Source: Nemertoderma westbladi (Eukaryota > Animalia > Xenacoelomorpha). From it: DNA of 64,000 nucleotides. Positions 1-64,000 of the stretch are shown here, in pieces. Both the position numbers and the translations under genes were made by a program. Position 1 is the first letter of the stretch. Every line of letters begins with the position of its first letter. The stretch spans positions 1 through 64,000 of the forward strand of contig JAUCBJ010008794.1 of NCBI GenBank assembly GCA_032718475.1, read 5' to 3'. The notes under the pieces were generated by a model. The model did not search any database. It was not told where the DNA came from and saw only the letters and a list, made by a program, of their open reading frames with translations.

Positions 1-735
1 AAATTTGGTACGGATGTGCCAAAAGCAATTCTAAGAAACTAATTTGAAGGATTTACAGAAAAATGGAATTTAAGCCGATATATGGCATTTTGAGTGCCTA
101 ATTTTAGGCTAAATTTCAAGAAAATACAGATTTCCTAAGTTTGGCCCTTATTTACTACAAGAAGCAAAGACTTTTTGTATTAACATTAAATGGATAAAAT
201 GTAGAGCTATCTTATCCATCTGTAATGTTAAAGTTTCAGAAAAATATAAGCAGACAATTCGGAGAAAACCACTTTCTACCAAAACCTATTTTGTCAACTT
301 CCAAAATTACCATTTTTCGGCCCCAATTTCCGGCCCTTAATATTCAGGCAATGCACAATATCAATAATAGTAATGGAACTCCATATTCCCTCTATATAAC
401 GCAAGTGGAACGGTTTCGTTCTAATTAAAAGATACAGAGTTATAACGATTTAAAAATTGTCAAAAATATCCAAATTTGGCCCAAAATTGGCCAAAAGTTG
501 AATTATTGGCATACTGTTTAATATTTTTGGCCAATATTTTGACGCGATGAACAACTGTACTGGATATGTATTCGGTATGAGTTTCAATCGAAATGGCCAA
601 ACTGCTTTGGTGATAGCGACAAAACAACGTAAAAATTTTCCATCGGGATATTTTTTGGGTAAAATTAAAATGTGGCCAAAATGGCCAAATTTGGCTAAAC
701 GAAATTTTTTAATGAAACTTGCAAATTTATCCGCG
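1..735. repeat. Probable non-autonomous DNA-transposon-like fragment abutting and clipping the E1 3' LTR
   Basis: Non-coding, with recurring motifs such as aaatttggcc/ggccaaa. Identity between the two E1 LTR copies stops abruptly at ~736. The family was not identified. Confidence 0.3.
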
Positions 736-1675
736 CACAGGTCATATACCTACTGTTGGAAGAGACAGTAACAAATTATACCGCAATGTCCTACTGTAAA
801 GTTTGTGAATCAAGGCATAATCCAACCTTCTCACCAAAACAGTAACCTCTAAGTAAGCGAACCTATTGCAGTATTGCAGTTATAACCGGTGAGGCAGAAG
901 ACAGTCTACGAACAGACAAACTTCGATAAACAAAATCCCGCGCAGCGAATCCTAATAATCGTGCTGACTCACTGACGGACTAAAAGCGCTCGTATACTTT
1001 GCCGCAGTGTGATTTATATGGTGGGTGAGAGAGACGCTAGCTACAAATATAACTAGCGGGCAAAGCCGCGGTATGGACAAAATATTTTATAAATTTTGCG
1101 GTACAAATAATTCCTAAACGCGTGTGTGTGTTTTGATTCAGGGTCAAATTGATTTTGTAATCCTTCATATAATATCATTTACTGGGTCCGGTGTACATTT
1201 TACAAATATTCTAAATTTTGGTAGTTTGTAGGTCTAATACTTACAAATGATAAGGCTCCTTCCCCTTTTGTGTATTTCCAGGACTCAAATTCAGGCATAA
1301 GGTTAATACTACGCCCAGAATTCGGCAATTTTATTTACCAGGTCCCTAATACTAAGAAGAAATGTGTTAGTTTACTACAGTAGGCATACAGTTACAAATA
1401 GCTAGCCTGGTTCCTATCTAGAATTTTGGTTACCTAGGTGGGCTTGGTAACTTCTTATCAGGATGTCGGCGGGGACACGGTAGGTGTTAGTATCCCTAAT
1501 AGCCTTAATTTATATGCACCTAGCAGTAAACTGCCCTACCGCCTGAACGGTATAATCTTAATTCAGAGAAAAACAGAGTAACCCTCTCCTGGCCTACAAG
1601 CTCCAACGAAAAAGATGAACACCATGTACTACTGACAAGCCACCAGTGCACCTATACCCGGCAAATGAGTTAGGC

Positions 1676-1792
1676 CATGGAATACTAAATATAGACTGTA
1701 TATTTAAGTCTAGTGTCAGTGTAAGACTGACAGTGTAGAGACAGTGTAGTCTAAGTCAGTGTAGACTGTAACTGTATATTTAGTATTCCATG
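1676..1792. mobile_element. 117-bp MITE, P-superfamily-like
   Basis: Absent from the other LTR copy. It has 18-bp TIRs CATGGAATACTAAATATA and a 7-bp TSD GTTAGGC (1669-1675, 1793-1799). CA...TG ends with a 7-8 bp TSD fit P-type elements. Confidence 0.8.
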
Positions 1793-2607
1793 GTTAGGCA
1801 TACAGTTTTGCTGCACCCTACCAATGTGCATGCCGTGTAATGGTGTGCCTGTGTCCTATCTGTGTACTGGTATCTCTCTGCCTATCCTCTCCTCCCGTAG
1901 GAATACGAAGGGTTTCCGCGAGTTTTTCTGAATAAAAATAATACGGTTCCTAATTTTAAATTTTTGGCGTACAGTGTGTCGCTACTTCTACCTTCGATCT
2001 CAGGTCTTATACTTAGGTAATGAAGCATCGGACGCTGTCTAACCTTTCAGGCGATGGGCGAATAACTACGAATCAGTATTGTGGGTGGTCTCCTGTCTAC
2101 ATTCCTCCGATGTTCCCGTTCATTGCCGTGGCCCGATGTCTAGCCTGCCATCCTGACCCTCAGTTGGGTTCACCGTGGTGAAACATGATAAAAAAGGGCA
2201 GATATAGCGATAATTCTGACTTTATTACAGATAACCAACAATTATATTAATACAAACAATGTAATCTGAAATAACTAATTATATCTGAGAGATGAATAAC
2301 TAATGAACGAAACCGCACCTTTTATAGCAAATTTGTGCCGCTAACAATCTAGACAAATCTAGATTGTTCTATGAGTTCCATTAGGTTTTTAAAGATAATC
2401 ATTGGTCCAGCAAACATATAACTTGCACGACATTGGTTACTGTAAAATAACTGCAATCATATTGGTTAATCTACCTTGAGCAAATGCAATTTAATCGTAG
2501 CGGTTAATTCAAATGAGTTGAAATTTAGCACAAAAAACAATTCGCACCTGCTAGGATTTGAACTCAATACCTACTGAACGATTTTCCAACGCATAACCGA
2601 CTGAGCT

Positions 2608-4913
2608 CACAGTGGGGCTTAACTTGGTTTTTGGCAAAGGTTGGACCCCGTTCATGAAAATAAGTTTTTTGAGCTTAGTTGGTCCCCTAATGTAAAAATT
2701 GAGAAAAATTAAAATATTTCATGGGTGGCTTTTTAAATTAATACTATTTAAGTAATTATTTAATACTAATCATATTACTAAATTTCATCACTTACTCCCC
2801 CAAACAAATTGACAGGTTTATTTTGCTCCATTGGTGTCACTTTGTACACAAAATAAAAAAATTTAAAATTTCATGGGTGGCTTTTAATATAATGCTATTT
2901 AATTATTTATTTAATACTAAATATTATTACCTTTAACAAAGGATGTTACCCCATTCATGAAAACAAGTTATTTTGCTCTAATCATGTCTCGATGAATAAA
3001 ATATAAAAAATTAGAAAGTTTCATGGGTGGCTTTTAATATAAATTTTATTTAATTATTTATTTAATACTAAATATTATTACCTTTAACAAAGGATGTTTG
3101 GTACCCTATCCCACTCATGAAAACAAGTTTTTTTGGCTCCAAGCATATCTTGATGATTATAATGCAAAAAATTAGAAAGTTTCATTGGTAATTTTTAATA
3201 ATACAACTATTTATTTATCCAATTAATACTAAATATATGTAATTATTTTGATATACAGTATACTCCATTAAAAACCAAAAATAGTTCATACATGTTTCGA
3301 ATTATATTCCTTAACTGCTTGAAGTAGCTAATTTGCGTATCTTGGATGACTTTCTAAAACTTTATACTTCGACCATGTTTTTCAAGAAAATGTTGCTTGT
3401 TCAGAAAATTAACCCAATCTTAGAATGATGTGGCATTTTTCAGGAACGAAATAAACATTTCAGTCCACTAACAACATTAGTCTATATAGGCCTACATGTA
3501 TAGGCCTACATTAAGGTATATCAGATAATGGCGCACCATTATCTGCAGTGTGTAAGATTATGTAAGAAAAAAAATTAAATAGTTTATGATGTTTTATAAA
3601 TTTATAATAAGATCGATGTTCTTAAATGTATTTTATATTTAACTTAAGAACCACTTAAAAATGAATGAATGAAAAATATGCCTTAAACTGAAGCATACTG
3701 TATATCTATATACCCAAGACTAAGAACAATCATGAACTAATGTAGCTGTTATTTTATATTATAATGTAGTGTAGGTGTATGCATCCATGCCTGATTAATG
3801 TGAAAGATTATACCTACTGATGTTCTACTAATATATGGTTGGTTCGGTTGGTTTGATTGGTAAGATAAATAAACAATTATATAGAAAGAGTACAATTGTA
3901 GATAAGACACAATGATTATTGATACAATGTTACTGACCACCAGTTGAGGAATTATATTAATAAAAAAAGTAAATAAATACATAGATTATAGATAAAATGT
4001 TTGAAAATATGGGATTTTTTATGAAGATTGTGGACTGGTCCATATCTTCCAACTGCTGATCTACGCTAGTCCTTCATTGTATAAACAATGAGCTTATATA
4101 CTGTATATATATATATAAGTAATAATATTTAGTATTAATTGAATAATAAAATAGTTGTTTTATTAAACGCCACCCAGGAAACTTTCTAATTTTTTATATT
4201 TTATTCATCAAGGCATGCTTGAAGCCAAAAACTAGTTTTAATGTATGGGAAAGAGTACCAATCATCCTTTGTTAAATGTAATAATATTTAGCATTAAATA
4301 AAAAATTAAATAGCATTTATATTAAAAGCCACCCATAAAACTTTCTAATTTTTTATATTTTATTCACCAAGACATGCTTGGAGCCAAACAAACTTTTTTC
4401 ATGTATGGGATGGGGTAACAAACATCCTTAGTTAAAGGTAATAATATTTAGTATTAAATAAATAATTAAATAGCATTTATATTAAAAGCCACCCATGAAA
4501 CTTTCTAATTTTTTATATTTTATTCATCGAGACATGATTAGAGCCAAAAAACGTGTTTTCAGGAATGGGGTAACATCCTTTGTTAAAGGTAATAATATTT
4601 AGTATTAAATAAATAATTAAATAGCATTATATTAAAAGCCACCCATGAAATTTTAAATTTTTTTATTTTTTATACAATATGTGACAGCAATGGAGCAAAA
4701 TAAATCTGTCAATATGTTTGGGGGAGTAAGTGATGAAATTTAGTAATATGATTAGTATTAAATAATTACTTAAATAGTATTAATATAAAAAGCCACCCAT
4801 GAAATATTTTAATTTTTGTGAATTTTCACATTAGGGGACCAACTAAGCTCAAAAAACTGATTTTCATGAACGGGGTCCAACCTTTGCCAAAAACCAAGTT
4901 AAGCCCCACTGTG
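2608..4913. mobile_element. Non-autonomous TIR element, Chapaev/CMC-like
   Basis: TIR CACAGTGGGGCTTAACTTGGTTTTTGGCAAAGGTTGGACCCCGTTCATGAAAA at both ends, extended by ~600-800 bp imperfect inverted arms built of ~150-170 bp subrepeats. 4-bp TSD AGCT (2604-2607, 4914-4917). No transposase ORF. Confidence 0.85.
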
Positions 4914-5054
4914 AGCTACTGAACCACTTGAACAACGTTGTACAAATAGCTATAGTAAATGCAAATGAGGACTTAATGTAATCTTTATAACAAATTAATT
5001 CCAACAAAATAAAATTTTGAAAATCCACGGCTTTTATGAGGATATAATTCTATA

Positions 5055-5068
5055 CCGCTCCATGAAAA
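5055..5068 (-). promoter_or_regulatory. E1 polypurine tract (TTTTCATGGAGCGG)
   Basis: 12/14 identical to the sequence that directly abuts the E3 3' LTR (46475-46488). Confidence 0.7.
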
Positions 5069-5768
5069 CAGGATATTATCGTACATAAAATATACAGTTT
5101 TCACCAATCAAATCTAATTATGGAATACTTGGGGCGTACCTACATATTTACAAATTAAATTTCAAACAATAATACTTCCTTTCTATGTAATAATTTGGTA
5201 CAAAATAATTACAAATTCAAACTTTACATATTTAAGGCCTTATTAAGTAGGTACAATATAAATCTAATTAAATTCACCAATATAAATCTATTGCATCTCA
5301 ATTATTGCATAAATTCAAATAATTACAAATACAAATACTTTCGTGCCTAAATATAAATTGCATAAGTTCGGAATAATTACAAATATGAGTCTTTCTAAGT
5401 ACAAAACTTTCTAAATACAAAATATAACGTTTTACAAATGAAATCATAATAAAGGCTCACGAGTCTTCCGTCTACTCTTGCCTTCTATTTCACTGTAAAT
5501 ACAAATACTGCTTATAAAATATAAATTGCATAATATTCGAAACAATATAAATTGCATAAGTTCGGAATAATCACAAATAAAAATATAAATCTTCCAAAAT
5601 ATAAATTCTTTCTAAATATAAATTCTTACTAAATACAAAACTTACTACATATAAAATATATAAATCACAATAAATCAAATAAATCACAATAAATCAAATA
5701 AATCACAATAAATCAAATAAATCACAAGAAAGGCTCACGAGTCTTCCGTCCACCCTTTGCCCTCCATT

Positions 5769-8700
5769 TTAACGCTTTTCAGAACGGGCCCTGCTGCGTC
5801 CTCGAAAACTGCGTACAGGTGACTTAGCCCATACTTGGACGTTGGGAGATGGTGCGACCATTTCCTCACATATTCGTCTCCTCGTAAACGTAAATCCTCG
5901 TCCGACTCCTCGTGACCGATCGGTTGTATCCACTGTTGGTAAAACGTCTGGGAACACGCGGGAAGCGGACGACGCAGACCCAAGAGAAACTTGCGCCCCC
6001 TTTTGATCAGTTGGTATATGTCCCGATCCTCCTTGCGGTTCTCTGGGAAGTGACACCGTATCCCGAGTAACTCGAATCGTCGGTTCAAATCCTATGCGCT
6101 CTTCAATATTTATCGTTTTCTTTAATTGTTGGCTCACTTTCTGAACCCTTATGATCCTATTCTGTCCGTCCTCCCGAGGGTGACGTGCAGACGGCGCAAC
6201 CGGAGTAGCTGGTATATTGGTCGCCTCTAGGATCTCCTCTTCCTCGAATACGCTCGCTCGTATGCGTTTATGGTAGAAGGCGGCTCGGTACGCCCATGCG
6301 ACGGTTAACCAAGCTCCCTTATTTCGCTTTTCCGTTCGAAACCGATCGAATTCACCATATGTGATACGATTGACGACTTTCTGGAAGTTCTATGTATTCT
6401 TATTATCGGGATGAATCTGTAGTAAATATTCGCGCACAACTCTGAATCCACTATCATGAGGAAAAATATCATCTACCTCAATCAGTTCGTCGTATTGTGG
6501 CATAGCGGAGATATATCCTTCCGACATCATAGTTTGAGGATTTACTGCCCAAAATCCAAGATGTGCTCTCATTGGGAATTGTCTTCTTTGCGCCGATACA
6601 TGTTTGTCAGCTAAATCTTCCCAATCATCAAACAGTTTTCTCACTAATTTTACAGATTTGTGTTCGTGTGGTATGTCTCGCAGTTGACATTCAGATGCTC
6701 GATGTCCCTTTATATTGCAGTATGAGCATTGAGCCATAAATCTCCAGCAAGTATAAAACGTATGGGACCCTTGATCTCCACACCTTCCACAAATCAGTTG
6801 AGTCGTAGTAATGTGCTTTCCACTGCACTTTGTCGAATGATGTCCAGCGACGCTACATTTACCACACATCGTATTGGCAGGGTGCCACACTCACCCATAT
6901 ATAAGATCTCCAATTGGCCAAGCGCTTCCTCCCACACTATAATCATAATCGTCTGGATCTACAGGTTGGTATGTTTCAGAAGGTTGTATGCAAACTACAG
7001 CATCTGTTGCTTCAAGTTGACGAATCTCCGTCTGAGATTTCTTCGGGAGGTTCCTTTCAATCTCAAGAAGCTCTTCTAGAGGATCACCAATGATCGTCGT
7101 TGTGTCGGAATCATCACCAAGGTGACCGATAGGCGCGCGCATCTGCCGTGATTCTTCTGCAACTTCTACGATACATTCTCCTTCATAAGGTAACATTGTA
7201 AACATAGATTGTCTTTCGATAAGAGATCCCGCACAGCGAAGATACACGTCTCAAAATATACTAAATCCTGCTCGAGTAAAGGCATTGCACTGAGCGTCGG
7301 AATTGTAGAAGGGTTCGAGAAATCGTCTAAACACGTCGGTATGAATTCTCCCTTCCGTGTAGAACGTATGATCTTCTCCGAGACAAAGTGGATGTCTTTT
7401 AAGAGTCCGAGACACAATGTCGGCGATTAAGCAAACATTCACTGATGACTCTATCGCTAAATAATATTGTAGGACCGCTCTTGGAGGTAACGTAATAGCC
7501 CAATACACGCATCCTCTCCATTTGAGCTGTGATTCAAACTCGTTTATATCTGGAGTATCACCTTCTCCATACGTTTAGATATACTTGGTTCTTTTACTTT
7601 CCTTGTAATCCCAATTAAACATTAGGTAGGAGATGTATCCAGTTCCGGTTTTTTGAGTATCATACTCCCGGAAAAATCCTTGTTCTATAGACCACAAGAT
7701 AAGAGGTCGAGTGTCGACGTAAGGTGTCGGTAATCGGTCGTGACTGTCCGACATGCCGGCAAAGTTGCTAATTAAGTCCTCTCGCACTCCTGATCCGATC
7801 TTTACAACGGTTTTATCTAAAATAATATTTCTTACCATCTTCGGTAGCATTCTAGCATCGATATTGCAAGCTTGGTCCATCTTCTTTACTATATTAGTGA
7901 TGAGATGGCGCCGCTTAGTATTTCCTGGAGGTATCGGCATTCGTTTGTCGCTTCTTTGTCTACTGAAAACGTGCAAGACTCCGTCTGCCGCTCTAATTTG
8001 TATAGTCTTAGAAGTCAGACTTTGTTGATGGCTGCTGCCCTCGTTGTCATAAAACATGTAACCATTTTCTTGAAATGATCTAAACGTCCTGTTCCATTCG
8101 TCCATCAATTCTTCCAAAGGTTGCCAAATCTTCTCTATATCCCTCTCGTCCTCGAAACGAATAACCTTACCTTGCCAGTTCGTAGCAATGTCTGTATCCG
8201 ACTCAAAGGTTCCTGTTCCGATCCATAAGCGAATTGTTCTGGTCAAATATCCTTTCAGGTTACTCGGAGCTATATCAGTGCCAGCTCTATCCAGTTCCCT
8301 AAAGTCTTGAATATGAGGCGGAACATTATGCACGACCTTTTGCGTAATATGTCTACGTAAATCATATATCTTAACCATATCATCGCTTAGAACAACTGCA
8401 GGAAGAAACTCTAAGTTTGAAATGATTTCCGGATGATCCACAATAGGTATTTCATACGTCGTATCTTCTCGGACTGGTATACTAATAGGGAAATTGAGTG
8501 TCGTACTCAATGGTTTCGTAGTTGAAGTACTATGCAGTTGCATTTCTCTTGTCCTTTCCGGGGATGCAATCTGTAGTCTCTGAATAATGTTTTGAGCAAA
8601 GTTTATACTTTCGAAAATTTCCGGTGTCATCTCCTTAGCTGGCGTTTGATCGTGTGACGTCCAATGGTAAGGTAGGCTCGCGAGTCTTCCGCCCCATTCT

Positions 8701-9461
8701 TCCATCTCACCTTCCTCGAAAGCCTTATAGGCTCTGTATAGGCTAAAAGTTTCTTTCTTTTCGCGGGTTGACTGAGTCACCTCTTCCAGCGTAAGTTCAA
8801 ATGCATCGGGTTCAACAATCTTAGGTGGGCAAACGACAATTTCTCCCACCTTTGGTCCACACATAGCAAATGAATGATACGGATTCGATAAAGGATACCC
8901 TCCTTCCTGGTAGCGTAGTTGTTGATGGTTCGAACACCTCGCCAATATCGGTTCGGGATTTTCCTTATTCAAACGCATCGGAATCGCCTTTTGTTGTTCG
9001 CGCATACAAGCACCACATTTATAATAAAGTTTATAAACAGAAAAGGCTTCCTTCGTTTCTCTATCGTCTCCTCGAGTTTGTCTGTAAAGATGCATTCCAT
9101 CGAATTCATCGCGTACCGCAGGCATAGGTTCATGTGCCTTTAGGTATTGCATGGTATGATACAAACAACTTATTTCGGTATCGGGGTCTTCACTGATATC
9201 TCCCGTATCACATAAAGCATCGTACGGATAAAGTTCGTTGAAGGTTTTACGTAAACTTTCGATTCTTTCGTTTAACGCGTTTTGCCTCCTCTTTAATACG
9301 TTCGAGTCATATTTAGTCTTTGCGAGTTTTGCCGTACTTTCTGATAAATCCTTTATACCAAATATAGTGTAATCCTTTGCACCGAATCTTTCAAAAGGAG
9401 CTGCCGCTTCCTCTTGAATATCGTATCCCCATCTCGGCTCTCCAGATATCCCCTTTGCCAT
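5769..9461 (-). pseudogene. E1 accessory ORF3 (~1230 codons, 4 in-frame stops): N-terminal CxxC/CxxH domain, DEDDy-type 3'-5' exonuclease, 3 CCHC zinc knuckles
   Basis: ORF-track pieces 7575..9461, 7251..7508, 6891..7247, 6390..6890 and 5769..6137 are all in one frame. Motifs: ExoI MFYDNEG, IQIRAADG, ExoII LPKMVRNIILDKTVVKIGSGVREDL, YVDT, ExoIII-like YYLAIE. Knuckles: CGKCSVAGHHSTKC, CGRCGDQGSHTFYTC, CSYCNIKGHRASEC. Confidence 0.85.
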
Positions 9462-10128
9462 TATTATAAGTATGGTTACATAATCATTACTACTAGAGGG
9501 AATACAACAGAGTTTATTGTTAGTTGTGAGGAGATGTGAGAGTTTTTTTGTCTGCCCTTTGGGCTCGACAACGCTCTAACCTCCTACCCATAGCCTAAGA
9601 TCTAAGGTTTCTTTAATGACACACTGTTTCTTATCTAAATTTTTTTTTTTTTGCCGAAATAAAAACGATTTGGGCTAAACTGGCTGTGAGTCTAAAATAC
9701 TCACTTTTTGATCCCAAACTATTATCAGAAAATAAGCAATCAAGAATTAGTAATAAATATAGGGAAGTCTATTGGTTGACGTAACTTATTGAAACAAGAC
9801 CGTGTAAAATTTAATTAAATTTAAGAAAGGCTCGCGAGTCTTCCGTTCTCTTGTTTCTCTAATTTTAAGTTCCACCCGACTGTACCCTGAAATCTATTCA
9901 CTGGAGAAAATTTTAAAATTTTTCAAATCCAAATGGATTGTCTAAAATTTCGAAAATGTCTCATATTGTGAGTTCCAAGTAGAATTCCATTTCTTATACC
10001 TACACATCCCGCTCCTATGTGACACATAAGGGTACTACCCTCAATGTTCACATATAAAGACAATGGAAGTCTACCGCTGTCTTTACTACAGTGTACAGGT
10101 ACGTGGAAATCTATTTGTAAACTCCTTA

Positions 10129-10656
10129 TTATTTACCAATATTAGTTGGAGACTTGTAATCTCCAGACTCGTTACGAGTCTCTTCAAGAAGTACGAGACG
10201 TTGAGTCGGTCTATCTACTGTACGACCGTCAATTGTCCGTACCGTCACAGTTCTTGTCACTCCATCCATAGATGGATGTGTGTCTAAAATAACACCTGTT
10301 ATCCAGAAGCGTCTTTTTAAATTCACTTCTGCTAACAGTACATGATCTCCCGGCTTTAAAGCACGGGTGTCTTTGTACCAATTTGTTCTGGCGGAAATAG
10401 AGGGCAAATAATGGTTTTGCCATATTTCCCAGAATTTGTTAACCAGTAGTTGCGTGATTTTCCACGCCTTTCTACCGTAGCTCGCTTTCGTCCTTCTGGG
10501 CTCCTCCCGGAGGCGCACCCATGAGGCGGACGTGTTTCCACCACCCCTGGGGCCAGTCTGACTGATGTTATTATCAGACCAGGCCGTAGGGTGGCCCGAT
10601 GTTTCCCGGGTTTTGTTTTCGGTCCCCCGATCACACTGGCACAGCTCGTCGAACAT
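10129..10656 (-). CDS. E1 integrase C-terminal (DUF5641-like) segment, separated from the core by an insert; in-frame ATG at 10656
   Basis: YGRKAWKITQLLVNKFWEIWQNHYLP...GDHVLL...DGVTRTVTVRT...RPTQRLVLLE is the typical BEL/Pao pol terminus and aligns with the E2 and E3 pol ends. Confidence 0.85.
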   Translation of the reverse strand: MFDELCQCDRGTENKTRETSGHPTAWSDNNISQTGPRGGGNTSASWVRLREEPRRTKASYGRKAWKITQLLVNKFWEIWQNHYLPSISARTNWYKDTRALKPGDHVLLAEVNLKRRFWITGVILDTHPSMDGVTRTVTVRTIDGRTVDRPTQRLVLLEETRNESGDYKSPTNIGK

Positions 10657-11658
10657 GTAGCCAGATGGGCGGCTACTGTCAACTTACTGTGGCCTGACTG
10701 TACATTGAGCCAACTCAAAGTATAACAAAGAATTAACCGGCAGGTGGACCAGTCGATAGCGATCGAGCACCAAGGTCGCCCTTGGGCCTAACCGACGGTC
10801 TTGTCCCACATGGGCTTGCGCTACCCAACATTGGAATTTTGACTCGTTTTTACCTGCCTCGCCGGCAGTATTTAAAAAACAATACTGTCTGTAGCTCAAA
10901 AGCTACTGAACAAGTAACCACTTACCAGTCACTGTACACGTGTACTCAACAGATGTTCACAAAATCAAGTACACAATGGTAAGCACAAAATCGAACACAT
11001 ACCATGCACACACAGAGACAAAATCAGGAAAGACAAAATCGGGGTCAAAATCGAGAGGACAAATTGTATCGACCAACCACCAAGTCAAGAGTACCTTATT
11101 TTACCGACAGGGTAAAATAACTTTGTGTGCACAAAGTATGCTGGGGCGCAGTAAAGTATGGTCCTACTAATACCAGCGGCGTCTGAACCAACTGGCAAGG
11201 GTTCCCATACTCACTCGCAGTGGCCACACATACAATCACGTGTACTCACGTACCTACAGCAACAGAAAGCTCAGAGACCCAGACGGTTGAACCAACCAAA
11301 AGACCAATCAGCTGAACATGGATACAATAACATATAGTATCAAATAAATGGAACAGCTGATGGCCAATGGAACCATCCAAGCCCCAAGCAAACTGCCACT
11401 GGTTGCTCACATACAAAACATAGTTCACACCACATAAACCACAAATCACGCCATGCCACCACCCCTACTGTGTACAGGACTGGCAGTACGGCAACAGGCC
11501 AACTAGACGGAACCACGGCACCATGGCAATTCATGGTTCGTTAGACACAAGGGCCTTCAGTGACTCCCTACAACTGTATAGAAGATTTAACGTGCCCCCA
11601 GACCCTCACGAGTCTGCCGCCGCCTGTTAGCGACACCCCTATAGAGACCTCACCTCTT
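10481..11658 (-). other. 1.18-kb hairpin-rich non-coding insert inside the E1 integrase
   Basis: Removing it restores ...IEGNA-YGRKAW, co-linear with E3 ...TDGDE-YCRQTW. It is flanked by a 3-bp repeat (tag at 10478-10480 and 11659-11661), has no TIRs, and contains many short inverted repeats. Confidence 0.75.
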
Positions 11659-14600
11659 TAGGCATTGCCTTCTATTGGAATGGAAATAGGCGTCAATGTA
11701 GTCGGTGCCTGCATTGACAGGTGTGCAGGTGTTAAAGCAAACTGGGATTGTTTGTCATCGGGTACTAATACTATTGGTCTAGTATTTAGTATTGCCTCGA
11801 TTTCAACAAACAATGTGGTTAGTTGGTCGTCTGTCAAGATGTGGTGTACTGGAATGACCTTTGCCATGGCTGTTTTAATAGATCTTATCAGTCTCTCCCA
11901 GACTCCGCCTCTCCATGGACTATCTGGAGAATTAAACTTCCAAACAATCTTGTAAGGACGTAGTTCGTTTGAGATTTGATCATGATCTAATTTCTTAAAG
12001 GCTCTAGCAATTTCATTTCGAGCAACAACAAAGTTTGTACCTTGGTCTGAGTACAAGCATTTTACTAATCCGCGTCTAGCGATAAATCGCCGTAGTGCTA
12101 GTATAAAAGCGTTGGTGGAAAGATCCATCACACGTTCAATATGAACTGCCCTACTGGACATGCATGTGAAAATCAGTCCCCAGCGTTTTACTAGTATACG
12201 TCCACGTTTCGTATGTATGGGACCAAAGCAGTCAATTCCAGTCTCTGTGAAAGGTGGTCTGAATGCTTGTAGTCGTGCTTGTGGAAGTTCACTCATTTCT
12301 TGGGTACTTATTCTAGAATGTACCTTTTTACAAATAATACACGTACGCGTCACTGAACTTAGCGCTTTACTGGGTCTAATTAATACAAATCTTGTACGTA
12401 AGTAGGAAAGATAGTGGTGTCTTCCAGCGTGTTTCAGATGTAAATGTGCGTCCAGTATCATTGCACGTTGTAATTTGTGATGTTGTGGTATTATTATTGG
12501 GTACCTAAAATCAGTATTAAAGTCAATGTTTTGAAGCCGAGATTTATGACACATTAAGCCATTATAAATTATCGGACTCCAACTCAATATTGGTGACGAC
12601 TTGATTGGTTGACCTTGGCTTATAGATGTGAATTCGCGTGCAAAATATCGCAATTGGTAATGGCGAATTAATTTAATTTCACATATGTTGATCTCAGTCA
12701 ATGTAAGTCGACGTGTAAAGTCGCGTTTGCCTTTAACGTATTGTACAAAACGTACAATCCATGCTAATTTTCGGCACGCGTTTGTCCAAGAATCTGTCAG
12801 GTTTACAATATGGTCGACGTAAGTATTTATGACGTCATCAGGTAAGTCAATGGAGAATTTTGAAGGTTTTGTTTTACTAGATGGGCCCACGGGTCCGCCG
12901 GTAGGTATTCCCTTGTTGACTGTTAATCCGTCCGGGTCTACGAGTAATTTATCCTTCTTCGCCTTCTTACCTTGATTGTCAGTACTTTGTGAGTCGATCC
13001 CTAATGGTGGTTTAAATTCTATGGGATCACTGGGTTTTGGTAAACTTATTTTTCTGCCGATATTTATCACAGGTCTCATCGTAGGTTGTAAGTTTGGTAT
13101 GTCTCTTGAGCGCAAAGTAACACCTGTATTTACATTTGTATAGGTACTACCCACATCTGTAATACATGAGGTTTCACTGTACTTATGGTTACTCAAGAGT
13201 GTCAAATTTGGTAGTTTGTCAATACAAGGCCACTCCAATAGGGAAACTGCGGCTTTACTGTTTGTCAAAACATTACTAATGTCTGGTAGAACATCTTGTG
13301 ACATGTCTGGTAAAATGTTTCGCTGAACATCCGGCGAAACGTCTAGTGACATGTCTGGCAAAATGTCTGGTTGACCGTCTAGTAACGTGTCTGGTTGACC
13401 ATCTGGCGATACGTCTGGTGAAGAAAGGCTCGCAAGTCTTCCGTTTTTAACTTTGTAAGTTATATTTTTCCTTTTCACCTTCGGTTTCTTCTTTAGTTTC
13501 GCCGTCGTCTTTTTCTTTGCTTTCCCTTTCTTTGGTTTTTTAATTTCGGCATCCTTAGGGATAGTGTTAGACTTGTTGTCGTATAGTGGCGGCCAATGTT
13601 GTGTTGCTCTTTGTAAGAATTGTGGTCCGTGTTGCCAAAATTTCTTGTTCTCCGGTTTACAGAACTCCTCAGGCATCATTCCTCTCGACGCAATATCAGC
13701 TGGGTTTTGTGGTCCGGGACAATGTCGCCAATCTTCCTTTATTGAATGGTCCAAAATTTCTGCACTTCGCGTGGTGTCGTCACATACTTAGTAGGCATTG
13801 TCTTAGCCTTAGAAGTAATGAGCGATACATCAAACTCGTCTGAATCTACTTGTCTACGCAGATATGCTGTCACTCCAAAGCCGTTGTCACTGGCGTCGGA
13901 AAAACAATGTAATTCTAAGTCGTCAGGAAATGCCGTCTGTAATGGAAAGTACACCCGGGGTATGGAATAATCTTCTAGTGAAGACAATTGCGCCTCCCAA
14001 GTTTTCCATAAGTCCACTTGTTCGGATGAGATCGGTTCGTCCCATGTCAGTCCATCTTTCCAGATACTGCGCATGTATATTCTTGCTTGCAGTATTATTG
14101 GGCTGATAAAACCTAAGGGGTCGAACAATCGACTCAGCTTTGACAAGCAAGACCTCTTTGTCAGAGAATCCCCTTGAGCGTCCAGTCCAACTTTCACTCA
14201 AAAGTTGTCCGTGTTTGGGTCCCAAAATAGTCCCAACACTTTGGTCGTCGGTAGTGGTTCAAACTCTAAGTCAATGTCACCACCTCTACGCTCAGTCGTT
14301 TCGAATGAATTTACTAATTCGGCACTGTTTGAGGCAAACTTGGTGAGGTTAAAACCTCTGCCTGCTAAACAGTCCCGTAATTGATGTGCTACTGTTATAG
14401 CACGTTCTACTGTGTCACAACTTTGTAATTCATCGTCCACGTAAAAATCTTGTTCTACTATCTGGATTACCTCTGGGTCATACTTATGTTTCTGGTCCCT
14501 AGCGGTCTGCTTTAGGGTGTACATAGTACAATTTGGGCTGTCTCTGGCACCGAAAACGTGAACTTGCATTTGGTAAGTCGCCGGTGGTTGACTTAAGTCT

Positions 14601-16421
14601 CCATCCGGGTACCAGAGGAACCTCAAACTGTCTCTATCTCGCTCTAACGCTCGCACTTGGTGAAACATGGCTTTGACATCGCAAGTAAATGCTACTTGGC
14701 GTTGACGGAAGCGCATAATCACCCCCATGAGAAAATTATTCATGTTTGGTCCATCCATCAACTCACTATTGAGAGACATTCCCTCAAACAGAGCCGTGCA
14801 GTCGTTAACCACACGTACCTTTTCAGGTTTGTCAGGGTGTCTCACGTAGTGATGTGGCAAATAGTATGTCTGGTCTGTCACAATCTCCGGGTTAGTCATT
14901 CTGATAGCGTATCCTTTTGTCAAATACGTCTCCATCTGAGTATTATACTGCAAATGGGCTTTCTCGTTCTTTAATAAACGTTGTCGTATTGAGTTTAAGC
15001 GTCTTAAGGCTAGCGGATAGTTATTTATAAGTTTAGGAAGTTGGTTACGCCATAACATCCCTACCTCATAATGTCCGTCTCTCGTCTGGCGGATAGTATC
15101 TTCCATGATCTTTAAAGATTGTTTTTCTTGTTCCGACATATACGGTTCGTAGCTTCCAGGTTCGGCTGTATCTTGTTCCAACCATTTGATAGTTTTCTCT
15201 GTTAATTCTTTGTCCAGTGCAGCTTGTTCCACTTGACAGTTTCTTAATGCGTCGTCATCGACGGGTGTTGGTAAATTTATTGGTTCAGGTAGACTCGCAA
15301 GCCACCCAGTGTTATCATCTGTCGTTGATGGAACCTCTGCCTGACTCGTCTCCTTTTCAATCTCAACACTAACCTTGTGGATTGGCTGCTCTTTGTGACT
15401 TATCATACTCGCTACACACGTCGTACCTATAACGTTGTCGTGTTTTGTCGAACGTAGTGTAGTATAGTCTCTGTCGTGTGAAAAGGAATGAGTCAAAGTT
15501 CTAGTTAATAAACTACATGTACTTTGCACATTGTCTTCCTCATCACTTATATCTAGTGTGCGCACAGGCGCTCGAGTATACCAACCTATTGGAGTTCGAC
15601 AGGCGTAAGCGTTCCCTGCTACGACTACTGATGGTCTGGTTTCCCACACTTGATGTAAGTTGAATTGGTCTGTCCCGGTCAGCATTGCTACTGACCTGTA
15701 GTTAACAGGACATTCAGGTACACCAAGGTGTCTAAAATACTTACGGTCCTCTAAAGATTGTTCTGGCACTGGACCCAGTAGGTTACTAAAGTCCTTTGTG
15801 GCCGCAAAGGTTAAATCCTTAAAGGGTAGCAAAGACCTCTCCTTTTCGCTATGTTGCGATTTTAGGAAGAAGAGTATCTAAGCTCAACTTAACTCTAGTC
15901 ACTGGTATTGCACGTTGTCCATGCATACTACTTACAGTATATTTGACGTTCTTACCTTGTCGAAGATCCGTCACGACGTCAGCTACCTTCTCATCCACAT
16001 AGCTGTGAGATGAGGCTGAATCTAAAATAGCGTAGATCTTTTTGCTCCATTTTGTGCCCGTAATCCTAACAGGAATTACGCTAAATCCCTTCAGTTGATC
16101 AGGCGTCAGAAGCGCAATCGATGGTTGTTCGTCTCCATCTGAGTATGCGTCTTCGTCTTCTGATTCTTCATCTGAAGACCCGGATTGTTCTGGGAAACAA
16201 TCCCAAATATGCGTCACAAAAGTTGGTGTTGTTTTTGATTGTCGCGTCTTGTATGCAGTATTGCATTTCGCTGCTGCTTCTGGGTGTTCCCTGGTGAAGC
16301 GTTTTGTCGGCGTATGACTATCCGTGTGGAGTAAAGCGTCATGGTTGCGTCCACAGGAAGGACAGGTGTCCGTATTTGTCCATATTTCCGTACATGTCCG
16401 TGTTGCGTACACCTCCAACAA
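11658..16421 (-). pseudogene. pol: E1 pol (protease, RT, RNase H, integrase core), disrupted
   Basis: ORFs 15849..16421 (AILDSAS), 14198..15832 (YLPHHYV, FTCDVKAMFHQV, FYVDD), 13739..14197 (FSDAS) and 11658..13754 (integrase). It has stops and frameshifts, and the LELxAA...TDS block of RNase H present in E2/E3 is deleted. Confidence 0.92.
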
Positions 16422-16429
16422 GAATCCAA

Positions 16430-19400
16430 TGGCCGTATCTGTAGCCGTCGTTCTTCTGAGTTTAACTCACGAAATAGTCAACATCCTCTTAACTTGTGAC
16501 TAGTATGCCGCTTACCTATCCGCTCGCAGTATTGACAACCGCTAAAGTCGGCATTTAGTTGCTGCCTAGTCTGTTTGATCCCAATGGGTGCGGACACTTT
16601 ACTACCGTCGGAAAATTGTTGGGTTTCTGTCGGTGTAGTGTAGGTGACCGTCCTTGTGGATGTTATCGGTGGTTTTTGTCGGTTAGATGATGGCAAGGTG
16701 ATTCCTTCGGCTACAATGTGTTGGTCCGTGTAGTTCGAACGAGTCTCCACCACTGCTTCCCTAGATATTAATAGGTACACATCCTCCAATTTCAAAAATC
16801 CACCCCTTTCTTCTCGCTGATACTCGATTTTTCTCCACTCCCTACGAAGTCGATGGTGTAGTCTCCCTATGATTTTTAATAGGACTGTAGGAGTGTTTCC
16901 GTAATCAAGCTGTCCAATTGAACGTAATGTCGTTATAGCGTTCTTGATTTCGTCAGCTAATTTCAGTAAGTCAATGGGTTTCGTAATAGCCCCCCCCCCC
17001 CTTACAGAGTTCCTCTATTACTGACTTGGCCATACTTACTGTACCTCCGTAGATTGAAGTTAAGCGATCGTATGCTAATTCGAAGGCGTCTGGTACACCA
17101 ACAAAGGTCTCTGCTAGACGTTTTGGTTCTCCCGTCAGTGTTTGAAGCAGGTAGTTAAACTTTTCCCTTGATGTAAAAGCGCATGCCGCAATTTGAGATT
17201 CGATGTACTCTACGAATGTGTGCCAATGTTTTGAATTTCCGGAGAACTTAGGTGTTTGTTGCACCGGTAGTCCTTGCCTGGCTGCGAATTTAGCTATCTC
17301 CTCAGCTACGTTCAAAGTTTTGCGTCCTTGGGTGGCAATCGAGTTGATGTTCTCCCGTCTTGGCGCTTTCCTTTGATACGAAGTATTTCTTGAAAGTCGC
17401 TCCCTTTGCTGCTCCTTCGGGTGTCTAGTGTGTTCGAATTCTGTATTTCGCAAACTATCGGTTTGAGTTTCCTCTAAGCGTTCCTCGATCTGGGCCAACT
17501 TGTTAACAACTGGTCGCATTAGGTCGGCGAATTGTTGCGTGCTAATCGCGTCCGTTGGTTGTAACGCTTTCTGTGTTGCTGTATTTTGTGGAGGATTGTC
17601 TATAAAGGAATTAGTTGAACGCTCGCGTTTGCATTCATCGGCCGCCCCTGTTCTAAACACCTCGCGTTCCGGATAATCCGATTCGCTTGAAGTACTACTA
17701 TCACCTGGATACGGTGGCCGACGTGCTCGCGTCCGTTGTGTCGTCCAAATTCTAACATTCCGTTTCGGAACAGTGTCTACTGGTCTCCGTTGTTCGGTAG
17801 GCTCGCAAGTCTTCCTCGAAGTTGTAGATTGCGATGTAAACTGGTTAAGCGGTCGCGTGTCTACTGGTCTCCGTTGTTCGGTAGGCTCGCAAGTCTTCCT
17901 CGAAGTCGTAGATTGCGATGTAAACTGGTTCGGTGGTTGCGTGATAGCGTTTGAGTCCAAAGTCCTCGTAGGTCTAAACACGATTGGGTTTGCGTAGTGC
18001 GTGACAGGTTTAGGCGTCGAAGGTTGACTCACCTGGTTAGTCGTCAGTAGTGCAGGTCCGACCAATAAACTACTACGATCGGTAATCGGCGGGTTACTTA
18101 CCTTGACTTTCGGAATAGGCGATGACATTGCTCTCGGCGGTATAATCTTGTCCGGAATAACAAACCTGTGCTCCGTCGCACCATGGATAGGAGAAATATT
18201 ACTACTACAGGTGCTCCTACACTTCCTTCCTTTATTCGTTCCTGAATTTGGCGGTGCCTTACCTCTATCCGGTCTAGGTCGTGTCCGTCTCGAGATCTCA
18301 TCGATCGATCGCGGGCTTTAAGATCCAGATCTTCCTTGGCATTGGCTAATTCTCTCGCCTTCTTTTCGAGTTCGAAATGAAGTTTACACTCTTTCTCGCG
18401 TTGTTCCGTTTGTTGTTGTTGCGCCTCAAACTCCGCTAGTCGTATAGCTGATTGAGCCTTTATTTGCCATTTTTTCATCTCGGCTCTCGCTTCTGAAACT
18501 AACCTTTGTTCTTCCAACTCCGCTGCTCGTCGCTCCAACTCAGCTGTTGCTGCTTGTCGCTCCAACTCAGCTGTTGCTGCTCGTCGCTCCAAATCGGCTG
18601 CTGCCGCTTGTCGCTCCAACTCAGCTGTTGCTGCTCGTTGCGCTAACTCGGCTGTCGCTGTTCGTTGTGCTATTTCTAGCTCTAACCTTTCCATCTCAGC
18701 CGCTTCTAGTTCAGCTGCTTCTTGTAGATGAGAGATTCGCGCAACATTTGCTACACGTAGTTTCTCTTCCTCTACTGCTGCTTGTACCATTAGCAGTTGG
18801 GTTTGCTCCTCAATTTCCTGTCGTTGTCTGTAGAATTGCTGCTGTTGTCGAGCAATTTCTGATGTTACCATACTTACCTCACCAATTTCGCTGCGAATAC
18901 TTACCAATGATTGATCCAGTATTCCCGGTGCCAGTTCGATTTGTGCGAGTGAAGTTTCCCTCGTAGCCTCCGGCACGCTTTCCCAATCTCCGACGTCTTC
19001 GCCGCACATACGTAAGTGATCCGTCAGATGTTTCAATTGTCCATCCAGCCTATACAATTCCTGTTCTTCCTCGGGCTGTAATAACTCGTCGGAAACTGAC
19101 TCACCTAGCAACTGGTCCGCTTGTTCGTGTTGTATCTGTCTAACGGTCGTCTTAAACTGAGTTAGTTTCTCCCTGGCGATCATTAATTTCTCGAGGATTC
19201 TAAGTTGAGTGTCCGCATCCTGTCTTTGTCTAGCTAAATCTTGTAGACTGATTAGGTTATCTACGGACTTATGTACTTTACTTTGTACTCTAACCTGTAG
19301 GGTATAAAACTCGAACCGAGACATCGGAGCGGTCAACTCGTCTAATATGCGTTGGCCTTCTCCAATGCTCCTGGTAATATGCGCCATGTATCCTCCGACG

Positions 19401-19669
19401 CTTCTAACAACGCTCTCTTGGCTTCCCACTGAACTTACCATGTCCGTTTCCCTGTGTCTAGGTTGCGGAACAGTTAGAAAGTCCTCGGTCCTGCCGTCGC
19501 CTCGTACTACGGCATCCGGTACTCCCGTTGGATGTACTGGTGACGCACACAGTGTAGGTTCGGTAGGCTTGCGAGTCTTCCCCTGTGGTTCTTCCGCTAC
19601 TGACTTATCCGCGTCACATGAGTCATAGTCGGTAGGTGTATTCTTCGTATAGTCTTGTTTGTCACTCAT
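16430..19669 (-). pseudogene. gag: E1 gag (coiled-coil N-terminus, DUF1759-like capsid region, Cys/His motifs), frameshifted
   Basis: ORFs 18098..19669 and 16971..18128 (PKFSGNSKHWHTF...KFNYLLQTLTGEP), plus Cys/His motifs near 16300-16540. There is an 84-bp tandem duplication at ~17775-17940. Confidence 0.88.
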
Positions 19670-19754
19670 TTCGGTAGTTGTAAGTCAAGTAAGATGTGAG
19701 TGTCAAACTATCAAATTTACCGTATTTATATCAAAACGGTACTAATTTCAGTCA

Positions 19755-19880
19755 TATAAAATTAGCCTACCGGCCGATTTTATAGCAAATGGATAAAATT
19801 AGCCTAGCGGCCAATTTTATAGCAAATAAATGTCACGGAATAAGTATATAATAAAATTAGCCTATCGGCCAATTTTATAA
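19755..19880 (-). repeat. Three ~28-nt stem-loop repeats in the E1 5' leader
   Basis: Minus-strand ATAAAATYGGCC-GNTA-GGCTAATTTTAT at ~19756, ~19793 and ~19851. Confidence 0.7.
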
Positions 19881-20731
19881 CAAATAAAATCGGATAATGA
19901 TATACGTTATCAAAATATAAATCAAACACAAATAATTACGGACTATTTTCAATTTTATTTCAATTTATTATTTATTTATTTCCATAGATTGCATAATGAT
20001 TGACGTGGGCCCCATAGCATAGCTAGTGTAGGGCACCACGTTAATCAGCATAATGAATGCACTACGTAATATACAATACACATTAATTAATTAATGAATA
20101 CGCCTACCGTAGATACTGCCTCAACAATGCGCATCCAGCAAGACTGGTTATTAGTGTTCACATTGGCGCCGCACGACACAGATGAGCTGGATTAGCCAGA
20201 CTAGTTCAGCAATAAACAAAGAAATCGTACGCAATGCATAAATACTTGAGACAGTAGAACCCACAATAATTTTAACTAATATGGTAATGCCTAACTGATT
20301 TATGCAACTTTTCGAACTTACCCACTCCAATAATTCTCCAGAAAAACATATTCCCAGATACAAACCGGACGTGAACCTTTCCGTTTCCAGCGTTGCGGAC
20401 GAAGTGCGATTTTCCCAACCAAAATTGTTGAGTTATCTATCTCCCAAACTCGCGAAACACGGTCTTGCTCTCGTTACAGTCTAGAAATGAGCTCTGAATT
20501 CTGAAAAACAAAAGAGTTTGGTTTTACTTTTACAAAAAAATTTTTGTACCGGTACAATATGGTATTTAAACCCTTTTAAACACCGGTATTCAATTCCAAA
20601 TATTTTACACACGGTTTAAATCTAAATTTTATTCAAAATTAGCACTTAGTAGCCAATCAAATACAAATTTTTACCTCAAAATACAAAATTTTCGAATAAT
20701 TATTGTCCTACTGAACTATAGTTTAGTAAAA

Positions 20732-20742
20732 CGTATTCCTAC
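20732..20742 (-). promoter_or_regulatory. E1 non-tRNA primer-binding site GTAGGAATACG (complement lies in the LTR at 21794-21804)
   Basis: Directly follows the inferred LTR end ...CTCACA on the minus strand. It is an 11/11 complement of minus-strand CGTATTCCTAC in both LTR copies (21794-21804 and 1897-1907). Confidence 0.7.
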
Positions 20743-22502
20743 TGTGAGCAACATAGGTCATATACCTACTGTTGGAAGAGACAGTAACAAATTATACCGC
20801 AATATCCTACTGTAAAGTTTGTGAATCAAGGCATAATCCAACCTTCTCACCAAAACAGTAAACTCTAAGTCAGCGAACCTATTGCAGTATTGGTCTCTTA
20901 TAACTGGTGAGGCAGAAGACAGTCTACGAGCGGACAAACTTTGATAAACAAAATCCCGCGCAGCGAATCGTAATAATCGTGCTGACTCACTGACGGACTA
21001 AAAGCGCTCGTATACTTTGCCGCGGTGTGATTTATATGGTGGGTGAGAGAGACGCTAGCTACAAATATAACTAGCAGCAGGCAAAGCCGCGGTATGGACA
21101 AAATATTTTATATATTTCGAGGTACAAATAATTCCTAAACGCGTGTGTGTGTTTTGATTCAGGGTCAAATTGATTTTGTAATCCTTCATATAATATCATT
21201 TACTGGGTCCGGTGTACATTTTACAAATATTCTAAATTTTGGTAGTTTGTAGGTCTAATACTTACAAATGATAAGGCTCCTTCCCCTTTTGTGTATTTCC
21301 AGGACTCAAATTCAGGCATAAGGTTAATACTACACCCAGAATTCGGCAATTTTATTTACCAGGTCCCTAATACTAAGAAGAAATGTGTTAGTTTACTACA
21401 GTAGGCGTACAGTTACAAATAGCTAGCCTGGTTCCTATCTAGAATTTTGGTTACCTAGGTGGGCTTGGTAACTTCTTATCAGGATGTCGGCAGGGACACG
21501 GTAGGTGTTAGTATCCCTAATAGCCTTAATTTATATGCGCCTAGCAGTAAACTGCCCTACCGCCTGAACGGTATAATCTTAATTCAGGGAAAAACACAGT
21601 AACCCTCTCCTGGCCTACAAGCTCCAACGCAAACGATGAACACCGTGTACTACTGACAAGCCACCAGCGCACCTATACCCGGCAAATGAGTTAGGCGTAC
21701 AGTTTTGCTGCACCCTACCAATGTGCATGCCGTGTAATGGTGTGCCTGTGTCCTATCTGTGTACTGGTATATCTCTGCCTATCCTCTCCTCCCGTAGGAA
21801 TACGAAGGGTTTCCGCGGGTTTTCCTGAATAAAAATAATACGGTTCCTAAATTTAAATTTTTGGCGTACAGTGTGTCGCTACTTCTACCTTCGATCTCAG
21901 GTCTTATACTTAGGTAACGAAGCATCAAACGCTGTCTAACCTTTTAGGCGATGGGCGAATAACGAATCAGTATTGTGGGTGGTCTCCTGTCTACATTCCT
22001 CCGATGTTCCCGTTCATTGCCGTGGCCCGATGTCTAGCCTGCAATCCTGTCCCTCAGTTGGGTTCACCGTGGTGAAACATGATAAAAAAGGGCAGATATA
22101 GCGATAATTCTGACTTTATTACAGATAACCAACAATTATATTAATACAAACAATGTAATCTGAAATAACTAATTATATCTGAGAGATGAATAACTAATGA
22201 ACGAAACCGGACCTTTTATAGCAAATTTGTGCCGCTAACAATCTAGACAAATCTAGATTGTTCTATGAGTTCCATTAGGTTTTTAAAGATAATCATTGGT
22301 CCAGCAAACATATAACTTGCACGACATTGGTTACTGTCAAATAACTGCAATCATATTGGTTAATCTACCTTGAGCAAATGCAATTTAATCGTAGCGGTTA
22401 ATTCAAATGAGTTGAAATTTAGCACAAAAAACAATTCGCACCTGCTAGGATTTGAACTCAATACCTACTGAACGATTTTCCAACGCATAACCGACTGAGC
22501 TA
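20743..22502 (-). repeat. E1 5' LTR (outer ~140 bp lost)
   Basis: Starts at TGTGAGC (20743), 9 bp before identity with the left copy begins. Identity ends at 22502. Reconstructed LTR length is about 1.9 kb. Confidence 0.85.
22440..22502 (-). promoter_or_regulatory. tRNA-derived Pol III A/B-box segment inside the E1 LTR (also ~2547-2607 plus 4914-4930)
   Basis: Minus strand reads A box TAGCTCAGTCGG, then B box GAGTTCAAATCC about 30 nt later. There is no intact cloverleaf. Confidence 0.65.
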
Positions 22503-22779
22503 GGGCTGGGGTAAGATAGCCTGATCGGAGGGGGGAAGAAAAAATGATAACAAAGGCGGAAAAAGAGGGGCAAGAGAAAAGGGGAAAAGAAAGGAAAGGA
22601 GAAAAGGAAAAGAAGGGAAGGGAAAGAAAAAGTCAAGAAAGTTAGAGATCTTAGTTTACAATTATCACTATCTCAACCTCGTGTATGTCTGTCTGATTGT
22701 CTGACGGTCTGTCGTCAGTCGGTCTAATCTTTGGTCTCAAATAAATGAGGCAGTTTCTGGCGTCGCACAATTTCCTGGT

Positions 22780-22798
22780 CCGCCACTAGGTGGTGCTA
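22780..22798 (+). promoter_or_regulatory. CTCF-like motif
   Basis: CCGCCACTAGGTGGTGCTA resembles the CTCF core CCACNAGRKGGCGC. This is a motif match only. Confidence 0.3.
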
Positions 22799-23745
22799 AA
22801 TATATTGATATCTAGGCTTACTAACTCACTCTTGTGCGGCGCGAAGGCCCACCCCACGCCCACGTGTTGCGTTAAAAAAGATAATAAAGACGAAAGGGAA
22901 GGAAAATAAAAAAGAGGGTTTGAAATTAAGGGAAAATATAAATTTGAATATTACATATTTCCTTGCTTTTAATAATTAGTAGATAAATATTTATTGATTA
23001 AATAAATCATTACTCATTACACAAATGAACTGCAGTGAAACGTTTATGTAATTAAAACAATGTACCAAAATGGCACAAAAAGAGGTATACCGTTATACAA
23101 ATATACATACCATTATATTGAAATCATATTAGCTATTATAATAAATTGAGCTATTATAAAATCGTAGGTCTTTTCTAAAATACAGAATATTATTATATTG
23201 TAATATAATAAAAACTATTTACATTACGGTAAAATTGTAATATAATAAATGATAAACGGTAATTTAGGCCTAAAGTTATGGGATCAAAAACTGAGAAGTT
23301 ATGGGTTCAAACGCTGTAAAGTTACGTACAGATTCCTACTCCCACTCGGGCTGTTAGCAAGTGCTATGAACTTGTCGCGGTAAAACTTCAATCCTTTAAA
23401 ATGGTGAGACTTCGACATTGTTTAAAGACCAATAAGTACCTATTAAATGGCAGTGGATTACCACAAAAGACCAGATAACTGAATATAATATCATTATATA
23501 TATTATATATATATAATATAATATAATTTATGTTACATTGATGACTCATTGCTGAGTCTGCTGTGATAAGTCAAATGTATACAGAGTAAAGCAGGCCTTG
23601 AACAATAAGGCCAATAACCAAGCCTTGACCTGGTGGCATCTACTACTAGCACAAGTAAACCACATAATGGAGTCTACAGTATGTGCTTGGCTTACCCAGA
23701 TAGAGAGAGAGACTGGTTGGCTATACAAGGCAGCTATCCACTGCG

Positions 23746-23820
23746 TCAAGATGCCATGAAGCAAGTTCTTTTGCTATTAGGAGTCCTAATAGCAAAATAA
23801 CTTGCTTCATGGCATCTTGA
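23746..23820. repeat. 75-bp near-perfect palindrome
   Basis: 37-bp arms TCAAGATGCCATGAAGCAAGTT(C)TTTTGCTATTAGGA with a 1-nt centre and one mismatch. Confidence 0.9.
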
Positions 23821-24648
23821 TTTCTAATTTAGGACATAGCGGCCCGGGTACACTTTTCCACTGCCCCCCCCCCCCCCCCCCCCCTGTTTGTGTATCTGTG
23901 TTATGCATTGCTTATTTTTTAAAATTACTGTATTTACCTTACAGAGCTTTTTTTACAAATTTAAGTTTGTATGACAAAGTGAAAAATTACAAACCGAAAC
24001 TATAAAATTAAAATGTAACTAAACCTGCAATGTATATACGGTTATTTTATGTAGAAATCAAAACAGGAATATTTGTGAATATCACAATTTCAAGACTTGG
24101 TATAAAGGCCGTCAATCTAAGCTTATAACACAATATATTCTCAGACGAAATAGAACGAGCGCAAAGATGATAGTAATGGGAACGAGGAAGACGTTGTTGA
24201 CATTATAGCCCTACTCCTAAACAATCTAACATGCAGTTTGGAGACACTTAAAGTATAGTTACAGTATAAAGGTTGTCAGTCGACGTGTGTGATAAATATT
24301 TTCAAACTAAACAGGACGAGCGCAGCGAGGGTTGTAATGGATACGAGTAATGCTGCCATGCAATGTAAAAAGAACGTAAGTCGCATTTTTCCAAAATTCA
24401 CATTTTCACTTTTTCTGGGTCTAAAAAATGACGTAGAAATGACTTTTTGTGACTTGCGGTCTTTTTACACGGCAGAATGGGTTATCTCCATGCAAACTAT
24501 CCAGTATCTTAAATTTATTATATAGGAAGGGATCTAGGGGTCTTAACCTCGAATGATAAGTTTATTTTACCGAAAATAACTTATCTTTTATTGGCGCAAT
24601 TGTAGGACTAATAATCCCATCTCATCATTGAAATTAATATCTCTCCAA

Positions 24649-24691
24649 ACCACGTACGCGTTTCGACCTTACTGGGTCTCATCAGCGTGGT
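24649..24691 (-). ncRNA. Minimal type I hammerhead ribozyme
   Basis: ACCACG-CUGAUGA-GACC(CAGUAA)GGUC-GAAAC-GC-GUA-CGUGGU: 6-bp stem I, intact CUGAUGA and GAAA core, 4-bp stem II, very short palindromic stem III (ACGCGU), and a GUA cleavage triplet. Confidence 0.85.
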
Positions 24692-24754
24692 GTCGGATTC
24701 GAACCAGGGACCTCGAGGTGGAAGCCGAGACTACAACCACTAGGCCACAGGTTC
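24692..24754 (-). other. tRNA-derived (SINE-like) Pol III head, possibly from tRNA-Gly(TCC)
   Basis: A box TGGCCTAGTGG, anticodon-like loop CTTCCAC and B box GGTTCGAATCC. The acceptor stem is not intact. Confidence 0.7.
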
Positions 24755-25575
24755 TTGAGATATGGAGTATTAATTTCAAAGCCAGCTGCCCCGAAAATTA
24801 CGCGATTCCTAAATTTGTACAATACCCGGTAAAAAAGTACGCATGTGATGGGATTAGTCCTATAATTGCGCCAATAAAAGATAAGTTATTTTCGGTAAAA
24901 TAAACTTATCATTCGAGGTTAAAACCCCTAGATCCCTTCCTATATAATAAATGTAAAATAACAAATACCTCGAAAAATACAGCTTGCCAACACATTGTTA
25001 CAATCAAGTATCTTAAATGAACAATATATCGTTTAGATCAATACTATAAGGGGATTGTTGAAGCTATAGGCAACATATTTTTGCGACCAGACGAACAGGA
25101 CGAGCGTAACGAGGTCAGTAAAGGAAACGAGTAGCCTACTGTATCGGAAAATATTTTGTAAAAGAATAAAAGCTTTGTGCGAGTTTCTTCACTGTGCTTG
25201 TACATGCACATCCTCATACACATCGTGCTTGTACATGTACATGCACGCACATCCATGGGTATTAATATTGATGGTGGTATAATATTATGAAATGTGGCAT
25301 AATACTTCAATATTACTGTAGTATGAAATTAAAATTAAGTATTATACTATATGTATTATATAGAATGTAGTATTGTATATATACTGTATAAGTATTAAAA
25401 TTATGAATAATAGCAGAATAATATACTAATATAAATACACTATAAATAGGAATTATATTCATTTATTTATCAAGCACGTTAAGTAAAACACCTTACCGGT
25501 AGGTGTGTTAGTACCAAAATATGTAAACAACTAAAAATTACCGAGAGAAGGCCGCCTCAATAGTTACATAATATA

Positions 25576-26258
25576 ACAGAGGAGAGACAGGCAGGGTAGT
25601 TGTGTTTGTAACAGAGGAGAGTCAGGCAGGGTAGTTGTGTTTGTAACAGAGGAGAGTCAGGCAGGGTAATTGTGTTTGTAACAGAGGAGAGGCAGGCAGG
25701 GTAGTTGTGTTTGTAACAGAGGAGAGGCAGGCAGGGTAGTTGTGTTTGTAACAGAGGAGAGGCAGGCAGGGTAGTTGTGTTTGTAACAGAGGAGAGGCAG
25801 GCAGGGTAGTTGTGTTTGTAACAGAGGAGAGGCAGGCAGGGTAGTTGTGTTTGTAACAGAGGAGAGTCAGGCAGGGTAGTTGTGTTTGTAACAGAGGAGA
25901 GGCAGGCTGGGTAGTTGTGTTTGTAACAGAGGAGAGGCAGGCGGGGTAGTTGTGTTTGTAACAGAGGAGAGGCAGGCAGGGTAGTTGTGTTTGTAACAGA
26001 GGAGAGGCAGGCAGGGTAGTTGTGTTTGTAACAGAGGAGAGGCAGGCAGGGTAGTTGTGTTTGTAACAGAGGAGAGGCAGGCAGGGTAGTTGTGTTTGTA
26101 ACAGAGGAGAGGCAGGCAGGGTAGTTGTGTTTGTAACAGAGAAGAGGCAGGCAGGGTAGTTGTGTTTGTAACAGAGGAGAGGCAGGCAGGGTAGTTGTGT
26201 TTGTAACAGAGGAGAATCAGGCAGGGTAGTTGTGTTTGTAACAGAGGAGAGGCAGGCT
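25576..26258. repeat. 35-bp minisatellite, about 19.5 copies
   Basis: Unit ACAGAGGAGAGGCAGGCAGGGTAGTTGTGTTTGTA with few variants. Confidence 0.97.
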
Positions 26259-27051
26259 ACAACCAGTAGTTGATTCATGTCGTTTACAAATTTCGATGCA
26301 TGAAGTCACGACATGACACTTAAAAGTTGGTTCCAACAGGTCCACAATCTGGACGGCTGTATCTCCATCAACCACTACCTCGCCTCTAACTTGGGAGTTC
26401 CTCCAAAGAGGAGTTTGGGTTGGGTTGGATGTTGTGGAGAGACTCGGGACGAACGGAGTGCGACGTGGTCATGATTAAAAATATTGTAAAAGACAATATA
26501 ATTTTGTTGAAGTGGAGAATTAAAAATAGTTAAAAATTACAGAAATTATTTATATAGTAAATACAATACTTGTGTGAAATAATCTTCATTTTGAATTTTA
26601 TGTTGTACAATATAAATATCTATTTTCGAGACAGGGGGGAAACTGGACGCAAATCACTGGTGGTGGCACCAAATTTTGCATTCTTCTAATAAATTATAAA
26701 ATGTTTTACATCAAAATGCAGAACACAAACACACAAAATCCCGTATAAAGCCCACAATACAGATACACCCCGTATATAAACCAAAACCGCCTAAAAATTT
26801 GAATTAATATATTCGATGATTTTCAAAATTTGATGCAGCATCGAATTATATCCCGCTGAAGAAAAATAAAAGTTTCATAACATTTATATTGTCTTTGATT
26901 TAATCATTGTTAGATTTGTTTAATCAATATGAAGGTTGCATCTTGTGTTACGTAAAATTAATACAAACAAATTAATATAACTGGTACATATTGTGTTACT
27001 TTACTGCAGAGAATTAACTGAAATCGGAGGTGCTGATGGAGTCTCAGTTAA

Positions 27052-27179
27052 TTAGTTAATCATTGTGATAGTCACAATTCCAACGACAGTGATCACGGGA
27101 TATCCGGTTGGTTTCGATGCGTTGTTGCCTGTTGGATCCGTCGCCGAGTTTCCAGTTTCATTTTCATCATCAGATTTGC
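27052..27179 (-). CDS. Probable terminal coding exon of the host Ig-domain gene (polar spacer plus hydrophobic tail, GPI-signal-like)
   Basis: Acceptor TTTATTTAACTAG|GC in phase 1, compatible with the exon at 62852-63334. It encodes (C)KSDDENETGNSATDPTGNNASKPTGYPVITVVGIVTITMIN*. Confidence 0.5.
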
Positions 27180-28594
27180 CTAGTTAAATAAATGTAAGTT
27201 ATTTTAGTTTTTGGGATTCACTTCCCTTTACTCATGTTGGTTTTATTATTTTGGTTTCATTCTAAAGTGCGAATTCAATAAATTAAACTTCTATATCTTT
27301 GATTTTAAAGTTTTTATTGTCCGCAATTTTGTGGCAAAAAATGGGATATTTGAAAGCAAAATGTGGGTGTCTCCTTGCTGTGGTGGGTCCTAGGCTATGG
27401 CCTATTCTCCTATACTTCATTTTCAATCCAGTGTTTACAAATGTCTGCCAATTTAAGAAAAGTTAGTTAAATACTGTCAGCCCGATCAGTAATTTAACAA
27501 CTTCTAGGGAAGTATATTTTCTCAAACTGTGCTTATTTTAAGAAAAAGGTTTAGGATAGGAAAAATAACACTGGCACCGATTTCTAAGAGTTGGACAAAT
27601 CCGTCCAAATTTACTCCATGCGGTAAAATTTTCACTGAATTCGCAATTTAATTCCAAATTCGCCACTTTTCATATATATATATAAAAATAAAATCTCTTT
27701 CAACACCATAACCATAAGTGTGTCAGATATACCTATTAAATATTACTATAAATTATATTTTTTCAATAATAATATATATAAACCAATCAGTAACTTAAAA
27801 ATAGCTACTATTTGCTAAAAAATTTTTGGGGTTTAACGTTCCCTTCAATATTGTTCAAAAAATGTTGAGTGCATCTACTGTATCTCTATTTCAAATTTCA
27901 TGCATTTCATTTTATTTCAATTGCAAAACATGGCATCACTATGTATGTATGTATATTATCGACTACTATAGAATAATAATTGCACAGAGAAATTGTTTAC
28001 AGGTGATTTACAAATTTACAGTAGTATGTTAAGCAAATTGCACGAAAATAATACTTTATAAATGTAGTAGTCCGATCGAAGAGAATAGTATTTGAAGCAA
28101 ATATAGTAACTGAATATTATATAAAACGGATTTGTTAGTATTGTGAATGTATAGTGAATTACTGAAAAATATAAATATAAATACGAATGTAAAAAAGAAC
28201 TTAGAATTTAAAGCAAAATATAGTGACTGGATATATAAAAACGGGTGTATAAATTTCTTAATTAAAGTAAATATAATGGCTGGCTGAATGTATAAAGTGG
28301 ATGTAAGATTATATTGCTTGAATGACCTGTCGAATGCATGACCTATAAATATGCTGTACTGTACGCATTATGATATAATATTAATAATATTGTATATTAA
28401 AGATGTATTATATAGGGTAGGTCTAATCGAACGTAATGTATTTAATATATAATAATACATAGATAGTGTTACTAATATATAATATGATTTTATGTAATAA
28501 ATAGTTAATATATAAATATAGTTAATATTGAATTGTTTTGTTACTAATATAGTAAATAATAATAAATAGATACGGTAATATAATATATAGTTTC

Positions 28595-29737
28595 TTAGGG
28601 ATTAGCCTGCCGTCGCTCATTAATAATAGACTTTTCTGTCTGGAATAGTTGGGATATATAACATGGGGCGTTCGGTAGATCAAGTAGGTCGGTCAGAGAG
28701 TCGACCGATGCGGGATTGTCGATAAATTGGTCTCTCAGCGAGTTGTACAGTTTGCATTTTAGTGTGACGTGTTCCTCGTCCACAATGACGCCACATATGC
28801 AAGTACGTTGGTCACGTGGTGTGCGGTTATACCGTGCCTTTTCTATTGCGAGTTCGTGGGAACTGGTGCGAATACGAGCAAATGAGTGGATGTCCGGGTT
28901 GGAGTAGATCCCGTTATATGCCTGTGGGCGTTTGAGATCAGGGTTAATGGTCAAATAAGTCACATAACGACTCTTTCCTAGGGCTGCTTTCCTGATTACG
29001 GCGTTTTTCAGTGTTGAGAGGGATTTCTCCAATATAATTTCTGGGCTGTCGGAGGTCAGACACGCTTTGAGGGATCGGCACATTGGGGAGTAGTTCGCTT
29101 CGCTTGAGTTTAGAATTAATAACAGTGGTGAATTCTGATCTGGGTAATCTTGTGATAGAATACGTTTAATTAAATTTGTAGTTCGCGACTTTATGATGTC
29201 AGTCAAAAGTGACAGTGTCAGTGTCAGTAAGTGTCAGTCAAAAGCGACCGAGTTCGATATATGGTATTTCGTTTGGTGTGGACAGTTTCACTCCAAGCAT
29301 TGTCTTTAAAACTCGTCGATATTGAGCTTCTAGTTTCGAAGTGTTAACGCTGTTCCAACCCAATTGCGCAATTGTATAAAATACCATTGATACGGCACGC
29401 ATCCAGCACCTTTTCCTTCACACGGAGGGGTGCATTTATGTTTTCTCTCAAAAATGCATAAAACTTAATAAAGTGCTTTTGTCTGTTTTTTTAAGTCTTC
29501 CAAAAACATATCTTTAATCTTTCCGGATGAATTTAGTGACGAACCGAGGTAAATTTCAGAGTTCGAATGATTTATACTTCCGTGACTCAAAATAAGTGGC
29601 TTGTGGTGACTTTCACCAGAATTGATGCAGATATAGCTACGTTTGGTGGGATTTAGTGTGATGAAGTTTTCTAAACAATATTTTTCCAGTGTTTCCAATT
29701 TTACTTCGGCAAGTGTTCGGCTGGTTGCTAGGACAAA
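28595..29737 (-). pseudogene. 5'-truncated LINE (non-LTR retrotransposon) ORF2 remnant
   Basis: End of RT (LEKYC..ITLNPTK, EIYLGS) and a C-terminal RIRTSSHELAIEKARY...RTCICGVIVDEEHVTLKCKLYNSLR zinc-finger-like tail typical of LINE ORF2. It has frameshifts. Confidence 0.8.
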
Positions 29738-30227
29738 GGCTGGGGCTAGATCTTCGCCCCCCCCCCCCCCCCCCCCCCCCCGGGGGCTAAAGGGGCAAGA
29801 AAAAGGCCGAAAAAACGGAACGATTCTCAGCGGTGGGTAAGAAACGGACGCGGATTGGTCGGAAGTGGGCTAAATATAGCTTATAACTGATTCCCCGTTG
29901 GAGGTTTTGCCGACGTTGACCCTATCTGGTACACTTTTTGTCGTTTCTAATTAAACCCCGCTTATAAAACGCGAGTGTAGTTCTTATTAGTTGTTTAGCC
30001 TCGGCTCTAGCACCTTGACGTCTTCTGATTAGTTGTTTGTCCCACCCTCGCGAAAACAAAGTAATAATAAATTAATTGAATTGGAACGGTTTAAAAAAAA
30101 TTATGCCTATGAAAAAAATATTATTGAAATAAGTACATATTTAGTCATCATTTATTTGTTATTAGAAATAAATTAAACTTGCATATATCCTCCGTTTCTC
30201 AGATATCTTATTTCTTAACTTATCTAT

Positions 30228-30760
30228 TGTGACGGGATCCAAGAGGGATCCCGGTTTATCCGGTTTTAGTTCACGCGTCCCCGCCGTGTATAAAGAGTGA
30301 ATGAGTTCTGATGTTTGTCGTATATAATATGATATGCAGATATAGATATAGATATAATATTGTCGTATATGGAAGGCGGGATACGGTAACTAAAGTCCCG
30401 GTCCTTCCCTAGCTAAACTATTGTAACCTAATCTAGCACCGCTATTGCACTGAGATAACTGAATTGGTATGATTACTGCCAAGTGGCTATATTGCACGGT
30501 TGGCCTTATTACTCTACCTAATCGATGCCTTTCCCCCCTCTGATTGGTTGATACCCTTGTTGGCGCCCTTTGGAGTGTTCCCGTTCACTCCACCTATTCT
30601 CTCTGGGTTAGGGGTTTGGCCCCTGACCCTCATTGTGTGCTTCTCCTTCACATTCTTATTGGGATGGCACGAGTTGGTTAATTACCCAATCTCGTGGCTC
30701 CCAATATTGCTTATCGGCTTATAACTTTATGGGGTGTTAGCGGGATTGAATAAGCTAACA
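30228..30760 (-). repeat. E2 3' LTR
   Basis: Direct repeat of 43927-44459. The PPT TGGGGGGGAG lies immediately inside it (30761-30770). Confidence 0.97.
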
Positions 30761-31472
30761 CTCCCCCCCATGCTATCTTCCCGGTAAGAAGATAGCATCA
30801 ACCAAAAAGTGCGCTACAATCCCGCTGGATCCCGATCTAGTATCGGGTGTGGGGCGGAATTCTTTTCTCTCGGAGCCGGCTTTCCAGGCCGCTCCCTATG
30901 GGTATGATAACGCTACCCTGTGTGCCTGGCGTCTCATGTCGGGCCGATCGCGCTCACCTCTCACGCAACTTTTGTTTCCCCAACACTTCCGCCCTATCTC
31001 TTCTTCACTCTCATCCTAACTCTCTCATACACTCGGACCTCCTCGTCCCTCACTCAGCCTCTTATTCTCCCCCCCCCCACACACTAGAATTGCGTCCGCA
31101 CTCTCTCTGCACTTCGCTCCATTACTCCGTCCCTCAACCCCACTCTGGCTACCTCATCCCTTCTGACAAATCTCCCCCCCCTCTCGTGCCGTCGCACTCA
31201 AGAAGTGTGAAATTGTCTGGTGTCTCGTCCATAGTGCCATAGTCAGTTTACCCCCCAGTCCCAGTAGCTAATTGAGAAAGGTTGTATGACTATAGTACTT
31301 ACTTCGAGCGTATATATTCTAGATTATTAATCACTACGTACGTACATACAAATTGCACTTATATGATTATTTGCATTAATTAGATTTGTACTTAATAGTT
31401 CGTACGTCCCACGCGGCGCCTTCCAGGCGCACCACTTCCAAGTCTCAGTCTCTCTCCCTTGGCCCTGGGAAC

Positions 31473-34031
31473 CTATCTGTTCCTCTGGGGATAGTTCCCC
31501 CTAGCGTCCTCTTCCCTGGGTCGTTTCTTGGTTATCACCGTTCCTCTGGCATCGTCCGCTTTCTGCTTTCGGACCTTCGCCGCCACTTCCTTGCTGATCC
31601 CGGTCGTTGGCTCCTTGGGCGCTGGTGTTATTAGTGCCCGATATCGCTTCGCAGGTGGCCCCTCAGAGTGGCCCGGTTGTCTCCCTCTGGTGGCGTCCCA
31701 TAAGATCATTTTCATTGCCTTTGGTACGTGCTCCGCCAAGAAATCCCTAAACTCCCTTCGGTTCTCTGGCGTCCACCTGTCCAAATACCTTTACGTGTTC
31801 ATCACTCCAGCGTTCAACGCCGCCGTTGCCACCTCTTGGTAGGTAAACGGTAGCCTCCGCTTTATGATTTCCATGTGAGTCTCTTGATTAATAAGGAAGA
31901 AACCCCACTTGAACTCCTGGGCCTTCATGCGCTGGCGCATCATGGCCCCGACGTCGGCCCACTCCTCGAATCTTGTGAACTTCTCCTCGTCGTTCATCCA
32001 GTCGCACTCGCGCCCGTAGTGTCCCCGAAAGTGGCACTTTGGACATCGGTTATGCAACCGTGGACATGCCCCCATCCTGTGGCTTGGTTCTCTGCAGTAG
32101 AGACAAAAGGTTCCCTGTTGGAACCGGTATAGGCAGCTGCTTTCCCGATGGGTCTGTCTGCCACAGTAGTCGCAGCCGAGTACCAATGTCTCCCGTCCCA
32201 CCTCGTCTTTCGTCCCAAGCGATCTCCGCGGTCTGTGGAGTCGCTGGTAGGCGAACTTCTCTACGTTGGTCTCTCTATCTACGTCGATCTCTCCGCCCCT
32301 CTCAGGCATCGTCTCCCCGAATACTACCCGTGGTGCCGTCCCCGGCTGCTCGCCCAACCTGATGGCGCTCCCCGCGAAATCCATCGCCGGCTCCTCGTGC
32401 ACCCAGGTCCGCTTGCCGGATCTGTTCCAGAAGGCCCTCGCCCCACTGGCCGTCACCACCCTTCCGCCAACCCAGTCCGTGTCCGAGTGGCCTATCCTCT
32501 CGATGGGCGGCATCTCTCCGAACTCGTCGTCGTCGTCGTCGTCCTCCTCTTCTTCTGGCAGTGTCTCCAACCCCGGTATCCCGATGGATCCACTATGCCC
32601 CTTCCCGCCTTGGCTCTCGCCCGTAGCTCTCCATCCCTCCAGCTCCCTTAACTTCCTTGGCGGTTGGTCGCCCTCGGCGCCCGCTGGTATGGGCATCGTT
32701 TGCAACCCCGACGTCGACTGTTTCGGCGATCCCACCGTCCATCCCAATTCTCGCCCTAGAGACTCCCCCGAACTCCCTGATGAAGTCCAATGAAGTTCGT
32801 CTAGGCCTGCCTGTTCCTCGAAGCCGTAACTCTGTGTCCTGGCCTCCTCTTCCCTCTCCTCTGCTTCTATCCTCTCCCGTCTAGCGACTTCTTCCAGTCG
32901 CTTTGCTTCTCGTCTATCCGTCTCTAGCTGCTCCCATCTCTGATACGGTGTATCTGTCTCCCCGTCTACCAGATGCCGGCTGTTGTAGTACACCGACTCG
33001 CCCTTCAGCCCCGGGTGGTCTACCAGACCGTCAAAGGCCGTCTTAAAGGCTCTCCTGTAGCTTAGAGGTGATCCCGATAACAGAAATGCCCCTGGTTCCC
33101 TCTCGATAACCACGGTCATGAATAAGTTAAGCAAACTTATCATCATCCAGTCCTCCTGCAGGATATATCGCTTCTGATATACCTTTATCGCTCCCCTGCG
33201 GAACTGATATACCTCCTGCTTTCCCGGTCTCGCTCCCCACTTTAGCGAGTTCGCTAGTTCTGCTCCGTATTCTTCCCTAAACTTCCCCCAGTCCATCGGT
33301 TTGTGGCATACGAGCCCCAATAATTGGCCCATCGCCACCGACCCGCATTGGCCTGTGTTTTCGACTACCCCCAACCCATCCGGTGCCGTCATGGCCATAA
33401 AGACTTTCTGCATATCCAGGAGGTTGGTGGCGTCCGGACCGATGATCCTCTCCGCGTCCTCGCGAATCGCCGATCCCACTTTCGTCGTCGACTTCTCTCT
33501 TACTAAGACTTGTACCGCTTTCGGTAACCGGTTTAATTTCGGCCCGTCCTTCTTCCCATACGTTCCTAGATCGAATAAGAAGATGTCCCCATTTGGCGCG
33601 GCCAAATGTAGGAGTATGGTCCTGTCCGACCCCGTCGTTCCTCGTCTCGAACCCGCCTCGTCTTCCACGGTTCCCTCGTCATCTAGGATCATATATCCTC
33701 CTCTGTTGACGGACTCTATGAATCTCTTCCAGTCCTTCCTCGGTGATTCCCTCGGGTACTTCGGAATCCCGAACTTCGCCTCGTCCCCTTTCACCACGTA
33801 GTGGAAGTGTTGGAAGATCGCATTGTCCAGCGATGGCGTCCCGTAGGTCCCGACCAGCCGCTGTTTGTGCATCTCCCTGAAGTGATCCTGCAGCGCTCGC
33901 GCCGCGTGACCCCTTTCCAACCTCTCGTAGTATCCTCTCGTCCTCTCTTCCGGATGCCTCTCGGTAAAATCCACCAGTATCTCCTTTCCTCCTGACTCCG
34001 CTTTTCTCTTTCTGATCAACTTACTCGCCAT
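31473..34031 (-). CDS. E2 accessory ORF3: DEDDy-type 3'-5' exonuclease, acidic linker, 3 CCHC zinc knuckles (746 aa intact; frame continues past a stop at 31791)
   Basis: Motifs: ExoI YMILDDEG, LLHLAAPNG, ExoII LPKAVQVLVREKSTTKVGSAIREDA, LLDMQ, ExoIII-like KRYILQED. Knuckles: CDYCGRQTHRESSC, CLYCREPSHRMGAC, CPKCHFRGHYGREC. Co-linear with E1 ORF3. Confidence 0.88.
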
Positions 34032-34519
34032 TCCGAACGTTCACTCGCTCACCTGCAAGGTGGTGCCTTACCAAGGCGCAATACAGATGAGTGATGTATC
34101 TAAGATGTTCTGTACGGTTCGATAATGGCCTATTTCCTACTTAACTGCGCCTTTTAACCTAAATTATCACTAATTAATTTTGAAGCTAGTAAATGAGCGT
34201 AATTTGCAATTTCTGTCCGTTACTTTTATTATGTTCTAGAATAACTTCCCTTGTGTTGCCACTATTTTGTATCTTTCAGCCCTATTCTATTTATTTATCT
34301 ATTTTATTCGATTCTACTGTCCTACTACTTACTACTGCCTATGGATTATTCTATTCTCTAATCCACATTCTGGCCTACTCTGTATTCTGGCCTATGCAGT
34401 ACAGCAGCATGCGTCGTGTGGCCACACGACTTACCCAGCTGTACTCATATGCCCCCCTCTCTCTACCAACTGCTAACTAATATCTATATCTATATCCCCT
34501 TTTACCTCTTACTCTCTCT

Positions 34520-35110
34520 CTTCTAACTAACGGTACTACGTACCCTCTGACTCTTACTTTCTCTCTAACTAACGGTACTACGTACCCTCTAACTCTCTAA
34601 CTAACTAGCGGTACTTACGTACCCTCTAACTCTCTAACTAACTAGCGGTACTTACGTACCCTCTAACTCTCTAACTAACTATCGGTACTACGTACCCTCT
34701 AACTCTCTAACTAACTAGCGGTACTTACGTACCCTCTAACTCTCTAACTAACTAGCGATACTTACGTACCCTCTAACTCTCTAACTAACTATCGGTACTT
34801 ACGTACCCTCTAACTCTCTAACTAACTATCGGTACTACGTACCCTCTAACTCTCTAACTAACTATCGGTACTTACGTACCCTCTAACTCTCTAACTAACT
34901 AGGTACTACGTATCTTCTAATTAACTAACTAACTAGGTACTACGTATCTTCTAATTAACTAACTAACTAGGTGCTACGTACCTTCTAACTCACTAACTAA
35001 CTAGGTGCTACGTACCTTCTAACTCACTCTCTAACTGGCGGTACTACGTACCTTCTAACTAACTAACTAACTAGGTACTACGTACCTTCTAACTAACTCT
35101 CTAACTACTA
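34520..35110. repeat. Tandem array (~16 units of mostly 36-37 bp) between E2 pol and ORF3
   Basis: Unit CTCTAACTCTCTAACTAACTAGCGGTACTTACGTACC, each with a GGTAC...GTACC inverted repeat. Confidence 0.92.
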
Positions 35111-35240
35111 ACTGCGTACCTACTATGTATTATTATTTTATTTTTATTTTACTTTTATTTGTTTGTGGGAAGGGCGTCTCGCCCTCAATCCCACCCCCCT
35201 CAGTCCAAAACTTGGATGACTAAACTTTTCTTTAACTCTA

Positions 35241-38200
35241 CTAAGGTGCCCCTTCTAACAGACAGCATTTGCCTACAGCTCTCCTGTAGGTTTTTCTGTC
35301 CTTCGCACCTATCTTTCCACCTATCCGCACTTCTACCGATCGGACTCTTCCGTCCTCGTCGGAGTAGGTGCCTACAACTCTCGCCAACTGCCATTGGTTG
35401 TTGATGATAGTATCATCCGTAACGATTACGAGATCTCCCTCTCTTAACTCCCTGTTTGACTTCCTCCACTTGCTTCATTTATGGAGTGTGGGTAGGTATT
35501 CCTCGACCCACCTCCTCCAATACTCTGCGCTTATTGCCTTTGCGACTTTCCAACTTTGGCGGGAGTGTATGTCATCTGGGTCTACACCCCGCATATCGAT
35601 GGTCGCTGGCCTTTCCATCAGGAAATGGCTAGGCGTCAGCACGTCTAATGACTCAGGGTCATCATTCTCCGGATATAGCGGTCTGCTATTAATGATCCCC
35701 TACCCTCGCACTTCGCAAGTACTGTCCGTAAGACGTCCTCAGTGACCATGTGGGTGTTCATCAGCTTCGTCATTAGATGCTTTGAACTGCCCACCAGTCT
35801 CTCGACGCATCCTAGTGTATGTGGTGCATACGGCGTCCTTCTCTCCCACTTTACTTGTCGTCGCCTCATGGCTGCCCTGACTTCTTCTCCCTCCAAGATG
35901 TCCAAGGCCTCTGCCATCTCACTCTCTGCGCCCACAAAGTTGGTGCCGTTGTCGCTGTATATCACTGCGATCGTGCCACCTTTGCGGTCCCTAAACCTTT
36001 CTAAGGCGTTAATGAACGCTGATGCGGTTGCATCTTGGGCGAGTTCTATCCCTACCGCCCGCGTATTGTTGCATACGAAGATAATGCCGTAGCGTTTCTC
36101 CGTGTGTCGCATCACTTTGATCTTTATCGGCCCGAACATGTCCACACCGCAATGCGTAAATGGCGGGTCGTGCTGTCTTACCCTACTCGCCGGTAGTGGC
36201 GCCATCTCCTGTACGGCTCGCTCCTTCTTCACTCGTCGGCAGGTCTGGCACTGCCCCACTACCGCTTTTACCTTCTTCCTCAGTTGTTTGACCCAATAGG
36301 TCCTCCTTATCTCTGTGAGGGTTCGGTTGGTGCCCCCATGCAATATCGATTTGTGGGAGTCCCATATAATCTGGTGGACTATTGGCGATCCTGTAGGAAT
36401 GATGATGGGTTTCGGTGGTACGACTATGCTGTTGTTGTATCCCACCCTAGAATTCATTACTAGAATCCCGTCGTCATTGAGTTGTGGCGACAGCGTAATC
36501 AGCTCGCTGTCCCGTCGGAGGTGCTGTTGGTTACCGACGCGTTCCACCTCGTCGCCATAGTTCCTCCGTTGTTCATAGCGGATCACTGCCTTGGCCGCTC
36601 CTTCCAGATCTATGGTTGTCCTGATCTTCTTGTCCTTGCCAACTCCCGCAAGGAAATTCCCGAAGGCTCTCCAGTACGCCACTAGTTTCTTGGTCTTATA
36701 CCAACTAGAACTGTAGCTGAGGAGTTTATCCGTCGGGTTATCGCACAGTTCTCGTCCTGGTTGCACGTCCCTAATCTCCCTCACCATCTGGGAGTATATC
36801 TCTTCTCCCTCTGAATCTCCCTCTTCTCCTTCTGATACCACTTCTGAGCCCGGATCCACCTTTCTCATCGGCGGCCAGGCCTCCTTATCGCTCAGAAATT
36901 GTGGCCCATGCTGCCACAATACTTCCTTCTTCAGGAAAGTGTGGCGTTCTACGCCCCTCGACAGCAAGTCCGCTGGGTTCTCGTCTGTTGGGCAGTAGTG
37001 CCACCTTTCCAGTTCTGTGGTCGCCCTTATTTCGTCCACTCTATTTGCGACAAATATCGGGTATCTCGTCCTTTCGTTATGTAGCCAACCAAGCACTACC
37101 ATGGAGTCCGTCCAGTAGTGTGTCTCCACTATGTTGGGAATAGTATCCACTAGGTAGGCTGTGGCTCTAACTCCTAGTCTCGCAGCTGTCAATTCTAACT
37201 TGGGAACTGATGCTGAATCTGGCGGCGTTGACTTTGCTTTGCTAAAGGCTAGTCTGGGCTTATGAGCCCCCTCTCGTTGTACTAAATAGAGTGCCGCTCC
37301 GTACGCCTCCAACGATGCATTGGAGAACATGTGTAGGTCCAGACTCGTCATGTTCCCATCCGGGAAATACACTCGGGGCATGTTGTATGTTCCCATCTTC
37401 TCCAAGTCTCTTGTCCACTTGCTCCACTGCTTCTTGATTTCCTCTGGTACCTCTACGTCCCACTCATCCTTCAATTTGTATACTCTTTTGAGTATCTGTT
37501 TCCCCGTGACTAATAATGGGGATGCTAGGCCTAGGGGATCGTATATCCTTGCTATATACGATACATAACCCCTCTTCGTGTGGATGTCTGCGCCCTCCTG
37601 GCTCAGCTGATACTTCAGTTTGTCTGTCTCTCTATCCCACACGATTCCCAATGCCTTCTGCTGGGATTCCGTTCTCTTAATCGCCATGTCCTGCCCTTTG
37701 GCTGTTGTGGGATTATCCATGGTCGATTCTGGTTTCCTGTCCTCTATGGCTTTGATAAATTCTTCCGAACTGGATTGGAATTTTGTCAGGTTAAAGCCGG
37801 ATCCCTTTAGGATGTCGCGAACCTCGCGCCCTGTATCCAGTATCTCCTTAACCGTATTTCCAGACTCCATTCCATCGTCTACGTAGAAGCCGCGTCGAAT
37901 CATATCGACGGCCCTACTGCTGTATCTATCTTCCTTCCCCTTTACTGTGTCTCTCACTGCCATAGTCGTCGTAAATGAAGACGGCTTGGCCCCCATGTTC
38001 TGTACTACCATCTTATATGCCGGTATTATCGACGGTTCTTCCTCGCCGTTATACCATAAGAAGCGCTGACTGTCGCTATCTTCCTCCGTTACACGGACTT
38101 GGTTGAACATGCCTTCTATGTCACACGTGAAGGCGTGTTTCCCATTTCTAAATCTAAGTAACACCTCTATGCCCGAATTGTATATGTTTGGGCCTTCTAA

Positions 38201-39199
38201 CAGGTAGTCGTTTAAGCACTTTCCGTCGGTCTTTGCCGATGCGTCGACTACCATCCTTAGTTTACCTTTCTTTGGATCTAAAGCCACGTGCAGTGGCAGG
38301 TAATATGTCCTATCCGTGTTCGGCTCGTCGACCGGTTACTCCACGGCCCATCCTTTTTCGACGTACTTCTTAATCGTCCTGTGGATGTACTCATTCTTCT
38401 CGGGGCCCCGTTTTAGTGTTTGTTTCAGCTTGCGGAGTCTCGTGAGTACCATCCCTCTATTGTCGGGCAGCGGTATCTTCGGTAGTTTCCATACCATTCC
38501 TATAGTATACCGCCCCTCATTGCATGTCATCGATTCCTCCACGCTTTGTAAAGCCTGCTTGTCTTCTACCGAGGTCCCGACCCCGGTTTCTTTCAGTCCC
38601 TCGAAATCTTGTCTGAGCAGTCTTTTGAGCTGCTCCTCTGCTGCCTCGTCACCCATTTCCTGCATTGTTCCCGCGAACATGCATCCTGATGTCTCCGACA
38701 TCCTAAATGGTATCTTGCTCTTGATTGGACCACTCAGCGTCCACCCGAATGGTGTCAATATGGCCACCGGGTCACTCTGCTTGTCTTCGCCGAAGACCGT
38801 TTGCATTCTTTCGTGGGCCGTTGGGCAGTCCATACCTACTATGATGGATACCTTCCTAACGTCCACGTCTGGGATTGAGAAATCAATGTCGTCCAGGAAT
38901 TTATACTGCTCAACCTCGATGTTGGTTGGCCGCCTGGCATTGATATTAATTGACTCTATCACTTGGATGGGGTCGATGGTTGCCCCATAGTCGCATCCTG
39001 GTGCCACTGCTGCAATTGCGCACCGTCCTGTCCTCATCTCCAGGATCTCATCTTTGCTAGAGATGGTTGTTACCGCCATTCTGCTTGGCCTCGTTCTCAA
39101 TCCTATCTCTTCGGCCACCCATTCCTCAACCAGCATTAGCGTTGTTACTGATCGATTGCCTTCCCCAATCACTCGCACGGGTACTACTCCAAGTAGCAC
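35241..39199 (-). pseudogene. pol: E2 pol (protease region, RT, RNase H, integrase, DUF5641-like tail)
   Basis: ORFs 38336..39199 and 35645..38287 (FYVDD, FSNAS, WTDS, NPADLLSRG, YSDNGTNFV). A frameshifted tail ends ...KCCLLEGAP* at 35241. The protease DxG motif is missing and the RNase H Asp is changed to Asn. Confidence 0.93.
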
Positions 39200-39217
39200 C
39201 GTTCCTCTCTTCTTCGC

Positions 39218-42200
39218 TCATACTGTGCTCGTCGCCATCGTTTGGCCTCTTCTCTGACCAAATTTTATCGGCTTCTCCTTGCACTCCCTTGCTCTATGTC
39301 CACTCATTACACATCGCGAGCAGATGTTATTGCTCAACGCATAATCTATCTGATCTTGCCTAGGTAGCGCCTGCCAGTACCTGCAGTTCATGGTTTGATG
39401 AAGCGCATTTGCGTGTAGCTGGCATTTGCTCTTTGGGTCGTAGCCCTCTTTATACAGCGCATTGCGTATCGCAGTTGCGTTCGTACCAAAGTCCCTACTA
39501 TTCTTATTGTTTGGATTCAGCCTACTGGACGTACTGGGGTTATGTTTATTCGTGCTGTTATTGTTCCCCTGTCCGTTCCATGGTGTTGTCTCATCTTCGG
39601 CTAGCTGTGGACTTGCAGTCCCCTGCGTCGCTGCATATGGCAATGATTGCCTGAGCCTCGGTAATGCGTTTGATGTATTGTGCTCTGGTCTCGGTCTATG
39701 GTAATCCGTCTTCGGTCCCTTTCCCAGGCTATCTTCGCTGTAGACTGGGTCAGTTATTAGCTCAGCCTCGTAGTTTAAGAAGTTTGACATTTCTTCTAAA
39801 CCCGGTTCCGCACCCTTCTTGTCTCGAGTGGAGAAAGCAATTTTTCTCCACTTGTTGCGCATCCAACTCGGTAGTGCCTGCGCTATCGTGGTGATGTTAT
39901 TGGACGCATTGAGCTCGTATGGCGCGTCTAGCGTCTTCAGCACGATCAGCGCCTTTTCGACTTTGTTAGCGAACGTCTTAATGCTAACGGGATTATCCTG
40001 TAGGCCACCCGATGTTATGCCCCTCAGCGTCTGCCTGATGATCTTGGCCGGGTGCCCGTATTCCCTATCCAGTGCCCGCCATGCTGTCGTGAAGCCGCCC
40101 TCTATTCCTTGATATTGCCTCACGATATCGTATGCTGGGCCTCCCGTATATACTTTCAGATACTTTAGGCACTCCGCCTGCGTCAAGTTTTTTGTTAGTA
40201 TTTCGTTACTATACATGCGCCAAAACTGTAGATATTCTTCCGGCCTACTCCCATCGAATTTGAATGGTTCCACGGGTGGTAGCTCGATCCTCGTTTTCAA
40301 CGCATCGATCAGCGTGGCCATCCCCATCGCCTGCGCTTCCAATGGATTCGACGGGTGCTGTATAGTTTCTCCTGTCTGGTGCGGTTCGTCCGTCCTATTT
40401 CTTGATCTTCTCTGACTTGGGTATGTCATCGGGGGTAGCGGCCCCCTCCATATTTCTGTGTCACACGACCTGTTTTCATCTAAGGGTCTCGTTGTTCTTG
40501 CTCCTATCGGGGTATATTGTTGATATTGTGATGGGGGAATGTCACCCTGTCCCCCCCCCCCCCCCGCCGGTATGTTTGGTAATGGGGTTGATGTTAATAT
40601 GTTGGGGCCCATACACCTATCCGCAATAATTCCCCCCTCCCCTGGGTATATGTTATGTCCCTGCATGCTGTAGTCATACTGCTGTACTGGTACCGGTATA
40701 GGCCTATCAGCTTCTGGCCTACTCGCCGGTATGTATTCCGCGACTTCCGGGTTTAATCCCATTGTCCACGCTATCCTATCGCCTACATTGCCTCTCTCAG
40801 TATGGCCTATGGTATGTGCAGTAAGGCCTACAGTATGTCCTACAGTCTGCATGTGTTGTTCGGGATCGAAGTTTATTCTTCTCGAATAATCCTCCCCGCG
40901 GCTACCGTATTCTCGATCGGTAGGTATATTCCGTCGGAAAGTTTCTCTTCGACCCCCCTCTCTACTGTTCTTATCTTCGTACCGGTACATCGCGTACCCC
41001 TCTCTCGGCGCGTAGTGCGCCTCACCGGGTCGCATCTCTCCGGGGCGACGGCAATCTCCCGGAGTCCGACCCCACTGACTCTCTGTTCTCATCTCGACTA
41101 CCGATGGCTCGCTATCCGTCCTCGCTCTTCTATCGTTCGCGGCGATACTTCTACTACTGTTTTCTCTTCTTCTCCTTTCAGTGGAGCATTCCCACTCGTG
41201 AGATCTCTCGTCGACCTCCCGGTTAAACCCCACTGTTCTTCTTCCCTCTTCTGATCGGGCTCGACGCTTCGTCCGCCCTCTCACGACCTCAACCTGTCTC
41301 TCTCTACTCGGTCGCACGCCGCTGGGGATACTCGCAATCCCCCTATTACTCTCCGTCGCCGGGTGTTGCGGTTTACCTATTTCGGCCCGCGCATTATCCG
41401 CTGACGGCTGTGGGGCACTCTTTGCCCCCTCCCTTTCGCCGCTGACTTGCTGTTGTGGGGCTCTCGTAGCCCCCCCCCCCCACTCGCCACATCTAACTTC
41501 GCTATCCCTCACTACGCTACTATATCCCTCTCTAGTCGACACATCAACCCTATCGCGGTCAGGTCTATTCACCCCCGCCTCTCTCTCTGCTATTGCATGG
41601 CCTACCAGGCCCTCTGCTCCCTGCCTACCGACTATGCGGCCTACCAGGCCCTCGCTGGGTCCATCCAACCCAGCCACTCCCTGCCTACCAACTACGTGGC
41701 CCACCAGGCCCTCGCTGGGTCCATCCAACCCAGCCACTCCCTGCCTACCAACTACGTGGCCTACCAGGCCCTCGCCGGGTCTACCTAACCCAGCCACTCC
41801 CTGCCTACCAACTACGTGGCCTACCTGGGCCCCATCTGTCTGGCCATACACGCCCAACGTGTTTGCATTAATAGCACCCGTATTGGAAACGGAATTAATT
41901 TGTTCGTTTGAAACAAAATCATTTGAATTACTTTGCACGACTACACTATCTGAATTACTTTGTAAATTCGGGCTTGGATCATTAATTAAATTATTTGAAT
42001 TATTATTATTTTGATTATTTGGATTATTTTGTGTAGCTACATTAATATTAGAATTATTTTCTACATTAATGTTCGGAATGTCCTGATTTAAATTTAAATT
42101 ACTACCACTAGGTAAAGTATTTCCTGCAATAAAGGTTTGATTAGAATTATCCCATACGGTACTATTAATATTAACCACGTCTACTGTACCATTATCATTA

Positions 42201-43859
42201 TTACCCCCCCCCCCCCCCCCCCCCCCCGCCCGTACGGTCACACCAGTTTTGGGTCTGTCGTGCGGTCCCTGTAAGTGGGGTATTAATAAATGTATCCACG
42301 GCCCCTGGCTCCTCTAAAATACTCGAGCCTGTCTCGCTCTCAGACGCCCCCGCCCGCACCAGTTGCAGCTCGTGCGCGCGTCTAACCCTATGTTCCCCAA
42401 GCTCACTTTGGCGTCTCTTTAATTCCTCATGGTCTCGCTCGGCTCCTGCCATTCTCCTCTCACACTCCCGCGTGTCCCGCTCAGCCAACTCTACTACTTT
42501 CCTAGCACTCTCCCTTCGCCTCGCTTCACGCTCCTTACGTTCGCTTTCCTTTCTCGCCTCATGCTCCTTGCGTTCCGCCTCACGCTCTTTGCGTTCCTTT
42601 TCCTCCCTTGCCTCACGCTCCTTGCGTGCCCTTTCTTCTCTCGCCTCATGTTCCTTGCGTTCCGCCTCGCGCTCTTTGCGTTCCCTTTCCTCTCTCGCCT
42701 CATGCTCCTTGCGTTCCGCCTCGCGCTCTTTGCGTTCCCTTTCCTCTCTCGCCTCACGTTCCCTACACTCCTTTTCCTCTATTTCCTCACACTCCCTAAG
42801 GCCTCTCAAAGCCCTTTCGGCCCTCTCTCCGGTTTCTCTAATCAATGCCGCTTCCCTCTCTAGCCGCATTCTCCCCTCCTCTAGCCGTTTATCCATTTCC
42901 CTCTGACCTTGCTCTATCAGCTCGAGACGGTACGCGGCACCTGCCTCTCTCACCAGTCTTTCTTTCGCGGAGGATGTAGCAGACTTATCGGTTACGACGG
43001 ACTCCCTCCGCCTTCCCGATCTACTAACTTTCCCCCTCCTCCCGGAACTCCCTCCGACCGACGAGGCCGAATCCTCGGGGTTAACCTCGGATTCGCCCCC
43101 TTCAGGTCTGTTCCAACCCATTAATTTTATACCCCGGGCATCGATTAAATATGGCCCTATGTACACTACACTAGGTTGTATACCCCCATGCCGCCATGAG
43201 TCATACAGTTCCTCGGCAACCTTTCTCGCTCTCTCCTCGGCCAATTCTCTCTGCCCGAAACGCATTAGATAGTATAAATGTCTGTCCGACTTACCTAGTC
43301 CTGACTTCAGTTTTACCTCGTCTATCGTTTTCCCCTTTCTGGCCTCCTCTAGTAGTCTCCGGGTCGCGTTGTAGGCCCGTCGAAGTCGCTCAGAAACCCC
43401 GACGTCCTCGTCGCCGACCCCTCGTCCGTCTCTCCGGGTTCGACGTCGTACCGGCGGCCCCACCGTCGCCGTTCCGGTGGGCCGTTCGTCGCCCTCGGCC
43501 TGTAGCTGGCCGGCGACATCGGTACCGATATCTCCTTCGTCTCTCTGCGTCCGGGGCCGCACCGTCGGCCCCACCGTCGCCGTTTCGGTGGGCCGCTCGT
43601 CGCCCTCGGCCTGTGGCTGGCCGGCGACACCGGTGCGTCGACCCCCGTCCCGTGTCGACTCGTCTCCTTCTCCCTCCGTCTCGCTCTCTCTTCCTCTCGG
43701 CTCGACCTCGGGTTCCAGGCCCCCCTCGTCCTGAACTGCCGGATGACCCGTTACCGATGGGTCCGGCGTCGTGGGCCTATATCGCCTGGTTGCGGCCTCG
43801 CGGATCGTTAGCTCTTCGTCCGGGGTCCGCGTCGGTGTTATCTCACCCGACTGACTCAT
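39218..43859 (-). pseudogene. gag: E2 gag (E/R/K coiled-coil repeats, DUF1759-like region, CCHC knuckle), frameshift at poly-C ~42203-42228
   Basis: ORFs 42201..43859 and 39218..42241 (PFKFDGSRPEEYLQFW, CQLHANALHQTMNC, CSRCVMSGHRAREC). Confidence 0.9.
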
Positions 43860-43917
43860 CTTTCCCCTGCAGATTTGGTGGCTGGTGGTTACAGAGTTTA
43901 TCTAGGGCGGCAGCTGG

Positions 43918-43926
43918 TTTAGTTAC
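43918..43926 (-). promoter_or_regulatory. E2 non-tRNA primer-binding site GTAACTAAA (complement in the LTR at 44085-44093)
   Basis: Abuts the 5' LTR end ...GTCACA. It is a 9/9 complement of minus-strand TTTAGTTAC in both LTRs (44085-44093 and 30386-30394). Confidence 0.65.
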
Positions 43927-44459
43927 TGTGACGGGATCCAAGAGGGATCCCGGTTTATCCGGTTTTAGTTCACGCGTCCCCGCCGTGTATAAAGAGTGAA
44001 TGAGTTCTGATGTTTGTCGTATATAATATGATATGCAGATATAGATATAGATATAATATTGTCGTATATGGAAGGCGGGATACGGTAACTAAAGTCCCGG
44101 TCCTTCCCTAGCTAAACTATTGTAACCTAATCTAGCACCGGTATTGCACTGAGATAACTGAATTGGTATGATTACTGCCAAGTGGCTATATTGCACGGTT
44201 GGCCTTGTTACTCTACCTAATCGATGCCTTTCCCCCCTCTGATTGGTTGATACCCTTGTTGGCGCCCTTTGGAGTGTTCCCGTTCACTCCACCTATTCTC
44301 TCTGGGTTAGGGGTTTGGCCCCTGACCCTCATTGTGTGCTTCTCCTTCCCATTCTTATTGGGATGGCACGAGTTGGTTAATTACCCAATCTCGTGGCTCC
44401 CAATATTGCTTATCGGCTTATAACTTTATGGGGTGTTAGCGGGATTGAATAAGCTAACA
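43927..44459 (-). repeat. E2 5' LTR
   Basis: Direct repeat of 30228-30760, followed by the TSD TCTAT. Confidence 0.97.
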
Positions 44460-44809
44460 TCTATATTTGTTATATTTAATAATTCAATTAGTGCATACAT
44501 TTTTTTACGCTATACCAATGGTGTTAAATTACTCGTCGAATGCATAACAGATTAAGAAAAGTAACAGGGAATCCCCTCATGTTATTATTTATGACGCGTC
44601 CAGCATAGTACAACTCCCTACTCCAATACTGCAGCCAATCGGATTGCAGTATTCTTTTGTACAGGCCTCGTTTAGCTTACTAATGTTGTGATGCCTTGAT
44701 ATGGATGCCTGGCGGACGGGGCCCATTTTATTCCACCAATGGGGATCGAGAATTCCCTTAGTGTTGTTCCCTGCTTGTAGTATTATCTTTTCTAAACATA
44801 AACTTTGAT

Positions 44810-45223
44810 ATGGCACGCATCCAGCACCTTTTCCTTCACACGGAGGGGTGCATTTATGTTTTCTCTCAAAAATGCATAAAACTTAATAAAGTGCTTTTGT
44901 CTGTTTTTTAAGTCTTCCAAAAACATATCTTTAATCTTTCCGGATGAATTTAGTGACGAACCGAGGTAAATTTCAGAGTTTGAATGATTTATACTTCCGT
45001 GACTCAAAGTAAGTGGCTTGTGGTAACTTTCACCAGAATTGATGCAGATATAGCTACATTTGGTGGGATTTAGTGTGATGAAGTTTTCTAAACAATATTT
45101 TTCCAGTGTTTCCAATTTTACTTCGGCAAGTGTTCGGCTGGTTGCTAGGACAAAGGCTGGGGCTAGATCTTCGCCCCCCCGGGGGCTAAAGGGGCAAGAA
45201 AAAGGCCGAAAAAACGAAACGAT
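44810..45223. repeat. Local copy of ~29390-29823 (LINE piece plus flank) between ~125-bp direct repeats
   Basis: Near-identical to 29390-29823, including the LINE junction. Flanking repeats are ~44687-44810 and 45224-45321 continued at 59673-~59702. Confidence 0.85.
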
Positions 45224-45321
45224 TGTGATGCCTTGATATGGATGCCTGGCGGACGGGGCCCATTTTATTCCACCAATGGGGATCGAAAATTCCCTTAGTT
45301 TTGTTCCCTGCTTGTAGTATT

Positions 45322-46474
45322 TGTTCGCGCTTTTAGACCTTTAGCAGTTTAACCTGCCAATTTTAGGTGTCTTCTTGTTTATAAATCGACTTTAGCCTAT
45401 GACAATTATTTATTACACTGAAATAACATTAGCCGAAGCCAGTCTATGCGCGACCATTCACCCACTGTTAAGGGAGACTGGATTCGGATGCTTGGACTTA
45501 TTATTGCGTTGTAGACCTACTGTATTATTCGATTGATTGTTACTATATAATCTCTGACAATATATTTACTTTCGGGGAAATATTAACAGTTCCTTTAGGA
45601 CGTGGCGCTTTAAGTATAAAAGCAGAGTTATGACTTATACTAATCACAACTAGATGGCTACTGAGTTACGTAAAAGGCGCATTCTTTAGGAGATGCTTTA
45701 TTACCTGTCACACTGCTTCACACGACTTCACACTACCTCACACTGATCTGCCGACCGTCACTGAATTTGATCATATATAAGGAGGATAGCAACTGACACA
45801 TGTAGGGATTATGAAATAGCATTTAATTCACACAAAACCACTAAAATGTAAGTCGCAATTGCTACTGGTAACCTGTCCTCTCACCTTCAGTAATCAAGAA
45901 GATTGGGGTTTTATGATTCTTTATCGGTGTTCTCCAAATATAACAATATATCCATCAACATATATAACAATTAATAACCAACAGTAAAATAAGGCGGTGA
46001 ACAATCAGTATGTGTTACTTAGTGCAACAGCAGTTGATATGGTTAGGTGATATGTAGTCAGGTAACAGTTTTACGTTTCGATAATCCAAGCCATCTAATG
46101 TTCTGGACAAAGTCTGAAACTTCTACAGAAGCACAGAAGAATCCTAAGCCGGTGTTCTGGGCTTAGAAAAGATAACAACAACACTGAATTGCGTGGGTTT
46201 CTGTAGGCCCCTTTCAACGCAAAGTGAAAATCGCTCTGATTGGCCGAACAGAACAAAGAAAAAGCTCCACGAGTACAGTAAATCAGCTGGTAGATGTCGT
46301 CATCTGAATTCCAGTCTTAGAGTATTAAGCGCATTGCGGCAAAAATGGCTTGTTTTGTCCGCCAAAGCACACATGCAGACACAGCGGGTAAAAATGGCTT
46401 GTTATGTCCACTAAAACACCTACACAGTATATTGCGGAGAAAAATGGCTTGTTATGTCCGCAAAAGCTTTTACA
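45322..46474 (-). repeat. E3 3' LTR
   Basis: Direct repeat of 58520-59672. The PPT TTTTCTGGGAGCGG is at 46475-46488. There are three AAAATGGCTTGTTATGTCCGC-like repeats near the U3 end. Confidence 0.97.
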
Positions 46475-47243
46475 CCGCTCCCAGAAAATGGGATTTGAGT
46501 CTATAAAATATGTAAAATCACAGTTTCTAAAATATAAAAAATCCTCTAAACTACTAGTCCTTCTTACGTGAATGGTGTTTACGAAGTTTTTTGAGGCTAG
46601 CCAGAGTCCTTTTCTCTTTGGGGCGAGCCACTTTACTAGGAGGGCTATAACTCCTGGGTGAAGGGTGTAATACAATTGCATCGGAAGGTTTAGGGTTACG
46701 GTCAGTGTCTCGTCCATTTCGATATGCTTCTCCTCGAGCTGATTTTCCTCCGCCTGTCGTTGGATGCGTTCGTCCAAAAAACTCTCGCAGAGAATAGGGT
46801 CGTCCAAGTACGATGTCTTCCTCGAGATTCTGGATTTCTCAATCGAACTGGGGTAAGGCCAATTCTTTCACCGCTTGGACTTGCTGCTGCAATTTACGTT
46901 TATCTAAACAAGCATAGGTTCCTTTTCCGTTCTTTTGTCAAATAGCGTCTAACGCATTTCGTACAACGCTCTCCTCGACTTCGATGACGGGTTGTATCGG
47001 GGTTAAACCGGGACGATTATACGGGTTGAACGGTGATATTAGATGTCCGCGTCCCAATCCGGCTAGGTAGGATGGGCGAATGTCTAGAGAGCCCACTACC
47101 GGAGTGCCACCGATTAATTGTTAGGGTAACACTAGATCTTTGAACAGTGAGTACAGTTCATTATACTATTAGGATCAAGAGTTTGAGGTCTCACTAGGGA
47201 ATGAGGAGGTCTGACCGAGTATTCCGGAACTCTGATCATCGGT

Positions 47244-48071
47244 TTATTTTAAGGATCCTTTGAGTCGAGAGAGCGTAGGTGATACGTCGAACAAGTTTCG
47301 CTCGAAACTCCCGTAAGTATAGAGAGTAAAACTGTGTTTAGCGCAATGTCTCCGCGGATGTTAATGTCTTTCCGTTTGCTGGTTGGGTCTAGGGCATTCA
47401 TCGCAATAATACCAAAGACGCATATCCTGTAGGGGAAACGCGGGTGATCGTTCTCCAGTTTTACAATATTCCTCTATCTGTTCGAAGCTATCCGGTACAA
47501 CAAGTGGTGGTCGATCGGCGGTAAGATACATCATAGTGAAATAGAGCCGTTTGAGTTCTATCATAGGGTCATGATGTATACCTTGAGGATATCGAGTTTC
47601 TAGATTTTTTTGACTGGCAATATTGAGATATGTTTCTCTCAAGAATTCCAGATATTCGTTGAAGTCACTGCGTTTATCCGGCTCTTCAACGTCTTCTCTT
47701 TCGAGTTGATTTCGAATAGAATTTTCGTGTTCGAGTCTCAGTTTATCGTTCCGACTCCGCTGGGTATGATATTTAAATAGAATCATTTCCCTTTTGGTGT
47801 CTACATCGTCAGTATCGTGTAAATCGATAGGATGACCAGTAATTAAGAAGTCCATATATGTACCATTACGATGCGTATAGCGAGTGGTGAATTTTCTATA
47901 GTCCAATTCACGCGTGAGTTGTTCCTTGGACATTGGCGGTTTGATATAACGGCCATCGTCCTCCGTAGTAGTTGGACTAGCGTCGCCGCGTATTAAGCTA
48001 TCAACAAACGCTTGCAACGGTAAGGTATATCGCTCCCTGATACCAAGATCATCTTCTATCAACTCAGTCAT
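47244..48071 (-). CDS. E3 accessory ORF, homologous to the N-terminal domain of E1 ORF3 (in-frame stop at 47361)
   Basis: ELKRLYFTMMYLTADRPPLVVPDSF...WYYCDEC...RH*HPRRHCAKH aligns with E1 EISCLYHTMQYLKAHEPMPAVRDEF...YYKCGAC...ARCSNH. Confidence 0.75.
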
Positions 48072-49726
48072 AGCTGCTATATGAGTTTATAAATATTATA
48101 ATTAATTTTAATTAGGCTAGCGGGCGTCGCTGCCTACCCCTCACTGCCCCCGGACAGCGCAAGATCCTCAGCGCAGATGTACTATTGTCGCGGTGCCTAT
48201 CGCCAACATAGTAGCTACACAACGACAACAATAACCAGCGCGAGTCACTCCACTGTCCGTCCCAAGGGCTTAGATTTACTTCAGGTTCTTACTGTAGAGG
48301 TAGGGCTACTTTCACAACTGCGACTAGCTACTGTAAACACACTTTAGTAGTAACATTCACCTATAAACGCACAAATTCCACACAACTGTCTCAAATTGTA
48401 CACATTCGGGCCATTTGTCCGTTAGTCAAGTGCCTTCCAGAATGCCACGTTATTATTATGTATCCTTGGATACTAGCAGTATGCTATTTATTCCGTATGC
48501 TATTCAATGGGGCAAGCTTTCTATTGTTCTTTTAACTTGCTTCTAATTCTAGCGTGGTTGTTGCTATGGTGACATTATGGAAAGCTAGCAGTAGAATTAG
48601 GGTAATTCTCATGCATACAGATCTGGGATGCTATTTAATAGTAATTCTTTAATTGTCAAGATTCCCCTTTATATATGATTTTATGAATTTTATCGGCTAT
48701 TGACTATATTTTGGAGATTCTCTCACGCTAATATACTTAATAGGGTGAATCTCTGCTCCCATGATCTATTAATTAATGGCATTTTGGGAATGTTATAAAT
48801 TGTATAAAATGACAATTTATCAAATTCATAAGAGGATATGAATCTAAATTTATTCCCGTAAATTTTATTATTTAATATTAAAAATAGACACAATTTTATT
48901 CCAGAGCATGTCTGGGGACTGGGATCCTTAATTCTAGGAAATTTGTCTTTTTAAGAGTATCGGTAAGTACTACAATATCTTAATCGACTAGAATTTTAAA
49001 GGATCTAAATTTTAACAGATTTTGATTTATAGATTTTTATAAATATTATCTATGTAATATTTAAGATGGGCACCGATTTATTCCAGAACTTGTCTGGGGA
49101 CGTTAACCACTGATTCTAGAATTTTGTTTTTCAAGTATATCGGTGGGTGCCACGATATCTTAATCGACTAGAATTACAGATGGTCAAAGGGTTTAACAGA
49201 TTTATTTTGCGTTGTACGCTACTGTTAAAGGGACATCACGCTACTATATGTATTATTTAATATACGGTATGAGAGCAATATTGCAAGAAGCAATGTCAGT
49301 GAGAAGAGGCAAGTCATTTCCAAGGTCTACCCAGAGCTTGGTTTAGCCGAGACACGAGGATCTGAACTTTGCATTCCTAATACTCTGCTTACCAATAATA
49401 CTTGAATATAGTAGGATCTTTATTGTACTTTAATAAGTACGGATACTTCATCTTACTGTAGTCACGCATTTATAATATGATACGGACAGTAAGGAAAGAG
49501 AAAATAATTATTTCTCGCCGTTACTCTAAATATATAATATAAGTAATTAAGTAATAAACGCGAATATATATATTGCACTATTCTACTAAAATATCGCTAA
49601 AATAACATTCTACTAAAAAAAATTAAAGAAAACGATTATTATAAAATTACATAATAATACATACATAAATATAAAATAATAAAACAAATATAAAATAATA
49701 TAGTCACACACCCACTCCAAACGCTG

Positions 49727-52700
49727 TTACGTTGGGGAGCCCCTAGATGTTTGTTGGATTAAGGAGGTAGTCGTGGGAAGAGTATCTTGCTTTCCATAGT
49801 TTCCGGATAGTTCTCTGTCTCTTTCCAGTAAACATAAACGACCAACTGGGCGATTGAGCTGCTGCGTTTCGAATACAATTCCAGGTTTCTTAAAGTTACG
49901 TCGCATGACGACGAGTTCTACCGATCGCACTAAACCATCATCGGAGATATGAGTCTCGATGATATGACCTGTCTGCCACCGCTTACGTGGAAGATCTGAT
50001 TCCACAATAAGGACCATGTCTCCGGCGCTGACGTTTTCTTGCTGCGCAAACCACTTGGTTCGAAGTTGTAGCGTAGGCAGATAATGTTTTTCTAAATGGT
50101 CAGCGAAACGACGGGATAATAACTGTATAAGTTGCCAAGTTTGTCGGCAGTATTCGTCTCCGTCCGTGATTTCCAATCGTGGTAGCATGGCTACAGGTTT
50201 CTTCAGTAGGAAGTGTGCGGGTGTTAGCGCTTCCAGGGAGTCGGGACTCGATGAGACTGGCATAAGCGGTCTCTCGTTAAGATAGGCGGCGATTTCTTCC
50301 ATTAACGTCCGCAAAAGTTCATCGGTGAGATACGCGCGGCATGGCACTATAAAGTGAAATGCGGTCTTCACGCTTCTTATTAATCTCTCCCAACTTCCTC
50401 CCCACCAAGGGGCGTCGGCGGCGTTGAAGGTCCAGCTAGATGCTGTTACCCTTAGCTGATCGTCCACCTGTCTTTGGTTCCAATCCTTAATGTAAGCTTT
50501 GATCTCATTATTGGCACCAATGAAGTTCGTTCCCTTATCAGATCTCATCGTATTGCTAGTTCCAAAGCGAGCGATCTGTCGGCGTAAACTCAGTATGAAG
50601 CTGTTGGTTGATAGATCGTTCACCATATCTAGATGGATCGCTCTACAAGTCATACAGACAAAGATGACACACCATCGCTTGACTATAGTCCGAGTACGAT
50701 ATACTTCAATAGGGCCAAATAAATCCACACCGGTATTAGTAAAGGGTGGTTCATAGAAGCTTACGCGTTCCCTAGGTAATTCTGCCTCTCGCTGTGTTAA
50801 AGGCCTACTGAATGCTTTCCTACAGGGTATACAGTTCCTAAGAACTTGGTTCAGAGCTCTATGGGGTTTATGAAAATAATAGCGAGTTCGAATTTCGGTA
50901 AGAACTCGTTCTCTACCAGCATGGTAAAGCCTACTGTGAACATCTACAATCATCTTGATTTGTATTTCAAGATTTCTAATGAGTATGGGAAACTTAGTGT
51001 CAAAGGATAATGGGGCATTAGTTAGTCTCCCTCCAACACGTATTAACCCATCTATCATTGTGCTAGAGAAACGATCTCTTAAGCGCGTCTGTGGATTTCT
51101 TAACAACAGGAAATACTTATCGGAATCTTCATAGCATTGCAGGAGTCTCAGTATCTATCTTTAATAGCATGGACCTGCGCAGATGTCAGTGGAGCGGTAT
51201 CACTAGCGATCTTCGTCCTGGAGTAATGATGGTGGAAGCATCGCTTCAAATACCCGACGGCCTTACAGAGCCGGTTCCAGGAGCTATAGTGATTTATCGC
51301 TCTCTGCAGGAGAGGTGAGAGTCCCTGCGAGACGTCTGGTGTTCCCGAATTCCAGTCTCTCTCTCTCTACTCTCCACAACAGATTTATTTGTGGTGGGTG
51401 AGTTTAGATCCACAGCGTCGTCTCCCGAAGTGTGTAGTACAGATAGATCTATCACTGGTTTGAATAACTTTGATTTACTCGTCCGGGTTTTAGGTTTGAC
51501 TTTCTCCTCTCCCTTGGCTTGTCTAATCTCAGCCGTGGTGAGATGAGGAGGCCATTCATCTTCTTCTTTACTTAGGAAGTCGGGTCCACCTAACCAGTCC
51601 GGAGTATCTATCAGTTCTTGAGGAGTTGCTCCTCTGGAGGCGATGTCGGCTGGATTGATCGTCCCAGGGCAATGTCTCCATTGATCTACATTAGTGCGAC
51701 TAAGTATAATGTCCACTCTGTTGGTAACGAAGACGCTGAACTGACAGACTTCATTGGTTATATACTCCAAAACGAGTAAAGCATCGGTCCAATAGACAGT
51801 TTTCTCCAGTGGATAGTCGATCTGTTCTGTTACATTCCGGCCGATGGCTGTAGCGTATAGAGCTGCCTTTAATTCCGCTCGAGGAACTCGTAGTTTGTTG
51901 TTTATCAAGGCCTTAGAGGTAACCAAGGCAACTTTAATTCCATCCGGAGTTTCAACTCTTAGGTAGGCTACTATACCTATTCCCATATCGCTGGCGTCTC
52001 CAAACACATGGAGTTGATAGGAATACGTGGGGAGAACGTGACCAAAATATGAACGGGAAATAATAAAGTTCTCTATGGAAGGTAGAGAATCTTCCCATTT
52101 CATCCACTTCTTTAGTAGTTCTCCCTTAAGTGGATCGTCCCACGAGTGGTTTTCAAGCCACATTTGTTGAACTAAGCTCCGAGCAACTAATATAACTGGG
52201 CTAATAAATCCCAATGGATCGAAATAAGTGCTTAGGATACTTAGACAAATCCGTTTGGTTCGAACTGGATTATCTCGCGGTTTTAGCTGAAAAAACAGGA
52301 TATCTCTCTCCGTGTCCCATTTCAAACCAAGCGTCTTGGTTTCCGGAAGATCGTCCTTGATAAGGACCAGATCTTTAACACCTCGATCTTCTTCCGGGAT
52401 CGATTCCAGAAACTCACGGGAGTTACTTGTGAATTTGGTTAGTCGAAACACACCTCGTTTCAACCACTCTACCGTTCCCTTGGCGACATCAATGGCTTCT
52501 TCCACCGATGGGAGGGACTTTAAATTATCGTCCATGTATATATCCCGTTTGATGTTGTCGATAACCGCTTTAGAGAAGGCGTCTCGGTTGTCATCAGCAG
52601 TGGTACGCACTACTGAACAAGCGTTCGAGGGGCTCGAGATGATCCCAAAAGCCTGGATGGTCATCCAGTACTCCACCGGTTTTTGGTTGAGGTCTCCTTC

Positions 52701-53536
52701 AGGCCACCACAGAAATCGTAGGCTGTCTCGATCCCTATCCAGCGCCTTGACTTGTAAGAACATACCTTCTATATCCGAGGTGAAAGCGATAGAATATTGC
52801 CATAGTCTTAAGAGTATTCTCAACAAGGATTGTAGTAAGTTGGGTCCCGGCAACAACTCAGAATTAAGGGATTGGCCCATGTAAAGGGCGGAGCCGTCGA
52901 ATACTACCCGGACTTCGTTGGGTTTACCGGGTTTGGGAACGTAATGATGTGTTAGATAATACGTTCTCTCAGTTACGGGTGTTTCTTCTGGTACTCGCTC
53001 CCCGTATCCCTTATTGATGAATTTCTTCAGCTGGGTCTTATACATCTTTTTAGCTGAAGCGTTAGCCGTAAGACGCCGATGTAGTTGCGCGATTCTCTTC
53101 TCCGCCAAGGGTCTGTTATTAATAAAGTTGGGTTCTCGCCGGCGAAACGGAAGACCAATCTCATACCTGCCTTGGTCCTTAAGAAAACGTGTAGTCATTT
53201 CCTGGATCTGCTTGGCTCTTTCTTCTTCGACAGATAGAGCCTTATCATAGGAATTAGGCTGTACAGCTTCTTGAGTAAAGAATCGTACGGCGTGTTCATC
53301 GCGAATTTTATCGTTGTATCGATCTATCACCGCATTTAGCTCGTCGTTATAGTCGAATTGTCCGCCATGGTTGACAAGATGGCACAGTTGCGTTTGGTTT
53401 CTCCAAACTTCACTCTCGGTGAGGAGGTCGATTGTATTCTCCTCATCAAATAATTGGGTAATATCGTCGTTATCTGAGGAGTATGGTGTTCCCTCAGGTT
53501 TGGTCTCTCCCTCACTGATTTCTTCTTCCTATTCAC
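49727..53536 (-). pseudogene. pol: E3 pol (RT, RNase H, integrase, DUF5641-like tail)
   Basis: ORFs 51294..53330 (IYMDD, FGDAS, WTDA, NPADIASRG) and 49727..51106 (HHCC, RSDKGTNFI, GGSWERL). There is a frameshift or deletion near 51100-51400. Confidence 0.93.
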
Positions 53537-56500
53537 TCACCTGATGTATATGGTCAGTGGGTACTCGTTCCATGAGCGTTCTCCGGGAAGGTCCAGTGAA
53601 GTACCAACCTACTCTTGTTCTTCCCGCATATGTTTGCAAGGGTTGCGGTCGAGCAGGCCATTTTTCTAATGTCTCAAGCGCCTCATGCACATTTTGACCA
53701 ATCAATATTTGCACCCCTGGGTAGTCGGAGTTGAATCTAGCAATATCATGCTGCTGGGTAAAATCGTCTTCATCCCAGTTGTAAGGTTCTACTTGGCTGG
53801 TAGCAAAGTTCTTTATCGCCACCATTTTCACTGACCTTACGCTGTGTCCTCCTAGTTTGTCCTGGGGAGTGGACAACGCTCCTATATAGTAGTCGGTAGC
53901 TACTGTAGATTTCCAAACCTGCATAATTCCTGAAAGGTTCAACTTAGTTCGGAACTTGGGTTGTCCAGCAAAGATATCTTCGGCTAGTTCTTTATCGATG
54001 AATGTTCCAGTGCTGCCGGAGTCCAGGAGGGCGTTGACTATAAAGCTCTTACCTGATCCATGGATTCTCAGTTGAACTACTGGGAATTCACAAATTCCGA
54101 CGTTGGAAGTTGGCACTTTCCAAGATGGTTGTCTGTCTGGAATGGTCGGTTGAGCTTTATTCTCGGTGTCAGTCTCATACGTAAGCGCTCGATACACCGT
54201 AGTGTTTATCATATAACAGGATTCGTTTTCGTCGGAGAATTCGTCCGTGTAAAATCCTTCCATCTCAGAGCTGTGGTCAGTGTCGTTCACATCACTGAAT
54301 TGGACATGTAGTTCGGACTCACTTACCTGACTCGGGCTAGTTCTTTCAAATTCTGCGTGCAGCAAGATATGATGTTTCGCGCCACACTTAGCACACCTCG
54401 CGTCTGAGTAACAAGTTCTCCGTTGGTGTCCTTGTCTGAGACAATTATAACACAACCGCTTATCCCACATGACATCGCGTCTATCCTTTAAGGATTTCTT
54501 TAAGAAATCATCACACACACTTAAACGATGGGGCCCGTCGCACAACGCACATTTGGGTTTGATGTTAATTACTTTACCTTGGGTAGTGTTGTGCACACTT
54601 GTTCTTTCCTCGGGCTTTCTTCCATGAATTATCTTAGGAGACGTAGGAGGAGATTTTATTACCTGTTCTCTCCTGTCACTGGTTCGAGACTTAAATTTAC
54701 TTACGTCTTTAGGTGCTTTGTTGACATAGTAAGATCTGTCGGTGTCTTTCCCGCTGTTCTCCTCTTGAGAGGTCTGGCTTTCGCTGTCGTCTGTATAACA
54801 CACTGGTGTTACCTTTCTCCTAGAAATGGGTTTTTCACTTAACTTATTTTCCGGTGTCTTCTCTCGGGACTGCTTTAGGAGCTGTAATTTTACCTCTCCA
54901 TCTAAGAATGCCATGAGATCAGCTATGGTAGGGTCTCTTTGTTGTTGTTCCATCATATATAGTACTCTTTTGTCCCAACGAGTATCCACTCCACCCTTTG
55001 GCAAGGTAGATGCTACAGCTCCAATAACCATAGAACTCTGATATTCATGAGACTCACCTAGCCAATCTAACTGTCTACAGATCTCTTGGATCTCGTCGGA
55101 AAATTCTATAATCCCGCTACTAATAAACTTCCGGGGCGCTACTAATTTCGCATACAAATACCTAGCTATGTTAGTCCTATTACCATACCTGATGTTTAGT
55201 GTATCCCAAACTTGTCTTAATCCATCTGGATGTCCAATAAACTTTAATGCCATTAACTTGGGAGGTCCTTCCAAGCACTCGATGAGGAATCTAAGTTTCT
55301 CTCCGTGGGATAATATGGAGCTCTGTATGTTATCTTTATAATATTCATTAAAAGGCAACCATTTCATCTCATCTCCATTGAACTTGACTATCTCTCCCAC
55401 CTTGACCACTTGTCGGGCTTCGGTTCTAGCCATTTGACGCGTAAATCTTTCTTGGGCCATCGTATTATTTAATATCGAGTTATCGGTATATAAATTTCTA
55501 GGATTATGATCAGGTCTATATGGAATATCATTATCAACATGTTTATAATTATCCTTAATAGGGTTTACTATAGGAGTTTCCACTTCACTAGCAGTATAGA
55601 TGCGTGTAGGCTCCACACCTTGCGCGTGAAATACTTCAGACCTAACAGGTTGACACATTGTTACAGAGGGTGGTGTTATACCCCTTTGTATATTTACCAA
55701 TTTATCGCATTCTAACGCGATACTCTGCTGCACTTCTTGCAGTTCTAACCTACCCTCTCTTACTGTTCCCTTTAACTGCTGAACAGTCCCTTCCATTTCT
55801 CGGACGTGCTGGGAGGAACGCAATCGATTTTCCTCCAATTGTCCGAGCAGGAGATCCATCCCCCTCCGTCGCTCATCCACCCACTCTACCGCCGGAGCGG
55901 GAGCCGCCAACATATTAGCGGGTAGACGAGGGACGACGGGCGACAAATCATTGATGTATCGCTCGGCGTCCAGGACTGGGACCGATTCAGGTGCTATTCT
56001 ACTGGGCACAGATAGTTTAGTACTGTGCAAAGGGAATTTAGATTTAGGTTCTGGAAGTACAGGGGTCTCTATCACAGAGGGGGTGGCTTCGAGAACAGGC
56101 CTAATTATTTCAGGCTCATCTACTATAGTAGGGAGTCTTTCTACTCTAATAATTTGGTCTGTGGGTTCTGTACTACCTAAGTCTACACTAGCTAGTTGCC
56201 TTCTCACAGCTGGGGGCAAATTAGGCAATTTCTGACGGTGTGGCATTCTTCTACGCCTGCAGGAACGAGATCTATTTCCTCCGCCTTCAGGATCTGTCGT
56301 ATCGCCTTCATCAGATGATGTAAATCCCTGTCTCTTGGGAGTAGATCGACTTATCATCTGCATCTGACTAGCTGTTATCTGTTTATTTAAGTAGTCTTGC
56401 TTCTCTTGAAGATTTTCCAACTCTAGTTGGGTTGTCTCTTCAGATGCTTTCCGTTCTGCTTCGGCCGCTGCCGCTTTTCTTTCTGCCTTTGCCACTGCCG

Positions 56501-57517
56501 CTTTTCTTTCTGCCTCTGCCACTGCAGATTTTCCTTCTGCCTCTGCCGCTGCAGCTTTTCTTTCTGCCTCTGCCACTGCAGCCTTTCTTTCTGCCTCTGC
56601 CACTGCAGCTTTTCCTTCTGCCTCTGCCGCTGCAGCTTTTCTTTCTGCCTCTGCCACTGCAGCCTTTCTTTCTGCCTCTGCCACTGCAGCTTTTCCTTCT
56701 GCCTCTGCTTCTGCAGCTACTGCTGCCGCTGCCTTTTGGTCTTCTATCTGTTTTTTCTTTAATTGTTCTTCCTTTTTTATTTTTCGATTTTTTTATCAAA
56801 TTTAGCCTGATTCGCGGCTAACATTTCCGCATCTAATGAGTCTAACACAAATTTGGCTCCCTCACTTTTAGGGTTAAATCCAGCTAACCGTCTCCTTAAC
56901 TCTTTGTCTCCTATAAATCGCTGATAGTCCGACAGATAGATGTCAATAGCGTCCTTCTTCTGAGGTTTTTCGGTCGTAACTTCGCTTTCCACTTGAGAAA
57001 AGGCAGCGTCTGTTGATTCTCCTTGGGTCGAGCGCTCGGTTAGCTGAATTTTCCATTGTGTCGTTCCTTGGACTTTAAGACTCACTCGTTGGAACCAATT
57101 CTTTACGGCGACTTGCAACGACGTGTCTTGGCTTCTCTTCGAGGCTTCCTCAAAGGCTGAAAGGATTAGTCTGAGCCGTAGAATTCATTCGCGAACTTGA
57201 TAAAGCAGCTCTCCCTGCTCTTGAGGTCCGTGAGGCTGTTGGAACAGGTGTTCCTCTAATCACTCTAACGAGCTGAAAAATCCCTGTACATATCCTGCTG
57301 CCAACCTCTTCCACACAGCTGGATCCCTAGTGTCCTTTACCACTCCCATCCTGTATAAGTCATCCCAGGCAGCTTCCGATAAGTTAAACAGGAGTCCGGG
57401 TCCGGGGAAGTTCCATTGTGTCTCGACAATAGACTTCAGTTCCTCCTTCGTGTATCCCGCATAACTGTCCTTGGTCGATCGCTTACTTCTCGCCCAATCG
57501 ATTTGATGTTCTTCCAC
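53529..57517 (-). pseudogene. gag: E3 gag-protease (AEAERKAAV repeats, DUF1759-like region, triple Cys/His motifs, ALLDSGS)
   Basis: ORF 53529..56684 (VKFNGDEMKWLPF, CALCDGPHRLSVC, CYNCLRQGHQRRTC, CAKCGAKHHILLH), plus disrupted upstream pieces 56777..57118 and 57260..57517. Confidence 0.9.
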
Positions 57518-58508
57518 CGCAATTAATACTCTAGTGAGTACGGCTTCAGGAAGAATGAAGCTTTTTGCTCTACAGCACTATAAGTACTACGTTATGTACC
57601 CGGAGTGTCCTTACCTAGAAGTTAATTACCGCAGCCAACCAGAGCCAACGTGCCTATTAACCACTTTACAACACAAATATACTGCCTACAAACTAAATTA
57701 CCTTCGGAAAGTACTGTACACTAAACCCTAGATTAGGTACAAATACTTGTATAACAAATAACCAGCAGTTAAATATGCTTGAACAGCTAAAAGAACCACG
57801 GCATCTGCTGGAGTGACTAGAGCATAAAATCACCAGTCTTTACCTACGCCAAGCAGCCCTGATGTAGTACCGGGGTTAATTTAACTATAACGGTATGTAT
57901 AACAAGCACAATTACTGTAGGAATAAACTTGGGGGTTATGTAGGTTGCGAATACTTGCATAAACTCTGAATAATAAATATTACGGTACCCGTGCAGACTA
58001 TACAAACAAAATACAGACCAAATGCTGGCAGACTACTGTCAAGCCTAAATAAATTACAGTATATGCAGACTCCGAAATGGTTAGTTAGTATGCGTTCTAA
58101 CCGAGTAGTACGACTTATTCTTTCGGGGGGGATTCACCTTACAACACTGGATGCCCCCACTTTCCTAACTAGTACTTTATCGGACCTACACTCTACACAC
58201 ACTGCAATCGCTCCAAACTTAACAACAGCTAGACAACAATCCAGCCTACAAATTATCTGTACAATTTGAGCGGGCTTATACGCCTTCTGCTCAATATTAC
58301 ACTTACATATAAATAAAACTGATAGAAACAAGTAAAATCCCAATAAAAAACCAGGCGTCCCTGATTAAATATCAAGACCTATCAGTATATAATTATCAAA
58401 TCGAATAATACTGCTGTACTTGTAAGCACCGGTTCGGGCAGTTAGGCCTAGCTTACCGTTCGACCGGTACCTCATCTTTATTGCCTACGGTGCAATAAAG
58501 AAACTGTG

Positions 58509-58519
58509 AAAACTATTAT
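58509..58519 (-). promoter_or_regulatory. E3 non-tRNA primer-binding site ATAATAGTTTT (complement in the LTR at 59260-59270)
   Basis: Abuts the 5' LTR end ...CGAACA. It is a 10/11 complement of minus-strand AAAACTATTAC (59260-59270). The 3' LTR copy (46062-46072) has one more change, which gives a G:U pair. Confidence 0.6.
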
Positions 58520-59672
58520 TGTTCGCGCTTTTAGACCTTTAGCAGTTTAACCTGCCAATTTTAGGTGTCTTCTTGTTTATAAATCGACTTTAGCCTATGA
58601 CAATTATTTATTACACTGAAATAACATTAGCCGAAGCCAGTCTATGCGCGACCATTCATCCACTGTTAAGGGAGACTGGATTCGGATGCTTGCACTTATT
58701 ATTGCGTTATAGACCTACTGTATTATTCGATTTATTGTTACTATATAATCTCTGACAATATATTTACTTTCGGGGAAATATTAACAGTTCCTTTAGGACG
58801 TGGCGCTTTAAGTATAAAAGCAGAGTTATGACTTATACTAATCACAACTAGATGGCTACTGAGTTACGTAAAAGGCGCATTCTTTAGGAGATGCTTTATT
58901 ACCAGTCACACTACCTCACACGACTTCACACTACTTCACACTGATCTGCCGACCGTCACTGAATTTGATCATATATAAGGAGGATAGCAACTGACACATG
59001 TAGGGATTATGAAATAGCATTTAATTCACACAAAACCACTATAATGTAAGTCGCAATTGCTACCGGTAACCTGTCCTCTCACCTTCAGTAATCAAGAAGA
59101 TTGGGGTTTTATGATTCTTTATCGGTGTTCTCCAAATATAACAATATATCCATCAACATATATAACAATTAATAACCAACAGTAAAATAAGGCGGTGAAC
59201 AATCAGTATGTGTTACTTAGTGCAACAGCAGTTGATATGGTTAGGTGATATGTAGTCAGGTAATAGTTTTACGTTTCGATAATCCAAGCCATCTAATGTT
59301 CTGGTCTAAGTCTGAAACTTCTACAGAAGCACAGAAGAATCCTAAGCCGGTGTTCTGGGCTTAGAAAAGATAACAACAACACTGAATTGCGTGGGTTTCT
59401 GTAGGCCCCTTTCAACGCAAAGTGAAAATCGCTCTGATTGGCCGAACAGAACAAAGAAAAAGCTCCACGAGTACATTAAATCAGCTGGTAGATGTCGTCA
59501 TCTGAATTCCAGTCTTAGAGTATTAAGCGCATTGCGGCAAAAATGGCTTGTTATGTCCGCCAAAGCACACATGCAGACACAGCGGGTAAAAATGGCTTGT
59601 TATGTCCGCTAAAACACCTACACAGTATATTGCGGAGAAAAATGGCTTGTTATATCCGCAAAAGCTTTTACA
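58520..59672 (-). repeat. E3 5' LTR
   Basis: Direct repeat of 45322-46474, followed by the TSD GTATT. Confidence 0.97.
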
Positions 59673-59922
59673 GTATTATCTTTTATAAACATATACTTTT
59701 ATAAGTTTATAAAATAATATCAAATATTTGTAGATCATGTTCTTTAATAATAATAATAATACTATATTTACTTTAAATATATAAACTACACATAGTAATA
59801 GAATATATATGAATACGAACCAAATGATACATAATAGGCCTATAAAATGCACATTTTGTTAATGTATCTTAGGTGTAATGTATGTTATGTGTATTATTGT
59901 ACGTTAATGTATGTTATGTGTA

Positions 59923-61190
59923 TTATTGTACGTTAATGTATGCGGGCCTTCCACTCCTCCAGGGATTCGCCCTCACTGTTGTTGGGGCAAAACCATCTAC
60001 CCCTGAATTGGCTATGTCCAGTGGCGGCAAGCATATAATTGTGGCAGGTCTTGAAAATACGCTTGCCAACCACTGGACCAGGGGGTGGAGGGGGTGGGCG
60101 GGGGCCAAGCAGTCGTAGGCGCCACTGCTCAGCTCAGCCGTCTCCCCATCAACATTCCTGGGGCAGAACCACTTCCCTTTGATCTGTGTGTGTCCCAGCA
60201 CACACTTGATCCTATCGCCGCAGGTCTTACACACCCTCTCCCATCCTTTCTGGATGTTCTTACCCAGCTGCATCCGTTTCTGGTGCCTCCACTCAGTCAC
60301 ATAACCCCTCTTACGCCCCACATTCCGAGTGCTAGTGAGATCGGCCAGCATTGGGGGCAATGCCTCATCGGCCTGTCTCACCCACTCGTCAAATGTTATG
60401 TTGGTTGTGGGGCAGTAAAAGGAGTCCCTATAGGCACGGTGACCGGGTGCAGAGACCTTCTGGTGGCATTCGGGGAAATTTTTGATCTTTCTGGTTTTTT
60501 TGGATTTTGGTTTTAGGGGTTTAGATTTCTGGGCTGTATGTTTTCGTACGTAAATGGATAGTGGGACATTCTCGGAGGATGTACTGCTGGGGGAAGATGG
60601 CTCTGCAGAGAAATCGGAATGTGGAAGTTCTAGTTGGGTTGGGATTAAAGAAGAAGGGCCAGAGGGAACAATCGGTACTGAGGAAGGTAACTGATGGACG
60701 TTTGGGACACTGGGATATGAATGCTCACCGTAAAGTTCTCTGTTGCCGGGAGGGAAGCTGGTCCATGCCACGGACACGTCAGGGACACGGATGCGGGCAG
60801 CGGTGCCTCCAGCTGAAAGTAATCAGTCGCCACAAATGTGGCACAATCACTTCCAACAGCCACAGGCACAGCTACCACCGGGTCCTCCATAAACACAGCG
60901 TCCCAGACTGAACGCAAGCCGAAGGACATCGCTAAGTGCAGGGCCAGTCAGCTGGGGTGGTTGGGCTACATCAGCTAACCCAGTTAATTGTGGCGTTTCA
61001 GCCACAATGTCCTGGCCCACAGATTGTGGCTTGGCCACCACCTTAGCCCTCGGCTTCCGCAGTTTCGCTTGTCCAGATTGGTCTGGGACGTCAGTAAATG
61101 ACAGGGGCTGGATGGGATCGGTGATAGTCATGTATCGAATCTGTGCCGAGACCCGAGTGGTCTCCCAACGGATAAGGGGAATAACTGAAC
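59923..61190 (-). pseudogene. Frameshifted ORF remnant with two C..C-x(n)-GH-x(n)-(F/Y)CP zinc-binding-like motifs, probably transposon-derived
   Basis: GC-richer island with PECHQKVSAPGHRAYRDSFYCP...FDEW and CKTCGDRIKCVLGHTQIKGKWFCP. A possible acceptor TTTTTCTTTATTAG lies at ~61190. Confidence 0.45.
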
Positions 61191-61599
61191 TAATAAAGAA
61201 AAACAACTCCCTAATACAAAATTATTCGATTAGGTAAACCTCCTACATTCCGGTAACAATCCTGCTATCGGCACCGGTACCTACCATCAAACTAATTAAG
61301 TTTATTAAACTCACTGATTTCAACGAGATTTTCTCTGCTTTAACAACCGACGTCAGATAATACACTGTATAATGTCACCCAATATAACCAACAACCATCC
61401 AAACCAACCAGCCAACGGTTTGGTAAATTACATTTCGAGTTTAATTACTTCGATAGATTCGTCGTCCTCGCCTCGGCCTCGTAGGATTACGTATAAATTG
61501 TACATAATGCGATTAGAATGAACAGCAAACACGTTTGGAGTAACAGGTAGGAGATGCGGACCGAAAAAGTCAACAAAAATACGAAGGAACCACATACAA

Positions 61600-61790
61600 G
61601 CAATGTCATGAAGCTGTTTTGTTCAATAGTACAATCCGCCAGTCTGCAGTATGGCAGCCATAAGTTGATGGGACAAACAGCGCGACGTACTCTGTTGAAT
61701 TTTTGTTTTAGGTAATTGGGACATTTACCTTTATACACTTTATGCACATGGTTAAAGACGGCGTCAAGACGCCGTGAAGGAACCGAAGTT
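61600..61790 (-). pseudogene. Short LINE ORF2 3'-end remnant
   Basis: RRLDAVFNHVHKVYKGKCPNYLKQKF resembles the conserved end of CR1/L2-group ORF2. Confidence 0.5.
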
Positions 61791-62851
61791 AAACCAAACC
61801 GAAACCAATATTTTTACAGGCCATAAGCCGCAAACTTTTTTTTCCAGGATATCAACTCTCAACCAGTTTCGAATCTGAGCGCCTGGTTATGATTTGGATT
61901 TCCAATTACGAATTTAATTACCTGGTTAGAAATCTGTATTTCCGCATTACGAATCAATGTGTTTGGTTAAAAATATGAGCACCTTGTCACGAATTGATGT
62001 CCCTGGTTACAATTTGTTACAAATGGTTGGGGTTGCAAATTTGAGCACCCAGTATCAGCCAGCACTACCTATACTAATACTGTAATTTGCACATATGTTC
62101 AGCATTTATAATAAAAAATTGCACCAAGGTAGTGAACAAAGTTAGTTAGCAAACAATTGTATTATCTCATAATCTGTTCCTAATAATTATTAAAGCAGTT
62201 AGGGCACCATCTCCTGTCTACATCAAAATTATATCTGATACCAAACACAACTCATAGTATTAATGTTGCAAAAACATAATTAAACCTCCAAACTCTGATT
62301 TTAATTGAACATTGCAACTATTAGTATAGTTTATTAATAGTACCCTACAGTTAGTTAACAGTACATATATGGCGAGTTAGAACTGCGAGTCATCAGTGAA
62401 CTTACAGTAGGTGTAGGTTTCAGTGTGTGTGTCAGAAGCCAATATCAGAATATATAACCAGCCATAGTATAATTAAATAATAATATAATTAATAATACAG
62501 TTTGACTACAGTTATATAGAATGTCAAAGAAATATTCTAGAATACATAATAATAGTAGGCCTCAAACATATAAACTTCTTAAACATTTATATAACTTTTA
62601 GGAATTTTTTTATATAACTTTTGCGAATTTTTATATAACCTTTGGAAATTTAATATATAACTTTTGAGAATTTTTATACAACTTTCTTTAACGAAAATGG
62701 TGCTTACATCATCCTTTAAGTATGTATACACCACCGCTGGTCTGGGCAAGGAAATTTTTTAATGATTATTTTTAACAAGGTACTTTATATTTTATTTATC
62801 CTAGGTATTTATCATTTGTAACAAGATAAGTTACTATAGGCCTACACTCAC

Positions 62852-63334
62852 AATTTCTGTTGAACGCGACAGTAACAGCTCCATTACTGGAAGGATCGAA
62901 GTTACGTGAAACATCATCTCTTAATTCACAATCGTATTCCCCGGCGTGTTCCTTCGTGCAGCCAGTAAACTCGTAGTCGATGTAATGTGGTCGGCCTATT
63001 TCTCCAGCAATGATTGGAGGATTCTTTGGAGGGTCTTCTGTGTGGTAGGTTCCTTTTATTATACAACCACGTACTGGATAAGGGGTGATTACTATTTCAG
63101 TTTTAATTGCGCTAAAAGCTGTAGTAGCGAGTTCCACCTTATCCGCATCCCCGGGTTTCTTTAACACGAACTTTGATATTGATTTTCCAGGGTTATTGCC
63201 AAATTTATATCCGATACAATAAATATTCCAACTCGCTGTTTCTTCTTCGCAATAATCAAATGAGGTTCCTGATACCGACGGTTTGGGACTATTGGGAAAG
63301 AACTTGGTGAATACCTCAACAGCAATAACAGGAT
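62852..63334 (-). CDS. Probable host exon encoding an Ig-like domain
   Basis: Acceptor TTATTATTCCATAG|AT and donor AATT|GTGAGT. It is 483 bp, open, with symmetrical phase 1-1. It contains IYC...EHAGEYDCEL, matching the Ig F-strand (D/H)xGxYxC motif. Confidence 0.7.
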
Positions 63335-64000
63335 CTATGGAATAATAAATAAATAACTTGATAAATAAAAAACGTATAGTATATATGTGCACATCAAAAT
63401 TCTCAAATATTAACATTACCGGTACTCAAAAATATATTATATACACTATACAGGTTGCAAGACTGGCAATCTAGCTAAGATAAGATAATAGCAGTTTAGT
63501 TAGTTAATTAAGTTGGTTAATAACTCAGCCAAATGTTAGTGAAATTTAACTAAACTTGGTACACATGTAGTCTGGCCAAAGTTTAGAAATTTTCCAAGTT
63601 AAAATTCCGCTTGGCCTTCGAGAAGATAAGATAATATCAGTTAATTAGTTAATTAAGTTGATTAGGGTAAAAACATCAATTTCAACCTGCAAGGATTAGA
63701 GATGAGATTGGGGATGAACAGAGGGTGCAGTGCAGTAGCAATAGTTTGAGGGGGAGCCAGTGGCAGCGACTGAACAGCACCTTCTGGTGCAGAGTAACAA
63801 TATAGAATGAGTCAGGATAACGGAAGTAGGCAACCATCAGGGCCCTATATTTTGACAGAGGGGTGCATGGCTGGTAGGGGAGAAAGCGGAGTAGGTTCCT
63901 ATATCCTATGTGTTGGGGTTAACGAGTTGATTTGGAAGGCCTGCCATGTAGGGTGATGCTTGGCCTGTGGAGAACAAACAGGAACCAATCACTGAGCAGG

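Follow-up and report, generated by a model that had tools for sequence, protein, structure and literature searches.

Candidate self-priming sites and a probable exonuclease accessory gene in three BEL/Pao elements of Nemertoderma westbladi

Structure of the three elements

The window, that is, the whole stretch of DNA that was analysed, comprises 64,000 nt from Nemertoderma westbladi (assembly GCA_032718475.1, contig JAUCBJ010008794.1, positions 1-64,000, forward strand). It contains three LTR pairs, which delimit the elements E1, E2 and E3, all on the minus strand (Table 1). All three copies are broken. LTRs, polypurine tract and target duplication (5 bp at each element) are complete in E2 and E3, and the ends of E1 are disturbed. 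No target duplication was seen around E1, and its outer ends therefore cannot be fixed. Its LTR homology relates 22501-20752 to 2607-736, with the terminal ~9 nt absent from the 3′ LTR, and a polypurine-tract-like GGAGCGG suggests that this LTR starts near 5054. A DNA transposon, itself no part of the element design, has inserted where the E1 3′ LTR begins. The paired LTRs diverge by 2.2% in E1, 0.56% in E2 and 1.5% in E3. An earlier note on this DNA had described three BEL/Pao families with unrelated LTRs of about 1.9 kb, 533 bp and 1153 bp; we recovered these pairs and found no cross-matches among the LTR sequences of the three elements.

Table 1. Positions of the features of E1, E2 and E3 in the window
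Feature	Positions	Strand	Remarks
E1 3′ LTR, portion matching 5′ LTR	736..2607	-	~120-bp foldback insertion inside
Non-autonomous DNA transposon, long inverted ends	2608..4913		4-bp AGCT duplication
E1 polypurine-tract-like GGAGCGG	5055..5061	-	identical 7 nt in E3 tract
E1 ORF3, 1230 codons	5769..9461	-	4 in-frame stops
E1 gag-pol	10129..19684	-	several frames; DUF1759, RT, Peptidase_A17, integrase zinc finger, DUF5641
E1 primer-binding position	20732..20742	-	offset 0, no TGG; complements 21804-21794
E1 5′ LTR, readable part	20743..22501	-	outer boundary cannot be fixed
E1 candidate self-primer, 11 nt	21794..21804	-	3′ LTR copy 1907-1897
E2 3′ LTR, 533 bp	30228..30760	-	G-rich polypurine tract just before
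E2 ORF3, 852 codons	31473..34031	-	1 in-frame stop
E2 gag-pol	35241..43901	-	stops and frame changes within
E2 primer-binding position	43918..43926	-	offset 0; complements 44093-44085
E2 5′ LTR, 533 bp	43927..44459	-	TG..CA
E2 candidate self-primer, 9 nt	44085..44093	-	3′ LTR copy 30394-30386
E3 3′ LTR, 1153 bp	45322..46474	-	GGGAGCGG tract just before
E3 ORF3 N-domain	47361..48071	-	homologous to E1 ORF3 residues 59-158
E3 gag-pol ORFs	49727..56792	-	triple Cys-His box, LLDSGS protease, RT, RNase H, integrase, DUF5641
E3 primer-binding position	58509..58518	-	offset 1 (one base off LTR end); complements 59270-59261
E3 5′ LTR, 1153 bp	58520..59672	-	TG..CA
E3 candidate self-primer, 10 nt	59261..59270	-	3′ LTR copy 46072-46063

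The assignment to BEL/Pao (Belpaoviridae) made in that note also stands. Peptidase_A17 and DUF1759 are found in all three pols, DUF5641 was scored in E1 and E3, and pol homology and the PR-RT-RH-IN order are those of this family. PF05380 is present on all but one of 240 pol homologs among the matches listed, of which the nearest named ones (30-44% identity) come from cnidarians, echinoderms, molluscs, crustaceans, a priapulid and fish; no pol homologs were found among viral contigs. The triple Cys-His gag box, given as a BEL/Pao feature in the consulted part of PMC554778, appears as three boxes in E3 (54551, 54452 and 54395), and a pattern search found one box each in the broken E1 and E2. The E3 gag possibly starts further upstream than 56792. 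In agreement with the accessory ORF noted earlier beyond a 0.7-1.7 kb spacer, an ORF3 follows pol, and the interval between the stop codon of pol and the ATG of ORF3 measures about 0.67 kb in E1, 1.2 kb in E2 and 1.66 kb in E3.

According to the ICTV profile, BEL/Pao elements have genomes of 4.2-10 kb, LTRs of 0.2-1.2 kb, an 18-nt tRNA-Arg/Gly site and no third gene other than an env-like one; the profile gives host tRNA as the primer and calls their replication poorly understood (PMC8742986). E1-E3 resemble Belpaoviridae in the set and order of pol domains, the triple Cys-His gag box (E3), the polypurine tract and the LTRs, but they have no tRNA site, are 14-22 kb long, include one LTR of ~1.9 kb, and carry a non-env third ORF. 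E1-E3 are BEL/Pao elements by their pol, and depart from the family description on the primer site.

Self-complementary primer sites in E1-E3

The first 20 nt after the 5′ LTR contain no TGG in E1, E2 or E3, and no tRNA genes were found in the 64-kb window. (The start of the E1 LTR has a tRNA-like look, for which there was no Rfam support.) The bases adjoining each 5′ LTR are complementary to a site within the same LTR, over 11 nt in E1, 9 nt in E2 and 10 nt in E3. With 2000 approximate dinucleotide shuffles per LTR, taking the best of 4 offsets, this complementarity is above chance in all three elements (p = 0.001, 0.004 and 0.0145, respectively; combined 9e-6). Both observations on which the earlier note had built its proposal, the missing TGG primer-binding site and the 9-11 nt pairing, are thus borne out. 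The 3′ LTR copy of the E3 site has one different base, which would pair by G-U.

This arrangement recalls Tf1/Tf2 of Schizosaccharomyces pombe and the Tf1/sushi group of Ty3/gypsy elements, which are self-primed according to the consulted parts of PMC7175516 and PMC6317226. In these elements, as in E1-E3, there is no tRNA site and a stretch of about 11 nt adjoining the 5′ LTR pairs with RNA of the element itself (a prediction in the case of E1-E3), while cleavage by RNase H makes the primer, as shown for Tf1 and supposed for E1-E3. However, the pol there is that of Ty3/gypsy chromoviruses, whereas that of E1-E3 belongs to another superfamily, BEL/Pao. The consulted part of PMC6317226 counts as self-priming a stretch of at least 10 nt, at a distance of 0-5 nt from the 5′ LTR, that is complementary to the LTR; by this measure E1 has 11 nt, E3 has 10 nt and E2, with 9 nt, is one short.

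We propose that transcription would begin upstream of the LTR site, that the RNA would fold back so that this site pairs with the bases adjoining the 5′ LTR, and that a cut by the element's RNase H just 3′ of the duplex would, by analogy with Tf1, leave a 3′-OH. The predicted cut follows ‘AC’ in E1, E2 and most relatives. Since promoter-like motifs imply transcription starts 70-400 nt upstream of the E1-E3 primer sites, the primer probably comes from within the RNA, unlike in Tf1, where it is the first 11 bases. In E1, an AATAAA at 22120 lies upstream of the primer site, which would fall in U5 if this signal were used; a canonical poly(A) hexamer is absent from E2.

The helices of E2 and E3 are weak, with duplex energies of -7.3 and -6.5 kcal/mol, respectively, compared with -9.5 to -17.2 in 12 relatives, and RNA folding assigned the helix a pair probability of 0.00 in both and 0.21 in E1. 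Pairing extended beyond the cores of E1-E3 was not above chance, and a dispersed motif like that of E1, sought in E2 and E3, was not above the shuffle level.

The accessory gene

E1 ORF3 encodes, in order, an N-domain, a probable DEDDy-type exonuclease (about 8180-7270), CCHC knuckles at 6866, 6791 and 6728, and a basic tail. E2 ORF3 has a probable exonuclease of the same type (about 33800-33020, uninterrupted), followed by an acidic linker, CCHC knuckles at 32174, 32105 and 32045, and a basic tail. The E1 and E2 proteins are homologous in the nuclease-like region (E 2e-6) and the knuckle region (E 5e-6), and those of E1 and E3 in the N-domain (E 1e-7); the remaining E3 3′ region has no nuclease or knuckle match. 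The modular composition described earlier is therefore upheld, in the modules shared between E1 and E2 and between E1 and E3 and in the three knuckles of E1 and E2, but we hold the name ‘exonuclease’ with only moderate confidence.

In the DEDDy layout, four acids (D-E-D-D) are arranged with Y-x3-D in motif III. The middle region of E1 and E2 ORF3 is probably such an exonuclease (PF01612, RNase D/WRN type). The N-half of E2 ORF3 received an Atlas score of 0.91, with 24 of 30 hits within PF01612 clusters, and an alignment with RNase D covers the second-motif block (hhalign E 4.6e-4, probability 33%). The alternative that this domain is catalytically dead, or an unrelated fold that only binds RNA, is a substantial if lesser possibility. 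It would agree with the lack of a significant exonuclease match in Pfam, NCBIfam, PHROGs and PDB searches, with the Glu that replaces Asp in the third motif of both proteins, and with an Atlas shared-feature count of 156, below the 170 typical of same-family hits; against it, the two proteins, although only 23% identical, both have D-x-E, the second Asp and Y-x3-E in this order, and the second-motif block resembles that of RNase D. E1 and E2 scores against a bacterial PF01612 profile (29 sequences of 30 loci) lay within those of 400 shuffles, and both ORF3 structure predictions were of low quality (mean pLDDT 33.6 and 32.8), the models being too poor for a fold search. PDB 7c42, labelled ‘CCHC-type domain-containing protein’, gave a weak match to the E2 knuckles only, which is not significant (E 0.25); we take this entry to be a Trypanosoma RNase D in which a DEDD nuclease is joined to CCHC knuckles. 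No homologs of E2 ORF3 were found among 5.8 billion proteins, nor of its N-half among 1.84 billion, nor of ORF3 in viral contigs, and all Atlas matches of the ORF3 N-domain scored <0.9.

The Juno and Vesta LTR elements of bdelloid rotifers are Ty3/gypsy-like. Together with Athena/Terminon elements, they carry a DEDDy exonuclease ORF3, for which roles in RNA 3′-end processing or silencing are proposed in the consulted part of PMC5408684. As described there, the rotifer ORF3 is likewise a non-env, DEDDy-type gene downstream of pol with an altered acid motif and an activity that is only proposed. It differs, in a comparison of descriptions and not of sequences, in that its motif is DEED, its carriers are not BEL/Pao, and neither a three-knuckle array nor an N-domain of the E1/E3 type is mentioned in that part.

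Primer sites in relatives and the origin of self-priming

The relatives that we compared were chosen by similarity to E3, with an RT identity of only 32-44%, and are short assembled contigs that possibly merge copies. Ordinary tRNA primer-binding sites in related families, which the earlier note had named as evidence against its proposal, did not appear: TGG is at the primer position in none of the 17 relatives in which both ends of the LTR could be read. In 14 of these 17, a duplex of 10-15 nt spans a splice junction and forms only after removal of an LTR intron, and one further relative has a contiguous 11-nt duplex. A second set gave a primer match in 15/34 cases (one judged spurious) versus 1/34 on the opposite strand. 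Altogether, the 31 scored loci represent 20 sequence clusters. In modelled spliced RNA, the helix reaches a pair probability of at least 0.7 in 8 of 12 cases, and in unspliced RNA in 0/12. In 23/28, the acceptor is followed within 160 nt by a poly(A) hexamer, and the primer site is therefore placed in R. The exact spliced junction is present as DNA for 2 of 28 junctions, in precisely intron-less LTR copies of two families. (L066 is one candidate for a young, multicopy family with a contiguous primer and without ORF3.)

These relatives bear on whether the primer could be a host RNA (a tRNA half or another small RNA), with the LTR site a structural partner or by-product. Half-tRNA priming is described for Ty1/copia lineages in the consulted part of PMC6317226, and the weak E2 and E3 helices could be read in this way. 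However, the primer position varies by family and mostly lies across a splice junction, and in a 20x20 cross test the element's own LTR was the best or tied partner for 17/20 primer sites. Because the position tracks each family's own LTR, a fixed host RNA is disfavoured, and we regard priming by host RNA as very unlikely.

The earlier note had held that self-priming is special to a clade of E1-E3, gained independently, and together with the nuclease forms one defining trait. In the RT/RNase H and integrase trees, E1 and E3 are indeed sisters (support 92/95 and 100/98, respectively), but E2 is placed elsewhere on a long branch; the union of all three was not rejected in AU tests (p-AU 0.94, 0.55 and 0.38). 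Self-complementary sites extend across all the relatives sampled, in most cases as complements of splice junctions, which undercuts an independent gain. ORF3 queries had no match in 80 related loci. Among the 54 relatives in which the distance from pol to the polypurine tract could be measured, it is 52-546 nt in 53 and 1408 nt in one, and none of the 54 has an extra ORF or a stop-free frame >59 codons; the nuclease thus does not appear to be needed for priming. A version in which E1-E3 form one clade with its own gain of self-priming, and the ORF3 nuclease trims the RNA 3′ end back to the duplex, could still draw on the AU tests, on the homology of the E1 and E2 nuclease and knuckle regions, and on contiguous primers, which could accompany another way of making the 3′ end. 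We consider it improbable, since self-pairing sites are found throughout the sampled tree in elements that have no ORF3, no nuclease match was obtained in E3, free trees separate E2 from E1+E3, and the first-motif acid of RNase H is present in E1 and E3.

The primers of E1-E3 are contiguous, and by a fixed rule no spliced form is longer than the contiguous one. This could mean that a contiguous primer is ancestral, that the intron was inserted later in other branches and that E1-E3 never had it; in the unrooted trees, both E1+E3 and E2 occupy deep branches. However, split primers are spread over the entire sampled tree, and precise intron loss, seen twice as DNA, offers an easy route from split to contiguous, so we regard this order of events as rather unlikely.

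On the best reading, E1-E3 belong to a broad BEL/Pao lineage with self-priming, of which they are intron-less members that also carry accessory cargo. From the sequences compared, it is likely that they are self-primed by a mechanism inherited with the lineage, mostly splice-built in relatives, and that the probable exonuclease is a separate cargo. In the relatives, a GT-AG intron interrupts the primer site, which is fully complementary only once the intron has been removed; if an RNA spliced within its 3′ LTR copy were reverse transcribed, the product would have intron-less LTRs like those of E1-E3. ORF3 may supply an RNA-binding 3′-5′ exonuclease module acting on RNA, most likely on small RNAs involved in silencing or on transcripts of the element itself, and may have been gained or swapped within this host and partly lost from E3. 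The idea that this nuclease trims the primer fares poorly, as self-complementary relatives have no ORF3. We also think it improbable, if slightly less so than the one-clade version above, that many BEL/Pao elements of aquatic animals use no tRNA primer and have theirs built by the host spliceosome from an LTR intron, which would mark the 5′ repeat as the end for priming, and that E1-E3, as a derived branch, lost both the intron and this mark and acquired instead an exonuclease with knuckles that makes or polices RNA 3′ ends.

A nematode Cer element reportedly has unusual priming or accessory features. We found no description in print of self-priming combined with a nuclease, as the earlier note had supposed, nor of splice-built BEL/Pao priming, in a literature search outside which lay the older nematode and fugu BEL papers, Repbase, Dfam and GyDB. 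The nuclease cargo, which extends the rotifer observation to BEL/Pao, is the less surprising half of these results. The other half is that self-priming is indicated in the three families of the window and some 20 related sequence clusters, mostly via a splice-dependent primer. If true, this would couple reverse transcription to the host spliceosome, deprive silencing of a tRNA-fragment target, and account for primer sites recorded as missing by annotation tools.

Primer positions and anatomy of E1, E2 and E3

Self-comparison of the window revealed three long direct-repeat pairs flanking minus-strand ORFs, and Pfam places all three of the resulting LTR retrotransposons (E1, E2 and E3) in BEL/Pao. 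Their paired LTRs diverge by 0.6-2.2%, and stops and frame changes interrupt their coding regions. A DNA transposon of 2.3 kb, together with a small truncation, disturbs the outer ends of E1; the insertion point of this non-autonomous transposon corresponds to the start of the E1 5′ LTR homology. CpG observed/expected is 0.94 over the window (1-64000) and 0.92-1.01 in the elements, and thus methylation-driven CpG loss leaves no sign here.

The ICTV profile of BEL/Pao gives tRNA priming (PMC8742986). As the earlier note had claimed, no TGG follows the 5′ LTR in E1, E2 or E3. The bases at this primer position pair with one site of the element's own LTR, over 11 nt in E1, 9 nt in E2 and 10 nt in E3 (where the complement is offset by one base from the LTR end), and both LTR copies of each element contain the site. 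This complementarity, also claimed earlier, holds up against 2000 shuffles per LTR with four offsets permitted (p = 0.001, 0.004 and 0.0145 for E1, E2 and E3; combined 9e-6). None of the helices is strong: their energies are -15.1 kcal/mol in E1, -7.3 in E2 and -6.5 in E3, and folding predicts that they pair with probability 0.21, 0.00 and 0.00. Extra pairing outside the core complements does not exceed chance. At 60-500 nt upstream, each kind of promoter-like motif (CCAAT, TATA and initiator-like) precedes the LTR sites, so the primer is probably an internal stretch of the element RNA.

Separately, an 18-nt near-palindromic motif is scattered nine times along the sense strand of E1 (chance expectation 0.02); four of the copies are exact and five have 1-3 mismatches. 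They are found in gag and pol, in the spacer, in ORF3 and in the 3′ UTR, and two gag copies are part of one tandem duplication. E2 and E3 have no counterpart, and the motif is absent from the 80 related loci (best 80 of 345) described below. It may be a signal for packaging, export or protein binding.

Features of the window and their coordinates
Feature	Position	Strand	Details
E1 LTR homology	22501-20752 and 2607-736	minus	
E2 LTRs			533 bp, TG..CA; G-rich polypurine tract and 5-bp target duplication
E3 LTRs			1153 bp, TG..CA; G-rich polypurine tract and 5-bp target duplication
DNA transposon	2608-4913		~630-bp inverted ends, first bases CACAGTG; internal 160-bp subrepeats; 4-bp AGCT duplication
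Foldback insertion	about 1676-1792		~120 bp; E1 3′ LTR only
E1 18-nt motif	19582, 17900, 17816, 13443, 11619, 9845, 8691, 5748, 5470	minus	
E2 first RNase H motif	within 38335-35648		FSNAS; E1 and E3 have Asp there
Hammerhead-ribozyme-like match	24634-24701	minus	apparently intact core; 27.6 bits (under the Rfam cut-off), E 0.01 across the window
Inverted arms	24505-24625 and 24843-24960		flank the hammerhead-like match
35-bp tandem array	25574-26257		19.5 copies; separates E1 and E2
37-bp array	34505-35125		E2 spacer, upstream of ORF3
Short duplicated repeat	44686-44784 / 45223-45321		contains E3
430-bp repeat	29387-29825 / 44805-45224		flanks E2 on each side

The accessory ORF

An accessory ORF (ORF3) follows pol after a spacer of ~0.67 kb in E1, 1.2 kb in E2 and 1.66 kb in E3, and its modular make-up is as first described. 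E1 ORF3 spans 1230 codons with four stops, and E2 ORF3 spans 852 codons with one. Common to these two are a nuclease-like block and a set of three CCHC knuckles followed by another domain. The ORF3s of E1 and E3 share ~100 residues of an N-domain; E3 has no match to the nuclease-like block, the knuckles or the rest of the E1/E2 ORF3s. Although only 23% identical, the E1 and E2 versions of the nuclease-like block each retain D-x-E, a second D and Y-x3-E. The N-terminal half of E2 ORF3 adjoins PF01612 clusters in the Atlas (at 0.91), and E. coli RNase D gives a weak alignment over the second-motif block. Library and database searches with ORF3 returned nothing significant, a bacterial profile did not separate the E1 and E2 blocks from shuffles, and structure prediction gave no usable fold. 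We consider a DEDDy fold quite likely for this block, and catalytic activity of the putative exonuclease less so.

Candidate split primers among related loci

Relatives were recruited by alignment of the E1-E3 RT regions; of 345 metagenome loci confirmed in this way, the best 80 were analysed. Among these, repeats fixed both LTR ends in 17 loci, and in none of them does TGG occupy the primer position. Their longest contiguous complement is usually just 5-7 nt and lies immediately after a pyrimidine tract and AG. When one GT-AG intron was permitted under fixed rules, 14 of the 17 showed a 10-15 nt complement spanning the junction (a split primer); one further locus, L066, has 11 contiguous nt, and two have no match. 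By eye, L015 fails on the pyrimidine filter alone, and in L061 there is a single mismatch. The donor motifs belonged to the filter, so the donor consensus is not independent evidence.

When each of 20 primer sites was compared with all 20 LTRs, the LTR of its own element was top or tied for 17 sites. Off the diagonal, 19 of 380 pairs reached at least 10 nt (12 between near-identical or sister families and seven between unrelated ones, including the E3 site with the long E1 LTR), which measures the chance level once splicing is permitted. In a second set, the 34 of the 63 remaining loci (among the best 80 of 345) with sufficient upstream DNA, 15 had a match, compared with one on the opposite strand; L040 was excluded because its donor falls outside the LTR, and 12 of the 19 misses had less than 800 nt searchable. 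By sequence, the 31 scored loci group into 20 clusters.

A poly(A) hexamer lies within 160 nt downstream in 23 of 28 junctions. Among 12 modelled loci, the helix forms in eight of the spliced RNAs versus none of the unspliced ones, and the primer 3′ terminus is AC in 11, as in E1 and E2. For two of the 28 junctions the exact spliced form was found as DNA, in L066 (of the L067 family) and in another LTR copy of L069. The intron is precisely missing from these LTR copies (at L066 6914 and L069 74), and intron-bearing copies of the same families exist.

Phylogeny and the proposed self-priming

The earlier note proposed that E1-E3 form one new clade in which self-priming is coupled to a nuclease. 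E1 and E3 are mutual best matches (43-46%) and group together at 92/95 (RT/RH) and 100/98 (integrase). E2 is ~32% identical to both, with unrelated matches equally close, and sits as a long branch away from them in both trees; the AU test does not reject a grouping of E1-E3 (p-AU 0.94, 0.55 and 0.38). These trees are unrooted, were built from subsets of 26-40 rows (176 in one) and include no references from named clades. Split-primer loci are scattered across the sampled tree surrounding E1 and E3. Among the best 80 of 345 relatives, the pol end was located in 67 and a polypurine tract beyond it in 54; none of these 54 has an ORF3-like gene, with no frame above 59 codons after pol and a gap to the tract of 52-546 nt in 53 and 1408 nt in one. 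The reading of E1-E3 as one special clade with a coupled nuclease is weakened. Since neither the self-priming relatives nor E3 have the putative exonuclease gene, it is best regarded as cargo, and silencing RNAs or the element's transcripts are our leading guess for its target.

Self-priming is known in Tf1/sushi, Tcn1 and TAR elements (PMC6317226, PMC3601003), and DEDDy ORF3s in rotifer LTR elements (PMC5408684, with a mention in PMC6338049). The terms 'PBS' and 'tRNA' were not found in the consulted text of BEL/Pao surveys (PMC3118150, PMC554778, PMC6238403, PMC2774666), and the consulted parts of PMC9094657 and PMC8220671 add nothing on priming. Our literature search found no self-primed or splice-primed BEL/Pao element and no BEL/Pao exonuclease; novelty is provisional, since it covered few subscription papers and no repeat databases.

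The observation in E1-E3 itself stands, and through the relatives self-priming appears wider and better supported than first proposed. For the majority of families, the primer would arise when an LTR intron is spliced out, so full pairing would be limited to the spliced repeat copy. An RNase H cut would free the 3′-OH, as we assume by analogy with Tf1 (PMC7175516). If the 3′ copy were spliced too, reverse transcription would fix an intron-less LTR, an outcome observed twice among the relatives. The most economical explanation is a broad BEL/Pao lineage that uses its own RNA as primer, and E1-E3, with their contiguous primers, look like the intron-less state left by splicing and reverse transcription.
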